64,000 bases of DNA. It comes from an uncultured Chloroflexia bacterium (GTDB taxonomy: Bacteria; Chloroflexota; Anaerolineae; CG2-30-64-16). Where the stretch lies: contig CAWEMM010000014.1 in the NCBI GenBank assembly GCA_963810095.1, positions 32,001 to 96,000 on the forward strand, in the 5' to 3' direction. Positions 1-64,000 of the stretch are shown here, in pieces. Numbering within the stretch: position 1 is the stretch's first letter; every line of letters begins with the position of its first letter. Position numbers and translations under genes: made by a program. The notes beneath the pieces were generated by a model. It ran no database searches and had not been told where the DNA came from. It saw nothing but the letters and a program-made list of their open reading frames with translations.

Positions 1-1319
1 GGCCGCGATCCAGGAGCGCATGTACAGCATCGTCGCGGCGGACTCGCCCATTGACAAGGAGCGTGTGCCCCTGGCCGAGGCCATCGAGTTGTTCCGCGGC
101 CGGGGCGAAGAGGACAAGGTGCGGCTGTTGCAGCACCGGCACAAGGACTATCTCGTCCTCTACGAGCTGTGCGGCTTCCGCGGCTATTTCCACGGCTACA
201 TGGTGCCGTCGGCCGGCTACATCACGTCTTTCGCTTTACAGTACTACGCCCCCGGCTTTCTCCTGCGCTTCCCCCAGCGGCAAAGCATGGAGCTGGAGCC
301 CGTCGTCGAGTACCCCAAGCTGGTGGGCGTCTTTCGCGATTACGGCGCGACGCTGCGCCTGCTCGGGCTGGAGGACGTCGGCTCGCTAAACACCGCAATC
401 ACGGCCGGCCGCGCGAACGAGATCATGCTGGTGGCTGAAGCGCGGCACGAGCACGGCATCGCCTCGCTCGCCTCGCAGATTGCGAATGGCGGCGACTGCA
501 AGAAGCTCGTGTTGATCGCGGGCCCTTCGTCTTCGGGCAAGACGACGTTTTCGAAGCGGCTGGCCGTCCAACTACTGGCCAACGGGATCCGCCCCATCGC
601 GATCGAGATGGACAACTACTTCCTCGACCGGGAACTGACGCCGAAGGACGAGGCGGGCAACTACGATTTCGAGTGCCTGGAGGCGCTGGATCTGCCGCTG
701 TTCAACCAGGACCTCGCCCGCTTGATGGCGGGGGAAGAGGTGCAGCTTCCGCGCGTACAACTTCCTTACCGGCAAGCGTGAGCCGGGCAGCACCATCCAG
801 CTCGGCCCGGACCAGATCCTGCTGATCGAGGGCATTCACGGGCTCAACCCCAAGCTGGCGCCCGACGCCGCCCGCGACAGCGTTTTCCGCATCTACATTT
901 CGGCACTCACCCAGCTCAACATCGACCGCCACAACCGGGTCTCGACGACCGACAACCGGCTGATTCGGCGGATCGTCCGCGATGCCCGGACGCGCGGCTA
1001 CACTGCGGCAGACACGATCGGCCGCTGGGAGAGCGTTCACCAGGGCGAGCGCAAGTACATCTTCCCGTACCAGGAGAACGCGGACGCCATGTTCAACTCC
1101 GCGCTCGTGTACGAGCTGTCTGTGTTGAAGACGTACGCCGAGCCGCTGCTGCTGCAGCTAGAACCGGGTAAGCCGGGCTATGTCGAGGCCCACCGGCTCT
1201 TGGCGTTCCTGAATTGGTTCGAGCCCATGCCCTCCGAGATGATCCCCTACAACTCCATCCTGCGCGAGTTTGTTGGCGGGGGCAATCTGGAGCGTTTCGA
1301 GCCCTGGCGCAAGGCGTAG
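1..1319 (+). CDS. Uridine kinase/phosphoribulokinase-family nucleoside kinase with ThrRS-like N-terminal domain; 5'-truncated by the window, frameshift ~752
   Basis: Walker A 'IAGPSSSGKTT' and 'MDNYF'. After a one-base shift the frame reads RYNFLTGKRE...LIEGIHGLN...FNSALVYEL...SILREFVGG to TAG 1319. Confidence 0.8.
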
Positions 1320-1324
1320 GTTCT

Positions 1325-1384
1325 GATGTAGCCGAACAAAAAGAGCCCGGAGGCGCCTCCGGGCTCTTTTTGTTCGGCTACATC
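1325..1384. terminator. Perfect 60-bp palindrome; bidirectional intrinsic terminator
   Basis: GATGTAGCCGAACAAAAAGAGCCCGGAGGC followed by its exact reverse complement, with A5/T5 tracts, between convergent genes. Confidence 0.85.
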
Positions 1385-1390
1385 TGTTGC

Positions 1391-3284
1391 TCAGGCAGGT
1401 ACGGCCATCGCCGGCAGGGCGACGGGTATTGCGGCCGGCGCAGCCTCAAACTGGCTGTTGTACAGCTCGGCGTAGAACCCGTCGGCCGCCAGCAGTTCGC
1501 CGTGCGTCCCCTGCTCCACGATGTCGCCGTCCTTCATGACCAGGATCAGGTCGGCGTTCCGGATCGTCGAGAGGCGGTGCGCGATGATGAAGCTGGTACG
1601 GTTCTTCATCAGCTCATCCATCGCCTTCTGGATCAGGACCTCGGTGCGGGTGTCGACCGAGCTGGTCGCCTCGTCCAGGATCAGGATTTTCGGGTCGGCC
1701 AGCACGGCGCGGGCGATGGTGAGCAGCTGCATTTCGCCTTGCGACACGTTGCTGGTTTCCTCGTTGAGCACCATGTTGTACCCGTCGGGCAGCGTGCGGA
1801 TGAAGTGGTGCGCGTGGGCTGCTTTTGCCGCCGCAACCACCTCCTGGTCCGTCGCTTCCAGCCGGCCGTACCGGATGTTCTCCATGATCGTGCCGTTGTA
1901 GAGCCACGTGTCTTGCAGCACCATGCCGAACTGCTTGCGCAACTCCTCCCGGGTGAACTCGCGGATGTCGTGCCCGTCGACCAGGATGGCGCCGCTGTTC
2001 ACGTCGTAGAACCGCATCAGCAGCTTCACCATCGTCGTCTTGCCCGCGCCCGTCGGGCCGACGATGGCCACCTTCTGGCCGGGCCGGATCTTGGCGCTGA
2101 AGTCGTTGATGATGATCTTCTCCGGGCTGTAGCCGAAGTGCACGTCGCGGAACTCCACCGCGCCACGCACGGTCTCCAGCTTGCACCGGCTCAGCTGCTT
2201 CCGCCACCTCTTCGGGCTCGGCCAGGAACTCGAAGACCCGTTCCGCGGCCGCGCCGGCCGACTGGAGCACGTTCGAGATCTGGGCGAACTGTGCGATAGG
2301 CTGGGTGAAGGAGCGGACGTACTGGATGAACGCCTGGATGTCGCCGACAGTGATCATGCCGCGGGTGGCCAGCCAGCCGCCCAGGATGACGACGGCCACG
2401 TAGCCCAGGTTGCCGATGAAGCCCATGATGGGCATCATCATGCCCGAGAGGAACTGCGACTTCCAGGCCGCGCCGTAGAGCACCTCGTTGTAGCTGTCGA
2501 ACGTCTCGAGGCTGCGCTGCTCGCCGTTGAATGCCCTCATGACGACGTGCCCGCTGTACATCTCTTCCACGTGCCCGTTCACGTGCCCGAGATAGTCCTG
2601 CTGCTGCCGGAAGTATTTCTGTGACCGCTTGATGACCTGAGTGATGAAGAGCATGGACAGCGGCACGATGCCGAGCGCCACCACCGTCATCAGTGGACTG
2701 ATGGTGAGCATCATGATCAGCACGCCGACGATCGTCGTCACCGACGTGATGATTTGCATCAGGCTCTGGTTGAGCGTCTGGCTGATCGTGTCCACGTCGT
2801 TCGTGATGCGCGAGAGTACCTCGCCGTGGTTTGTGCCGTCGAAGTAGCGCAGCGGCATGCGGTTGATCTTCTCGGCAATGTCCTTCCGGAAGCGGTAAGT
2901 CACCTTCATCGAGATGCCGGCCATCACCCAACCCTGGATGGTGCCGAACAGGGCCGAGAGCAGGTACAGCCCCATCACGGTCAGGAGGATCTGGCCGATA
3001 TAGGCGAAGTCAACCGCCATGCCCGCGCCGCCCAGCCCGGCCATGACCCCGTTGAAGAGTGCGGTGGTCGCGCGGCCGAGGATCTTGGGACCCAGGATCG
3101 AGAAGACGGTCGAGGCGATGGCGAAAATCACGACCACGCCGATCGAAATCGTGTACGGCCCGAGATAGCGGACCAGCTTGAGCATGGTCCCTTTGAAGTC
3201 GCGGGGCTTCTCGCCGCTGCCCCCGAAGGCGTGGCCCCCCGGCCCGCCTCGGCCAGGTCCACCTGGTCTGCCACCAAACATCAT
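1391..3284 (-). CDS. ABC exporter TMD-NBD subunit (TM288-like, catalytic Walker B); frameshift ~2175
   Basis: TMD in ORF 1614-3284. NBD in ORF 1391-2170 with [21 protein letters not shown] and IAHR. Confidence 0.88.
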
Positions 3285-5532
3285 GCCAGTTCCTCCTTGC
3301 TGAGCTGGGAAGACGCGATCTCACGATAGGTTTCGCAGCTCTGCAACAACTCGCGGTGAGTGCCCTTGCCCACGATGCCGCCATCGTCCAGCACGATGAT
3401 CTGGTCCGCGTTCTTGATCGTCGAAACCCGCTGCGTCACGACGAGCAGCGTACTGTCCGCGGTGTGTTCGTGAAGCGCGCGGCGCAAGGCCGCATCGGTC
3501 TTGAAGTCCAGCGCGGAGAAGCTGTCGTCGAAGATGTACACCGGCGGTTTTTTGACCAGCGCCCGGGCGATAGAGAGGCGCTGTTTCTGGCCGCCCGACA
3601 CGTTCGCCCCGCCCTGGGCAATCTCCGCCGTCATCCCTTCGGGCCGGGCGGTGATAAACTCGGCCGCCTGTGCGATCGCCGCGGCCTCCGCCAGGATGCC
3701 CTCGTCCGCGTCTTCATCGGCATAGCGCAGGTTGCTCTCGATGGTGCCCGAGAACAGCATAGCCTTCTGCGGTACATACCCGATCCGGTCGCGCAGGTCT
3801 TCCTGGGTGACCGCCCGGATATCGACGCCGTCCATCCGGATCGAGCCGCCGCTTACGTCATAGAAACGCGGGATCAGGTTGACCAGCGTGGACTTGCCCG
3901 CGCCCGTCGGCCCGATGAACGCGGTCATCTGGCCGGGGAACGCGGTGAAGGTGATGCCCTGCAGCACATCTTCTTCGGCGCCGGGATAGCGAAAACGAAC
4001 ATCCTTGAACTCGATCGCGGCGCCTGCTTTGCCCGGTTCCAATACCGGCAGGCTCTGCGGCTGCTCGGGGTCCTTGATGCTCGCCTCCGTCGCCAGCACC
4101 TCTGCCACCCGATCCGCAGAAACGGACGCGCGGGGCAGGATGATGAACATGAACGACAGCATCAGGAATGAGAAGAGGATTTGCATGGCGTACTGGAGGA
4201 ACGCCATCATGTCGCCCACTTGCATGTTGCCGAGCGCCACCTGGTGGCTGCCCACCCAGATGATCGCCACCGTCACTGCGTTCATGACGAGCATCATGAG
4301 CGGCAGCATGAAGGCAAAGACCCGGCTGACAAACAGCATCGTGCTCGTCAGGTCGGTGTTGGCCCGGTCAAACCGCTGCAGCTCGAACGCCTGGCGGTCG
4401 AACGCGCGGATCACCATCATGCCGGACAGATTCTCGCGCATAACCAGGTTCAGCCGGTCGACCAGGGTCTGCACCTTGCGGAACCGGGGCATCACGATGG
4501 AGAACACGGTCAGGATCAGGCCCATGATGACGACCACCGCCAGTGCGATGATCCACCACATGGACAGGTCTTTGTTCACCGCCCGGATGATGCCGCCGAC
4601 CGCAATGATGGGCGCATAGAAGACCATGCGGATCATAATGATGACGACCATCTGGAGCTGTGTAATGTCGTTTGTGGTCCGCGTGATCAGCGTCGCCGGG
4701 GAGAAGTGGTCGAACTCGGCGCTAGAGAAACCTTCGACCTTTGCGAACTCAGCCCGGCGTAAGTCACGGGCGAAGCCGGCGCCCGCCTTGGCCGAAAGGA
4801 AGGCCACCGCAACCGCGCAGATGCCGCCCAGCAGCGACACGAGGATCATAATTGCGCCGATGCGCCAGATGTAGAGCGACTGGATCCGGTTTACATCCAT
4901 GCCCAGCGCGAGATACTCGCCCTTGACCACCTGCGCGGCCGCCGGCGTCAACATGCTTTCGCTCAACGCGCCGAACTGCTTGTTGATCGAAGTCATGATC
5001 TGGTTCTTCTGGCCGGCCGGCAGCTTGCCGAGCAGCGCAAAGACGTCGGTTCCCGGGGAACGCGGGAGAGATCGATGCCCGACGCCTTGCCGGCCGCGGC
5101 GGCCTTTGCGGGATCGGCCAGCATCTGCTCCAGGTTGCCGGTGATCAGGAGGGCCTTGCCAAAGACGGGCTCGAGCCACGCGGTCTCGGCCTCGGAGATA
5201 GACTTGCGAATGTACGCGGGCCCATTTGCCAGGCCCGGGTAATAGGCTGCAAGCGCGTCATACGCGGACGAGTTGCGATCGACGAGCACATAGTCGTCGA
5301 GGACGCGTCGTCCATCTTCCGCGCTCAGGAACACCAGCACCCGATTCATCTCGCTCTGGCGAATCGCGGCAGGCGCCGCTTCGGTAATGCCGGCCCCCTG
5401 GATGCCGTAATTCACGATCCTCGACATCAGGTCGGGCAGCGCCAGGTCACACATCGCCTGCACGAACAGGAGGACGATGGACAACGCGATGATCGCGCGG
5501 TATGGCTTGAGATACTTTAACAGTCGTCGCAT
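3281..5532 (-). CDS. ABC exporter TMD-NBD subunit (TM287-like, degenerate site) with a large loop after TM1; frameshift ~5050
   Basis: Starts MRRLLKYLKPY...CDLALPDLMS. NBD has GPTGAGKST, VSGGQKQR, IFDDSFS (D replaces catalytic E) and TQR (Q replaces H). Confidence 0.88.
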
Positions 5533-5583
5533 AGGGTATTTCCTTGGGGCGGATAGCGCGGCGGGTGGACGGCCGCACGATCC

Positions 5584-6042
5584 CTATAGCTTCTCGATGT
5601 TTGCGCGCATCTGCGCCATTGCGCGGCGCATGCACGCCAGGTCCTCGTCGGTGACGCCTTTCAGCGCTTCGAGTGCAAACTGCCTGGCCGTCGACACGGC
5701 CTCACGCACCGAGCTTTTCCCGGTTTCTGTCAGCATCACCAGCGTAAAGCGGTTATCTGCCGGGTCGGCACGGCGCGAGAGCAGGCCCTCAGATTCCAGT
5801 TGCTTCACCATCCGCGTCACGGCCGCGCCGTCAACGTCCAGCCGCCGCTGCAGCTCATTCTGGCTCAGCTCGCCGAAGCGGTAGAGCATACCCATCGCAT
5901 GCATCCGGGCATCCGAGATGCCAACACGGCGTTGAAACGCCGCCTTGGCCGCCCGCATCAGGGCCCCCTGCTCGAATAGGAAGGTGTCTGTGGGCGTACT
6001 CGCCGGCGACCACAGCCCCTCGCCTTGATCTTCAACCTTCAC
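5584..6042 (-). CDS. MarR-family transcriptional regulator
   Basis: LSQNELQRRLDVDGAAVTRMVKQLESEGLLSRRADPADNR winged-helix motif; first gene of the exporter operon. Confidence 0.9.
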   Translation of the reverse strand: MKVEDQGEGLWSPASTPTDTFLFEQGALMRAAKAAFQRRVGISDARMHAMGMLYRFGELSQNELQRRLDVDGAAVTRMVKQLESEGLLSRRADPADNRFTLVMLTETGKSSVREAVSTARQFALEALKGVTDEDLACMRRAMAQMRANIEKL

Positions 6043-6090
6043 GGTCTGGCCTCCCGCGCTCCGGACGTTAGTCGTCCGAATCGATTCGCG

Positions 6091-6119
6091 ATTGTACGCC
6101 CGAAGCGATGATTAGTCAA
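6091..6119 (-). promoter_or_regulatory. Sigma70-type promoter for marR-ABC operon
   Basis: Minus strand TTGACT-N17-TACAAT. Confidence 0.6.
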
Positions 6120-6212
6120 TAATTGGGGCATCAATGCTTGAGGGATCAACGGTTTGGGTGTTGTTCCTGCACCGAAGGTCTTCTCTTTCAGGAGCAGCGG
6201 GTTTTTCCCCGG

Positions 6213-6437
6213 CTATCTCACGTCTTTGCCGAACCAGAGCATCGCGCTTTCCACCCGGTCGCCGGCCGACTCCGCCGCGGCTCGCATCGCCGTGTTGCTG
6301 CTGCTCGTGCCCAGCCGTGCCCGGGTCGCACCCCGCGCCTTCAAATGCGCGCAGCCTCCCAGCCGTCCATCGGCGAGGAGCAGGTCAATCATGGGCTGCA
6401 AGTCCGCTGCCCCTGCAGATGCTTTGGAAGTCAGCAT
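6213..6437 (-). pseudogene. Internally deleted GNAT acetyltransferase remnant
   Basis: 74 aa: GNAT-like start (AGAADLQPMIDLL) joined directly to a GNAT-like C-terminal motif (LKARGATRARLGTSSSNTAMRAAAESAG). No acetyl-CoA motif A. Confidence 0.45.
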
Positions 6438-6440
6438 GAA

Positions 6441-8033
6441 TCACTCCACGGGAAAGGCCAGGCCTGCACCATCCGCGGGTCCTACAGAGGGGCTGACGCT
6501 TTTCAGGACCGCAGCCAAGGGCGATCCGTCACGGACGAAAACGGCCGCGGCCCGGTCGGCATAGGCCAGCGTCCAGCCCGGCTTCTGGCGCATCAGCTCG
6601 TACACGGGGCGCTCCACGTCGACCAGGGCCAGCTCGGTTTCCGGCCGGTCGACGAGCCGGTCCCATTGGCCCTGGCCGCGCATGAAGTCGAGGTTCTCCC
6701 GGTACACCGCTTCCAAATAGACCGTTTCACGCCGCCCGTCTACCGACACCTGCACCGCCGGCCCGAGCTGCCAGATCACGTACTCGCCCCAGTTGAACTC
6801 GGTCGCCATGTTGCCGCGCGCGCCCGCTGCCTTCAGCGCTGCGACTGCATCGACCGGAAAGCCGGCGGACCGAGGCTCCACGACGATCGCTTGCAGGCGC
6901 GGGAGCGCCAATAGCAGGCAACCCAGGGCCGCAGCAGGCAAGACAAGCATCGCAGCCCGGTCGACGATCTGCGACAGCCGCCAGGGGATGCGGACGCTGC
7001 CGGAGATGCGATCCCACAGGTCTGCAAAGTGATCCGCGGCGAGCACCGGCGCGGCGACCGCGAAAAGGGGGATGTGCCGGATGGCGCTGAGGGGCAGGAG
7101 TGCAATCACTGCCAGCGGGACGAGGAGGCAGAGGCGCCGCGGCCGGCGACTGAGCCCCACGGTTGCCAAGGTGAGCCCGACGGCGATCAGCCAGCACTGG
7201 CTCCAAGGATCGGCGAGACGCGCCGAATGCCATTCCACCACTTCGGGGCGGGCCACCGTGGCAGTGCGGAGGAGGAAGGCCAAGAGTTGTCGGCCATACG
7301 GGTTGAGCAGCACGGCCAGCGGCGCGCATGCGAGCGCGACGACTACCTCGCGCTGCGGGGATCGCCCGAGCGGCGCCACCGAACGCGTGCGAAGCAGCGC
7401 TCCGCCGAGGTAAAGCAGGCCCCACAGGGTGAGGATGCCCAACCCTGCGAGAAACCCGCCGTGCAGGTTGGCCCACAGCGCCAGAAGCAGCGAGGTCGCG
7501 ATGGGGAACCACAGCTTGCGGCCCCCGCCCCGGGGGAGAGGCAACGCGGCCGGCATGGTGGTGTACCCGTCGATCAGGAGCAGCAGGACCAGGAACAGCA
7601 GGTAGGTGAAGACCTGGGGACGCACGTTGAGCACCGCAGGTCGCAGCACAAAGCTGGCGCCGAGGGTCAGCAAGAGGGCGCCAGTCGCGTTCATGCCCGC
7701 CCGCTGCAGCCGCCAATAGATCAGGCCGGCGATGAGCAGGCTCACCACCGAGTTTAGGGCGATCAGGCCGCGGGTGCCCGCCGAGTTGTAGACCAGCGCG
7801 TCGACGACTTCGGTCAGCCACTCGTGATTGATCCAGGGTTGGCCCGCAGTGAGGTAGGAGTAAGGGTCTGCACGCACGACCTGGCCGGTCAGGAGCGTGT
7901 CTTGCCCGAACCGCACGTGGCCCCAGAGGTCCGGGTCCGCAATCAACGGAGAGAAGAGGAGCAGCGCGGCCGTGAGGGCAAGGATGAAGTAGGACGCAGA
8001 TTGAACGGATCGAACCGATTTGCCTGATCTCAT
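6441..8033 (-). CDS. Polytopic membrane protein, GT-C-like glycosyltransferase candidate
   Basis: DPDLWGHVRFGQ, WINHEWL, RPQVF, WANLHGGF, LLNPYG, and a C-terminal soluble domain with WGEY and VDGR. Start codon estimated. Confidence 0.65.
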   Translation of the reverse strand: MRSGKSVRSVQSASYFILALTAALLLFSPLIADPDLWGHVRFGQDTLLTGQVVRADPYSYLTAGQPWINHEWLTEVVDALVYNSAGTRGLIALNSVVSLLIAGLIYWRLQRAGMNATGALLLTLGASFVLRPAVLNVRPQVFTYLLFLVLLLLIDGYTTMPAALPLPRGGGRKLWFPIATSLLLALWANLHGGFLAGLGILTLWGLLYLGGALLRTRSVAPLGRSPQREVVVALACAPLAVLLNPYGRQLLAFLLRTATVARPEVVEWHSARLADPWSQCWLIAVGLTLATVGLSRRPRRLCLLVPLAVIALLPLSAIRHIPLFAVAAPVLAADHFADLWDRISGSVRIPWRLSQIVDRAAMLVLPAAALGCLLLALPRLQAIVVEPRSAGFPVDAVAALKAAGARGNMATEFNWGEYVIWQLGPAVQVSVDGRRETVYLEAVYRENLDFMRGQGQWDRLVDRPETELALVDVERPVYELMRQKPGWTLAYADRAAAVFVRDGSPLAAVLKSVSPSVGPADGAGLAFPVE

Positions 8034-8104
8034 CGCAGGGGTCAGAGGAATCATAATGATCAGTTCAATCAGTTCGATCTGCGTCCAGTCACGCGCCCGG
8101 GCGA

Positions 8105-9301
8105 TCAGCTCAGCACGGCCTCGATGTGCTCCAGCGCCCAGTCCACCTCGTCCTTCTTGATGACGAGGGGCGGCGCGAGGCGGATGACGTTCTGATGCGT
8201 CTCCTTGCACAGCAGCCCGCGCTGCATCAGCGTCTCGCAGAAGCGCCGGGCGCCGCCGGCCTCGGGGTGCAGCTCCACGCCGATCATCAGGCCCTTGCCG
8301 CGCACTTCCTTGATGTAGGGGCTTTCGATGCGCGCCAGGCAGCCCAGCATGTACTCGCCCATCGTGGCCGCGTTCTCGATCATGCCTTCTTCGACCAGCA
8401 CCTTGAGCGCCATGCGGGCCACTGCACACGCCAGCGGATTGCCCCCGAACGTGCTGCCGTGATCGCCGGGCTGGAAGACGCCGAGGATTTCTGTATTGGA
8501 GAGGACCGCCGAGACCGGGTAGAGCCCGCCCGACAACGCCTTGCCGATCATGGTCAGGTCGGCTTCGATCCCCTCATGCTCTTCGGCCAGCAGCTTGCCG
8601 GTGCGGCCCAGGCCCGTCTGGATTTCGTCCGTCATCAGCGCGATGTTGTGCTCGGTGCAGATGCGGCGCACGTCGCGCAGGTAGCCTGCGGGCGGGATGA
8701 TAATGCCGGCCTCACCCTGGATCGGCTCGACCATGAACGCGACGGTGTTCGGGCCGATGGCGTCTTCGAGCGCGTGCGCGTCGCCGTACGGGATGATCTT
8801 GAAGCCGGGCGTGAAGGGGGCGTAGCCATCGCGATACTGCGACTCGGTGCTGAAGCCGACAATGGTGACGGTGCGGCCGTGGAAGTTGTTCTCACAAACA
8901 ATGATCTCGGCCTGGCCCTCGGGCACACCCTTGACCTTGTACCCCCACTTGCGCGCGGCCTTGATGCACGACTCGACGGCTTCGGCGCCGCTGTTCATGG
9001 GTAGGGCGGTGTGCGAATGGGTCAGCTCGCACAGTTCCTTGTAGAAGAGTCCCAGTTGATCGTTGCGGAACGCGCGGGAGGTCAGGGTGATCTTGGCCGC
9101 CTGTTCCTGCATGACCTGCACGATCTTAGGATGGCAGTGCCCCTGGTTGACCGCAGAGTAAGCCGACAGGCAGTCCATGTAGCGTTTGCCGTCCACGTCC
9201 CAGACCCAGATCCCCTCGCCGCGCGTCAGCACGACGTCCAATGGCTTGTAGTTGGTTGCGCCGTACTGCTTTTCCAGCGCGATATAGTCCTGCGTGTTCA
9301 C
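8105..9301 (-). CDS. rocD: Ornithine--oxo-acid aminotransferase
   Basis: [71 protein letters not shown] start. Confidence 0.93.
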
Positions 9302-9461
9302 AGAAAGTGACCCCCTTGTCGGATAGTGAAGTGAGTGTAGCACAGCAACGGAGGCAACTCAAAAGCAAGGCGCGAATGCCACCCCGCCCGCTGCGTATCT
9401 TCCCGGCCGGTGCTATACTATCGCCCACAGGGACTTTCCTGCTGCCGAATCCGGATGGAGT

Positions 9462-10121
9462 ATGTACAAACGCGACTACATCATGCGCATGATCGAACAG
9501 TTGGGGGTGGCCTTCCAGGCAATCCTGGGCCTCAAAAGCCAGGGGGAGTACGACGAGGCGGAGCGGGCTCTCTCGCGCACGGGCCAGCAGTTGCTCGGCT
9601 TCGATATGGACTTGCTCCGCACACTCTCGGAAGAAGCGATCATCTCGCTGCTGCGACGCCCGGACCCCTCGGACGTGGGCGCGTATGTCGTGGCCGCGGA
9701 GCTCCTGCGCGAGCAGGGGCAGATCGACGAAATCCGGCGCGGGTCAGATGCCGGCTATGACTGCAACCTCAAGGCGTTGGCCTTGTATCTCGAGGCCTGC
9801 ACGAACGCGCCCGAGTGGTGTTCGGAGGACGTCGTCGTCAAGGTGCACGATTTGACGGATCGGCTGGCTGGCTACGACCTGCCCGAGCCCATCCGGCGCA
9901 AGTTGTTCGCCTACTATGAACTGATCGGCGACTATGCAGAAGCCGAAAACGTCCTCTTTGAGCTGGCCGAAGCGGGCGCAGTCGATGCGCCGGAACTGGG
10001 CGCCGCCTTCTATGCCCGGCTAGGGTCCATGACCGATGCGGAGTTGGCGCAGGGTGGGCTGCCCAGGGACGAGGTGGAAGAGGGCCACGAGGCGTTCCGA
10101 GAGTTGATCCATCCCCGCTGA
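9462..10121 (+). CDS. Helical hypothetical protein (DUF6483-like)
   Basis: N-terminal 'DYIMRMIEQL' and C-terminal 'GGLPRDEVEEG' signatures. Confidence 0.65.
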   Translation: MYKRDYIMRMIEQLGVAFQAILGLKSQGEYDEAERALSRTGQQLLGFDMDLLRTLSEEAIISLLRRPDPSDVGAYVVAAELLREQGQIDEIRRGSDAGYDCNLKALALYLEACTNAPEWCSEDVVVKVHDLTDRLAGYDLPEPIRRKLFAYYELIGDYAEAENVLFELAEAGAVDAPELGAAFYARLGSMTDAELAQGGLPRDEVEEGHEAFRELIHPR

Positions 10122-10219
10122 CACGGATCATGCAGCGATGGGAAGTGGAGTCGGTGGAGAAAGTGGAGTGAGCGCTAACGTTAGAGGCTTGGAGTGACGG
10201 CGACGACAAGTCGCAGCTC

Positions 10220-10276
10220 TTGACACTCGCTTGTGAATTCGGCTATCATGCAGTCGCACTGCATGATAGCCGAATT
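10220..10276 (+). promoter_or_regulatory. Promoter overlapped by a perfect 19-bp inverted repeat (operator-like)
   Basis: TTGACA(10220)-N18-TATCAT(10244); AATTCGGCTATCATGCAGT-cgc-ACTGCATGATAGCCGAATT (10236-10276). Confidence 0.7.
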
Positions 10277-10295
10277 TTATGATCAGGGAACTGCG

Positions 10296-11517
10296 ATGTA
10301 CGCACCGCGCACTCTTGAACCCACGATCCGAACGGTCACCGGGCAATTTCCGGTCGTACTGCTCACGGGTGCAAGGCAGGTCGGCAAGACCACGCTTCTG
10401 AGACATCTCAGTGAGGGCGCCCGCAACTTCGTCACGCTGGACGACCCTCTCGTCCTGAGCCTGGCGCGAACGGATCCGGCCCTCTTTATGCAGCGGTTTT
10501 CGCCGCCCGTGCTGATCGACGAAATCCAACACGCGCCCGGGCTCCTACCTTACATCAAGATGGCGGTCGATCAGAGCGAAGCGCCGGGCGCGTTCTGGCT
10601 CACCGGCTCACAGCAGTTTCATCTCATGCGCGGCATCTCGGAGTCGCTGGCAGGTCGCGTGGCAATCCTGCAACTGCTCCCGCTCTCGCGGCAAGAACTC
10701 GCGGGAGAAGGCCTGACGGCGGCTCCGTTTCTGCCCATGCGACAGGACGCTGCGCGGGCGGGAAACCGCACGGGGGCCGGCCTGCTCGACCTGTACGAAA
10801 TCATCTGGCGCGGCGGCTTGCCGCGCCTCGCGCTAAACCGCGACATTGCGCCCGACCTTTTTTACAGTTCTTACGTTCAGACCTATCTCCAGCGCGACGT
10901 TCGTGACCTGGCGCGCGTGGGCGACGAGCTTGTGTTCCTCCGCTTTCTGCGAGCGGCGGCGGCTCGCACGGCGCAGTTGCTCAACCTCACCGACCTGGCG
11001 CGGCGACGCGGACGTTTCGCCGAATACGGCCAGAAGCTGGTTGTCCATCCTCCAGGCATCGGGGGTCGTCCACCTGCTAGAGCCGTACTACAATAACGTG
11101 ACACAGCGGCTGGTCAAGACGCCCAAGCTCTACTTCCTCGACACAGGGCTGGTCGGCTATCTGACACAGTGGGCGACGGCGCAGACGCTGGAGGCCGGCG
11201 CGATGTCAGGGCCCATCTTCGAAACATGGGTGATGGCTGAGTTGCTCAAGAGCTACCTTCACAACGGCTTAACCCCACCTTTTTACTTCTACCGGGACAA
11301 GGAGGGACGAGAGATCGACCTCCTCGTTATGCGGGACGGTGTCACCTATCCGGTGGAGATCAAGAAGACGGCTTCGCCGGGCCGGGAGGATGTCCGCCAC
11401 TTCGGGGCACTGGCGAAGGCGGGCTTGTCGATTGGTGCGGGAGGAGTCATCTGCCTCGCTGCTCAATCGCTGCCCCTGACGGCCACAGACCGGTCAATCC
11501 CTGTGTGGGAGATATAG
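10296..11517 (+). CDS. AAA_14 ATPase with DUF4143 (PD-(D/E)xK-like) C-terminus; frameshift ~11003
   Basis: GARQVGKTT, IDEIQ, LTGSQ, ESLAGR, KTPKLYFLDTGL, FYRDKEGREIDLL...PVEIK. Confidence 0.85.
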
Positions 11518-11599
11518 TAACTTTGCCCCAGACGCGGCTGCGTCGGGCCGCCCACATGGACGGCCCGACGCAGCTTCATCCGCTCAGGGTGCGTCTCGC

Positions 11600-12853
11600 T
11601 TACGCCTGCACCGTCTCGGGCTCTTCCTCGGCCGGGAAGACCGGCAGGAACTTCGTCGCGACGGCAAACACTGCGATGCCAAAGGTGAACAGCGCCGCCG
11701 TCACCGCAATTTCGAAGATCGACGGGATGTAGACCGGGCCAGTGTAGCCGTACATGCCGAACATGTTGACGTTCAGCCGGTTCAGGATGCCGCCGAACAC
11801 GACCAGGCCCGCTACCGCAAAGAGCATGTTCTTGCTCTCCCGCACCCTCGGCCGCGACAGCAGGATTGCGGGCACCAGCGCGCACAGCCCTACCTCGATC
11901 CAGAACAAGACGGCCTGCAGGGTCGGCTCGGTCAGGCGCCACGCCTGTCCGCGCCACACCAGGTCGAGCAGCTTGGCGATCACGTAAACCGCCATCAGGA
12001 TCGAAGCCGCCTTTGCCAGCCGTGCCAGCAGGTCCTGCTCCAGCCCCCGCTTGAGCCCGCGTGAACTGAGGTTCGACTCGACCGCCACCATGCTCAGGCC
12101 CACGAATACTGCGGAGACCCAGAAGAAGATCGGCAGCAGCGGCGTGTACCACAGCGGGTCAAGCTTGCCGGGCGTAATCAGCCACATCGAGCCGAGCGAC
12201 GACTGATGCATGGTCGAGAGCAGGATGCCGATGATGACCAGCGGCAGCGTGATCTTGTGCGTGATGATCCAGGCCCGCCGCCAGCGCAGCCGCTCGAACA
12301 CGGCGGGCAGGAACTCCAGCGCCAGCACGGTCGTGTAGCACAGCACGCACATCGCCACTTCCCAGAGCACCGAGTGGATGTTGGGGAAGTAGACCGGGCG
12401 GGCCAACATGATGTTCTGCGGCCGCCCCACGTCGATTAGCAGCGCCACGATCAAGAGCGAGTAGCCCAGGAAGGCGGTCAGGATGGTCGAGCGCAGGATC
12501 GGCCGGTAGTGCTCGAGACCGAACACGTACACCAGGCCGGCCAGCACGAACGCACCGCCGCCCAGCATCGCGCCCGCCATGACGTCGAAGCCGATCCACA
12601 TACCGAGCGGAAACTGGTCCGACAGGTTCGTCACCGCGCCCAGGCCGTTGGTCAGGCGGAGGACAACCGCGATGGCCGCGACCGCCCAGAGGCAGAGCAC
12701 CAGGCCGACCATGGTGAAGAACTTCGGCGAGAAGTTCAGCTTCACGCCCGTCCAACGCTGCGCCAGGGTATAGCCGACGCCGGCAACGAGCAGCAGGGGC
12801 ACGCCAATGCGCAGGATGAACAGCGCAGCCAGCATAAGGAGATCTTGAAACAT
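11600..12853 (-). CDS. NrfD/PsrC-family quinone-interacting membrane subunit (HybB/HmcC-like) with extra N-terminal helix
   Basis: GLGAVTNLSDQFPLGMWIGFDV, IDVGRP, SVLWEVAMC, LSTMHQSSLG, ILNRLNV; about 11 TM helices. Confidence 0.88.
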   Translation of the reverse strand: MFQDLLMLAALFILRIGVPLLLVAGVGYTLAQRWTGVKLNFSPKFFTMVGLVLCLWAVAAIAVVLRLTNGLGAVTNLSDQFPLGMWIGFDVMAGAMLGGGAFVLAGLVYVFGLEHYRPILRSTILTAFLGYSLLIVALLIDVGRPQNIMLARPVYFPNIHSVLWEVAMCVLCYTTVLALEFLPAVFERLRWRRAWIITHKITLPLVIIGILLSTMHQSSLGSMWLITPGKLDPLWYTPLLPIFFWVSAVFVGLSMVAVESNLSSRGLKRGLEQDLLARLAKAASILMAVYVIAKLLDLVWRGQAWRLTEPTLQAVLFWIEVGLCALVPAILLSRPRVRESKNMLFAVAGLVVFGGILNRLNVNMFGMYGYTGPVYIPSIFEIAVTAALFTFGIAVFAVATKFLPVFPAEEEPETVQA

Positions 12854-12867
12854 GGTTTGGCTCCTGT

Positions 12868-13815
12868 CTACTCGTGCTTCGACTCGGGCCCGTGGGCTCC
12901 CGGCTCGACTCCGTGTTCGCCGGTTCGCTCCCAGGGCGGCGTGTCGTCATGATGGCCGTTGCGCTTGCCGGTGACGATCGCGGATCCCGTCAGGACCACA
13001 GCCAGGCCGCCGACGACGAACGGCAGCTTGCTCATGATGTCCCAGGTATAGCCCGGCACTTCCCGGGTCGTTACGTCGGTGCGGAAGCCGAGCTGCTCGA
13101 ACGGAACGTCCGAGATGTACAGCATCGAGGTGCCGCCGGCTTCGTGCTCGCCAAAGACATGGTCCACGTACTTGCCGTTCCCGGCCGCGATGCGGGCCTT
13201 GGCTTCCTTGAGCAGCTCGTCGCGCGTGCCGAACTTCAGCGCGCCCGATGGGCAGTTGGAGGCGCAGGCGGGTCCCTGGCCCTCGCGCTGGCGCTCGATG
13301 CAGAACATGCACTTGCGAATCTCGGGTGTCAGGCCGTCGTCCCACTGGAAGGTTGGGACATTGAACGGGCAGCTGGACATGCAGTAACGGCAGCCCAGGC
13401 AGCGGTCGGCCCGGTACGCGATCGGCCCTTCCTTCGTCTGGTGGAGCGCCGACACCGGGCACGCCGACGCACAGGCGGCGTCGAGGCAGTGCATGCACTG
13501 GCGCTTCACAAAGCGCGTCTCGCCGTTTTCGAGATCCACCTTCTGCAGGAAGGTAAAGTTCTCCGCCTGCAGCTTGCCCATGTTCTCCGTGGTCGGGTGC
13601 AGGTTGTTCGCCTCAATGCACGAGCGCTGGCAGTTGCCGCACCCGATGCACCGGCTGATGTCGATCAGCATCGAGGGCACGCCGGCCGGATTGACACCGG
13701 AAGAAGCCCCGGGTGCGGCCAGTGCGGGCTTCGCCGCATTGGCCACGACTGCTGCACCGCCGAGGGCCGCTGCCGACAATTTCAGGAACTGGCGGCGGGA
13801 TACCTGGGCGGTCAT
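12868..13815 (-). CDS. Tat-exported 4x[4Fe-4S] protein (HybA/HmcB-like)
   Basis: SRRQFLK Tat motif; CIGCGNC, CMHCLDAAC...CP, CLGCRYC...CP, KCMFC...PAC...CP; HEAGGTS; C-terminal TM. Confidence 0.9.
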   Translation of the reverse strand: MTAQVSRRQFLKLSAAALGGAAVVANAAKPALAAPGASSGVNPAGVPSMLIDISRCIGCGNCQRSCIEANNLHPTTENMGKLQAENFTFLQKVDLENGETRFVKRQCMHCLDAACASACPVSALHQTKEGPIAYRADRCLGCRYCMSSCPFNVPTFQWDDGLTPEIRKCMFCIERQREGQGPACASNCPSGALKFGTRDELLKEAKARIAAGNGKYVDHVFGEHEAGGTSMLYISDVPFEQLGFRTDVTTREVPGYTWDIMSKLPFVVGGLAVVLTGSAIVTGKRNGHHDDTPPWERTGEHGVEPGAHGPESKHE

Positions 13816-14714
13816 TGCGCTTTCCTCCGGTTCACGAGCGCCATGGCGCCCACGCCGATGATCAAGCCGAATACTGCACCCAGCCCCATCATCAGGCCCA
13901 TGCTGACGACCGCTACATTGCGCAGGTCGGTAATGCGCTGCTGATCCGCGTTCACCTGGGCTTCGAGCTCGGCGATGCGCTGCGTCTGCGCGGCCACCTG
14001 CTGCACGGTCTGCTCGGCCTTCGAGCTCACCTGCTCGGCCTTAGCACTGTTCTCGGTGTGAATGCTGCCGCTGTGGCACCCCGCGCACACGTCGGAGGCA
14101 ACCAGGAAGCTGTGGTTGCTCATCGAGGTCATCCCGGAGGCGTCGGCGGTTCCCACCTTCTCAGGCTTCATGTGGCAGGACACGCAGTCGATGCCGCTGA
14201 TGCCGTGGACCTCGTGGCTGAGCTTGGTCTGCTCGTCGGTGTGGCAAGCCGAGCAGAGCTTTTCGGCCGGTTCGAGCCGCAGGCCCTGGCTGTGCGCCAC
14301 GTGGCAGTCGAAGCAGTCGACGTTCTTGCTGCCGTGCTTGCTGGCTTCCCACTTGGTGAAGATCTCGCCGTGGCAGGTGCGGCAGGTCTTGGATTCCATG
14401 GGGAGCGTCATCGTCTCGCCCGCCGGATGGCCCTGCTTGTACTCGCCGTGGCACGACTCGCACGTAGCGCCCGCCTTGGCATGCGTGCTGGCTTCCCAGG
14501 CGGTGCTTTCGACCGCATGGCAGCCCTTGCAGATGGGCGCCTGGTCCTGCTGGCCCACGCTGGCGGCAGTGGCGCCGGCCGGCGCTGCAGGCGGCGCTGC
14601 GTTAGCGGGCGCGGCCACGGCGGTGAGCACCAGGACCAGCGCCAGGATGGCTGCTACGGGGGCCAGGACAAGCCAGTCCCGTTTCGACATAAGTGCCGAC
14701 AAATGCCGGTTCAT
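13812..14714 (-). CDS. Membrane-anchored heptaheme cytochrome c
   Basis: Signal peptide; seven CxxCH motifs (CKGCH, CESCH, CRTCH, CFDCH, CSACH, CVSCH, CAGCH); coiled coil; C-terminal TM. Confidence 0.9.
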   Translation of the reverse strand: MNRHLSALMSKRDWLVLAPVAAILALVLVLTAVAAPANAAPPAAPAGATAASVGQQDQAPICKGCHAVESTAWEASTHAKAGATCESCHGEYKQGHPAGETMTLPMESKTCRTCHGEIFTKWEASKHGSKNVDCFDCHVAHSQGLRLEPAEKLCSACHTDEQTKLSHEVHGISGIDCVSCHMKPEKVGTADASGMTSMSNHSFLVASDVCAGCHSGSIHTENSAKAEQVSSKAEQTVQQVAAQTQRIAELEAQVNADQQRITDLRNVAVVSMGLMMGLGAVFGLIIGVGAMALVNRRKAQ

Positions 14715-14738
14715 GAGTGGTCTCCTCCTTGAGATGGA

Positions 14739-15242
14739 CTACATCGATGGGTAGCGCTGGAAGACGTCACAGGTGACGCACTCCTCAGGAACGTGACCCT
14801 CGGCATTGAAACGGGCTTGCCAGCAGGGCTGATCCGGGTGGGACGGCGCCGCGCACTTGGCCTTCTTGTTCTCACTGCAGCCCTTCTCGTCCCAGCATTG
14901 CTTGCCTGCGGCCGACAGGCCCGCGGAGGCGGCTACACCTGCCTGTGCATACAGGCCGGGGCGCTGTTCCTTGGAGGCCGGCTGCGGCGGGATGAAGGGG
15001 AGCGGCTGCGGCGTGACAGGCTGCTTGCCCGGGCGGCGGCTCGGGACGGCCGGCTGGGGCGCTTCCGGCTGAACGGCCGGCTGCTCGGAGGCTACCTTCG
15101 CCTGGTAGGCACGAGCCTCGGCCTCCCAGCGGGCGTCCAGCCGCTTGAGCAGATAACCTACGCCCAAGACAACCAGTGCAGGGACACCGATCCGCAGGAA
15201 CAGCATTCCGATGAAAACAGCGACGTCAGTGAAGTCGATCAT
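14739..15242 (-). CDS. Membrane-anchored protein with Pro-rich linker and Cys-rich two-CW-like C-terminal domain
   Basis: AGAGGAGG RBS; N-terminal TM 'LRIGVP'; C-terminus CWDEKGC...KC...PCW...ECVTC. Confidence 0.75.
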   Translation of the reverse strand: MIDFTDVAVFIGMLFLRIGVPALVVLGVGYLLKRLDARWEAEARAYQAKVASEQPAVQPEAPQPAVPSRRPGKQPVTPQPLPFIPPQPASKEQRPGLYAQAGVAASAGLSAAGKQCWDEKGCSENKKAKCAAPSHPDQPCWQARFNAEGHVPEECVTCDVFQRYPSM

Positions 15243-15283
15243 AGGGTCCTCCTCTTTGATCTGCGACGAAGGGAACGGTGATC

Positions 15284-15394
15284 CTAAATCCGGTGGGCAT
15301 CCCAGCGGCGCAAGCCTGCGCTTGCCAGCGCCAGTAACCCGAGTGGAACGGCTAATCGGATGAGGATGCCGAGCGTCATTGCCAGACTTTCCAT
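15284..15394 (-). CDS. 36-aa single-TM small protein
   Basis: AGGAGG RBS upstream of ATG 15394; MESLAMTLGILIRLAVPLGLLALASAGLRRWDAHRI. Confidence 0.6.
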   Translation of the reverse strand: MESLAMTLGILIRLAVPLGLLALASAGLRRWDAHRI

Positions 15395-15640
15395 AGATGC
15401 CTCCTCGAGCGTCGGTTGTCGGGGTGAGCCCTTGAACCCATACGCTCCCATCTGGCTACAGCTTACTACTTCGGAGCGTGCGGAATAAATCGGGTAGAGC
15501 ACCCATCTTTGGGGTAGGGTGAATGTCCCATGGTTGGGTGGGTGAGGAGCGTCGGGGCCTTTGCCGCGGGTGCGGAAGTCGGGATATAATCGCGTTACGT
15601 GCCCGCCCCACCCGACTCCATACGTTAGGAGAAGCCAACT

Positions 15641-16655
15641 ATGCCCCCTCGTGCCACCGACCGGAGAATCCCCTGGTACCGGTCGCCCGTCCCGCGCGAC
15701 GTCCTGCCCGCTGCTAAACCAGCGCAGCGATTGGAAGGGCTTGCAGCAGAGCCTGGGCCATCTTGGCCTGCTCGTGCTGACCGGGGCTGCGACCTGGTTC
15801 GCCGCGTTTAACCTGCCCCTGATCGTGTTCCTGGGTCTCCTGTACGTGCACGGCGCATGTTGGGCGTTTCTGCTGAACGGCTTCCACGAGTTGTGTCACA
15901 AGACCGTCTTCAAGACCAAGGCGTTCAATACCCTGTTTCTCGACGTCGTCAGCTTCCTGAGCTGGTACAACCCGGTCTTATTCTGGGCCAGCCACCAGGA
16001 GCACCACAAATACACGCTGCATCCGCCCGACGATCTCGAGGTCGTCTTGCCCGCAGCGCTGACGGTCCAGGACTTCTTGAAGGTTGCGGTGGTCAATCCG
16101 TGGGACTTCTTGACGCGGCTTAAAGGGTACGTGCGGTTGAGCCTGGGGAAGCTGGAAGGGGAGTGGGAGAACGCGCTGTTCCCCCCGACCGCTGTGGCAG
16201 AGCGCCGTGCATTGTTCCGGTGGGCCCGGCTGCACCTGCTTGGTCATGCGGTGATCGTGGCGGTCTCGCTCTATTTCGGCCTGTGGCTCGTGCCGGTCCT
16301 CATCACCTTGGCCCCGTTCTACGGGGGCGGCCTGCAGTGGCTCTGCAACAACGCGCAGCACACGGGGCTGATGGATAGGGTCTCGGACTATCGGCTGTGC
16401 TGCCGCACCGTCCTTCTTAACCCGTTTCTGCGGTTTCTGTACTGGAACATGAACTATCACACCGAGCATCACATGTACGCCGCGGTGCCGTGCTACAACC
16501 TGGGGAAGCTGCACGAGCAAATCGCGGCCGATCTGCCGCATTGTCCGTCGGGCCTGGTGGAGACGTGGCGGGGAATCATTGCCATTTTGAGGCGGCAGAG
16601 GGTTGAGCCGGGGTACCAGTACACGGCGGAGCTGCCGCCCCGCGCCGCGGTGTGA
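15641..16655 (+). CDS. Fatty acid desaturase-family membrane di-iron enzyme; frameshift ~15706
   Basis: AGGAG RBS then MPPRATDRRIPWYRSPV; His boxes HELCH, HQEHH and HTEHH. Confidence 0.82.
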
Positions 16656-16720
16656 ACGACGGCGACTAGCTCTTGGCGAGGGCGAGCCCCTGTTCGAGGC
16701 TGCTTCTTCTGTTCTTTGGC

Positions 16721-16791
16721 GAGGGCCGGCCGGCCCCCGCCGCCCCCGCCTCAGGGGCTGCGCCCCCGAGACCCCCAAAGGCTACGCTCCT
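16721..16791 (+). repeat. Dispersed GC-rich REP/MITE-like repeat (copy A)
   Basis: Aligns by eye to the reverse complement of 59466-59534. Confidence 0.6.
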
Positions 16792-17082
16792 GACGGTGCT
16801 CACTACAGGGATCGAGCGGGCCTGCTGAACAAAGGGTACTTTGTGGAAGATGCGCCCCACAGAACTTGGTCTTCCCCGAGCCCGTGGCTGGCGGACCGCA
16901 CCGGTCAGGGGGCCCCAGGCCGGCAGCTTGCGGACGCATCATCCCCCCGACTCAATTTGGGGTTCAAAGGGGCTGCCGCCGCAGCGGGTTCCCCCTGTCG
17001 GGGGCTGTTGGGGGCCGGATGGCCCCCAACAAATAGACTTGAGTAGCTTACCCGTGTCCCGACGGCCCACAAGAAAGAAAAG

Positions 17083-17745
17083 CTATCTGATCTCGATCAA
17101 GCCCTTCTCGATCGCGTAACGGACCAACTCGACCCGGCTGTGCAGGTTGAGCTTCGCCATAATATTCTCGCGATGGCGGTTCACCGTCTTGACGCTGATC
17201 ACCAACGCGTCCGCGATCTCCTGGTTGCTCTGACCTTCTGCGATCAGCGCCAGCACCTCGCGCTCGCGCTCCGTGAGTTCCTCGAGTCCCTGGCGCACGG
17301 CTCCGCCGGGCTGCTCGCGTCGATGCAGGTAGTCCTGCACCAGCGTTCTTGCAAGTGACGGGAACAGGAACATGCCGCCCCCGCGCACTGCGTGAATCGC
17401 GCTCATCAGGTCGTTCGGCGCGGCCCGCTTCGGCACGTACCCGGACGCGCCCGCCCCCAGCATCTCGAAGAAGTATTGGTCGTCTTCGTGCATGGTCAGC
17501 GCGAGCACGGCGATCTCCGGATGCTCCGCCTTGATGCGCCGGGTGGCCTCGATCCCGTTCATGTCCGGCATCGAGATGTCCATCAGGATCACGTCCGGCC
17601 GGAGTTCCTCGGCCAGGCGGATGCCCTCCGCGCCGGTTTCGGCCTCCCCGATGATCTCCAGCTCGGGATCGGCCCCCAGGAGCATCTTGAGTCCCCCTCG
17701 GATCACCGCGTGGTCGTCGACCAGCAGGATGCGTGTGTGCGCCAT
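17083..17745 (-). CDS. NarL/LuxR-family response regulator
   Basis: LVDDH, DVILMDISMP, GYVPK, LTEREREVL...SNQEIA...KTVNRHRENIMAKL. Confidence 0.93.
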   Translation of the reverse strand: MAHTRILLVDDHAVIRGGLKMLLGADPELEIIGEAETGAEGIRLAEELRPDVILMDISMPDMNGIEATRRIKAEHPEIAVLALTMHEDDQYFFEMLGAGASGYVPKRAAPNDLMSAIHAVRGGGMFLFPSLARTLVQDYLHRREQPGGAVRQGLEELTEREREVLALIAEGQSNQEIADALVISVKTVNRHRENIMAKLNLHSRVELVRYAIEKGLIEIR

Positions 17746-17763
17746 CAGCCTATCTCGCTCTGC

Positions 17764-19810
17764 TCATGTGATCGGCAGCTCCACCGTGATGCAGGTGCCT
17801 TCTCCTGGCGCGGAGTCAATCGCCAGTCGCCCTTCTACCAACCCGACCCGCTCGCGCATGCCCGGCAGCCCCAGCCCCGACCCCGGGCGCATGGCGCGGC
17901 GGCTGCTTGGGGTCAAAGCCCACGCCGTTGTCTTCGATGCGCAAGCGGACGCCCTCGCCGTTTTGAGAGAGCCGCAAGCACACCCGAGTGGCCTGCGAGT
18001 GCCGCTGCACGTTGGTGAGCGCCTCCTGGGTCACCCGGAAAAGCACGGTTTCGTGCTCCGGCGGCAGGCGGTTGGGCAGCTTTTCGACCTCCAGTTGAAC
18101 GTCGACCTGGGGGTTGGCCGCCAGGTACTGCTTGACGTACCAGCGCAGCGCGGGCACGAGGCCCAGGTCGTCGAGTTGGGCCGGTCGCAGGTTCGCCATG
18201 ATATTGCGCAGCTCGCTGATCGCTTGGTCGCTCATGCTGCGTAAGCTGCGCAGCAGCGCAGCGGCGCGTGCCTCGTCGTCTGCGTCCAGCGCGGATTGGA
18301 GCGCAGCCAGGCCCATGCCCAGCGCGGTCAGCTTCTGGCCCGTGTCGTCGTGCAACTCGCGCGCGATCCGCCGGCGTTCGTCCTCCTGCGCGTGGACCAG
18401 CTTGCGCACAAGATCTTCGAGCTGCGCCTCGCGCTCCTGCACCACCTGGTACAGCCGCACGTTGTCCATGGCCGTGGCAAACTGCTGCGCAAACGCAGTC
18501 AGCAGCCGGAGCTCATCCTCACCCAGCGGCTCTTCCTCGCTGGCCGACGAGAGCGCCAACGCACCGAAAGTTTGGTCCTTCACCCGCAGCGGGACGCCCA
18601 GCGAGCGGTATCCTTTCGCCCCTCCAAAGCTCTCCGGTCCGAGGACGACGACCTTGCCGTCCAGGCCTGCCCCGGTCGGCCCGGAAACTTCGGCTGCGCG
18701 CACGCTCAACTCGGTGACGGGTGGGGGCAGAGTCGGCACGGGGGTCTGCGGCCGGCGGTAGGCCCGCAATAACTCGTACCCGCCGTCGGGCCGGCGCAGG
18801 AATGCCACCGCGCAGCATGCCTTTTCGAAGCTGTGTACCACCTGTCGGAGCGCGTCGCCCGCCACCTCGCCGAAGTTGAGCGTCGACGAAAGGATACGGG
18901 ACATGTCGACCAGCGCCGCGAGTTCGCCCGCGGTGAGCTGGAGTTCCAGGTTCAACGCTTCGACCTCGTCGGCCCGCCGCTGCTGCGCCTCGAGAGCCGC
19001 GGCTTGCGCTTCGATACGCGCCTTGTTTGCGCGTGCCAACCGGATCCGCCCTTCGGCCTCGAATGCGCGCAGGGCCTTGCCGAGGTGGAAGGCAATCCCC
19101 GCGGCGGCGGCGGCGCGCACGATTTGGATGGGGAAGCTGAACGTGCGCAGGAAGAACGCGGAGTTGAGGGTTTGGGACGGCCAGACCAGGCTGGCCTTGA
19201 CGAACGTCTGCCCGATGACGCCGTACACCGCAAATGCCAGGCCGGCCCACAGTAGCGAGCCGCCGTACTGGCTCATGCCGCGGGCGTGGAAGTCGCGGCG
19301 CTCGCGCAGCAGGGCCCAGGCCGCCAGCAGCGCGCCCGGAATGGCGAGGCTGTAGCGGGCCAGCACGTCGCCGGCCGCGAACAACTGGCCGATGCCCGGG
19401 CGGTAGCGCCAGGCGACGTAGGCGAGCGCGATCGCCCAGAGCAGGGTCATCGCGGCCACCTGCACCGCACTGGCGCGCGGCCGGCGTTCCGCGCCCGGCA
19501 GCAGCCGGGTGCCAAACAGCAGCAGGCAGACGAACGACGCGACAAGCGTGCCGAGCCGGATGACGTCGACGACGAGCCCGGGGACATAGTCGACGTTGGC
19601 GGCCGCAAAAAGCTGGAACATCTCGAACCACTCGTGCGCGCCGTGAAGGAGCCCGAACAATGCCAGGGGCACGAGGGCGCGTGCGAAGCGGAATTCCGAG
19701 GCCCGTCCCGATTCCAGGAGGACGACCAGTCCCAGCCCGACGAATGCCAGTCCGTAGAAGAAATAGACAAACACCAGGTTGTCGGTGAAGAACTTCGCGA
19801 CGACATCCAT
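17764..19810 (-). CDS. Sensor histidine kinase (multi-TM sensor, GAF, HisKA_3, HATPase); frameshift ~17885
   Basis: FGLLHGAHEWFEMF in TM region; ERRRIARELHDD; FRVTQEALTNV; EDNGVGF; shifted tail GLPGMRER...GTCITVELP to TGA 17764. Confidence 0.87.
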
Positions 19811-19938
19811 AGCGTGTATTATAGCACAAAGATCGTCGCTGTTTCTCGGCGTCGACATTCTTCATCTCGCCGGCCAGGCTTATTCATACTCGCTTAATCT
19901 CCGACAATTATCTTCTGTCTCGACGCTCAGGAGCCCCC

Positions 19939-21585
19939 TTGCCCAAACCGCGACAGCGCGAACTGCTCTTTCTGATGGCGGTCGTCATCCTCGCGATGAC
20001 GGTGCGTGCCGCGTTTACCGCCCTGCCGCGCGTCGTCCGGTGGGACGAGGCCGGCTACCAACTCATCGCCCGCAGTTTGCTTGCCGGCCACGGCTACGTG
20101 GAAGTGGTCGGCGCCCGCGATCTCCAACAACCGCCGGTCGTCGCCTACCTCTCCGCGGCGGGGCAAGCCCTGGGGCTGCCCATTCCCTGGTCGACTGCCG
20201 CGCTGGCTCACGTGTTGCTCGGCGCGCTGACGGTGGTCCCCGTCTACCTGCTGGGTCGCGACCTCAAATCGCGCCGGGTCGGTGGGATCGCAGCCCTGTT
20301 GGTCGCGCTGCACCCCGCGCTGGCCGTCAGCCCGCTCTATTGGAGCACGATGACGGAGCCGCCTTACGTCCTGTTTATGCTCTGTGGAACGTACGCGGCG
20401 TGGCGGGCTGCGCGCGATGGCGGCTGGTCGTGGTTCGCAGGCATGGGATTAGGGTTTGGCCTCGCCTACCTGACGCGGCCCGAAGCAATGGCGTATCTGG
20501 TGGCGCTCGTGGCGTATGTTCTGTTGTACCGCGGACGTGCGGCGCTGCGCAGCGGGCAGGGTTTGCGCCTCGCCGGTCAGGCAGCCGCGGCCATCGCCGT
20601 CTTCGTCCTCGTCTGCTCTCCTTACATCATGTATGTGCACCGGGTGACGGGCCGCTGGACGATATCCGGCAAGCAGGGCATCACCATGGGGATTGCCTGG
20701 GCCTACGTGCAGGGGAGCCAGGCCGAGCACGACCGGGCGACCGCCGGCCTTGACGCGTCGGGCAAGGAAATCGCGTGGCTCTCGAGTGAGCAGTATGATT
20801 TCTCGCTCGTCGGGTGGATTCGGGAAGATCCGGGCCGTTTCCTGAGCCTGGTGCGCCACAATGCACAAGCGTTTGCCGCCGCCCTCTTCAGCCAGGACCT
20901 CTTTCAGCCGTGGCAGATCGTGTTGATGGCGCTTGGGCTGTTCGCGGTACCTTGGACACGGCGCCGAGGGGTGCGTGAGGCCTTCCTGTTCTTTGCACTC
21001 GCGCCGACGCTGGCCATCATTCCGCTGTTTGTGCTCAGCCGTTTCATGGCATTCGTCGTACCCCTTGGCATGATTTGGGCGGCCGAGGGCGTCGAGACGC
21101 TGCGGCACTGGGCGAGCGCGACGGGACGTCTGTGTTCGGAAGACGGGCGGACCGTGGCAGGGCGTCTTTTCGCCGCGGTAGCTGGGTTGGTCCTGCCCGC
21201 GATAGCCCTGCTGCTTTTGCTCGAGGGCGCATCGGTCGCGGTCCACGAGCGCCCGGCCCAGCCCTTCTTTCGCGTACGGGCGGCCGAGTGGCTGCAAAAG
21301 AACACGCCTCCCGGCAGCCCCGTAATGCTTCGTGATTCCGAAATCAGCCTGTACGCGAACCGGCCCCAAGTGGCCTTCCCGAACGCATCCTGGGAGAAAG
21401 TTGCGGCGTATGCGCGGGCCCGCGGCGCAGCCTACGTCGTGGTCGACGACCGGGAGATTCACTCGGTGCGTCCCGACCTCGAAGCCCTCCTCGATCCAAC
21501 GGCCGGCCAGCCCTTGCCGGGCCTGACTCCGCTCGTCCGGCTTGCCGGCGGCGGCCATACCTTGTTGGTTTTCACCTTCCGTTAG
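19939..21585 (+). CDS. ArnT/GT39-like (PMT_2) membrane glycosyltransferase
   Basis: WDEAGY, QPPV, MTEP, YLTRPEA; many TM helices and a C-terminal soluble domain. Confidence 0.75.
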   Translation: MPKPRQRELLFLMAVVILAMTVRAAFTALPRVVRWDEAGYQLIARSLLAGHGYVEVVGARDLQQPPVVAYLSAAGQALGLPIPWSTAALAHVLLGALTVVPVYLLGRDLKSRRVGGIAALLVALHPALAVSPLYWSTMTEPPYVLFMLCGTYAAWRAARDGGWSWFAGMGLGFGLAYLTRPEAMAYLVALVAYVLLYRGRAALRSGQGLRLAGQAAAAIAVFVLVCSPYIMYVHRVTGRWTISGKQGITMGIAWAYVQGSQAEHDRATAGLDASGKEIAWLSSEQYDFSLVGWIREDPGRFLSLVRHNAQAFAAALFSQDLFQPWQIVLMALGLFAVPWTRRRGVREAFLFFALAPTLAIIPLFVLSRFMAFVVPLGMIWAAEGVETLRHWASATGRLCSEDGRTVAGRLFAAVAGLVLPAIALLLLLEGASVAVHERPAQPFFRVRAAEWLQKNTPPGSPVMLRDSEISLYANRPQVAFPNASWEKVAAYARARGAAYVVVDDREIHSVRPDLEALLDPTAGQPLPGLTPLVRLAGGGHTLLVFTFR

Positions 21586-21705
21586 GGGCGTCAGGCGTTC
21601 CACGCTCCGCCTCGCGCCGCACGCTTTTAGCTTGCGCACGCTCCCCGGTGCCATCCGTTTCAGGTGCGTTGCGCGACGCACGGCCCCGTGCTATCATCGG
21701 GACCT

Positions 21706-24188
21706 ATGAGCACCGTACCCTACCTGACTGACGCCGAAGCCGCTGCGCGCCGTGCTTCAGGCCAGGGGAACCCGCCGCCCCCGCCCTCCGGCCGGTCGTA
21801 CCTGCGCATCGTCCGTGAGAACGTCTTCACCTTCATCAACAACGCCATCTTTCTCTTGGGCATTGGCCTGGTCCTCGTCGGCCGGCCCATGGACGCGGTC
21901 ATCTCCGTCGGCATCATCCTCACCAACGTCGTGGTGAGCGTGGTCCAGGAAATCCGCGCCAAGCGCATGCTCGATCGGATCGCGCTGCTGACCCGGCCGA
22001 CCGCGACCGTGCTGCGCGACGCCGGCGAGCGGGTCGTCTCTCCCGAAGAATTGGTGATCGGGGACACGGTGAAGCTGGGCCCGGGCGACCAGGTGCTGGT
22101 GGACGGCGAAATGCTCGAGGGTGTGCTCCAGGTCGACGAGTCGCAACTGACGGGCGAGTCGGACGCGATTCGGAAACAGCCGGGCGACGAGGTACGTTCC
22201 GGCTCGTTCGTCGCCGGCGGCGCCGGCTACTTCCGCGTGATTCGGGTTGGGCAGGAAAGCCTGGCCGGCCAGTTGGCTCAGGGCGCGCGGGCTTACCGCC
22301 GCATCCTGACCCCGCTCCAGCAGCAGATCAACCTCACGATCCGCGTGCTCCTGTTGATGGTGATCTACCTGGAGATGCTCGTCGTCGCGAACGGGTTGGT
22401 GCACGCGCTGCCCCTGCCGCAGGGGGTCCAGCAGGCCACGGTCATCGTCGGCCTCGTGCCCAACGGCTTGTTTGTGGCGATTGCGGTCGCGTATGCGCTC
22501 GGTGCGGTGCGCATTGCCGGCCAGGGCGCGCTCGTGCAGCAGGCGAACGCGGTGGAGTCGTTGAGCAACGTCGACGTGCTGTGCCTCGACAAGACCGGGA
22601 CGCTGACCACAAACAAGCTGAAGTTCAAGGACATCTACTGCGCAGACGGCGGCCCCGGCCCTGAGCAGGTGGCCGGAGCGCTCGGCCTGGTCCTGGCGTC
22701 TGCCGGGGCCAGCAACAAGACGTCCGAGGCGCTCGCCGCCGCTTTCCCCGGCGAGAAAATCGAGCTGAGCGCGGAGGTGGCCTTCTCGTCAGCCCGCAAG
22801 TGGAGCGCCGTCGCTTTTGATGGAGGCGCGATAGGGGCGCGGCCGACCGCAAGATGGGCGACTGGCACGTGGGCGTTGGGCGCGCCCGAGATGCTGCAAC
22901 CCTACCTCTCGGACGGCTGGCAGGGTATGAGCCCGTGCGCGGACGAGTGGACAGGCCAGGGCTTGCGCGTGCTCGTCTTCTGCCACCACCCCGACCACAC
23001 GCTCCTCGAAGACAAGGGCGATGACTCGGTTCTGCCCTCTCCGATGACCCCCGTCGCCGTGCTGTGCCTCTCGGACGAACTGCGGCCAGACGCGCGGCCG
23101 ACGCTGGAAAGCTTCGTCGCAAATGGCGTCACCCCGAAGATCATTTCAGGCGACAACCCCGAGACCGTCGCCGCATTGGCCCGGCAGGCCGGCTTCGTCG
23201 CGGCGGGCAAGGTGGTTTCAGGGCTGGAGCTTGCCGAACTGCAGGACGGCGCTTTCGCCCAATCGGCCGTCGAAGGCAGCATTTTCGGCCGGATCACACC
23301 CCAGCAGAAGGAGCGCCTGGTCCATGCGCTGCGCGCCCGGGGCCACTACGTGGCGATGATGGGCGACGGGGTAAACGATGTGCTCTCGCTGAAGAAGGCC
23401 AACCTGGGGATCGCGATGCAGTCTGGCACGCAGGCGACGCGCGCGGTCGCCGACATCGTGCTGCTCAACGACTCGTTCGCCTCGCTCGCACCTGCAGTGT
23501 CGGAGGGCCAGCGCATCGTCAACGGGATGCAGGATATTCTCAAGCTGTTCCTGGCGCGCATCGGCACCATGTCCCTGATCATCCTGTCCGCGCTCGTCGT
23601 CGGGGCGTTCCCGATCAACCTGCGGCACGGCTCGCTGACGACCTTCTTCACCGTGGGCATCCCGACGGTCTTGCTGGCCCTGTGGGCGCGGCCCGGCCGG
23701 CAGGAGCGCCACGACTCGCTGCGCGCCGGCTCGCGCATTTCGTCGTCCCGCCCGCGATTCTGGGCAGTTTCCTCGGACTGGTGGTTTTCTACAGCACCAT
23801 CTTCCTGCGTGCGACGGGGATCGGGCCGCTGCAGGTGCTCGGGAACCCGCTCGAGTTTGGCCAGGCCGTTGCGGTCGGTCAGACCTCGCTCGCGGTCTTC
23901 CTCGTGTTGACCGGGCTGCTGCTGATTGTGTTCGTCGAGCCACCGACGCGTTGGTGGACCGGCGGCGACGTGCTCAGCCGTGACCGGCGGCCTGCCTTCC
24001 TGGCGCTGAGCCTGGCCATCGCCTTTGTCGCGCTGCTCGCGATACCGGGCTTCCGCACCGCGTTCGAGCTGCAGACGCTTGACTGGATCGACGGCGTCCT
24101 GATCGCGTCAGCGACGGTCGTCTGGCTCATTGCCGCGCGTTTCACCTGGCGGCGCCGCCTGCTCGAAAAGTTCTTCTCGGTGGGCTAA
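21706..24188 (+). CDS. P-type cation-transporting ATPase (CtpE-like); frameshift ~23723
   Basis: DESQLTGES, DKTGTLT, FSSARKWS, GAPE, ISGDNP, MGDGVND. Confidence 0.9.
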
Positions 24189-24197
24189 GAGGGTGCC

Positions 24198-24298
24198 CAC
24201 CACAAAGACACGAAGACACGAAGGTTCACCTAGCAGGGGCGAGGCATCTTAAGATGCCTCGCCCCTGCGCGATCAGCGTCTTTGTGCCTTGGTGGTTG
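24198..24298. repeat. Nested palindromic repeats at a convergent gene junction
   Basis: Perfect 36-bp palindrome GCAGGGGCGAGGCATCTTAAGATGCCTCGCCCCTGC (24233-24268), flanked by CACCACAAAGACACGAAGACACGAAG and CTTTGTGCCTTGGTGGTTG. Confidence 0.7.
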
Positions 24299-24299
24299 T

Positions 24300-25502
24300 T
24301 CAGCTCTCCAGGAAAGCGGCCAGAGCCAGGGCGATTTGGGCGACCTTTAGGGGGTCCACGATGTCGGGCGCGTCTTTTGGTGTGTGGGTGACCTCGGCTG
24401 ACACCTCCGCGATGTCGGAAGTGATCGCAACGGCCGGCCGTCCCGCCATCACAAAGATCGAGTGATCTCCCTGGTACCACTGCGGCCCTTCGGCCAGGCC
24501 GTGCTCGCCCAGCACCCGGCGCACCCCGGCGGCCACTTCGTCGGAGCACCCGTACAGTGAGAAATGCGAGCCGCCCTTGTAGTAGCCCGCGCCGTCGATG
24601 TTGATGACGAGCTCGATGGCCGTGAGGTCCTCGTTTTCCTGCAGGTATAACCGCTCACCCGGCGCAGCGTAATAGTCCTCGCCGTTGAGCGCGGCCAGTT
24701 CCACCATCCGCTCGCCCTTATACCCCGCCAGCAACTCGCCCAGCAGCAGCAGGACGATCACGCCCGTGCCGTCGTCGACCGCGCCCGGCGTCCCCCGCTT
24801 GGCATCGATGTGCGCAGTGACCATGGTGCGCCCCCGCCCGTCGGGTTGTCCGCCGAGTCGGGCGACGACGTTGAAGCCTTCCGCCATCGACCGGGTCGCC
24901 CGAACCTCGAGGTTGACCTCGCGGCCCGCATACACGGCCAGCTTCTGGCCCTCTTCCTCCGTCATGTATGCGGACGGGATATCGAAGTCGCCGTCCTCGA
25001 TGAGGGGGAAGGGGTAGACTGCGCCGGCCGTCTCCGGGTTCCGACTCGTCGCGGCCAGCACGGCAGCGGGCCCGCCTTGCTCCAGCAGCGCAATAATCCG
25101 CTGGTGTTCCTCGGGGTTCCACCAGGGAAAGTTCTTGGGCGCCAACTGCTCGGCCGCGAGGTCGCCACGAATGAGCACGACCTTGCCGGCGAGTTCGGCG
25201 GACTTCAAGTCGTCGACGCTGCTCAGGACGACAAGCGGTGCGCTGATCAGCACCGGCCGGGTGTAGGGGCTCGGGAGCACTTCGAAGGCAACGGTGCCGG
25301 CCGTGAGGTCCGCACCGGACTCGCTCCAATCCATGCACTGGAACGCGGGCGTTTCGACCTGCCAACCTTGGCCGCGCAGCGCGGCCGAGACGTAAGCGGT
25401 GGCGTCGCGGTTACCTTGCGAGCCGACCGCCCGTGTCGGGATGTCGACACAAAGGCGTTGTAAATGCTCTGTCGCTCGGACGGTGAGATGGTCCAGGTCC
25501 AT
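24300..25502 (-). CDS. M28-family aminopeptidase with PA-like insert
   Basis: TAHID, GAVDDGTG, NGED, INIDG, GDH, HTPKD. No signal peptide. Confidence 0.85.
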   Translation of the reverse strand: MDLDHLTVRATEHLQRLCVDIPTRAVGSQGNRDATAYVSAALRGQGWQVETPAFQCMDWSESGADLTAGTVAFEVLPSPYTRPVLISAPLVVLSSVDDLKSAELAGKVVLIRGDLAAEQLAPKNFPWWNPEEHQRIIALLEQGGPAAVLAATSRNPETAGAVYPFPLIEDGDFDIPSAYMTEEEGQKLAVYAGREVNLEVRATRSMAEGFNVVARLGGQPDGRGRTMVTAHIDAKRGTPGAVDDGTGVIVLLLLGELLAGYKGERMVELAALNGEDYYAAPGERLYLQENEDLTAIELVINIDGAGYYKGGSHFSLYGCSDEVAAGVRRVLGEHGLAEGPQWYQGDHSIFVMAGRPAVAITSDIAEVSAEVTHTPKDAPDIVDPLKVAQIALALAAFLES

Positions 25503-25675
25503 GGGGACTCCTTTCCTGCCGTTCTGGCACGACAGTATACGCTCGGGGGGAATGAATGGTTGCGCAGTGTGCGCGCCCACAGTGCCGGCCGGGTTATCCG
25601 GTGCGATAAGCCGTACAGACACGAACGCCCGCGCCGACAGGCCGGGCGTTTTGACTCCGTGCCGGCCAAGGCGGA

Positions 25676-26684
25676 TTATGGGAGGGCCGGCGTGTTCTCC
25701 GCGAAGTACTCGTGGTTATCCGCGTTTTTCACTGCGTTGTCCGGGTTGCTGATCGCCAGGCTTTTCGCGCCGCTCTGGCCGTAGACGTAATCGTCTGTGC
25801 TGGCGACGACATAGAAGTGGCTCATCTCATGGACAAGCGTTCCCGCCTGCGAATCGGTGCCGAGGGCCGGCGCGCCCCAGTACACGCTGCAGAGGTAGAT
25901 CTTGTACGGCTGGTTGGGATAGACGTAGGCGTAGTACTTCTTCTTGCAGCCGCAGTCGAACGTGACGGACGCGGTATCCATCGCATTGCCGATGCTCGCG
26001 AAATGACTCGTCACGGTGTTGTAGCGGCTGTCGGTCACCGTGCCAAACCAGGTCGTATACCGGGGGCCTGTCTTGCCGGCCTTAAGGTAGGCCGAGGCGT
26101 CGGCCGAGTACGTGCTGGCGTTGCTCCGCGCCGTCAACAGCGTGGACTGCTGGGTGCTGCTGCACTTATTGAAGGTGGTGGAACCCGCGGTGGCGCCGGG
26201 CGCCGCCTGCTCGGTCGGTCCACTGGCGCGGTCCTTCGACCAGCAGGGTCAGGCTTGCCGAGCTGAGCCGGGCGATGTCGTAGGCCACGACGTACGCGCC
26301 GGTCGTGGACAGATCGTAGATCGAGGCCAGGTCCACGTCGTAGGTGATCGATTCGCCGGGCGCAACGATGACGAAGTCCGCAGCGTTGGCGGGCGGGCGC
26401 TTGACGACCGGACCCAGGTAGGGTACGGGCTGCCCATCGCGCACGACATTGAAGAGGGGCTCTTCAACGCCGTCGGCTGGGGTGAACCACCGCAAAATGC
26501 GCATCGTCCGACCGGTCGTGTTGGTGATGGTCGTGTGTACGATGACGGGTTCTGCGGCGCTGAAGGCAGCCTTGTCCGCGCTCAGGACGACGGCGTGATC
26601 GTTCTGGGCCGCCGAGGCGGCTGGGACGAGGATCAACGACAGGACGAACGCGAAGGCCAAGAGCAAATGGAGACGGTTGCGCAT
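25676..26684 (-). CDS. Secreted M35 (aspzincin/peptidyl-Lys) metalloendopeptidase; frameshift ~26200
   Basis: GGAGG RBS, signal peptide MRNRLHLLLAFAFV, propeptide; HEMSH...TDDYVYG...NADNHEY. Confidence 0.85.
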
Positions 26685-26788
26685 GGTTCCTCCTTGGTGG
26701 TGGCTGGGCGCAGTGTACTGGGGGCGCCCGTGTATGTCAAGACGCCGCGCGCCCCGGAGCCATACGCCCGAGCCGGCAATCCCCGGCC

Positions 26789-28365
26789 CTATCGCCGGGT
26801 TAGAGGCAGGAACACCTTGATCTGGTAATCCCCCGGCCTCATTTCGACCGCTCCTACGTCGCACGCCGCGCCCTGGGGCCGCCCGACGCCCCGTTGGTCC
26901 GTTGCGGGGCAGCCCAGCCCCGTCCCCGAGTCGCTCGCAGGGCTGCCCTTGATCAAAAGGTGCGTTTGCGTATAGCCGCCGTTGCTGGCCAGGGGCCGCA
27001 AGGGGAGGGCGACGTTGTCCCGGCCGGCGCCGAGCGAGCAGGTGGAGTCGCTCGACAGGCTGAAGCTGGCGCCGGCGAGCGCCTTGTTGCAGTTCCATTT
27101 CTGGCCGTTGTCCGTCTTGAAGTTGCCCGATAGCAGTGTGTTTTTCAGCGTCAGCGTGCCTCCCCGGCTCGCGACGCCACCGGCGTTGAACAGTGCGTTA
27201 TTGCCGGTGAGCGTGACATTCGTGAGCGAAACGCTGCCGTTCGCCTGGTCGAAGCCCCCGCTGCCCACCGCAGCGTTGCCGCTTATGGTCACGTTTGTCA
27301 GCGTGGCCGCGCCCGTTCCATCGTGGTCGAAGCCCCCACCATAGCTGGCCCAGTTGTTGCTGATCGTCACGTTAGCGAGTGTCGCCACGCCCCCGCCGAA
27401 GCTGAGCCCACCGCCGCCCGTCGTGACCTTGGTGCCGCCGGGCGCAAAGCCGTTTCTGTCGATTGTGACGTCCGTCAGGCGCAGGTCACCCCCTTCGCAG
27501 CGCACGGCGCCACCGTAGGCGCCCCAGTTGCCCGCCATGGTGCTCCGCGTCACCTTCGTCGTGCCGCTGCCCACTGACAGCGCGCCGCCCCGGCTGGCGC
27601 TGTTGGTTGAAAAGCTGCTCTGCGTGATTGTCACATTTCCTTCAGCCCGAACTGCTCCGCCTTGCGCGAAGGTGTCGGTAGCCTTATTGCCCGTGAACTG
27701 GGTCCCGTCGATCGTGCTGCCGGCTGCGGTGGTCCGCGCACCGCGCCGCCCGCACCCGCTGCAGTGTTGCCGTCGAACGTGCTCGCACTGATCGTGACGG
27801 TTCCGCCGTCTGCGAAGATTGCTCCCCCGGTCTGTGCAGCCGAGTTGCCGCTCAGTGTAGAGCCGCTGATGTTCAATTCGCCGTAGGAGGTGATGGCGCC
27901 CCCGGAGGTCGTCGAGGCATTGTTTGTGAACTGGCTATTCTTGATCACCAGCTTGCCAAAGTTCTCGATTGCGCCCGCGGGGCCATAGGCGCGTGTCAGA
28001 ACTATGCGGTCCAGGGTCAGGGTTTGGGCCGAGTAGACCTGGAAGAGTGGGGTTGCGTTGGCGCCGCTGAGCGAAATGAGGCCCGCGCCGCGGAGTTCCG
28101 TGTTGGTCGATACCGTCTTCTGCGTGGAAAAGACGATGGTGTGCGGGGCCGCGCCGCAGTTGAACGTGATGATGCCGCCCCCTGACGACTGCACGGCATA
28201 GAAGGCCGTGTCGAACGCCGTGTCGTTGCAGCTTCCGGGCGTGCCGGAACCGACGACCCCGTTCGCAGCCAGAGCCGGCCGGGGCGAGCTTACCAGGACG
28301 AGGAGAAGAAATGTTACGAGTGCGAGACGCGAGACCGGCCAGCGAAGAACGCGGAGCGCGAGCAT
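26789..28365 (-). CDS. Secreted beta-helix (Pmp-repeat/choice-of-anchor Q-like) surface protein; frameshift ~27725
   Basis: Signal peptide; GGAI and FxxN repeats; LRPLASNGGYTQTH...SPA.D...DQRG...CDVGAVE; tail 'VFLPLTRR'. Confidence 0.8.
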
Positions 28366-28625
28366 GAGAGTACCTCCGAGCCGCGGGTGGGCGGCGCACC
28401 GGGTCAGGGTTACTTGGGTGGAGCAGTCGCTCCAGGATGCAAGGCTGGCGCAGCCATTTCACACTGAAACCGTCGCCACGTCAGTAACGCGGCGTCCCGC
28501 ACGCCCACGCACGGGTGAATCGGCATACGTCCGGCGCCGCTTGTCAGCGCCGCGCCTCTCGTCTACAATAGGCCGGTCCACCGCCGCACTCTCCGCGTCG
28601 CCGCGAGTTCACTCCAGGAAACCCG

Positions 28626-29726
28626 ATGTACAAACGGATTGTCATTAAGCTGGGCACGAGTGTGCTCACCGGCGGCAGCCAGCGCCTCGACCGGGCCGGC
28701 ATGGTGGAGGTGGCGCGGCAGTGCGCGCAACTCCACGCGCAGGGCTGCGACGTGATCGTCGTGACTTCGGGCGCGATCGCGGCGGGCCGGGAGCAGTTGG
28801 GTCACCCCGCGCTCCCCCAGACGATCGCCGCAAAGCAGATGCTGGCGGCCGTGGGGCAGAGCCGGCTGATGCGCGTTTGGGAAGGGCTGTTCGAGATCTA
28901 CGGCCTCGTCGTGGGGCAGATGCTGCTCACCCGGGCCGACATCGCCCACCGCGACCGGTATCTCAACGCGCGCGACATGCTGCAGGCACTGCTCGAACAC
29001 CGCATCGTGCCGGTCATCAACGAGAACGACGCAGTGGCGACCGCCGAGATCAAGGTGGGCGACAACGACAACCTGTCCGCGATGGTGGCGATTCTCGCGG
29101 AAGCGGATTGCCTGCTCCTCCTCACCGACCTCGACGGGCTCTATACGGCCGACCCCCGCACGCACCCCGATGCGCAGCTGATTCCCGAGGTGCGAACGAT
29201 CGACGCGACGCTCGCCGCAGTCGCGGGGGGCAGTGTGAGCGGATTGGGCACCGGCGGCATGACGACGAAACTCCAGGCGGCGGATGCTGCCCGCCGAGCG
29301 GGTGTCGACGTGGTGATTGCGGGCGGTCGTGCGCCCGACGTGATCCTGCGGGCCGCAGCGGGCGAGTCGGTCGGGACCCGGTTCCCCGCGCTCGACTCGA
29401 CGCACGAGAGCCGGAAGCGCTGGATCGCCGGAAGTGGCAGGCCGGAGGGCCGGCTGGTCGTGGACCAGGGCGCTGCCGCGGCGCTGCGCGACAAGGGGGG
29501 CAGCCTGCTGCCCGCCGGAATAACCGGCATCGAGGGTCACTTCGAGCGGGGCGATACGGTGCTGATCGTCGACGCCACGAATTCCCCGCTCGCACGGGGG
29601 ATCGCACGTTATGACTCGCTCGACATGCGGCGAATCGCGGGGTGTCAGTCGAGCGAGATTGCCGAGCGGCTGGGCTACACGGCAGGGCCGGTCGCGGTGC
29701 ATCGCAACGACTTGCTTCTTTTGTAG
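28626..29726 (+). CDS. proB: Glutamate 5-kinase
   Basis: [34 protein letters not shown]; PUA domain. Confidence 0.96.
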
Positions 29727-29738
29727 GGGGACACGGGC

Positions 29739-30995
29739 ATGACCGATCTGGTAGCAATGGGGAAGGCTGCCCGGCAGGCAAGCCGCCGGCTGGCCACGCT
29801 GCACCGTGGCGAGAAGGATGCCGCGCTGCTGGCGATTGCCGCGGCGCTCGAATCGGGTGCGGGCCGAGTGCTGGCTGCAAACGAACGCGACCTGGCCGAC
29901 GGGCGGGCGAAGGGGCTCAGCCCCGCGCTGCTGGACCGCTTGTCGTTGGACGAGAAACGGCTGGCGAGCCTGGCCTCCGACGTGCGCAAGGTGGCGAGTC
30001 TGCCCGACCCGGTGGGCGAAGAGTTCGGCGGGCGAGTGCTGCCCAACGGAATGCGCCTTAGCAAGCGGCGCACACCCATCGGCGTGATCGGCGTGATCTA
30101 CGAGGCGCGGCCCAACGTTACGGTCGACGTCGCGAGCCTCTGCCTCAAGACGGGGAATGCGGCGATCCTGCGCGGGGGCAGCGAGACGCTGCGCAGCAAC
30201 GTTGCGCTCGCGGCGCTGATTCGCAGTGCGCTGGGCGCATGCGGGCTGCCAGAGGATGCGGTCCAGTACGTGGACGCCCCCGACCGGGATCTCGTGACCC
30301 AGTTGTTGCGCCTCGATCGCTACGTCGACATGATCATTCCCCGGGGCGGCGCGTCACTGCACAAACTGTGCCGCGAGCAAGCCACCGTGCCGGTGATCAC
30401 CGGCGGCATGGGCATCTGTCACATCTTTGTCGACGAGAGCGCAGACCTGGCGCGGGCGGTCGACATCGTGGAGAACGCCAAGGTGCAGCGGCCCAGCGTG
30501 TGCAACGCGCTCGACACGCTGCTCGTGCACCGGGCGGTCGCGGCCGAGTTCCTGCCGCGTGTGGTCTCACGGTTGCGGCTCGACGGGGTAGAGATACGGG
30601 CGGAGCCCAACGCGCTGGCGCTGCTGAGGGTGGCAGAGGGGATCGCACCGGCCGGGCCGGGCGACTTCGATACCGAATGGATGTCGCTGGTGCTGGGTGT
30701 CAAGGTGGTGCCGGGTCTGGACGAGGCCATCGAGCATATCCAGGAGCACAGCACGGAGCACTCGGATAGCATCCTGACGAACGACTGGACGAACGCCAAC
30801 AGGTTCGTGAACGAGGTCAACTCGTCGGCGGTATACGTCAACGCCAGCACCCGGTTTACCGACGGCGGCGAGTTCGGGCTGGGCGCCGAGGTGGCGGTGA
30901 GCACGCAGAAGCTGCACGCCCGCGGTCCGATGGGGCTGGAAGAGCTGACCACCTACAAGTGGATCGGCATCGGTGAGGGGCACATCCGGGAGTAA
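29739..30995 (+). CDS. proA: Gamma-glutamyl phosphate reductase
   Basis: [51 protein letters not shown]. Confidence 0.96.
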
Positions 30996-31018
30996 GCAAT
31001 CGAACGGTCACTTGCCTC

Positions 31019-31051
31019 AGGAGCCCGGCACCTTCAAGGCGCCGGGCTCCT
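31019..31051. terminator. Hairpin (terminator or REP) between convergent genes
   Basis: AGGAGCCCGGCACCTT-C-AAGGCGCCGGGCTCCT. Confidence 0.6.
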
Positions 31052-31062
31052 CCATTCGAGAC

Positions 31063-32460
31063 TCACGCAAGCTCCAACGCGTCGATCAGGCTCAGGGCGG
31101 TGTGATAGCCCGGATCTGCATCCGGGTAGGCCGGCATGAGGTCGAGCGCCTGTCCGTCTGCACCGCGCAGCTTGACCGCCATGAGGTGCAGACCGGGGCG
31201 GACGTAATGCTGCACGAAAGCGTTGTGCGACAGGGCCAGAATCTCCAGGCACTCCGCCCGGTCCGCGTCTGTCTCAGCCACCTGCGCCGCGGCCAATCCC
31301 GCTCGAATCGTCTCCGGCAGGCTCCACCACGGCATCGTGTCGTCGACCGGCCGGCGTGTGAGCAGGTCGACGGTCTTGCAGATGCCGCCAACGTCCGCTC
31401 GGTAGCCGTTTGCGAACGCGCGGGCGAGCAGGCCCGGCATCGCACGCTCCATGTCTCCCATCTCGGCAAGTTGCGCGCCGGTGGCGCCACCGTAGCGGCG
31501 GACGGCTTGGCTGAACTTCAGGAACAGGCCGGCAAATTCTAGCGAGTGGCCGGGATCAGAAATCACCCGGCCCGATTCGTCGAGCAGCGGCTTGCCTTCC
31601 TCGTCGACGTATTCGACCAGGTCGTACTCTTGCAGTTCGGGCCATTTCTGTCCCAGGTTGACATGGTTTTCAATGACATAACGGGCCAGCGATAGGCCCA
31701 TGGCCGTGCTCTCCGGGCCCGGTTCGAATTGCGCGAAGAGGGCAGCCATCCCCAGGGCAATCATGGCCGGGCCATGCGTGAAGGCGCGGTCGACCCAGGC
31801 CCGAGCCCCGAAGGTGGGCTGGGGCTGGTCGCTGCGGAAGGTCCGCGCCAGGATGTCGCGATAGACGTCGAGGCAGAAGGCCCGTGCTTCTCTGGCGGCC
31901 GCCGCGTTGCCCACCAGGTTCGCCGCCGCAAACATCCCCTTGGCGCCGAACAGGTCGCTGTAGCCGTACGGTGAGCCGGCCTGCAGGTGCAGCGGCAAGC
32001 GGTCGCCGCTCGGCGCAAGGCTGAAGGCCCGGCCGGCCGGGTCCATTAAGAAATGCAGGTGGCCGTTGTTCTGGGTGCGGGCCTGCTGCAGGCGCGCGAG
32101 CAGGTCCGTCGATAGCCCACGGGCGCGTGTCAACAGCCGGTCAACCTCGGGATCGCCCTGGAAGGGCGCGAGCCACGCGGCGAACTTCGCGATGGATTCC
32201 AAGCCCCGGCCCTGCACCCAGCCGCTGGCGACATCCCGGCCGAGCAGAGGATGAACGGGCGGCAGTTCTTCACCCGTCGTGAGGTTGATCTTCGTATCGA
32301 TCCACGGGTAGTAGGCGCTGCGTTCCGTCCGGTCGAGGATCGTGCGGAACTGCGTTACGATCATGGCCTGGTACGGTTCAACGACGCGCTGCAGATCCCC
32401 GAGCGTGGTGTGAACGGGCAGGAGCACGGTCGAGTAAGTGGCATGGGTCGGAGTGAGCAT
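31063..32460 (-). CDS. AGE-family (N-acylglucosamine 2-epimerase-like) (alpha/alpha)6 epimerase
   Basis: WVQGR, YSDLF, HG, DPGHSLEF, WWSLPET, DPGYH. Confidence 0.7.
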   Translation of the reverse strand: MLTPTHATYSTVLLPVHTTLGDLQRVVEPYQAMIVTQFRTILDRTERSAYYPWIDTKINLTTGEELPPVHPLLGRDVASGWVQGRGLESIAKFAAWLAPFQGDPEVDRLLTRARGLSTDLLARLQQARTQNNGHLHFLMDPAGRAFSLAPSGDRLPLHLQAGSPYGYSDLFGAKGMFAAANLVGNAAAAREARAFCLDVYRDILARTFRSDQPQPTFGARAWVDRAFTHGPAMIALGMAALFAQFEPGPESTAMGLSLARYVIENHVNLGQKWPELQEYDLVEYVDEEGKPLLDESGRVISDPGHSLEFAGLFLKFSQAVRRYGGATGAQLAEMGDMERAMPGLLARAFANGYRADVGGICKTVDLLTRRPVDDTMPWWSLPETIRAGLAAAQVAETDADRAECLEILALSHNAFVQHYVRPGLHLMAVKLRGADGQALDLMPAYPDADPGYHTALSLIDALELA

Positions 32461-32589
32461 ATCTGTCCTTTGACAAGGGTGCGGGTATCGTGTAGCGTGC
32501 GGAACGTCGCCGCCATCTTTTCCGGCTGCATCGCCGTCATTTGAGATCGTCAGCGCTTCACCGCCGTTACTATCCAGAGGAGTGGGTCC

Positions 32590-33602
32590 ATGCGTTTCGC
32601 AATCATCGGAATCGGGAATATTGCGCCCATTCACGCCGCCGCCATTCGCGGCGTGTCGGGCGATCTGGTCGCGGTCGCCACCCGCGACGAAGGCCGCGGT
32701 CGCGCGTTCGCGGCCCAGCACGGCGGGGCGTGGTACGCCAACTACGAAGACCTCTTGGCGCAGGCCCACCCCGACGTCGTCGCCATCTGCACGCCACACG
32801 ACCTGCACGCGCCGATGACGTTGGCTGCGGCCAGGTCTGGGGCCCACGTGCTCTGCGAGAAGCCCATGGCGCGCAACGTGCAGGAATGCGACGCGATGAT
32901 TGCGGCCTGCGAGGAGGCCGGCGTCACGCTCGGCGTCGCCTTCCAGGGCCGCTTCGAGCCGTTATCGGTTAAGCTGAAAACGCGCTGGACGCGCAGCGTC
33001 TGGGCCGCCTGCTGTGGGCCAGCGCGAACACGCTGTGGCACCGCACCGACGCCTACTACCGCAGCGGTCCGTGGCGCGGCACCTGGGCGCACGAGGGCGG
33101 CGGCGTGCTGATCAACCAGGCCATCCACGCCATCGACCTGCTGATCTGGCTCGCCGGGCTGCCCGAACAGGTCACGGCCCGCATCCGCACTCTCAACCAT
33201 GCCATTGAGGTGGAGGACGCCGCCATGGCAATCATGGAGTATGCGGACGGCCGGTTGGGGTTGATCCAAGCCACGACCATCGCACATCCCGGCTACCCTG
33301 AGCGGATCGAGCTGTTCGGTTCGGCGGGCAGCGTCGTCTATAACAAGGGCCTGGCCCGGCTCGAGTGGCGGCTGGCCGACCCGCCGCAGGACTTCACCGA
33401 GGAAGGCGAGGTGAGCAGCGGCGCGGCCCGCCCCATGGACATCAACGCGGCGGGACATACCGCGCTCTACGCCGATTTTCTCGCCGCGATCCGTGAGGGC
33501 CGGCGGCCCCTTGTTGACGGCCGCGAGGGCCGGCGCAGCATCTCCTTCGTCGAGGCCGTCTACCGGTCGGCACAGTCAGGGCAGACGGCCCGGCTCGAGT
33601 GA
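32590..33602 (+). CDS. Gfo/Idh/MocA NAD(P)-dependent sugar/inositol oxidoreductase; frameshift ~32980
   Basis: IIGIGNI, CTPHDLH, LCEKPM, WRGTWAHEGGGVLINQAIHAID. Confidence 0.87.
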
Positions 33603-33625
33603 CCTCCGTTCCTCTCCTGGCCCGG

Positions 33626-34469
33626 TCAGGAGAGGAGGTCGGGGGGCGCGGGGCGTTCGAGCGAACGCAAGTGTTGGAGCGCGCGCCGAGCCGCCGCGTC
33701 GGGGTGAGGCAGGGGCATGAACTCGCCTGAGACGAAACCGCCGTAGTTCGATCTTTGCAGCACATCCAGCAGCCTGGCGAAGTCCACGTGCCCCGCGCCG
33801 GGGTACCAGCGATTCGAGTCCGCCACGTGGACGTGGAATAACCGCCCGCCCGCGGCCTGCAGGCTCGCCTCGATAGACGGCTCTTCGATGTTGGCGTGGA
33901 ACGTGTCGAAGAGGAGGCCCAGGTTGGGCGAGCCCACCCGGTCGATCAAGTCCAGCCCTTGCGCGACCGTGTTGACCAGGGTCGTCTCATACCGGTTGAT
34001 CGGCTCGAGCGCGATTCGCACGCCCGACTTGCCCGCCTCCCAGCAGCACTCCCGGCAGCGCCCCGGTGATCCAGTCCAGCGCTTGCGCCTGGCTCACCCG
34101 CGGGCGGCCGATGCCACGCAGCAGGCCGACGATCACCAGCGCACCGAGCCGCTGGGCCAAGGGGAGGTGGGCCTTCGTGCGCTCGATGGCCGCCCGGCGA
34201 ACCGCCGGGTCGGGGTCCGAGTAGGACAGACCTTCTTCACCCCACGCCTGGCCTGTGCCAATGGCCGGTACGACCAACCCGCAGGATGCCACCAGCTCGG
34301 CCAGTTCCCCCGCATCGACCAGCCGCGGATCACGGATCGCGAGCTCGACTCCGTCATAACCCCAACCGGCGATTTTGGCGACGTTCGCTGCGAGATCCCC
34401 TTTAAGCGCGACGGCCTCGAAGCGGGCCTGCTGCACCGAAAGGACGATACTGAGCTTGAGGGGGGACAC
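33626..34469 (-). CDS. TIM-barrel sugar epimerase, IolO (5-keto-L-gluconate epimerase)-like; frameshift ~34053
   Basis: GYDGVELAIRDP, PAIGTGQAWGEEGLS, EPINRYET, DTFHANIEE, HVADSNR. Confidence 0.75.
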
Positions 34470-34502
34470 TTGAGACCTCCGAGGTATCGGGCGGGGGCCC
34501 GG

Positions 34503-35321
34503 TTAGCCGGCGAACGCCTGCTGCATCCACGCCAGGCACGCGGCCACCGCCGGCTCGGGGTCCAGGACGTAGGACATGCCCAGTTCGGCCGAGACATAGC
34601 CGGCGTAACCCGCCGACTTCAGCGCGGCCACAAACGGCGCGAAGTCGATCGTGCCCGAGCCGGGGAGCAGGTGTGAATCGGCCGAGCGGTCGTTGTCGTC
34701 CAGGTCGACGTGGCCGAGCAATGGGCCCAGCTTGCCGACACCCTCCGCGAGATCTTCGCCGTTCACGTGCAGATGGCCCGTGTCGAGCAGGATGCCAAGC
34801 TGCGGGTCGCCGACTTCGCGCATCATGCGCAGGCCGTCGTCTAGGGTCAGGATTTGGTTGGACTCGAAGCGGTGTGCCGGCTCGATGTAGACGCGCAGGC
34901 CCGTCCCGCGGGTGTATTCCAAAAGCTCGCAGATGCTGCGGCGCAGGCATTCCCAGCCCCGCTCACGCGGCTCGTCAAACCCGCTGAACCCCGCGCACAC
35001 GTGCACTGAAGGCGCGCGGAGCAGGAGCGCGTTGTCCACATTGTCCATGATATAACGCACGCTGTCGCGGCGCACCTTCTCGTTCGTGGAAGAGAGCAGG
35101 GATGGGTAGCGGAACTGCGCGGGGATGACGTGGCACACTTCCATCCCGTACTCTGCGAGCAGGTCCTGGATTTCGCCGAGCTGCGCGTGGAGGTCCTGGC
35201 GGTACATGTGCGGCCGGCCGCCCCAAACCGAAATGCCGTCGTACCCGAGGCGGCCCAGGCTTCGGATCGCGTACTGAAGCGAGTAGTTGCTGTAGACAAA
35301 CGATGATTGGGCGAACTTCAT
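34503..35321 (-). CDS. TIM-barrel sugar epimerase, FrlC-like
   Basis: LGYDGISVWGGRPH (as in FrlC N-terminus); metal ligands in EPAH, DTGH, HVDLDD and SAE. Confidence 0.72.
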   Translation of the reverse strand: MKFAQSSFVYSNYSLQYAIRSLGRLGYDGISVWGGRPHMYRQDLHAQLGEIQDLLAEYGMEVCHVIPAQFRYPSLLSSTNEKVRRDSVRYIMDNVDNALLLRAPSVHVCAGFSGFDEPRERGWECLRRSICELLEYTRGTGLRVYIEPAHRFESNQILTLDDGLRMMREVGDPQLGILLDTGHLHVNGEDLAEGVGKLGPLLGHVDLDDNDRSADSHLLPGSGTIDFAPFVAALKSAGYAGYVSAELGMSYVLDPEPAVAACLAWMQQAFAG

Positions 35322-36570
35322 ACGGCCTCACAGGCGGCCAGCCGGTCGCGGAGTGTGTCGAACTCGCCGTACTCCTGCGCCGTATCCAGCATGGCGACGA
35401 TATTCTCGGGCGGCACGTTCGCTTGGATGTTGTGAACCTGGTTGAAGATAAAGCCACCGCCCGGCGCCAGGATGTCGATCTGCCGGCGGACATGGTCGGC
35501 CACCCCCTGCGGCGACGCCTCGGGGAGGACGTGCTGCGTATCGCACCCGCCGCCCCAGAAAACCAGGTCCCGGCCGAACTCCCGCTTGAGCCGGGCGGGG
35601 TCCATGCCCACGGCGGAGATCTGAACCGGGTTCAGAATGTCGACGCCCGCCTCGATCAGGTCAGGGATCAGCGGGTAGATGCCACCGCAGCAATGCAGGA
35701 AGACCGGCAGGCCGCTGCGCGCTTTGATGAACTGCCACACCTGGCTGTGACACGGCTTGACGAGGCGCCGGTACATGCGCGGCGACAGCTGCGGGCCGGC
35801 CTGGGTCCCCAGGTCGTCGCCCACCTGGACGATGTCGACAAACTCCCCCACTGCGTCGAGATACCGGTCGAGGTCCGCGCAGGCTGTGTCCGCCAGCCGC
35901 CGCAGCAGGGCTTCGGCCAGTGCGGGGCGGGCGCCCAGGTCTTCCATGAAGCGCTGCCAACCGCGCGCAAATTGTGCGCCTTCATAGATGCGAATGCCGG
36001 TGAGCGCGACAATCGCCTTGTCCGTCGTCGCTCGCAGGCGCTGCGCCTCGGTCCGCAGCCAGGCCAGCTCCGTGTCGGAGAGGGCGGGCGGCGACCACGC
36101 TTCGATCTCGGCCACGCTCGTCGCGTCCGCAAGCGGCTCGTAGACCGGCTCGAAGTAGAGCCCTTCCGGCGGCATCCGGTACAGGATGTGACCCGCCGTG
36201 TCGCGTATCTCCAGGCCCCCATCCTCCCGGCGGACGGGATGCAAGCCGTCCGGGATCTGCGCCGGCGACCCGTCGGGCAGGGTCCACGGCTTCCACGCCG
36301 GGCGGGCGGGATCGAGGCCGATGGCGGCGCGGGGCAGGGGCAGCGCGTCGAGCCCGAAGCGTGCGACGATGCTCATCTCGGGCTGCGCAAGCTGCTGCAT
36401 GATGTCGTACATCTGCGTCTGCCCGCCGGCCATGTGCAGATGCGCCTTCAGCCGGTTGTACGCGATGGCGTGAATGCCCGACGAGCGCATGGCGCCGAGG
36501 TCGATGGGGATGCGGTCGGCCTCCTGGTGGCGCACTGCTGCCAGGAGGCGGTCGCGCGAAGTCGGGGGTG

Positions 36571-36574
<4 letters not shown>
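35318..36574 (-). CDS. URO-D/MtaA-CmuA methyltransferase-like protein #1
   Basis: [49 protein letters not shown]. Confidence 0.85.
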
Positions 36575-37586
<1,012 letters not shown>

Positions 37587-37590
<4 letters not shown>

Positions 37591-38648
37591 GCCGTCACCT
37601 CCACGCCACTCGCCGGGGCAGCCTCTCCGGCTGCTCCGTGATACAGGAAGCAGCTGACCCGCTGCTGCTCGCCGACGGGCAAGAGCGCGGGCGAGTGTTG
37701 GTCGCACACGCCGGGCATGAACCGTGAGCAGCGGGGATAGAAGGGACAGCCCTTGGGCCGGTTGAACGGGTGCGGGATCGACCCGGTGATCGTGGGCAGA
37801 TTCGCCCGCGGTGCCATGTGAATGCTGGGGATCGACTCGAGCAGCGCATGGGTGTAGGGATGCTTCGGGCTGTGAAAAATCATGTCCACCGGCCCCTGCT
37901 CCACGACAAGACCCAGGTACATCACCGTGACGTAGTCCGCCATCTGGGCGATGACGCCGAGGTCGTGGGTGATGAAGATGATGGCTGAGTTGCGCTCCTG
38001 CTGCAGCCGGCGCAGCAGCTTCAGCACCTGCGCCTGCGTCGTCACGTCGACCGCAGTCGTCGGTTCGTCCGCGATGAGGATTGCGGGGTTGCACGAGAGC
38101 GCCATGGCGATCATCGCCCGCTGGCGCAGCCCGCCGCTCAACTGCCACGAATAGGCGTCGAGTCGCTGATCTGCTTCCGGGATGCCAACTTCCTTGAGCA
38201 TTTGGAGTGCGATATTGCGCGCGTCGCGGGCATTCACGCGCCGGTGCAGCTGAATCGCCTCGATGATCTGGTCGCCAATGGTGTGGACCGGACTGAAGGC
38301 AGCCATGGGCTCCTGGGGGATCAACCCGATCTGCCCACCCCGGATGTCGCGCATCTCCGCGCCTTTCGCGTCCAGCTTCGCCAGGTCGAGCATGCGAGTC
38401 GATCCATCTTTGGCCGTGCGCCGCATAATCATCTCTCCGCTCACGATGCGGCCGGGTGGCTCGACGATACGCAGCAGCGCCTTCATCGTCACGCTCTTGC
38501 CACAGCCACTCTCGCCGACGATCCCGAAGACCTGGCCGGGCTGAACGTCCAAAGAGATTCCGTCGACCGCCTTGACCACCCCTTCATCCATGAAGAAGTG
38601 GACCTTGAGGTCTCGGATTGAAAGCAGGGTATCGGCTTGTTGATTCAT
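37587..38648 (-). CDS. Opp/Dpp-type ABC ATPase (OppD-like)
   Basis: [31 protein letters not shown]. Confidence 0.92.
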
Positions 38649-38672
38649 GCGCCAAGTCCTTGACTGTGCAAC

Positions 38673-39812
38673 TCAGTGGCTGTAGGGATCGGCGGCATCG
38701 CGCAGGCCATCGCCGACGAGGTTGAACGCCAGCACGGAGATGACCACGGCCAGGCCGGGGATCAATAGCCAGGACGCCTGCGCAACCGTCTGGATGTTCT
38801 GGGCTTCCTGCAGCAGCACGCCCCAGCTAATAGCAGGGGGGCGGATGCCCAGCCCGAGGAAGCTCAGCGAAGTCTCGCTGATGATCATCACAGGGATGGC
38901 AAGCGTGCTCGTGGCGATGATGTGGCTCGAAAACGACGGGACCATGTGGTGCACGATAATCCGGTAGCGGCTGGCACCCGACAGTTCCGCAGCCAACACG
39001 AAATCCTCTTCGCGCAAGGAGAGAAAACGACCCCGGACCTCCCGAGCCAGCGTGGTCCAGCCGATGAAGGCCAGGATGATCGTGATGGCAAAAAAGACAC
39101 GCTCGGGCGGCCACCAGCGAGGCAGCGCCGCGGTCATGGCGAGCCAGATCGGGATGGTCGGCAGCGACTGGAGGATCTCGATCATCCGCTGGATGACGAG
39201 GTCGGGAATCCCGCCGAAATAGCCTGACACGCCGCCCAGAAGCACGCCGAGTATGACGCTCAGGAATACTGCGATCAAACCGACGGTCATGGATGTGCGT
39301 GTCCCGAACATCAGGCGCGACCACTGGTCGCGACCAAGGCGATCGGACCCAATGAGGTAGAACTTCTCGGCCGATTCCGGATCTTTCAACCCCAGGAGAT
39401 GAACGTTTGTCCTCATCCCGAGCACCTTGTACTCGTACCCCTGGGCGAAGAACTGGAGCGGAATGCGCTTATCCGGGTTGACCGTCCATTCCATGCGCAA
39501 GGTGACCTTATTCCGCTTGCCCTCGATGCCGGGCACGGACATGAAGTAGCCGTAGCGGAAGAATGAAATCCGCTGAGGTGGAATAAAGATTTGCTTTGCA
39601 CTGGTTTCGTAAGGATCGAAGGTGGCAAAGAACGCCGGCACCAGGACGATCGCGTAGAATAAGATCAGCACGAAGATGCTGACGACGGCGAGCTTGTTTT
39701 TCCGAAAACGCCACCACACCAACTTCCAGTTCGGTGCGACTGAAACGTCATCCTCTGCTCGCGAGATTGTCGTCCGCTCTACCGGGGAGGCGCCTGGGAC
39801 AGCTTCGGTCAT
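38673..39812 (-). CDS. Opp/Dpp-type ABC permease (OppC-like)
   Basis: GSDRLGRD, AAELSGAS, SLSFLGLG, FNLVGDGLRDAADP. Confidence 0.92.
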   Translation of the reverse strand: MTEAVPGASPVERTTISRAEDDVSVAPNWKLVWWRFRKNKLAVVSIFVLILFYAIVLVPAFFATFDPYETSAKQIFIPPQRISFFRYGYFMSVPGIEGKRNKVTLRMEWTVNPDKRIPLQFFAQGYEYKVLGMRTNVHLLGLKDPESAEKFYLIGSDRLGRDQWSRLMFGTRTSMTVGLIAVFLSVILGVLLGGVSGYFGGIPDLVIQRMIEILQSLPTIPIWLAMTAALPRWWPPERVFFAITIILAFIGWTTLAREVRGRFLSLREEDFVLAAELSGASRYRIIVHHMVPSFSSHIIATSTLAIPVMIISETSLSFLGLGIRPPAISWGVLLQEAQNIQTVAQASWLLIPGLAVVISVLAFNLVGDGLRDAADPYSH

Positions 39813-39813
39813 C

Positions 39814-40806
39814 TTAGTTGCCTCCTTCCATGCGGATGCGCGGGTCGGCCACGGCCAGCAGCACGTCCGAGATCAGCGTGCCGACGATCGTGAGCAGACA
39901 GTAGATCAGGAGGATGCTGCCGGCCAGGTACATGTCCTGCTGTTGCAGGGCCCGCAGCAGCAGGGGGCCGATGTTGGGGATGTTCATCACGGTCGCCACG
40001 ATCAGGCTGCCGGAGAAGAGCTGAGGCAGGTACCAGCCGATCGTGCTGATGAGTGGGTTGAAGGCCAGCCGCACCGGGTACTTCATCACCAGGCGCCACT
40101 CGGACAGCCCTTTGGCGCGGGCGGTGATGACATATTGCTTGTTGAGCTCGTCGAGCAGGTTTGCACGCATGATGCGGGTGAGGCGGGCCGTGCCCGCCAC
40201 GCCAAGGACGATCGCGGCCACCCAGATGTGTTTCATCAGGTCGGCGAAGCGCGCCCAGCTCCACGGCGCCTGCACGAATTGGGGTGAGAAGAGGCCGGTG
40301 ATGCTGATGCCGAGCTTGTCAAACGCAAACCACATCAGGATCAGGGCCAGCAGGAAGTTCGGGATCGCCACGCCGACATAGTTAAACACGGTGATGATAT
40401 AGTCAAACACGGTGTTAGGATGCGTGGCCGAGTAGATCCCGCAGGGTATGGCGATCGCCCAGGTGATGATGAAGGCAAAAAGCGCCAGTGCCACGGTCAG
40501 GAGCAGGCGCTCGCCGATCAACTCGCCGTTTGGCCGCTGATACTCGAGCGAACGTCCCAGGTCACCCTTGAGGAGACCGCTCATCCAACGGCTATACTGA
40601 ACCGTTACCGGCTGGTCGACCCCAAACTGCACTTTAAGCGCGTCGACCTGCGCTTGGTCCATCGAGGAGCCGGACGAAGCAAGGGTTGCGATATAGCTGG
40701 TGAGGAAGTCGCCCGGCGGTGCTTGAACCAGGCCAAACACGATGATCGAGAAGATCAGGATCAGGACCGGCAGCAGCAGCAAGCGCTGGACAATGTATCT
40801 GAGCAT
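39814..40806 (-). CDS. Opp/Dpp-type ABC permease (OppB-like)
   Basis: MLRYIVQRL, PPGD, GDLGRS, TARAKGL, DPRIR. Confidence 0.92.
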   Translation of the reverse strand: MLRYIVQRLLLLPVLILIFSIIVFGLVQAPPGDFLTSYIATLASSGSSMDQAQVDALKVQFGVDQPVTVQYSRWMSGLLKGDLGRSLEYQRPNGELIGERLLLTVALALFAFIITWAIAIPCGIYSATHPNTVFDYIITVFNYVGVAIPNFLLALILMWFAFDKLGISITGLFSPQFVQAPWSWARFADLMKHIWVAAIVLGVAGTARLTRIMRANLLDELNKQYVITARAKGLSEWRLVMKYPVRLAFNPLISTIGWYLPQLFSGSLIVATVMNIPNIGPLLLRALQQQDMYLAGSILLIYCLLTIVGTLISDVLLAVADPRIRMEGGN

Positions 40807-40845
40807 AAGTGCACCCTCGCAGAAGGCCCCTTCGCATGGATCACG

Positions 40846-40894
40846 GGTTGCGGGTTTGAGACCCCGCCCAAGGCGGCGCCTCAAACCCGCAACC
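40846..40894. terminator. Stem-loop between binding-protein and permease genes
   Basis: GGTTGCGGGTTTGAG ... CTCAAACCCGCAACC, perfect 15-bp arms. Confidence 0.6.
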
Positions 40895-40907
40895 AAGAAC
40901 GGTGAGA

Positions 40908-42995
40908 CTACTGCTGGAAGAACCAGATCTCGGGCTTGCCGTTGCCCGGCGTGCGGAGAGCCCAGTCCTTGGTCAGGTTTTCCGGCACGTTCTTCAGGTT
41001 CTTGTTGACCACGGCGACGCCCTGGTCCATGGCGGTGAGGCCGATGGTGCCGATGTCGTACAGGTTCTCAACCCAGATGGTGTTGATTTCCTTGGCGATT
41101 TCGGCCTGGCGGTCGGGGCCGGCGCTCTTGGCCTCGTCCTGGAGTTCGACGATCTTCTTCCACGGCGCGGGCGGCTCGACGCCTTCCTTGCCGTTGGTGT
41201 CGTACCAGTTCTTCCACAGCGGCCCGTAGGTCAGGTTGCCGTAGAGCGGCAGGCGGATGTCGAACTTGGTCGAGCCGCTGAACATGGTGCCGGCGGAGTC
41301 CTGGTTCCAGACTTCGGCCTGGAGTTCGTTGGCCTGGCGCATCTGGAAGTGCAGGTCGCGCTCGCGGGTTTGGAGGTCGACCCAGATGCCCACCTTCTTC
41401 AGGTCGGCAACGGCGAGTTCGGCTACGTCGACGTACGCGCCCAGGGCGGGCACCGCCGACAGCTCGAAGCCAACGCGCTTGCCGCTGGGCAGCAGGCGAT
41501 AGCCGTCCGCGTCACGCTTGGTGTAGCCCAGCTTGTCCAGGATTGCGTTCGCCTCGTCGGGCTTGTACTCGGTGTACATCTGGGCCACATCGTCGCCGGG
41601 GTACCAGGGGTGCCCCGCCTTGATGATGCCCATGCGCGGTTCGCCCGTGCCCAGGAAGACAGATTCCTGGATCTCGGGCCGGTTGATGGCGTAGGAGACG
41701 GCCTTGCGGAACTCCAGGTCCGACCACATCTTGGTCAGTTCCGGGTCCTTCTGGTAGGTCATGTTGAAGATGATGCCGGCCTCGTCGCCGCCGGTGCTCG
41801 ACCACAGGTAGATGTTGTACTTGCCCGACTTCTGCTCTTCTTCCTTCAGAACCGGGTAGTTCTTCAGGTCGATGTGGCGTTCCTGCTCGTCGAGCTCGCC
41901 TGCGATCGCGGCCAGGTTCAGCGCTGCTTTGTCCGCGAAGAACTTGACGTCGATCTTGTCCATGTACGGCAGCTGGTTGCCGGCCTGGTCCACGCCCACG
42001 TAGTACGGGTTGCGCTCGAGGGTGAGGATCTGGTCGCCCATGCGGTTCATGGCCTTCCAGGCCGCCATCACGGGGCGATCCGGGTTATCGAACTGGTCCT
42101 GCTTGAGGTAGAACAGCTCGCCCCAGGTCTTCAGGCCCGCTTCGGAAACCATCTTGTCCAGCGCAGCCTTGTCGGCGTAGGCCGTATGGAACTGCTTCAG
42201 GTAGTGGGCGGGCAGGAACATGGGATAGTTCTTGTCGCCCGCGTCCTTCTGCGCGATTTCCTGGAGGAAGAGCGTCTGCGGCGAAGCGAAGGTGAACTTG
42301 ACGCTGTAGTCGTCGACCTTCTCCACCTTGACCTCGCTCCCATCCTTGTTCAGGAGCCAGGACGGCTTCGAGGGGCTGATTTCCTTGTTGTTCACCACGT
42401 CGTTGTACCAGAACATGATGTCGTCCGCGGTGAACGGCTCGCCGTCAGACCACTTGCTGCCCTCGCGGAGCTTGATGGTCCACTCGGTGAAGTTGTCGTT
42501 CGGGGTGACGCTCTCCGCGTACTTCATCTCGACGCTGGCGCCGTCGACGGAGAAGCGGACGAGGCCGTCGTTGACGATGCGGATGAGGCCGTTGCGGTCG
42601 GACGGGCCGACAAAGCCACGATGCCACGTTCCGCCATATTGGCCGACTGCCGGCGCTTCAATGACGTACGGGGTCTTCGGCAGGCGTTCCTCGACGCCCG
42701 GCAGCTTGCCGGCCTTGACCAGTTCGGCCAGCATCGGGGCCTCGTTGTACTTGCTTGTCGGAGCCGGTACTGCGGTGGGCTCAGGCGCCTTCGTGGGCTC
42801 GGGCGCAGTCGTTGGGGCAGGGGCCGCGGTCGGCTCGGGGGCCTTGGTCGGCTCCGCGACAGGCGCCTTGGTCGGCTCGGCGACCGGCGCGGTGGTGGCT
42901 GCCGGCGCCGGCGCAGCGGGCGTCGAGCAGGCGGTGAGCACGAACCCCAGGATCAGGATCATGCTCAGGAGCGTGAGGACAGTCTTGCGATTCAT
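40908..42995 (-). CDS. Family-5 (Opp-type) substrate-binding lipoprotein, probably sugar-binding, with Pro/Thr/Ala repeat linker
   Basis: Lipobox LTAC; APVAEPTK repeats; EAPMLAELVKAGKLPGVEERLP; KWSDGEPFTADD; ERNPYY...GNQLPY. Confidence 0.9.
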   Translation of the reverse strand: MNRKTVLTLLSMILILGFVLTACSTPAAPAPAATTAPVAEPTKAPVAEPTKAPEPTAAPAPTTAPEPTKAPEPTAVPAPTSKYNEAPMLAELVKAGKLPGVEERLPKTPYVIEAPAVGQYGGTWHRGFVGPSDRNGLIRIVNDGLVRFSVDGASVEMKYAESVTPNDNFTEWTIKLREGSKWSDGEPFTADDIMFWYNDVVNNKEISPSKPSWLLNKDGSEVKVEKVDDYSVKFTFASPQTLFLQEIAQKDAGDKNYPMFLPAHYLKQFHTAYADKAALDKMVSEAGLKTWGELFYLKQDQFDNPDRPVMAAWKAMNRMGDQILTLERNPYYVGVDQAGNQLPYMDKIDVKFFADKAALNLAAIAGELDEQERHIDLKNYPVLKEEEQKSGKYNIYLWSSTGGDEAGIIFNMTYQKDPELTKMWSDLEFRKAVSYAINRPEIQESVFLGTGEPRMGIIKAGHPWYPGDDVAQMYTEYKPDEANAILDKLGYTKRDADGYRLLPSGKRVGFELSAVPALGAYVDVAELAVADLKKVGIWVDLQTRERDLHFQMRQANELQAEVWNQDSAGTMFSGSTKFDIRLPLYGNLTYGPLWKNWYDTNGKEGVEPPAPWKKIVELQDEAKSAGPDRQAEIAKEINTIWVENLYDIGTIGLTAMDQGVAVVNKNLKNVPENLTKDWALRTPGNGKPEIWFFQQ

Positions 42996-43225
42996 TTTTC
43001 CCTTTCTCCTCGGTGAGATGGTGGACGACATCTGGATTGGATGTCTCTGGTGGATAAACGACAGGACTCCGGGTTTGCTTAACTCCGCTCGTTGAGACGA
43101 CTTGCCAACCGAACGGGTCCGGCAACCGAAAAGGCGAGACGGAGCTGGCAGCCGCACCTCCCCTTCTTGTGGGCCGGCGGCGCTTTGCACCTGCCGGCTC
43201 CCGTGGCCCACGATGTGAGCAACGG

Positions 43226-44119
43226 TCACAGGCTCAATCGTTGAGCGTAGGTCTCCAGGAACTGTTTGCCCTGGACGAAACACCGCTCCAGGTTCGGCAT
43301 TTGCTCGAGGTCGACGGCATAGTAGCCGTCGAACCCCTGGCGCTTCAACGCGAGGAAGACTTCTTCCCAGTCGATCGTGCCCGTTCCGGGCAGGAAGTGC
43401 CGGTTCACCAGCCCGTCGTTATCGGCGACATGGACGTACCGGATGTGGCGGCCAAGTTTTTCGACGCTGAGCGGCAGCATTTCCTTCTGGGCGTGCTGGT
43501 GCGCCGTATCGAGGATGACGCCCAGGTTGTCGTCGCCGACGGCATCGAGCAGGCGCAGGAGCGCTTCGGTGTTAGAAGTGAGCTCTCCAACCCGGGGTTC
43601 GACCAGGAGCTGTACGCCATGCTCGCCTGCGATCTGCGTGCAGCGCTGCATGACCCGCACGTAGTGCTCCCAAAACCGGGGCCAACTGAACCCCGCAGGG
43701 ATGCGAATGCGGGGGGTCTGCCCGAAGACGATCTGTTCGGTCATCAACGTCCCGCTGACCACCTCGACCGGGGGAAAGTAGCTATCCACCCAGACGTTGG
43801 GCGAGCCCAGGTAGGCGGCAGTGCGGACGCCCTCCGTGAAGGCCGCGAGCGCCGGACCCGCAACAGCAGGATCTTCGCTGACGACCTCGGGCAGGATGAT
43901 GGCGAAGTTCGAGAGCTCGACGTTCGCGCGCTGCAAAGCATCGCGGAATGCGTCGCGATTGTCGATGACGGCGCGCAGGTTTTCAGGGCCGACTCCCTCG
44001 AGCTCGACGTACTTGAAGCCGAGCGATGCCATTTCGGGGATGGCCTTGAGCATATCTGGCAGGCGCGGGGGGAAGCCGTACTTCCCGATCGCGTACATCC
44101 AGCAGCAGACGATTTTCAT
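43226..44119 (-). CDS. TIM-barrel sugar phosphate isomerase/epimerase
   Basis: YVELEG, VEPRVGE, LDTAH, HVADNDG, PGTGTIDW. Confidence 0.8.
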   Translation of the reverse strand: MKIVCCWMYAIGKYGFPPRLPDMLKAIPEMASLGFKYVELEGVGPENLRAVIDNRDAFRDALQRANVELSNFAIILPEVVSEDPAVAGPALAAFTEGVRTAAYLGSPNVWVDSYFPPVEVVSGTLMTEQIVFGQTPRIRIPAGFSWPRFWEHYVRVMQRCTQIAGEHGVQLLVEPRVGELTSNTEALLRLLDAVGDDNLGVILDTAHQHAQKEMLPLSVEKLGRHIRYVHVADNDGLVNRHFLPGTGTIDWEEVFLALKRQGFDGYYAVDLEQMPNLERCFVQGKQFLETYAQRLSL

Positions 44120-44159
44120 CCTGGATTATCCTTCACTCGTGACCTTGCAGCTCCCGCGC

Positions 44160-45005
44160 TCAGCCGTTAATGATTGCTTCGGCCCCGCGAATCCACACGT
44201 GGTCGGGATCGTCGCTCCATGCGCCATAGACCCGTTTCATGCCGCACAGCGCCCAGATATAGACCAGTTGATAGCCTGCCGCAGCCACCAGCGGGTGGTA
44301 GCCACGGGGAATGGCCACTGCGTCGCCGTCTTCCACCACGTACACTTCGTCCAGCCTGTCGGCGATGCCCGCAGGCTCGTAGACCCGCTGGAACCCGTAG
44401 CCGCCGGCCGGCTTGAAAAGGTAGAAGTAGACTTCCTCGTAGATCGACTCGTTCGGCGGGTTCTCGACGTCGTGTTTGTGGGGTGGATAGGACGTCCAGT
44501 TGCCGGGCGGCACGAGCGTCTCGGCCATCATCAGCCGGCGAGTCGTCGCTTCGCCCGAGGCCAGGTTCACGCTGGTGCCCGGGCGGATGGTGCGTGACCA
44601 GTTCTTCGCGCCGGCACGGTTCTCGGGCAGGTCGTTTGGGCCGATCACCGCGACGGGCAGGCCCGGGTCGGCCGGCGTGAGCGAGACGGCCATGTCGAGC
44701 CCTGCCGTCAGCGCGGTGAAGCAGTAACGCGTGCCCGGCGGGAGGCAGACAAGGGTCGGACCGGCCGCAAAGGGGTTGCTGCGGCCGCCCAAATGATCGA
44801 AGGCTGGTCCACCTGCGATCTCGAGACGGCAAGCGCCAGAGATGATGTCGAAGACGGCCTCGCGGGGACCGGTGTCGCCTTCCAGCGGGCGTTCGGGAAG
44901 GACGCCGGCGCGGCCGAACTCGAGCATCTTCAAGATGCCGTCGCCGGGACCGGCGATCTTGACGTACCCTTCGCGGAACCCCGCACCCTTTACGAGTAGA
45001 TTCAT
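44160..45005 (-). CDS. iolB: 5-deoxy-glucuronate isomerase (IolB/KduI family)
   Basis: GNWTSYPPHKHD, EEVYFY, GYGFQRVY, IPRGYHP. Confidence 0.85.
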   Translation of the reverse strand: MNLLVKGAGFREGYVKIAGPGDGILKMLEFGRAGVLPERPLEGDTGPREAVFDIISGACRLEIAGGPAFDHLGGRSNPFAAGPTLVCLPPGTRYCFTALTAGLDMAVSLTPADPGLPVAVIGPNDLPENRAGAKNWSRTIRPGTSVNLASGEATTRRLMMAETLVPPGNWTSYPPHKHDVENPPNESIYEEVYFYLFKPAGGYGFQRVYEPAGIADRLDEVYVVEDGDAVAIPRGYHPLVAAAGYQLVYIWALCGMKRVYGAWSDDPDHVWIRGAEAIING

Positions 45006-45052
45006 GCTGTGTCTCTCTCCGTCGAATGAGCCACGCGCGGCCGCCCGTGTCG

Positions 45053-46051
45053 TCAGGGAGCGCTTGCGCGCACGATGAGTTCGGGTTGCACCAGCAGCCG
45101 GCTGCAGCCGCCCGAGCTCCCGTCAAGCTGGTCGAGCAGCAGGCGCAGCGCAGCGGCGCCAATGGCCAACCGGTCGGTATGCAGCGTGGTCAGCGCGGGT
45201 GTGACCAGCCTTGCCAGCAGGATGTCATCCGCACCCGTGACCGCTACATCGTCGGGCACCCGCACCCCCATCTCGGCGCAGGCCCGCAGCGCGCCGATGG
45301 CTACGAGGTCATTGTAGCAGGCCAGCGCGTCGATCCCGGGCTCCCGGGTGAGTAGCGTTCGCGCCGCAGAGTAGCCGCCTTCGACGTCGGGACGCTCGCA
45401 GCGCACGGACAGCGCGGGCGCAGGCGCCTCGCCAGCGGCCGTCATGGCGTTCAGGTATCCACGCTCTCGCTCGCGGCTGCTGTGGGAAATCTGGGGACCG
45501 GCGAGCAGGCCGAGGCGGCGGCGGCCGGAGCCGAGCAAGTGCCTGACCACGCATGCCGCGCCCCATTCGTCATCGACACAGACGTTGCTGGTGCCTTCGA
45601 TGGTACGGTTGACCATGACGACCGCGTTATGCCGGCTGACCAGCTCGGCAAGCAACGGCTCGGGCAGGCGCGAACTGCACAGAAGCACCCCATCCACGGC
45701 GCGCTGTTCGAGGGTTCGCAGCAAATCGCCCTCGCGGTTCGGGTCTTCGATTGAATTGCACAGCAGGACGCTGTAGCCCGCGGTTTGGGCCGCATCGTCG
45801 GCGCCCCGGCTGATGTCTGCGAAAAATGGATTGGCGATATCCGGAACGATCAAGCCGACCGTTCGAGTGTGGCGGGTGGCGAGGCCCCTTGCAATGCTGC
45901 TCGGGCGGTAATCCAACCGGACAATGACGCCGAGCACGCGCTCGCGCGTTTCGCTGCTGATCTCGCCCTTGCCGTTGAGCGCGCGTGAAACCGTCTGGCG
46001 AGACACGCCTGCCTCACGGGCTACATCAGCAATGGAGACGCGAAACGACAT
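45053..46051 (-). CDS. LacI-family regulator (left arm)
   Basis: SIADVAREAGVSRQTVSRALN, YRPS, DIANPFF, CYNDLVAIG. Confidence 0.95.
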   Translation of the reverse strand: MSFRVSIADVAREAGVSRQTVSRALNGKGEISSETRERVLGVIVRLDYRPSSIARGLATRHTRTVGLIVPDIANPFFADISRGADDAAQTAGYSVLLCNSIEDPNREGDLLRTLEQRAVDGVLLCSSRLPEPLLAELVSRHNAVVMVNRTIEGTSNVCVDDEWGAACVVRHLLGSGRRRLGLLAGPQISHSSRERERGYLNAMTAAGEAPAPALSVRCERPDVEGGYSAARTLLTREPGIDALACYNDLVAIGALRACAEMGVRVPDDVAVTGADDILLARLVTPALTTLHTDRLAIGAAALRLLLDQLDGSSGGCSRLLVQPELIVRASAP

Positions 46052-46092
46052 CCTTGTGCCTCGCCGGGAAGTTGGTTGAAGGGAGGAAACGA

Positions 46093-46154
46093 GCCGTTAC
46101 CGCTCACGGCATCGCTCACGGCGCATTATACGCAGAAACCTTCACCCGTGTCAA
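46093..46154 (-). promoter_or_regulatory. Leftward promoter with tandem LacI-type operators
   Basis: Minus strand TTGACA-N18-TATAAT followed by GCCGTGAGCGAT-GCCGTGAGCGGTAACGGC. Confidence 0.8.
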
Positions 46155-46203
46155 GAGCGAAGAAGAGCGCCATTCCGGTCGCGGCGAGCGAGGGTGTCGG
46201 GTC

Positions 46204-46271
46204 TTGACGTCCCATGTAAGCTGCGCTTATAATCGGCGCAGTTGCCGTTAGCGTTCACGGCAACGCTAACG
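46204..46271 (+). promoter_or_regulatory. Rightward promoter with tandem LacI-type operators
   Basis: TTGACG-N18-TATAAT followed by GCCGTTAGCGTTCACGGC-AACGCTAACG. Confidence 0.8.
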
Positions 46272-46290
46272 TGAGCCCCGAGGAGGCGCC

Positions 46291-47331
46291 GTGATGATGA
46301 GCAGGCGGGTGAACATCGAAGATGTCGCCCGTGAAGCAGGTGTGTCGGCCCAAACGGTGTCGCGCGCGCTCAACAACAAGGGCGAGATCAGTCCGGAGAC
46401 ACGGGATCGCGTCCTGCGCACCGTCGACCGCCTCGGCTACCGGCCCAATACCCTCGCGCGCGGGCTCGTGACGCAAAAGACCTCGACCTTGGGCCTCGTC
46501 GTGCCCGACATCGCCAATCCGTTCTTCTCGGAAGTTGCCCGGGGCGCGGAAGATGTGGCGCAGAAGGAAGGTTACAGCCTGCTCCTGTGCAACGCGATGG
46601 AGAGCCCCGCGCGCGAGCTGGAAGCCCTGCGGACGCTGGAGGCTCAGCGCGTAGACGGCATTGTCTTGTGCAGTTCGCGCCTCTCGGACGACGAGCTGTC
46701 CGGGCTTCTCACTCGGCTGCCGGCCGTGGTGCTGGTGAACCGGCAGGCGACGAGCGGCAGCCTGCGGTCCGCGTGCATCGACGACGAGGCGGGCGCATAC
46801 CAGGCCACGCGTCACCTGCTCGACTCGGGACACCGCGCCATCGCCTTTCTTGCCGGACCCAGCACGTCACACAGCGGGCGGCGGCGCGCGCTGGGTTATC
46901 GCCGTGCCATGTCAGGGGCCGGGCTGGCGGTCGATCCGGAGTTGGTCGTGGAATGTACGCCCCAGCTCGAAGGCGGGTACGGGGGGGTCCTGCAGGTTCT
47001 TGCCACCCGGCCGGCTGTCGACGCATTCCTGTGCTACAACGACCTTGTCGCGGTCGGGGCACTGCAGGCGTGCGCGGCGTGCGAGCGCCGGGTGCCTGAC
47101 GACGTTGCCATCGTAGGGTGCGACGACATCCTGCTTGCGGCGCTCGTCACGCCGCCGCTGACGACCGTGCGCAGCGACCGCCGGGCATTGGGTGCGGAGG
47201 CTGTACAGCTGCTGCTGCGGTCCCTGGAAGGGTGCACGGAGGGCTGCGATAACGTGCTGCTGCAGCCTGAGTTGGTCGTGCGGGCGAGTGCGCCGGCACA
47301 CGCCGCGGCGCCTGTCGCGCTAAGGGCCTGA
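46291..47331 (+). CDS. LacI-family regulator (right arm)
   Basis: NIEDVAREAGVSAQTVSRALN, DIANPFF, CYNDLVAVG; GAGGAGG RBS. Confidence 0.95.
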   Translation: MMMSRRVNIEDVAREAGVSAQTVSRALNNKGEISPETRDRVLRTVDRLGYRPNTLARGLVTQKTSTLGLVVPDIANPFFSEVARGAEDVAQKEGYSLLLCNAMESPARELEALRTLEAQRVDGIVLCSSRLSDDELSGLLTRLPAVVLVNRQATSGSLRSACIDDEAGAYQATRHLLDSGHRAIAFLAGPSTSHSGRRRALGYRRAMSGAGLAVDPELVVECTPQLEGGYGGVLQVLATRPAVDAFLCYNDLVAVGALQACAACERRVPDDVAIVGCDDILLAALVTPPLTTVRSDRRALGAEAVQLLLRSLEGCTEGCDNVLLQPELVVRASAPAHAAAPVALRA

Positions 47332-47352
47332 GAAGGCAAGAACGGGGGCTTT

Positions 47353-48381
47353 ATGGATCCCTGGAGTCGCTTCAAAGTGGTCGCGAACGGCGGGACGGCC
47401 GACCAGACGCCCTTGGCCCTGATCGTCGATAGCCCGTGGCTGCCGGCCTACGCGGGCATCGACACCCTCGACTACTTCCTGCAGCCCGATCTCTGGATGC
47501 AGATCAACCTGGGCCTGCTCCAGCGCTTTCCCGACGTGGCCTGGGTGCCCGGTTTCTGGGTCGAGTACGGCATGGCCGTCGAGCCGTCCGCGTTCGGCGC
47601 CCGGGTGGTCTGGCATCACGACTCGCCGCCCTCGATCGAGCCCTTGCCGGGCGGGCTGGATGCGCTGGCGGCCATGCACGCGCCCGACCCCGGGGAGCAC
47701 GGCCTGATGCCCCTGGTCCTGCAGTTATATGCCGACCGGCAGCGGCGGCTGAAAGCGGAGGGCCTCGCGATCCGAATGGTTGCGGCCCGTGGGCCGCATG
47801 CGCTTGCGGGTTGGCTGCTGGGCATCACCGAGTTCATGGTTAGCCTCAAGCGCCAGCCGGAATTGGCCGCCAAGGTGCTCGATATGCTAACCGGCGCGGT
47901 CATTTCGTGGCTGCGCGCCCAGGCGGACGCCGTAGGCGGGGTCGAAGGCATCCTGCTGCTCGACGACATCCCCGGCTTGCTCTCACCCAAGGTATTCGAT
48001 GCGCTGGCTGCGCCCTACCTGGCGCGCATCTTCGAAGCATTCGACGGGCTGATCCGGGTGTATCACAACGACACCCCGTGTCCGCACCTGCTGCCGCGGC
48101 TGGCCGGATTGCCCTTTGAGGTGTTCAACTTCAGCCACGAGACCAGCATTGCGGACGTACGAGCCGCGATGCCCCGGCAGGCCTTGATGGGCAACGTGCC
48201 GCCGCTGTCCGTGATGGCGCAAGGAACGCCGGACCAGGTGCAGCAATGGGCGCGGGCGTGCGTCGACCAGACCCAGGGGCGCGGCTTGATCCTCTCGGCG
48301 GGTGGCGGCGTAAGCCCCGGGACGCCGGCCGGCAACATCGACGCGTTAGTGGCCGCGGTCCGGGACGGCGTCCGACCCTAG
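47353..48381 (+). CDS. URO-D/MtaA-CmuA-like protein #2 (HxD replaces HxC)
   Basis: ALIVDSPW, EPSAFG, RGP, LDDIPG, YHNDT, LMGNVPP, LSAGGGVSPGTP. Confidence 0.8.
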   Translation: MDPWSRFKVVANGGTADQTPLALIVDSPWLPAYAGIDTLDYFLQPDLWMQINLGLLQRFPDVAWVPGFWVEYGMAVEPSAFGARVVWHHDSPPSIEPLPGGLDALAAMHAPDPGEHGLMPLVLQLYADRQRRLKAEGLAIRMVAARGPHALAGWLLGITEFMVSLKRQPELAAKVLDMLTGAVISWLRAQADAVGGVEGILLLDDIPGLLSPKVFDALAAPYLARIFEAFDGLIRVYHNDTPCPHLLPRLAGLPFEVFNFSHETSIADVRAAMPRQALMGNVPPLSVMAQGTPDQVQQWARACVDQTQGRGLILSAGGGVSPGTPAGNIDALVAAVRDGVRP

Positions 48382-48475
48382 CGGGTGTGGCGGGGGGGCC
48401 GGCCTCCGAAGTGCGCCGCGCTTGCGGCGAGAACCCCGAGTTCCCAGTCGTTGACTTATCCTGAGGAAGCAACAC

Positions 48476-49964
48476 ATGACAAGCACTCTTCACGAGATTG
48501 CCGAGATCGATCTCCCGCTGTATCCGAACTCGCTGGTCGAGGACGGCGAAGCGACCTACTACCTGTCGTGGACATCGGAGGGAAAGCGGCTGGTGGTCTT
48601 AGCGCCCGCCGGGAATCCTGTCCTCCGGTCGTTTGCCGGCGAGGCAGCCCAGCGCGGCACGAAGACTCTGCTCGTCTGCCCGCTCACTCACGAGAACGCG
48701 GTCGCGCTGCGGGCTGCACTCCCCTGGCTTAACCCCGCTCCGCTCGGGCTGCGTGGGTCCGCGGGTTGCGGCGACCGGATGGGCCTTGCCACGCCCGGCC
48801 ATATCCGCGCCGCGCGCGCGGTGGGCGGCACGGTGGGGATGATCTACGCGCAGCAGTCGATTCGCGAGATGACCCGCACGAACCGCACTCCGGACGATGT
48901 AATGGACGACGCGACGTGGGGCGTCTTTCAGGAGGGCTGGCGACAGGGCATGGGCGCGGATGCCGACCACCTGAAGACGACTGGCGACGTCGATATATGC
49001 GTCGCGGCGGGCTTCACCTTCTTCACCTTCGATCCGGGCGCCCACGTCGACTCTGCGGCAGACACGGACGGTGCGGGAACCATCCGCGCCAAGTACGAGG
49101 GGCTGCCGTGGCCTGACCTCGCGACCACTGCCCGTGATCTGCAGGCGGCATACGTGGGCAAGCACATCGACGTGGAAGACCGCACGCTCGTCCTTGACGA
49201 ACAGATGCTGCAGCGGGCCGCGGTCAAGTACGGCCGGGCCGTCGCACACGTGGCGGCGCTCTATCAGTCATCTCATTTCGCTCCGGCCCGCGGAGTCTGT
49301 CGAGCTGGAGGTGTCGGTCGACGAAACGGACACCCCCACCACGCACGAAGAGCACCTCTTCATCGCGCGCGAGCTGCGCCGCCTGGGCGTGCGCTGGGTC
49401 AGCCTTGCGCCGCGTTACGTCGGCAGCTTCGAGAAGGGCGTCGACTACATCGGCGACGTCGAGACGTTCGAACACGACTTCGCCGGCCATGCGGCCATCG
49501 CGCGTGCCCTCGGCCCCTACAAGCTCAGCCTGCACACCGGGTCGGACAAGTTCCGCATCTACGGCGTTGCCGCACAGCACGCCCGCGGGCTCATCCACCT
49601 GAAGACGGCCGGCACAAGCTACCTGGAAGCCCTGCGCGTGACTGCGTCGCTGGACCCCGCGCTCTTCCGGGAGATCCTGGCGCTGGCTATCGAGCGCTGG
49701 GAAATCGATCAGGCCAGTTATCACGTCTCCGCACAGCTCGCGAAGGTGCCGCGGCCCGAGGCGCTGCGCGACGACGATCTACCCGGCCTCCTCGAACAGT
49801 TCGATGCCCGGCAGGTCCTGCACATCGCGTTCGGCTCGGTTCTATCGTCGCCCGGCTTAAAGACCCGGCTCTTCGCCGCCCTGGCCCAGAATGAAGAGAT
49901 GTACTACGACGCGCTCGAGCGCCATTTTGTCCGCCACCTATCCCCGATCGTAGGAGCAGCCTGA
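48476..49964 (+). CDS. uxaE: Tagaturonate/fructuronate epimerase; frameshift ~49268
   Basis: GDRMGLATPGH, AQQSIRE, GADADHLK, FTFDP, EVSVDE, FEKGVDY, SLHTGSDKF, HLKTAGTSYLEAL. Confidence 0.88.
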
Positions 49965-50413
49965 TGCGTTACGTCTTCAGTACGACCGACACGACCGTCT
50001 ATCGTTTCCCCACGCACGTGAATGAGTTGGTCCTCGACCGGTCGGAGTCGACGGTGACCGAGGTCTTCATCGTCGTGCTGGAGCCGGGCGAGGCGCCGCC
50101 GCTGCACAAGCATCCCGACACCGAGCAGGTGTTTTACATGCTGCAAGGCGAAGGCGAACTGCGGGTGGGCGAGGGGGGCGCGGAGAGCCACCGGGTGAAG
50201 CCGGGCGACCTGGTGCGCATCCCGCCTGACACGTGGCACAAGATCGTCAACGACGGGAACCTCGATATCCGCTATGTGAGCGTAGATGCGTTCCCGGGCC
50301 AGCGGCCCGCGGCCGAACCGACGTGGGACGACCACGTGCGTGCGAACTGCGCGGCCAACGGCTGGGACTTCGACAGCGTCAAGCGCGCCCGCACGACGGG
50401 GCCGGCGGCATGA
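49964..50413 (+). CDS. Cupin-domain protein
   Basis: PLHKHPDTEQVFY and GDLVRIPPDTWH. Confidence 0.85.
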   Translation: MRYVFSTTDTTVYRFPTHVNELVLDRSESTVTEVFIVVLEPGEAPPLHKHPDTEQVFYMLQGEGELRVGEGGAESHRVKPGDLVRIPPDTWHKIVNDGNLDIRYVSVDAFPGQRPAAEPTWDDHVRANCAANGWDFDSVKRARTTGPAA

Positions 50414-51600
50414 ACGGCCGAGAACGCATCCTGGCTGCCTTTAACGGAGGCGACGCGGATTTCGTCCCCTTCGCACCGAACATCTACCTGTGGTTCTACT
50501 ACCACCGCTACCACGGGACGCTGCCCGCCGAGTTGGACGGGGCGCAGCATCCGCTCGACGCGCTGCGCCGGCTTGGCGCCGACATCCTCGCGCGCTGGGA
50601 CACCCAATGGGCCGTCAAAGAGGTGTACCAGGCGGGCGAGTACCGCTCGGAGTTCGTGGACCAGGGACACGTGCCGCCCTCGGCGCTGCCCCCGGGCGTG
50701 CCCACGACCACGTCGTTCAACATCTATCCGCCCGGTGCGAACGAGCACCGCAAACAGTTCGTCACCCCCTACGGCACGCTGAGCCAAACCTGGGCGTTCA
50801 CCGCCGAGAGCGCCGCGGACTTCGAAGCCAAGTACTGGTGGACGGACTGGGACGAGTACAGGGCGATCCGGTTCATGCTCGAGGCGCGCGAGTACGATTT
50901 CGACGCCGAGCTGTTTCGACATTGGATGAGGCAGGTGGGCGACGACGGCGTCGTCATGTGTCACATCACCCAGTCACCGCTTAAGATGCTGCACTGGTTG
51001 GCCGGGCCACAGAACGCCACCTACTTCATCGTCGACCACCCGCAAGAGACCCGCGAGTTGGCGCAGATACACGAGGAGAAGGCCCTCGCGCTGCTCGAGC
51101 AGGTGGTCGACTTGCCCGAGACGGAGATTTTCTTCTCGGGCGACAACCTCGACAGCATGTTTTATCCCCCGAAGTTCTACCGCGACTACTGCGACAGCTT
51201 TTTCACCCGCGCTGCCGAGATCATCCATCGCCGCGGGAAGCGGTTCGTCGTCCACGCGTGCGGGCGCAACCATAAGCTGCTGCCGCTGGTCGGCGCGTCG
51301 GGCGTCGACTGCCTCGAGGGAATCACGCCCGCGCCGCTCGGCGACGTCCGCTTGGGCGACGCCCGGCGGCTGTCGGGCAAGGCGGATTTCACCGTGAACG
51401 GCGGCATGGACTCACCGCACCTGGAGCTGCGCGAGGATGCAGAACGGGCGCTGCACCAGTACACCGGCGAGCTGTTTGCGAGCATGGGCGACATGCGACA
51501 CTTCATCTACGCCTCAAGTTGCATGACCTCACCGCTGACACCGTGGGAGAACCTGGTGACCCTGCGCGATGCGGCGCGTGAGTGCGGAAGGCTGGGCTAA
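50410..51600 (+). CDS. URO-D/MtaA-CmuA-like protein #3
   Basis: MNGRERILAA, TPYGTL, QSP, GDNLD, VHACG, EGITPAPLGD, ASSC. Confidence 0.78.
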   Translation: MNGRERILAAFNGGDADFVPFAPNIYLWFYYHRYHGTLPAELDGAQHPLDALRRLGADILARWDTQWAVKEVYQAGEYRSEFVDQGHVPPSALPPGVPTTTSFNIYPPGANEHRKQFVTPYGTLSQTWAFTAESAADFEAKYWWTDWDEYRAIRFMLEAREYDFDAELFRHWMRQVGDDGVVMCHITQSPLKMLHWLAGPQNATYFIVDHPQETRELAQIHEEKALALLEQVVDLPETEIFFSGDNLDSMFYPPKFYRDYCDSFFTRAAEIIHRRGKRFVVHACGRNHKLLPLVGASGVDCLEGITPAPLGDVRLGDARRLSGKADFTVNGGMDSPHLELREDAERALHQYTGELFASMGDMRHFIYASSCMTSPLTPWENLVTLRDAARECGRLG

Positions 51601-51602
51601 GA

Positions 51603-52724
51603 ATGTCACCTGTCACCTTCGACACGAGCGGACGCGACGCGCAGGCCATGCCGGTGACGCCGGTGGCGCCTGACAAGTTCGATTTTGCCCGGTACGAGGC
51701 CCACGCGGCCGAGGCCGACGAGCGCTACTCGGCCTTCCTGCGCCAGCCTGAGGGCGTCGCAGTCTGGCAGCGGGTGCGGGTGGGTGAGGTCTTCGGCCCG
51801 GGCTGCCGCGATATGGCGGCATCGCTCCGTTGGCAGCTGGGCGGGCTGACGAAGGCGCTCGAGTACCTGACGGACGCGCCGAATTACCTCGAACCGTGGT
51901 ATGGCATTGGCGTCACTGCGGGCGCGTTTGGGGCCGTGTACGAATGGCCCGAGGGGCAGGCGCCGGTCGCCCGGCCCCAGTACCGCACGGTGCAGGACGT
52001 GCCCGAGTTGGTCGCCCGGCAGGGCGAGATCATGCAGCACGTGCTCCGCATGATCGACACCTTCCTCGAAGAGACGGGCGGCCGCCTGCCCATGTCCTGG
52101 TCCGACATCCAGAACCCGCTCAACACGGCCACCGAGCTTGTCGACACATCCGGCTTCTTCCAGGGGTTCATCGACGCGCCCGACGCGGTGCGGAGCATCC
52201 TCGCTGCGCTGTCCGACGAGCTGATTCGGTTCACAGAAGAGCAGAGCCGCCGCATCGGTGACTGCCTGGTTCGCCCGGGCCATGGGTTCGCCAGTGCCCG
52301 CACGGGCAGGGGCATTGGGCTGAGCACCGACAACCTGGTGATGATATCGCCGCGGGCCTACCGGCAGTTCTGCGCAGAAAACGATGCAAAGATCGGCGCG
52401 GCGTTCGGTGGCACGGCCATACATTCGTGCGGCGACTGGGCGCGCTGGATCGACGCGGTGAAGACGGATCCGCAGCTCTTCATGGTCGACGCGGCATTCA
52501 CCCCCCGAACGGACCCGAACTACAACGACCCGGCCGCGTTCCGGCAAGCGTTCGCAGGGACCGGCGTCATCGTCCACGCCCGCATGGTGGGCGATCCGGA
52601 CGAGGTGCTGGCCCGCGTGCGCGAGCTGTGGGCGCCCGGGATGCGGCTGATCGTGGTGACTTACGAGCAAGACGCGGCCGCGCAGCACAGGCTCTACGAC
52701 GACATCCATGCGCTGTGCAGCTGA
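51603..52724 (+). CDS. URO-D-like protein #4
   Basis: AGAFGA, DIQNPLNTA, GLSTDNLVMISP, IHSCG. Confidence 0.72.
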   Translation: MSPVTFDTSGRDAQAMPVTPVAPDKFDFARYEAHAAEADERYSAFLRQPEGVAVWQRVRVGEVFGPGCRDMAASLRWQLGGLTKALEYLTDAPNYLEPWYGIGVTAGAFGAVYEWPEGQAPVARPQYRTVQDVPELVARQGEIMQHVLRMIDTFLEETGGRLPMSWSDIQNPLNTATELVDTSGFFQGFIDAPDAVRSILAALSDELIRFTEEQSRRIGDCLVRPGHGFASARTGRGIGLSTDNLVMISPRAYRQFCAENDAKIGAAFGGTAIHSCGDWARWIDAVKTDPQLFMVDAAFTPRTDPNYNDPAAFRQAFAGTGVIVHARMVGDPDEVLARVRELWAPGMRLIVVTYEQDAAAQHRLYDDIHALCS

Positions 52725-52743
52725 GCGAACGGAGAGGCCAAGC

Positions 52744-53972
52744 ATGAGCGACACACAATCCTCGGCGACCGCCCTGGTCAATGGACGCATCGTCCTGCCC
52801 GACCGGGTGGTGACCGGGCTGGCCCTGCTGATCGAGGGCGGCCGGATTACCGGCCTTTCCCCAGCGGCGGATTTGCGGCCGGACGTCGAGCGGGTCGACG
52901 TGGCCGGCAACCTCGTCACGCCGGGCCTCATCGACATCCACACCCACGGCGCGCTCCGGCACACGTTCAACGAGCCGGACGCGAACGCCTGGACCGTCAT
53001 TACCCGGGAGAACCTGCGCCGGGGCACGACCTCCCTCCTCGCGACCTTTGCACCCACGCCCAACCTGGAACAGGAGCTGGCGTTCTGCCGCAAGTGGATG
53101 CATAGAAAGCCGGGACGGCGCCGGGGGGCACGGCGGTGCGCGGGTGCTCGGCGCGTACCTGGAAAGCCCGTTCGTCAACCTTGCTCAAAAGGGTGCGCTG
53201 GATCCCTCTTGCGTCCGCTCTGCAGACGACGGGTCGGCGGCAGCCTTGTTGGCGTATTCGGACGTCCTGCGGGTCTTCATGCTGGCGCCCGAACTGCCCG
53301 GCGCCCTCGACCTCGTCCGCCTGATCGATGCGGCCGGCATCGTGCCTGCGGCCGGCCACACGATGGCCCAGGACACGACCATACGCTCGGCAATGGAACG
53401 CGGGCTGCGCCATGTAACGCACCTGTGGAGCGCCATGTCGATGGTGGTGCGCGAGGGGCCGTGGCGCAAGCCGGGCGTGCTGGAGTCCGCGCTGACTTTC
53501 GACGGCCTGACCGCCGAAATCATCGCGGACAACCGGCACCTGCCGGCCACGCTGATGCGGCTGGCCTACAAGTGCCTCGGCCCCGACCGGCTCTGCGCCG
53601 TCTCCGACGCGCTGGCCGGGGCAGGACTGCCCGACGGCAGCACCTACACCATGGGGGGCCTCACCTACGACGTGCAGGACGGTGTCGGCATGGTGCTCGA
53701 TCGCTCCAGCTTCGCCGGCAGCGCTACGCTGCTGCCCCAGATGCTGCCCGTCCTGACGGCGGTCGTCGGCATCCCGCTCGTCGAAGCCGTGCGCATGACG
53801 ACCCTGACCCCGGCCCGGATTGCCGGCGTGGACACGGAATACGGCTCTCTGGAACCGGGCAAGGCGGCCGACCTGGTGATCTTCGACGATGCCTTTGATC
53901 GCGCAGCGCGTCATGCTCGGCGGCGAGTGGACGCAGCCGGCGACGTCACTTCCCCACACTCAAGAGGTTTAG
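52744..53972 (+). CDS. nagA: N-acetylglucosamine-6-phosphate deacetylase-like; frameshifts ~53110 and ~53900
   Basis: PGLIDIHTHG, YLESPF, LAPE, AGHT, THLWSAM, IADNRH, VSDA, FAGS, GKAADL; TAG at 53972 abuts the next ATG. Confidence 0.8.
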
Positions 53973-54773
53973 ATGCCAACTCAACCACTCTACGAAACCC
54001 AAGTGGACCAATTGCCCGTCAGTGTCTATCCGACCAACGACGCACTCGGGGCCGCAGCAGCCCTGGAAGCCGCCGGCATCCTGAAGGCCGCGGTTGCCGA
54101 GCGAGGCGTCGCCAACGCCATCCTCGCCACCGGGAACTCGCAGCTGACCTTCCTCACCGCGGTGCGTGCGCTGCCCGACGTGCCGTGGGGATCGGTAAAC
54201 GTCTTCCACATGGACGAGTACGTAAACTTGCCCGCCGGGCATCCCGCCAGCTTCCCGGCATTCCTCCACCGGCACCTGCTCGACCACGTCGGGGTCAAGC
54301 AGTTCTTCCCCGTGCCCGGCGTCTCGGCCGACGCGGAGGCGGCTTGCCGCGAGTACGAGGCGCTGCTGCGGGCGTATCCGGCCGACCTGACGGTAATGGG
54401 CATCGGCGAGAACGGTCACCTTGCCTTCAACGACCCGCCCTACGCGGACTTCGACGACCCGCTGTGGGTCAAGACGGTCAAGCTCGACGAGCGCTCGCGG
54501 CGGCAGCAGGTGGGCGAGGGGCATTTCGGCGGCCTCGACGAAGTGCCGACGCACGCGATCACCGTGACCATCCCCGCGCTGCTGGCGGCGAAGCGGGTGC
54601 TGGTGCTGGTGCCCGAGGCGCGCAAGGCGGAGGCGGTCAAGGCGTCTCTGCTCGGCCCGGTCACCGAGGATTGCCCCGGGTCGATTCTGCGCACCCAGCC
54701 GCACTCCCGGCTGTATCTTGACCGGGATTCGGCCGCGCTCCTGCCTGAAACGTTGTGGGCGGAGGCCGGATGA
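53973..54773 (+). CDS. nagB: Glucosamine-6-phosphate deaminase/isomerase family
   Basis: LATGNSQ, FHMDEY, GIGENGHLAFNDP, HAITVTIP, CPGSIL. Confidence 0.82.
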   Translation: MPTQPLYETQVDQLPVSVYPTNDALGAAAALEAAGILKAAVAERGVANAILATGNSQLTFLTAVRALPDVPWGSVNVFHMDEYVNLPAGHPASFPAFLHRHLLDHVGVKQFFPVPGVSADAEAACREYEALLRAYPADLTVMGIGENGHLAFNDPPYADFDDPLWVKTVKLDERSRRQQVGEGHFGGLDEVPTHAITVTIPALLAAKRVLVLVPEARKAEAVKASLLGPVTEDCPGSILRTQPHSRLYLDRDSAALLPETLWAEAG

Positions 54774-55957
54774 ACGGGCCCGCCGGCTTGACCGGGCGCG
54801 AACGGTTGCTGACGAGCCTGAACCACCGCGAGCCCGACCGGGTGCCCTACGACCTGGGGAGCACGCAAGTGACGGGCATCCATGTCGTCGCATACCGCGG
54901 CCTGCGGGAGTGCCTGGGCTTGCCGCCGGCGGAGCCCGCCATCTGCGACGAGGTGCAGGGCCTGGCCCTGCCCGACGGCGACCTGCTCGACGTGCTCGGC
55001 GTCGACGTGCGCGGGCTCTTCCCGCTCAACAGCCACAACGACGACGTCGCAGGCCGCGCCCGCCGCCAGGCCGCCGGCGATGGCGAGGTCGAGGCATTCG
55101 TCGACGAGTGGGGCATCACCCAGCACCGGCCCTATCCGCATGGGCTGTATTTCACCGCGGTGCGCCATCCGCTGGACGGCCCGATCACCGTGGCCGACGT
55201 CGAGCGCTATCCGTGGCCCAACACTGGGGACCCGCAGCGCATCGCGGGGCTGCGCGAGCAGGCGCTCGCGTACCGGGCCGAAGGCCGGGCCGTGATGATC
55301 AAAGGCGTGCTGGCGGGCATTTTCGAAATGGCGCAGCGGGTGCGCGGGATGGCGGCGCTCATGATGGACATGGCGTCGGACGAGGCGCTGGCCGAGGCGC
55401 TGCTCGACAGGATGCTGGTGCTCAAGCTGGACTTCTGGGAGATGGCCCTGCCGCAGCTGGCCGGGTTGGTCGACGTGGTCTCGGAGGCCGACGACTACGG
55501 CACACAGGTCTCGCAGTTGATCTCGCCGCGCATGTTCCGCCGGCTGATGAAGCCCCGGCTGGCAGTGCTGTTCAAGCGCATCCACGAACTTGCGCCCGAC
55601 GCAAAGCTCTTCTTCCATTCGTGCGGTAACGTGCGTCCCCTGCTCCCCGACTTTATCGAGACCGGCGTCGACATTCTGAACCCGGTGCACGTTCGGGCGA
55701 CCGGAATGAACCCCGTCGAGCTCAAGCGTGACTTCGGCAAGGACATCGTCTTCTGGGGCGGCGGGGTCGACACCCAGGACGTCCTGCCGCACGGCACCCC
55801 GCAGGAGGTTCGCGACGACGTACGGCGGAACGTGGAAGCGCTGGCGCCGGGCGGCGGCTTCGTGTTCAACACGGTGCACAACATCCAGGCCGACGTGCCG
55901 CCGGAGAACGTCGTGGCGATGTGGCAGGCGCTGCAGGAAGCCGGGGTGTACGCATGA
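54770..55957 (+). CDS. URO-D/MtaA-CmuA-like protein #5 (paralog of #1)
   Basis: HREPDRVPYDLG, DEWG, ADDYGTQ, FFHSCG, DILNPVH, FWGGGVDTQ, FNTVHNIQ. Confidence 0.87.
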   Translation: MNGPAGLTGRERLLTSLNHREPDRVPYDLGSTQVTGIHVVAYRGLRECLGLPPAEPAICDEVQGLALPDGDLLDVLGVDVRGLFPLNSHNDDVAGRARRQAAGDGEVEAFVDEWGITQHRPYPHGLYFTAVRHPLDGPITVADVERYPWPNTGDPQRIAGLREQALAYRAEGRAVMIKGVLAGIFEMAQRVRGMAALMMDMASDEALAEALLDRMLVLKLDFWEMALPQLAGLVDVVSEADDYGTQVSQLISPRMFRRLMKPRLAVLFKRIHELAPDAKLFFHSCGNVRPLLPDFIETGVDILNPVHVRATGMNPVELKRDFGKDIVFWGGGVDTQDVLPHGTPQEVRDDVRRNVEALAPGGGFVFNTVHNIQADVPPENVVAMWQALQEAGVYA

Positions 55958-57064
55958 TGGCACACCCGTTCCTCCCTTTCGAGCTGGTGTTCAATCCCCG
56001 CTGGTGGCACGAGACGGCCGGCATCTCCTTCACCCGTGACTTCTACTTCGATGCGGGAACGCGCGAGCGCAACGACGTCACCATGCGGCGAGTGCTGCAC
56101 GAGCGCTTCGGCGAGATCGGGCTGGGCGAGGCGAACCCGCAGCCCCGGCCGGTCGCGGGCTCGCTGCACGTGGCCGGCGGTTTCGCGATCCCCGCGCTGC
56201 TCGGCGCGGAGATCCAGTTCGAGCCCGACGCTGCGCCCCAGCCGCTGCCATGTCACCTGTCGCTCGAACAACTGGAGCGGCTGGAAGTCCCTGACTGGCG
56301 CAACCTGTGGCCGATGTCCGAGCTGATCGCGTCCTGGGACGAACAGCAAGGCGCGCTTCGGTTTCCTGCTGGGCGACATCAATACGGACGGGCTGCTCAA
56401 CGCGGCGTACCACTTCTACGGCCAGGACTTGTTTGCCGACTTCTATGAGGCTCCCGAGCGCGTCCGGCGGGTGCTGGACGTCATCTCGGAGCTGATCGTC
56501 GAGGTCGCACAGTACGTGCGCAGCAGGACGGGCAGTTGCTCGATTGCGGTCAACCGCATGGTCGAGCGGGTGGACCCCGCGTTGTTCCTGCATGCGAACT
56601 GTTCGGTGCAGATGATCTCGCCCCGCAGTTACAAGGCCGTGCAATTGCCCGTCGAGCAGCGCATGGCAGACCGGCTCCGGCCGTTCGGGGTGCATCACTG
56701 CGGGGCCAACATGCACCAGGTCGCGCCGGCGTACCGCGAGCTGGACCTTGCATTTGCCGATGTGGGCTGGGGGTCCGACGTGGCGGCGTGCCGGGCGGCC
56801 CTGCCGCATACGTTCCTCAACCTGCGTCTCAGCCCCATTCGGATGCTCCAGTGCAGGCCGGACGAGGTCGCGGCCGACGCGGAGCAGCTGCTGCAGGCCG
56901 CGGGGCCGCTGGACGAGGTCGGCGTCTGCTGCATCAACATGGACTATGGTACGCCGGAGGACAACATCTTCGCCGTCTACGAGGTCGTAGGCGCGGCGCC
57001 GGAGGCATGGCGGATAACCTATGACAATGTCGACGAGTACCACATCTGGCTGGCGATTATCTGA
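55954..57064 (+). CDS. URO-D-like protein #6; frameshift ~56348, true stop possibly ~57017
   Basis: VFNPRWW, PALLGAEI, NCSVQMISP, VHHCG, DVGWGSD, CCINMDYGTP. Confidence 0.68.
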
Positions 57065-58457
57065 AGATCGCTTTTTCGACCCCGAGCCGGCCCAACGCCG
57101 CGTCGCACGCGAGCTGTACGGCTCGGTCGCCGCACTGCCCATCGTCAGCCCACACGGCCACGTCGACGCGCGGCTGCTGGCCGACCCCGACGCCAGCTTC
57201 GGCACCCCTGCCGATCTCCTGATCATCCCCGACCACTACGTCTTCCGCATGCTCTACTCGCAAGGCATCCCGCTCGAAGCGCTGGGGGTGCCCGCGGTGG
57301 ACGGCGGCCCGGTCGAGCGCGATCACCGGAAGATCTGGCAGTTGTTTGCCGACAACTATCACCTCTTTCGGGGCACGCCGAGTGGCGCATGGCTCGACCA
57401 GGAGTTGGTGGAGGTGTTCGGCATCCCCGAGAAGCTGACGAGCACGAACGCTCAGGCCGTGTACGACGCGATCGAAGCCCGACTCGCGACGCCCGAGTAC
57501 CGCCCGCGGGCGCTGTTCGAGCGCTTCAACATCGAAGTGCTGGCGACCACGGACGCCGCGTCGGACCGCCTGGAGCCACACCGGCGCCTCCGGGCATCTG
57601 GGTGGGGCGGCCGTGTCGTCCCCACCTTCCGCCCCGATGCGGTCGTCAACTTGCTGACGACCGGCTGGAGCAACCATCTCGGGGCCCTGGCCGAGGCGAG
57701 CGGAATCGACATCAGCAGCTACGAGGACTTCCTCCGGGCGCTGGAAGACCGGCGCGCTTTCTTCAAGCAGATGGGCGCAAGTGCGACGGACCACGCAGCC
57801 GAAACGGCCTACACGGCCCGGCTGGGCGACAGCGAGGCGCACGCCATCTTCGCACGCGCGCTGAAGGGCGAGGCGAGCGCGGAGGACGCGCGCCGGTTCA
57901 CCGGCCACATGCTGATCGAGATGGCCCGCATGAGCATCGACGACGGTCTCGTCATGCAGCTTCATGTGGGGTCGATCCGCGGCCACAATGGCCGGGTGCG
58001 CGAGCGGTTCGGTGCGGACAAGGGCGCAGACATTCCCACGACGAGCGAGTTTACCCACAACCTGCGGCCGCTGCTCGAAGCGTTCGGAAACGATCCCCGC
58101 TTGACCCTCGTCCTCTTCACGCTCGACGAGACGACGTATGCCCGCGAGTTGGCCCCGCTGGCCGGTCACTACCCCGCGCTGCGCCTCGGTCCGCCGTGGT
58201 GGTTCCACGACAGCCCGAACGGCATGCGGCGCTACTTTGACCAGGTCATGGAGACCGCGGGCCTCTATAACACCGCAGGCTTCAACGACGACACCCGCGC
58301 TTTCTGCTCGATTCCTGCCCGGCACGACGTATGGCGGCGCGTGAGCTGCGACTGGCTGGCGGGCTTGGTCGTGCGTGGGCAACTCGACGAGGCGGACGCG
58401 GCCGAGATGGCGCGCGAGTTGGCCTACGGGTTGGCCAAGAAAGCCTACCGCTTGTGA
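57021..58457 (+). CDS. uxaC: Uronate isomerase
   Basis: LPIVSPHGH, PDHYVFRML, PTFRPD, TDH, MQLHVG, GPPWWFHD, GFNDDTRAF, ARHD. Confidence 0.93.
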   Translation: MTMSTSTTSGWRLSEDRFFDPEPAQRRVARELYGSVAALPIVSPHGHVDARLLADPDASFGTPADLLIIPDHYVFRMLYSQGIPLEALGVPAVDGGPVERDHRKIWQLFADNYHLFRGTPSGAWLDQELVEVFGIPEKLTSTNAQAVYDAIEARLATPEYRPRALFERFNIEVLATTDAASDRLEPHRRLRASGWGGRVVPTFRPDAVVNLLTTGWSNHLGALAEASGIDISSYEDFLRALEDRRAFFKQMGASATDHAAETAYTARLGDSEAHAIFARALKGEASAEDARRFTGHMLIEMARMSIDDGLVMQLHVGSIRGHNGRVRERFGADKGADIPTTSEFTHNLRPLLEAFGNDPRLTLVLFTLDETTYARELAPLAGHYPALRLGPPWWFHDSPNGMRRYFDQVMETAGLYNTAGFNDDTRAFCSIPARHDVWRRVSCDWLAGLVVRGQLDEADAAEMARELAYGLAKKAYRL

Positions 58458-58460
58458 TGT

Positions 58461-58496
58461 GAGAGGCCGGGTTTCGACGCGAAAACCTGGTCTCTC
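58461..58496. repeat. Imperfect intergenic hairpin (REP-like)
   Basis: GAGAGGCCGGGTTTC-gacgc-GAAAACCTGGTCTCTC. Confidence 0.45.
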
Positions 58497-58519
58497 TCTC
58501 AAAAGGAACGGAGCAGTGT

Positions 58520-59353
58520 ATGGACCTTGAACAACTGGCTCGCATGTACGACCTGACGGGTCGCACGTACGTGGTGACCGGCGGCACCGGGGTGTTGGGC
58601 GGCGAGGTGGCTTGTGCGCTCGCCGGCGTCGGCGCCAACGTAGTCATCCTGGACCGCAACCTGGCGCCTGCCGACGGCCTGCTCGAACGCATGGGGCCGC
58701 ACGCCTGCCAGGCAATCGCCGTGGCCGGCGACGTGCTGAACCGAGACAGCCTGGTAGAAGCTTCGCGGACCATCAACGAGCGCTTCGGTTGCGTGCACGG
58801 GCTGGTCAACACCGCGGGCGGGAACAAGCCGAATGCGACCACGGGCGCGGACCTCAGCTTTTTCGACCTGCCCGAAGACGCGCTCCGCTTCGTGCTCGAT
58901 CTCAACCTGATGGGAACGATCCTGCCCTGCCAGGTGTTCGGCCGCCAGATGGCCGAGTGCGGCGAGGGTGTCATTCTCAACTTCTCCTCGATGAGCGCGC
59001 TGCGGCCGTTGACGCGGATCGCGGGTTACTCGGTCGCCAAGGCAGGGGTGAGCAACTTCACACAGTGGCTGGCCGTGCACATGGCGAAGAACTACGCGCA
59101 GCAAATCCGCGTCAATGCGGTCGCGCCTGGCTTTTTCATGGGCGAGCAGAACCGCTTCCTGCTGACCGACAAGGACACCGGGGAACTGACCGCCCGCGGG
59201 CGGACGATCATCGATCACACGCCCATGGGGCGCTTCGGGAATCCGGAGGACCTGCTGGGCACGGTGCTGTGGTTGCTGTCGCCCGCTGCCGCGTTCGTCA
59301 CGGGTATCACCGTGCCGGTGGACGGCGGATTCTCCGCCTTCAGCGGGGTTTAG
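58520..59353 (+). CDS. SDR oxidoreductase (fructuronate reductase/D-mannonate oxidoreductase-like)
   Basis: TGGTGVLG, AGGNKP, SSM, YSVAK, NFTQWLAV, GEQNR, HTPMGRFG, DGGFSAFSGV. Confidence 0.85.
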   Translation: MDLEQLARMYDLTGRTYVVTGGTGVLGGEVACALAGVGANVVILDRNLAPADGLLERMGPHACQAIAVAGDVLNRDSLVEASRTINERFGCVHGLVNTAGGNKPNATTGADLSFFDLPEDALRFVLDLNLMGTILPCQVFGRQMAECGEGVILNFSSMSALRPLTRIAGYSVAKAGVSNFTQWLAVHMAKNYAQQIRVNAVAPGFFMGEQNRFLLTDKDTGELTARGRTIIDHTPMGRFGNPEDLLGTVLWLLSPAAAFVTGITVPVDGGFSAFSGV

Positions 59354-59465
59354 CCGCAAAGCCACGAGCGGGGGGGCTTGTGCATAAACGCACGGGGTGC
59401 GAGAAACGCGCCGGTAGGTCCCTGCTGTGAGTCGGGTCAATGCGTATGGGGCGTCAACCCTGCGA

Positions 59466-59640
59466 GGAGCGTCGCGATTGGGGGTTCCGGGGGCGAAGCC
59501 CCGGAGCGGGGGCGTCGGGGGCAGGCCGGCCCCCGACAAACAAGAAGATACTCGAAGTTGGGCCGGCCGGCCCCCGGCAAACAAGAAGATACTCGAAGTT
59601 GGGGGCCGGCCCCCGGCAAACAAGAAGATATTCGAAGTTG
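59466..59640. repeat. Dispersed repeat (copy B) whose end is triplicated as three 37-bp direct repeats
   Basis: GGCCGGCCCCCGRCAAACAAGAAGATAYTCGAAGTTG at 59524, 59565 and 59604. Confidence 0.85.
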
Positions 59641-59672
59641 GTCCGGCACCCAGAAGACAGAGGCGTTGAGCC

Positions 59673-60928
59673 ATGATCCTGAGCAAAATGATATCTGAGA
59701 CGGGCGTGTTGCCGCTCGACGCGGTCAGGCAGGCCCTTACGGCCGGGCTCGCGGCCGCTTCACCGGGCAGCGAGTGCTCGTGCTGATTCCCGACCACACT
59801 CGTTCGCTGCCGCTGCCCGCGCTGTTCCGCCTGGTCGTGGAACTGCTGCACGACGCGCGCCAGCTTGACTTCATGGTCGCCCTCGGCACGCATCCCGCAC
59901 TCCCCGAAGAGTCTTTGAACCGGCTGGTGGGGATCAGCGAGGAGGAGCGGCAGACCGCCTTCCGGCACGTCGGGTTGCTGAACCACGCCTGGGACGACCC
60001 GAGCGTCCTTGCGTCGCTGGGCGTCATCGAGCAGGACGAGATCCGGGAGATCGCCGGGCCCAGCTGGCACCCCTCGCTGCCCGACAGGGTCGACGTCCGC
60101 ATCAACAAGGCAGCCCTGGCGTACGATCACATATTGATCCTCGGGCCGGTTTTTCCCCACGAGGTCGTGGGCTTTTCGGGCGGGGCAAAGTATCTGTTCC
60201 CCGGCATTTCCGGGCCGGATATGATTAACGCGACCCATTGGCTGGGCGCGTTGGCGACAGTCGTTGGCACGATCGGAATCAAAGACACGCCCGTTCGGTC
60301 GATGATCCATGCCGCAGCCCGGCGCTTGCAGACGCCCCTCACGCTCGCGGCCCTGGTCGTCGAGGGCCACGATCTCGCAGGCGTGATCGTTGGGGATTGG
60401 GTGGACGCCTGGAGCGCGGCCGCAGATTTTTCCTCGCAGCGCCACATTCGCTGGTCAAGCGAGCCGTATCGCCGCGTCCTCTCCTGCGCCCCGGCGATGT
60501 ATGACGAACTGTGGACCGCGGCAAAGGCGATGTACAAGCTCGAGCCGGCCGTCGCGCAAGGCGGCGAGGTGGTCATCTATGCGCCGCACCTGGATGTGGT
60601 GAGTCACGTTCACGGGCAGTATATTTATGAGGTGGGCTATCACGTCCTGCCCTACTTCCTGGCCGACTGGGACCGCTATCGACACGTGCCGCTCGGCGTG
60701 CTGGCCCACAGCACCCACGTGCGCGGGTCAGGCGTGATGGACGGCGGGGTCGAACGGGCAAACGTGCGCGTGACCCTGGCCAGCAAGATCTCGGCGGAGG
60801 ACTGCGCCCGGCTGAACCTGGGCTACCTGGACCCGGCGCAGATCAACCCGGCAGAGTGGCAGAATCGCGAAGACGAGGGCATTCTTTACGTGCCCCGAGC
60901 AGGTGAGATGCTGTACCGGGTGCGCTAA
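59673..60928 (+). CDS. LarA-family (nickel-pincer) 2-hydroxy-acid racemase/epimerase; frameshift ~59745
   Basis: IPDHTR, VALGTH, NH, FPHEVVGFSGGAKYLFPG, KAMYK. Confidence 0.82.
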
Positions 60929-61021
60929 GGGGCCGCGCCGGGTTCGAGACGTGGCCCCGCAAAGAGACGGAACGGCCCGCGTTTTCTGCGCGGTCTTCCA
61001 CCACTGAAGGGAAGTTGGACG

Positions 61022-62119
61022 ATGTACGGTCTTGACATAAAAGCAGAAGGTGAGCTCGATCTCGTATCGTTGGGCGGGCTGGTCCACCGGCTCGACCCCG
61101 GGGTGATCCCTTTCCGCAAGGCGACAGAGTGCCAGATCCACGTCAGCGGCGGCGAGTTCAATGTAGCGGCCAACCTGTCGGACTGCTTCGGCATGCGCAC
61201 CGGCATCGCCAGCGCGATGGTCGATTACCCGATCGGCGACCTGATTGCCGAGCGGGTGCGCGCCATGGGTGTGACGCCTTTCTACCGGCGCTTCAAGCAC
61301 AACGGCGTCACGGGGCCGAACATGGCGACCGTGTACAGCGACCGGGGCCAGGGGGTGCGCGCGCCCGTGGTCTTCTACAACCGCGCTAACGAGGCAGCCG
61401 CGCAGCTCAAGCCGGGCGACTTCGACTGGGCCACACTCCTCGGCGGTGCCCGGTGGTTTCACAGTGGCGGCATCTTTGCCGCGCTGTCTGAGACGACCGG
61501 CGAGCTGATCATTGAGGGCATGAAGGCGGCGAAGGCTGCGGGCGCGATCACTTCGTTCGACCTTAACTACCGGGCCAAGCTGTGGAATCTGTGGGGATCG
61601 TCGCACGGCGACGCGCACGAGGTGGCGCTGGGCGTGATCCGGCGTATCGTGGAGCACGTGGACGTGCTGGTGGGGAACGAAGAAGACCTGCAGATGGGGC
61701 TGGGCATCGAGGGTCCCAAGGTTGCGGGCGGCAGCAAGTCGAAGCTCGATCCCGGCGTCTTCCTGGGCATGATCGGCAAAGTGACGGAAATGTATCCGCA
61801 GGTCAAGGTGGTCGCGACGACGCTGCGCGAAGTGCATTCGACCAATCGTCACTCCTGGGGCGCGGTGGCATGGATCGACGGCAAGACGGTCCTCTCGCCG
61901 GCCTGCGAGCTCGACGTGCTCGACCGGGTCGGCGGCGGCGATGGATTTGCGGCGGGCTTCTTCTACGGCTTGCTCGCGGGCGAGTCGGAGCAGGACGCGG
62001 TGAACCTGGGTTGGGCGCACGGCGCGCTTTTGACGACGTACCCGGGCGACACGACCATGGCGACGCTGGACCAGGTGCGGGCGTTCGCGCAAGGCGGGTC
62101 TGCGCGCATTCAGCGCTAG
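61022..62119 (+). CDS. kdgK: PfkB-family 2-keto-3-deoxygluconate kinase
   Basis: GGEFNVA, SFDLNYRAKLW, GNEED, TLREVHS, DRVGGGDGF, TYPGD. Confidence 0.82.
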   Translation: MYGLDIKAEGELDLVSLGGLVHRLDPGVIPFRKATECQIHVSGGEFNVAANLSDCFGMRTGIASAMVDYPIGDLIAERVRAMGVTPFYRRFKHNGVTGPNMATVYSDRGQGVRAPVVFYNRANEAAAQLKPGDFDWATLLGGARWFHSGGIFAALSETTGELIIEGMKAAKAAGAITSFDLNYRAKLWNLWGSSHGDAHEVALGVIRRIVEHVDVLVGNEEDLQMGLGIEGPKVAGGSKSKLDPGVFLGMIGKVTEMYPQVKVVATTLREVHSTNRHSWGAVAWIDGKTVLSPACELDVLDRVGGGDGFAAGFFYGLLAGESEQDAVNLGWAHGALLTTYPGDTTMATLDQVRAFAQGGSARIQR

Positions 62120-62205
62120 GTGGTCATCTCGTCCCGAATGTAAGCGGCGGGACGTCGGGGCCGGGCTACAGCGGTTACCATAGGGTATTGCCATTGGAGG
62201 GACCC

Positions 62206-63135
62206 TTGGTCACGGCTGTCCAGTCCTACCGTAACCTTGTCGCGTTTATCCGGCTCGGCCGGCCGTATTTCCTCGCGGGCGGCTTCATCATGAACGCGCT
62301 CGGTGTGGCGGCAGCGCTGTACGCGGGCGCGACTCTGAACTGGCCCGCCCTGGTCCTCGGTCAGGTTGCGATCAGCACCACGCAGTGGATGGTTCATTAC
62401 GCCAACGATTATTTCGACCTGCCGGCCGACCGGCTGAATCCCTCGTCGACGGTCTGGTCGGGTGGCAGCCGCGTGCTGCCGTCCGGCGAACTGCCGCCGC
62501 GTGTTGCCTACCGGGCGGCCGTGATCCTCGGCCTGGTCGCCGTCGGGGCCACCGCCGGCCTGGTGCTCATCGCGGGCAGCGGGCTCGCCGCGGTCATCCT
62601 GGCCGGTCTGGCCCTGTTCTTGGGTTGGACCTACAGCGCGCCGCCGTTTCGCTGGCTCTCCCGCGGGGTCGGCGAGGTCATCACCGCGTTCGTGGTGGCG
62701 GTGCTGACTCCCAGCCTGGGCTTCTACCTGCAGGCCGGCACTCTTCCCGGCTGGCTCCTCCCGGTGCTCTGGGCCCCGTTCTGCCTGCAGTTCTGCTTCC
62801 AGGTATGCGTGAACTATCCTGATGCCGAGGCCGATGCGGCAGCCGGGAAACGCAACCTGGTGGTGCGTAACCGCAAAGGGGCAACCAGGGCATATCAAGC
62901 GGCACTCGTCGCTGCGTACCTGGCGGTTCCACTGCTGCTGCTGGCCGGACTCCCGTTTGCCGTCGCCCTCGCGGTGCTGGTGCCCGCGCCGGTTGCCGTG
63001 TGGCTCTGGCGGCGGGCCGGCCGCGCTGGGTTGTCCGACCCCGGTTCCTGGGTGGCCAACGAGTGGGCCAGCGTGATCCTGGTGATGCTGACCGCCGTGG
63101 CCGAGACTGCCGCATTCCTCCTGGTGCGCAGCTGA
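62206..63135 (+). CDS. UbiA/MenA-family prenyltransferase
   Basis: GGAGG RBS and TTG start; NDYFD, SGGSRVL, YSAPPF, GVGE, NYPDAEADAAAGKRNLVVR. Confidence 0.82.
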   Translation: MVTAVQSYRNLVAFIRLGRPYFLAGGFIMNALGVAAALYAGATLNWPALVLGQVAISTTQWMVHYANDYFDLPADRLNPSSTVWSGGSRVLPSGELPPRVAYRAAVILGLVAVGATAGLVLIAGSGLAAVILAGLALFLGWTYSAPPFRWLSRGVGEVITAFVVAVLTPSLGFYLQAGTLPGWLLPVLWAPFCLQFCFQVCVNYPDAEADAAAGKRNLVVRNRKGATRAYQAALVAAYLAVPLLLLAGLPFAVALAVLVPAPVAVWLWRRAGRAGLSDPGSWVANEWASVILVMLTAVAETAAFLLVRS

Positions 63136-63165
63136 CGCCGGGTTCGACTCCGTGCGTTTGCCGTG

Positions 63166-63206
63166 TTGACGCCTCTCCCCCCGCGCACTATAATCACAAC
63201 TGTGAT
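63166..63206 (+). promoter_or_regulatory. Sigma70 promoter with inverted repeat at the start site
   Basis: TTGACG-N17-TATAAT; ATCACA-AC-TGTGAT (63193-63206). Confidence 0.65.
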
Positions 63207-63598
63207 CGCCACCGCGCCGGCTGACGCGCCGGTCGTGGCGAACGGGCCGTGCGGAATCCTATAGGGAGCGCGCGGCGGATCGGTACGGTAGCCCTGTACT
63301 TATCTTGGCGACGGGCGTGGCAGAGCTTTTGCCGCGCCTTGTTTCCGAGCGCGGAATCCCGGGGCCCGCCGCACCCTTCAGGCTACCCGGTTGCTTCCAG
63401 GCGGCAACCTTCGTGTCCCACCGATTGGGAGGTGCACCAACACGCTCGAGTGCCTTGTCGCATAGTCGCTTCTCCGCGAGTCGGAGCGTCATTGCGGTGC
63501 GGAGTTTTCCACCGGTTCGAAGCCCTGCCGCGCCGCCAAGCTGCCACCCGTCCTGTTGTCCTTCGTTTTCCTCACTCAGCCAAAAGGAGAAGGGTAGC

Positions 63599-64000
63599 GT
63601 GAGCGCAAAATTCCCTAGACTCACGGCGTTCCTCTTGATCCTGGTCCTCGCCGTTCCGATGTTCCTGGCGCCTTCGGCCACAGCGCCCACCGCTTCGGCC
63701 GCAAAAGCGGGCGACATCACCAGCGCCAACGACGCGGTTGCGTCGAAGGTGCACCCCAAGCTGCAGGCGGCTGTTGCTGCCGCCGCACTCTCCGATGCGT
63801 TTGACGTCATCGTGTATGCCGAGGCCGGCGCCGACCTGCGTCCGTACATGAGCAACATGCTCGCCGCGAAGTACGTGCTGCCCAACGGCACGCAAACCTA
63901 TTACGGCCGCGTCAAGGCGGCCAACGTGGCGAAGCTGGCGTCGCTGCCCGCAGTGGCGGCGATCGAGGATCTGCGGTTTCAGGGGAGCCCCGCAGCCGCC
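63599..64000 (+). CDS. Secreted protein, 3'-truncated (possibly subtilase prodomain)
   Basis: AAGGAG RBS and GTG; signal peptide SAKFPRLTAFLLILVLAVPMFLAP; KVHPKLQ...KLASLPAVAAI; open to the window end. Confidence 0.55.
   Translation, partial: MSAKFPRLTAFLLILVLAVPMFLAPSATAPTASAAKAGDITSANDAVASKVHPKLQAAVAAAALSDAFDVIVYAEAGADLRPYMSNMLAAKYVLPNGTQTYYGRVKAANVAKLASLPAVAAIEDLRFQGSPAAA

Follow-up and report, generated by a model that had tools for sequence, protein, structure and literature searches.

A sugar-acid utilisation locus with six UroD-superfamily proteins, candidate corrinoid-dependent methyltransferases, in an uncultured Chloroflexia bacterium

Six proteins of the UroD superfamily (U1 to U6) are encoded in a 31-kb sugar-acid utilisation locus within the 64,000-nucleotide stretch of DNA analysed here (the window). 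We consider it somewhat more probable than an even bet (roughly 0.55) that they are "MTI"-type methyltransferases, which hand a substrate's methyl group to the cobalt of a corrinoid protein, within a set of operons for the use of an imported acidic oligosaccharide. U5 is the best-supported candidate for a corrinoid-dependent methyltransferase, and U1 is a candidate substrate:corrinoid methyltransferase.

The locus and its gene content

The ends of the locus are flanked by proA and a UbiA gene. Its genes are listed below with their Pfam or NCBIfam matches; the cut-off of Pfam PF01208 (URO-D) is 23.9 bits.

31063..32847, minus strand: GlcNAc 2-epimerase-like (alpha/alpha)6 protein (PF07221, 36.8 bits), start probably downstream of 32847
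32590..33602, plus: Gfo/Idh/MocA oxidoreductase (PF01408 on 32590-33111, PF02894 on 33105-33602)
33626..34021, minus: xylose-isomerase-like TIM barrel, C-terminal part in frame only (PF01261 profile positions 121-248 only)
34503..35321, minus: TIM2, xylose-isomerase-like TIM barrel of sugar epimerase/isomerase type (PF01261, 138.5 bits)
35318-36574, minus: U1, UroD-superfamily, 418 aa, HCCG (PF01208, 93.9 bits)
36571..43283, minus: Opp/Dpp-type ABC importer (ABC_tran with oligo_HPY twice, BPD_transp_1 twice, SBP_bac_5 200 bits), comprising oppF, oppD (37587-38648), oppC (38673-39812), oppB (39814-40896) and, from 40908 to about 43200, a large OppA-like family-5 binding protein, which gives the SBP_bac_5 match
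43226..44119, minus: xylose-isomerase-like TIM barrel (PF01261, 117 bits)
44160..45005, minus: KduI/IolB-family isomerase (PF04962, 198 bits)
45053-46051, minus: LacI-family regulator 1 (LacI and Peripla_BP domains), divergent from regulator 2
46291-47331, plus: LacI-family regulator 2 (LacI and Peripla_BP domains)
47353-48381, plus: U2, UroD-superfamily, 342 aa, HNDT replacing HxC (PF01208, 141.2 bits)
48476..49964, plus: uxaE, tagaturonate/fructuronate epimerase (PF16257 profile positions 1-245 and 251-473, two frames)
49964..50413, plus: small cupin (PF07883, 68.9 bits)
50410-51600, plus: U3, UroD-superfamily, 396 aa, HACG (PF01208, 33.6 bits)
51603-52724, plus: U4, UroD-superfamily, 373 aa, HSCG (PF01208, 43.0 bits)
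52708..53899, plus: nagA, GlcNAc-6-P deacetylase (NagA_N/Amidohydro_1 in two frames)
53973..54773, plus: NagB-like glucosamine-6-P deaminase/isomerase family protein (PF01182, 87.5 bits)
54770-55957, plus: U5, UroD-superfamily, 395 aa, HSCG (PF01208, 89.8 bits)
55954-57064, plus: U6, UroD-superfamily, HHCG (PF01208, 31.6 bits on the C-terminal piece 56429-57064)
57021..58457, plus: uxaC, glucuronate/galacturonate isomerase (NF002794, 532.3 bits vs. 387)
58520..59353, plus: SDR of the D-mannonate oxidoreductase subfamily (NF006132, 347.6 bits vs. 281)
59774..60928, plus: LarA-like, putative nickel-pincer hexonate epimerase (PF09861)
61022..62119, plus: PfkB-family sugar-acid kinase, KDG-kinase-like (PF00294)

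A first-pass annotation of this DNA had named six URO-D-fold genes, five with an HxC motif (U1, U3, U4, U5 and U6) and one with HxD (U2, where it reads HND). All six match PF01208 at the coordinates listed above, and the motifs are as described; the U6 score comes from the C-terminal piece only, since a frame switch near 56350 divides the gene. Among 78 relatives of U1, 76 retain HxCG; HHCG is retained in 26/26 of U6, whilst HNDT, a site without any Cys, is retained in 34/34 of U2. Of the 120 cluster representatives listed for the U5 family, one is the window protein itself (100%) and the other 119 are 72-87% identical to it; together with the conservation of the motifs, this points to purifying selection. 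U3 has orthologues in just 2 of 73 loci and forms a long branch in the tree. In the whole genome (6.13 Mb), PF01208 gives 44 matches, representing about 40-41 genes. As ~0.2 would be expected per 31 kb, the six found here are clustered beyond chance.

The neighbouring genes named earlier were confirmed at family level with Pfam and NCBIfam. The NagB-like protein stays under the NCBIfam cut-offs (TIGR00502, 122.6 bits vs. 236.9), as do TIM2 (top match fructoselysine 3-epimerase, 138 vs. 305 bits), the LarA-like protein (NF052594, 133.9 vs. 500 bits) and the PfkB kinase (top match the kinase half of NF041633, 237.8 vs. 700 bits). Unbroken orthologues of nagA pass TIGR00221 (226.7 and 238.3 bits; cut-off 225.65). 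The label "inositol-type" is a weaker part of the earlier reading, since it rests on the one KduI/IolB-family gene, which scores under the iolB cut-off (TIGR04378, 169 bits vs. 205). The small cupin matched generic cupins only in the PDB, and the GlcNAc 2-epimerase-like protein gave 0 matches in NCBIfam and in a PDB sequence search. The overlapping start and stop codons claimed earlier are present, with 4 bases each, at oppF/U1, U1/TIM2, cupin/U3, nagB/U5 and U5/U6. Tetrapyrrole genes were not found in the window, in line with the earlier claim, and aromatic-compound genes were not seen there either.

Elements of this layout recur in other genomes. The order opp-U1-TIM2 is also present in loci L094 and L095, the cupin is kept adjoining U2, U3 or U4 orthologues in L019, L026, L042, L028 and L058, and among 29 long loci with a U5 orthologue, the Opp importer is linked to it in 13-15 and a U2 orthologue adjoins it in 16. 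Related operons elsewhere add 6-phosphogluconate dehydrogenase.

The assembly shows frameshifts in five genes, i.e., those for the Gfo/Idh/MocA oxidoreductase (frame split near 32980), the TIM barrel at 33626..34021 (whose N-terminal part is found upstream, in a different frame), uxaE (at about 49268), nagA (between 53100 and 53129) and U6 (at about 56350, possibly with a second switch near 56990). Orthologues of the oxidoreductase and of U6 span both frames. In short-read contigs from four public runs, one base is absent at 49268 in uxaE and at 56350 in U6, the latter in contigs of runs X1 and X3. These two switches, at least, look like assembly insertions rather than marks of pseudogenes.

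Family placement and fold

All six proteins score far under the cut-offs for HemE and MtaA/CmuA. The best value is 100 bits vs. 244 (U2 with PRK06252), and the best NCBIfam match of U1 reaches 40.9 bits vs. 244. In NCBIfam, MtaA/CmuA-type models score above HemE for U1, U2 and U5, and for U3, U4 and U6 only MtaA/CmuA-type models are in the table, HemE being absent from it. The HemE model itself (TIGR01464) gives 31-53 bits or no match at all vs. a cut-off of 302.95, and a true hemE is located on another contig (C11:71450, 351 bits). The earlier view that the proteins are not HemE is borne out by these values. That they are ordinary uroporphyrinogen decarboxylases or inactive pseudogene copies, as the Pfam URO-D match, the public name "uroporphyrinogen decarboxylase" of U5 orthologues and the frameshift of U6 in the assembly might suggest, is highly improbable, and such an identity is refuted by the scores. 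The lack of tetrapyrrole genes nearby, the conservation of the U5 family and of the motifs, and the short-read contigs, which lack the frameshifts of U6 and uxaE, also argue against it. HemE has the TIM-barrel fold and the Pfam family in common with the six proteins, but it works without a cofactor.

The best solved relative of U5, both by profile and by fold, is MtaA. In the profile search, the best structure was 4ay7 (E 5e-6), with the H-x-C of U5 aligned with that of MtaA. The fold nearest to the U5 model (pLDDT 88) was also MtaA (E 7e-14, TM 0.71, 20% identity), followed by HemE; the structure of CdmB was not among the fold-search matches. However, U5 has a Gly where MtaA has its third Cys ligand (the "PGCG" Cys), U1 and U5 are extended at the N-terminus by about 100-130 residues (their Pfam matches start at profile positions 99-159), and the MtaA/MtbA family cut-offs are far from reached. 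Moreover, CoM is not expected in a bacterium.

Corrinoid proteins in this and other genomes

The first-pass annotation had proposed searching the genome for corrinoid proteins, activators and methyl-THF transferases, and all were found. There are 22 B12-binding matches, three RACo activators and a pterin-binding methyltransferase that passes NF005719 (344.5 vs. 259 bits) and adjoins a corrinoid protein and a RACo gene. Wood-Ljungdahl genes of AcsC/D-, AcsE- and FolD-type are present as well. CbiC and CobS were not found in this genome (88.5% complete); hence, cobamide may have to be imported. Neither the window nor the rest of its 328-kb contig encodes a corrinoid protein, so that the carrier must act in trans.

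Neighbours were inspected for 36 of the genome's about 40 URO-D genes. Ten of these have a corrinoid protein gene at most 6 kb away, and 33, by our reading, are accompanied within about 5 kb by a gene for a sugar importer, kinase, isomerase or glycosidase or for a sugar regulator, e.g., RhaM with FucI, RhaA, or a GH106-like gene. The corrinoid-adjoining paralogues do not form a separate clade but are scattered through the tree and also occur in the clade that holds U1 and U5. One of them, in a GH4/Gfo/TIM-barrel sugar cluster, reaches just 38 bits with MtaA models, a score as low as those of the window genes. Among 61 genomes of the class, RACo is present in all 32 with at least four URO-D matches and the 12 without RACo have 0-3 such matches, a correlation among kin rather than independent genomes that is, moreover, not specific, since the Wood-Ljungdahl corrinoid protein, too, is served by RACo.

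A survey of gene neighbourhoods, which had likewise been proposed, revealed that corrinoid proteins adjoin orthologues or relatives of U5, U4 and U1 in some other genomes. Among the 73 loci that hold a U5 orthologue, six have a B12-binding ORF, Pfam-confirmed in five cases, and a corrinoid protein is present in five of 80 loci with U1 relatives; none was found in the other 67 and 75 loci, respectively, many of which are short. In L019, the stop codon of the corrinoid protein gene meets the start codon of the U5 orthologue; in L016, the gene is located directly upstream of this orthologue, and in L042 it is adjacent and divergent. In L022, it comes directly after a U4 orthologue (60% identity) and before nagA in an operon ordered as in the window, and in L026 it lies within the opp genes. 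The corrinoid proteins beside U5 and U4 orthologues are most like an orphan of the genome studied here, C11:184990-185739 (57-62% identity). All five genomes checked (5/5) that have the operon without a corrinoid protein encode RACo and small corrinoid proteins elsewhere.

A predicted co-fold of U5 with this orphan scored 0.81, the best of three controls 0.00; of 157 solved complexes, 116 reach the mark of the U5 pair, as do two of 215 mismatched pairs. Runs share at least 94% of the contacts, with a partner pLDDT of at least 86. The DxHxxG loop of the corrinoid protein (residues 99-109) is predicted to face the invariant 245-252 loop of U5, which puts the loop that binds cobalamin at the mouth of the barrel. 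Such a prediction may, however, reflect methyltransferase-corrinoid complexes that are already known, and proteins closely related to a true partner can pass as well.

These data make it unlikely that the UroD fold has been reused for corrinoid-independent sugar chemistry, e.g., as a metal-dependent enzyme (decarboxylase, isomerase, lyase or deacylase) whose substrates are uronates or amino sugars, with corrinoid neighbours present by chance or serving other paralogues. The shared operon order in L022 and L026, the stop/start coupling to U5 in L019, the interleaving of corrinoid-adjoining paralogues with others in the tree, RACo in every URO-D-rich genome and the co-fold all speak against this explanation, whereas the absence of a corrinoid protein from the window, its contig and most orthologous loci fits it. 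It would also fit the cofactor-free action of HemE on the same fold, the invariant H-N-D-T of U2 in place of H-x-C and the missing third Cys of MtaA in U5. Furthermore, the conserved operon core has no obvious glycosidase, GlcNAc kinase or UxuA, which leaves some steps without a gene. For the demethylase idea of the first-pass annotation, the corrinoid machinery, the orthologue linkage and the U5 co-fold are favorable, and its weaker points include the lack of a corrinoid protein on the window's contig.

Known methyltransferases and a proposed course

In the literature used here, MtvB, OdmB and VdmB, which are MTIs of O-demethylases, and CdmB, a dehalogenase, are assigned to the UroD superfamily and act with a corrinoid protein, a pterin-type MTII and an activator (PMC13222342, PMC10418091, PMC8630106). 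In the three-component O-demethylases, i.e., MtvABC of Moorella, OdmB/VdmB of Acetobacterium dehalogenans and MtoABCD of Methermicoccus, the corrinoid protein is described as ~210 aa long with B12-binding_2 and B12-binding domains, and the activator as RACo-type (PMC13222342, PMC8630106). All four component types are found in the present genome. Whereas the O-demethylases serve aromatic methyl ethers from one gene cluster, the MTI-like genes here lie in sugar operons, mostly without a corrinoid protein of their own, and number about 40 vs. the six small corrinoid proteins compared; the comparison with MtvB, OdmB and VdmB is one of descriptions, not of a common tree. CdmBCA of A. dehalogenans, a chloromethane dehalogenase/methyltransferase, similarly joins a UroD MTI with a corrinoid protein and an MTII, and CdmB is presented as a case of diversification by substrate in which zinc is optional (PMC13222342); its halomethane enters via a hydrophobic channel and its genes are clustered, without a sugar context. 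The task proposed here is performed by cytochrome P450 O-demethylases of marine bacteria, reported to remove the methyl ether of 6-O-methyl-galactose so that the sugar can be catabolised (PMC6292453). Their chemistry is oxidative and oxygen-dependent, however, and their fold is unrelated, with no homologue here.

The proteins could also be corrinoid-dependent methyltransferases with a methyl donor or acceptor that is not a carbohydrate. The donor might be the methoxylated aromatic aglycone of a cleaved glycoside, a methylated amine or a methylated thiol. Alternatively, some of them, e.g., U2 or the H-x-C forms, might be MTII-like and pass the corrinoid methyl to a thiol or other acceptor. We regard this as improbable. 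Start/stop overlaps couple the translation of the URO-D genes to that of sugar genes, LacI regulators and sugar-type importers are nearby, both here and at 33/36 inspected genes, the window showed no genes for aromatic compounds, and a pterin-type MTII is already encoded elsewhere in the genome. The H-x-C site of MtaA, however, activates a thiol acceptor, which counts for an MTII-like role, and several paralogues per operon, with U5 and U2 adjacent in over half of the long loci, would suit MTI/MTII pairs. In addition, the characterised UroD-superfamily MTIs named in the cited texts use aromatic ethers, halomethanes, methyl-thiols or methanol-derived methyls (PMC10418091, PMC8630106, PMC13222342).

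If the six proteins are MTIs acting on sugars, the Opp-type importer would bring in an acidic oligosaccharide holding uronate and N-acetyl-hexosamine. Methyl groups would be stripped from its residues by Co(I) attack, the leaving oxygen being held by a metal in the conserved H-x-C/D site. The methyl source may be methyl ethers such as 4-O-methyl-glucuronate, or galacturonate methyl esters, and 4-O-methyl-glucuronate and methyl-esterified galacturonides are the candidate substrates. As leaving groups, sugar methyl ethers are poor compared with aryl ethers, which counts against this reading, as do the three to six different paralogues per operon, in excess of what one methyl group requires. The methyl group would pass to a corrinoid protein encoded elsewhere, for which the orphan that co-folds with U5 is the best candidate and which RACo-type activators would keep reduced. 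From there, the methyl-THF:corrinoid methyltransferase (C6:66.5 kb) would move it to tetrahydrofolate, and the Wood-Ljungdahl genes or methionine synthesis may use it.

The amino sugar would be handled by NagA and NagB, and the demethylated uronate by UxaC, UxaE and the mannonate oxidoreductase. Of the hexuronate-KDG route proposed earlier, uxaC, uxaE and the SDR are in place, but UxuA was not found in the genome, and the 6-phosphogluconate dehydrogenase of related operons also weighs against it; the exit may be by a route other than KDG. We know of no enzyme for the oxygen-free demethylation of sugars. The six proteins of this locus probably remove methyl groups from imported sugars in this manner.

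URO-D genes within a sugar-gene block

The window spans G000:C14:32001-96000, and the best hits of its proteins indicate Anaerolineae (phylum Chloroflexota). Its sugar-gene block is bounded by proA, which ends at 30995, and by a UbiA gene that starts at 62116. Unrelated genes make up the 31 kb that precede the block, i.e., those for ABC exporters, a MarR protein, an aminotransferase, an NrfD/FeS/cytochrome c set, a fatty-acid desaturase, two-component regulators, a P-type ATPase, a peptidase and ProB/ProA. The first-pass annotation had reported six URO-D genes (U1 to U6) in the block, and Pfam places all six exactly at the same positions, each passing the gathering score of the UroD superfamily (PF01208, 23.9 bits). 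All neighbours it had named were recovered with Pfam or NCBIfam, and the motifs it had read in the six proteins (HCCG in U1, HACG in U3, HSCG in U4 and U5, HHCG in U6 and HND in U2) are indeed present.

Genes of the block (bits for U1 to U6 are scores to PF01208; other assignments are from Pfam or, where a cut-off is given, from the score shown)
35318, minus strand: U1, 93.9 bits
47353, plus strand: U2, 141.2 bits
50410, plus strand: U3, 33.6 bits
51603, plus strand: U4, 43.0 bits
54770, plus strand: U5, 89.8 bits
55954, plus strand: U6, 31.6 bits (C-terminal piece)
32590-33602: Gfo/Idh/MocA oxidoreductase
48476-49964: uxaE
52708-53899: nagA-like gene
within the block: uxaC (532 bits, cut-off 387)
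within the block: SDR of the D-mannonate oxidoreductase subfamily (347.6 bits, cut-off 281)
within the block: ABC importer of the Opp type, including a large OppA-like binding protein of family 5 (40908 to about 43200)
within the block: three AP_endonuc_2 TIM barrels
within the block: KduI/IolB gene; two LacI regulators
within the block: cupin; nagB-like gene
within the block: LarA-like gene; PfkB kinase

The genome (G000; 6.13 Mb in 16 contigs, 88.5% complete, with a GC content of approximately 66% in the window) contains about 41 URO-D genes, i.e., approximately 0.2 expected per 31 kb. Since six were observed, the block represents a real URO-D cluster. An AGE-like protein of the block gave no match among PDB sequences or NCBIfam models. 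An assignment of the cupin as KdgF was dropped, as its PDB sequence matches were generic cupins only.

Five genes of the block, i.e., those for Gfo, one TIM barrel, UxaE, NagA and U6, are split over two reading frames. Such splits are found genome-wide, since hemE (C11:71450-72468), an AcsC-type gene and two corrinoid-protein genes are also affected. Contigs from four public short-read runs of one study (run shares at most 0.20) were compared over 48400-57100. Near-identical pieces were one base shorter at 49268 (run X4) and at 56350 (runs X1 and X3), which are the exact frame-switch points of uxaE and U6 in orthologue alignments. Pieces were also one base shorter at 56990/56991 and 53898. Depths were 2-3, so that each of these sites is weak when taken alone, and the frame switch in nagA (53100-53129) was not settled by the short-read contigs of the four runs. 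Together, the observations point to bases inserted in error by a long-read-type assembly, not to pseudogenes or decay of the locus.

Family placement and the presumed metal site

As judged from their sequences, U1 to U6 are divergent members of the UroD superfamily. Ordinary HemE is excluded: on the HemE equivalog model (TIGR01464, cut-off 302.95 bits), U1 and U2 scored 31.3 and 53.3 bits, HemE was not among the matches listed for U3 to U6, and the true hemE of the genome, scoring 351 bits to PF01208, is located on another contig (C11). The earlier statement that tetrapyrrole genes are absent holds for the window, where Pfam annotation revealed none; HemD is encoded on C11. The HMM classification proposed in the first-pass annotation thus sets the six apart from HemE, and it also leaves them far below the cut-offs of the MtaA/CmuA models (TIGR01463, 235.4 bits; PRK06252, 244 bits), with U2 scoring best (79.3 and 100.1 bits, respectively) and the others 20-59 bits. 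These low scores are no argument against corrinoid use, since a paralogue in the same genome that is encoded next to a corrinoid protein scores equally low on the MtaA models (38 bits).

Most likely, with a probability of roughly 0.55, the U proteins are corrinoid-dependent methyltransferases that would demethylate residues of imported uronate/amino-sugar oligosaccharides, with a predicted corrinoid protein acting in trans. Their kinship to characterised enzymes was judged from the model scores, from a profile search of the PDB and from a search by fold. The best solved relative of U5 in the profile search was MtaA (4ay7, E 5e-6), and the H-x-C motifs of both proteins align. The AlphaFold model of U5 (pLDDT 88, pTM 0.90) has the UroD-superfamily fold, and the closest structure in the fold search was MtaA (E 7e-14, TM 0.71), followed by HemE structures.

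The zinc ligands of MtaA are His-x-Cys and a distal Cys, with positions taken from the alignment to 4ay7. In the U5 family, H283 is kept in all 29 sequences and C285 in at least 90% of them. The H-x-C-G motif is conserved among relatives of U5 (68/71), U1 (76/78), U4 (13/14), U6 (26/26) and U3 (3/3), while the U2 relatives have no H-x-C and retain H-N-D-T (34/34). At the presumed metal site, the Cys of the motif is replaced by Asp (H-x-D-G) in three of 71 U5 relatives and two of 78 U1 relatives; such an exchange would fit a metal ligand. The Cys in the 'PGCG' segment of MtaA is aligned to a Gly in U5, and this missing ligand counts against the methyltransferase function, as does the large number of URO-D paralogues per operon. 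Alternatively, the proteins could be sugar enzymes that work independently of corrinoids, which we consider unlikely.

Corrinoid proteins beside orthologues and elsewhere in the genome

According to three papers (PMC13222342, PMC10418091, PMC8630106), the UroD superfamily includes substrate:corrinoid methyltransferases acting as O-demethylases (MtvB, OdmB and VdmB), the dehalogenases CmuA and CdmB, and MtaA-type enzymes, with zinc in some of its members and not in others. These methyltransferases work with a corrinoid protein, a pterin-type methyltransferase that forms methyl-THF and an activator, and Acetobacterium dehalogenans has 26 such systems (same sources). Since members of the superfamily already work in this way, the proposed mechanism is of a known kind. 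In contrast, no description was found in the literature searched of the carbohydrate context and of the dispersed layout with shared carriers proposed for G000.

No corrinoid protein is encoded in the window or on its contig, the 22 B12-binding matches of the genome being located elsewhere, and none was found at most of the 73 loci where U5 relatives occur (scan of one genome per species). Both results count against demethylation via a corrinoid. Among the 120 cluster representatives listed for U5, one is the window's own, and the other 119 share 72-87% identity. A profile built from the genome's own B12-binding domains detected a corrinoid protein at six of the 73 U5 loci, and five of these proteins (212-223 residues) were confirmed by Pfam as B12-binding_2 plus B12-binding. 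The stop codon of the corrinoid gene overlaps the start codon of the U5 orthologue in one locus (L019), whilst in others the gene lies immediately upstream of this orthologue (L016), adjoins it divergently (L042), separates the U4 orthologue from nagA, the remaining gene order being that of the window (L022), or is located between oppC and oppD (L026). A metagenome scan with U1 yielded 80 loci (36-78% identity), five of which contain a corrinoid protein; the closest three retain the order opp - U1 - TIM barrel. The gene-neighbourhood survey suggested earlier turned up Pfam-confirmed corrinoid proteins at five U5 loci, and corrinoid proteins at 5/80 U1 loci. In all five genomes examined that have the operon without a corrinoid gene in it, RACo, the ATP-dependent corrinoid activator, and small corrinoid proteins are encoded elsewhere.

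The corrinoid proteins adjoining U5/U4 orthologues are most similar (57-62% identity) to an orphan corrinoid protein of G000 (C11:184990-185739), one of six small corrinoid proteins compared and the best candidate for a carrier in trans. Co-folding, run for U5 alone, gave a score of 0.81 with this protein and 0.00 with the best of three controls; a mark of 0.81 was attained by 116 of 157 solved complexes and by two of 215 mismatched pairs. Contacts agreed for at least 94% between runs, and the pLDDT of the partner was at least 86. In the predicted interface, the DxHxxG loop of the corrinoid protein lies against the invariant 245-252 loop of U5 at the barrel mouth. The model supports binding of a corrinoid protein to U5, and likeness to solved methyltransferase-corrinoid complexes could have contributed to the score.

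The search for corrinoid machinery that had been suggested as a check was successful: besides corrinoid proteins, the genome encodes three RACo activators and pterin-binding methyltransferases, including a methyl-THF:corrinoid methyltransferase. Annotation of 20 genomic regions with Pfam and NCBIfam placed the latter (NF005719, 344.5 vs. 259 bits) at C6:61893-67467, together with a betaine/homocysteine-type S-methyltransferase (338.1 vs. 338 bits), a corrinoid protein and RACo. This split methionine-synthase-like cluster could be a sink or a source of corrinoid-bound methyl groups. A Wood-Ljungdahl-type cluster (C6:920000-938000) contains three CdhD-family ORFs, RACo, CooC-like and AcsE-like genes, FolD and a MetF-associated domain. 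Despite the Wood-Ljungdahl genes, the window carries a fatty-acid desaturase of the oxygen-dependent type (15561-16652) and a multihaem cytochrome/NrfD set (11603-14714). Despite the 22 B12-binding matches, neither CbiC nor CobS turned up in this 88.5%-complete genome, which counts against corrinoid-dependent demethylation; either the organism is a cobamide auxotroph or the genes are located in the missing 11.5%.

A tally of 36 non-HemE URO-D genes, from which four short fragments were left out, revealed a corrinoid protein within 6 kb of 10 and a sugar gene within about 5 kb of 33. That the U proteins are corrinoid methyltransferases with a non-sugar partner appears improbable. Four sugar clusters contain URO-D genes beside a corrinoid protein: one at C12:434-452k with GH4, Gfo and five TIM barrels, and three (C9:88-108k, C6:1208-1228k and one on C16) with ribose-type ABC importers and sugar kinases. 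Also many URO-D genes without a corrinoid gene nearby adjoin sugar importers or FGGY/PfkB/ROK kinases.

A quick tree comprised 51 rows and was rooted on the HemE of G000 (ORFs of more than 520 residues reduced to the last 430; C9_105838, C11_71833 and C6_293136 left out); in it, the corrinoid-near paralogues are dispersed over clades. U1 and U5 share a clade of 14 rows (support 97), U4 clusters with two of the paralogues linked to corrinoid proteins (support 93), and U2 forms a separate clade; U3 and U6 are on long branches, and their placement is unsure. Among 61 genomes of the class, each at least 80% complete, RACo is present in 49, including all 32 with at least four URO-D matches, whilst the 12 genomes without RACo have 0-3 (matches, not copy numbers). 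This correlation is supportive, not decisive, because the genomes are related and RACo also serves acetyl-CoA synthase. The URO-D expansion is common in the class, with at least 28 matches in seven of the 61 genomes (G000 and its relatives G022, G026, G032, G038 and G055 among them); in a first look, the highest numbers of candidates per genome were 81 and 78.

Likely substrates and a possible role in the class

The 73 U5 loci are mostly from Anaerolineae, with some from Armatimonadota, Acidobacteriota, Hydrogenedentota and others. The recurrent operon is oppABCDF - nagA - nagB - U6 - (Gfo) - U5 - U2 - uxaC - uxaE - SDR - LarA-like - kinase. Of these loci, 29 extend for 6 kb or more on either side of U5; nagA/nagB, U6 and U2 were each found in 16 of them, oppC/oppD in 15, uxaE in 14, uxaC in 12 and U4 in eight. 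Where nagA orthologues are intact, they score above the cut-off of the NagA equivalog model. There is also a shorter operon (opp - U5 - U2 - uxaC - uxaE), which is accompanied in one locus (L028) by a heparinase-II/III-like protein, a PL22-type oligogalacturonate lyase, KduI and a KduD-like SDR; genes for a GDSL esterase, an aldo-keto reductase and a 6-phosphogluconate dehydrogenase occur in further loci. From this operon content, the substrate is probably an imported acidic oligosaccharide with hexuronate and, in many lineages, N-acetyl-hexosamine, probably also acetylated. Judging from UxaC, UxaE and the lyases encoded in related loci, the uronate would be galacturonate or glucuronate, which makes 4-O-methyl-glucuronate and methyl-esterified galacturonides the first candidates. 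In two orthologous operons, a GDSL/SGNH esterase gene that is not present in the window lies between nagB and the URO-D genes (L041:6194-6901 and L058:9367-9981), which suggests that the substrate may also be O-acetylated.

The first-pass annotation had tentatively assigned the released sugars to the hexuronate-KDG route. UxaC and the mannonate oxidoreductase pass their cut-offs; UxuA (mannonate dehydratase) was not found in the genome, and the KDG step may be bypassed. The window encodes the mannonate oxidoreductase, a LarA-like putative hexonate epimerase and the PfkB kinase at 58520-62119, and related loci (L041:15262-20021, L058:16309-20846 and L022:9669-11285) add 6-phosphogluconate dehydrogenase. 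The hexuronate route may run from mannonate via gluconate to 6-phosphogluconate.

Elsewhere in the genome, URO-D paralogues are accompanied by a rhamnose mutarotase (RhaM) and a fucose isomerase (C7:456088-458866), a rhamnose isomerase (C12:374884-378666) or a GH106-like rhamnosidase (C9:63524-64672), which hints at methylated deoxy-hexoses as further putative substrates.

Methylated sugars occur widely in the polymers of plants, algae and bacteria, for instance as 4-O-methyl-glucuronate in xylans, as methyl-esterified galacturonan, or as methylated forms of fucose, rhamnose and xylose. The literature search yielded no paper in which methyltransferases of the UroD type or of the corrinoid systems are linked to sugars, uronates, pectin or Anaerolineae, and it yielded nothing relevant on corrinoids or cobalamin in connection with methylated sugars, with 4-O-methyl-glucuronic acid or with methyl esters of pectin. 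In the literature searched, the sole sugar demethylase that came up is an oxygen-dependent P450, and one preprint (10.64898/2026.01.06.697959) names Anaerolineae only as enriched taxa.

We tentatively propose, at somewhat less than even odds, that Anaerolineae and some Armatimonadota, Acidobacteriota and Hydrogenedentota practise a hub-and-spoke 'sugar methylotrophy'. The spokes would be substrate-specific methyltransferases of the UroD type, present by the dozen and each wired into a different sugar-uptake operon, for uronate/amino-sugar in the window and for rhamnose/fucose-type and other sugars elsewhere in the genome; they would remove methyl ethers, perhaps also pectin methyl esters, from carbohydrates without oxygen. 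As the hub, a few shared corrinoid proteins would gather the methyl groups and pass them to tetrahydrofolate and the Wood-Ljungdahl pathway. As test objects, the locus supplies six candidate enzymes and a binding protein, along with a candidate for the corrinoid partner. If the U proteins are corrinoid-dependent sugar demethylases, they would answer the question of how anaerobes unblock methylated sugars, a very large unnamed gene expansion in the class would have a function, and the breakdown of polysaccharides would be tied to the C1 metabolism of a group that is abundant but little cultured. If the wider proposal is true, it would supply for anaerobes the counterpart of the P450 sugar demethylases that has been missing, and the methyl groups of polysaccharides would bypass free methanol.
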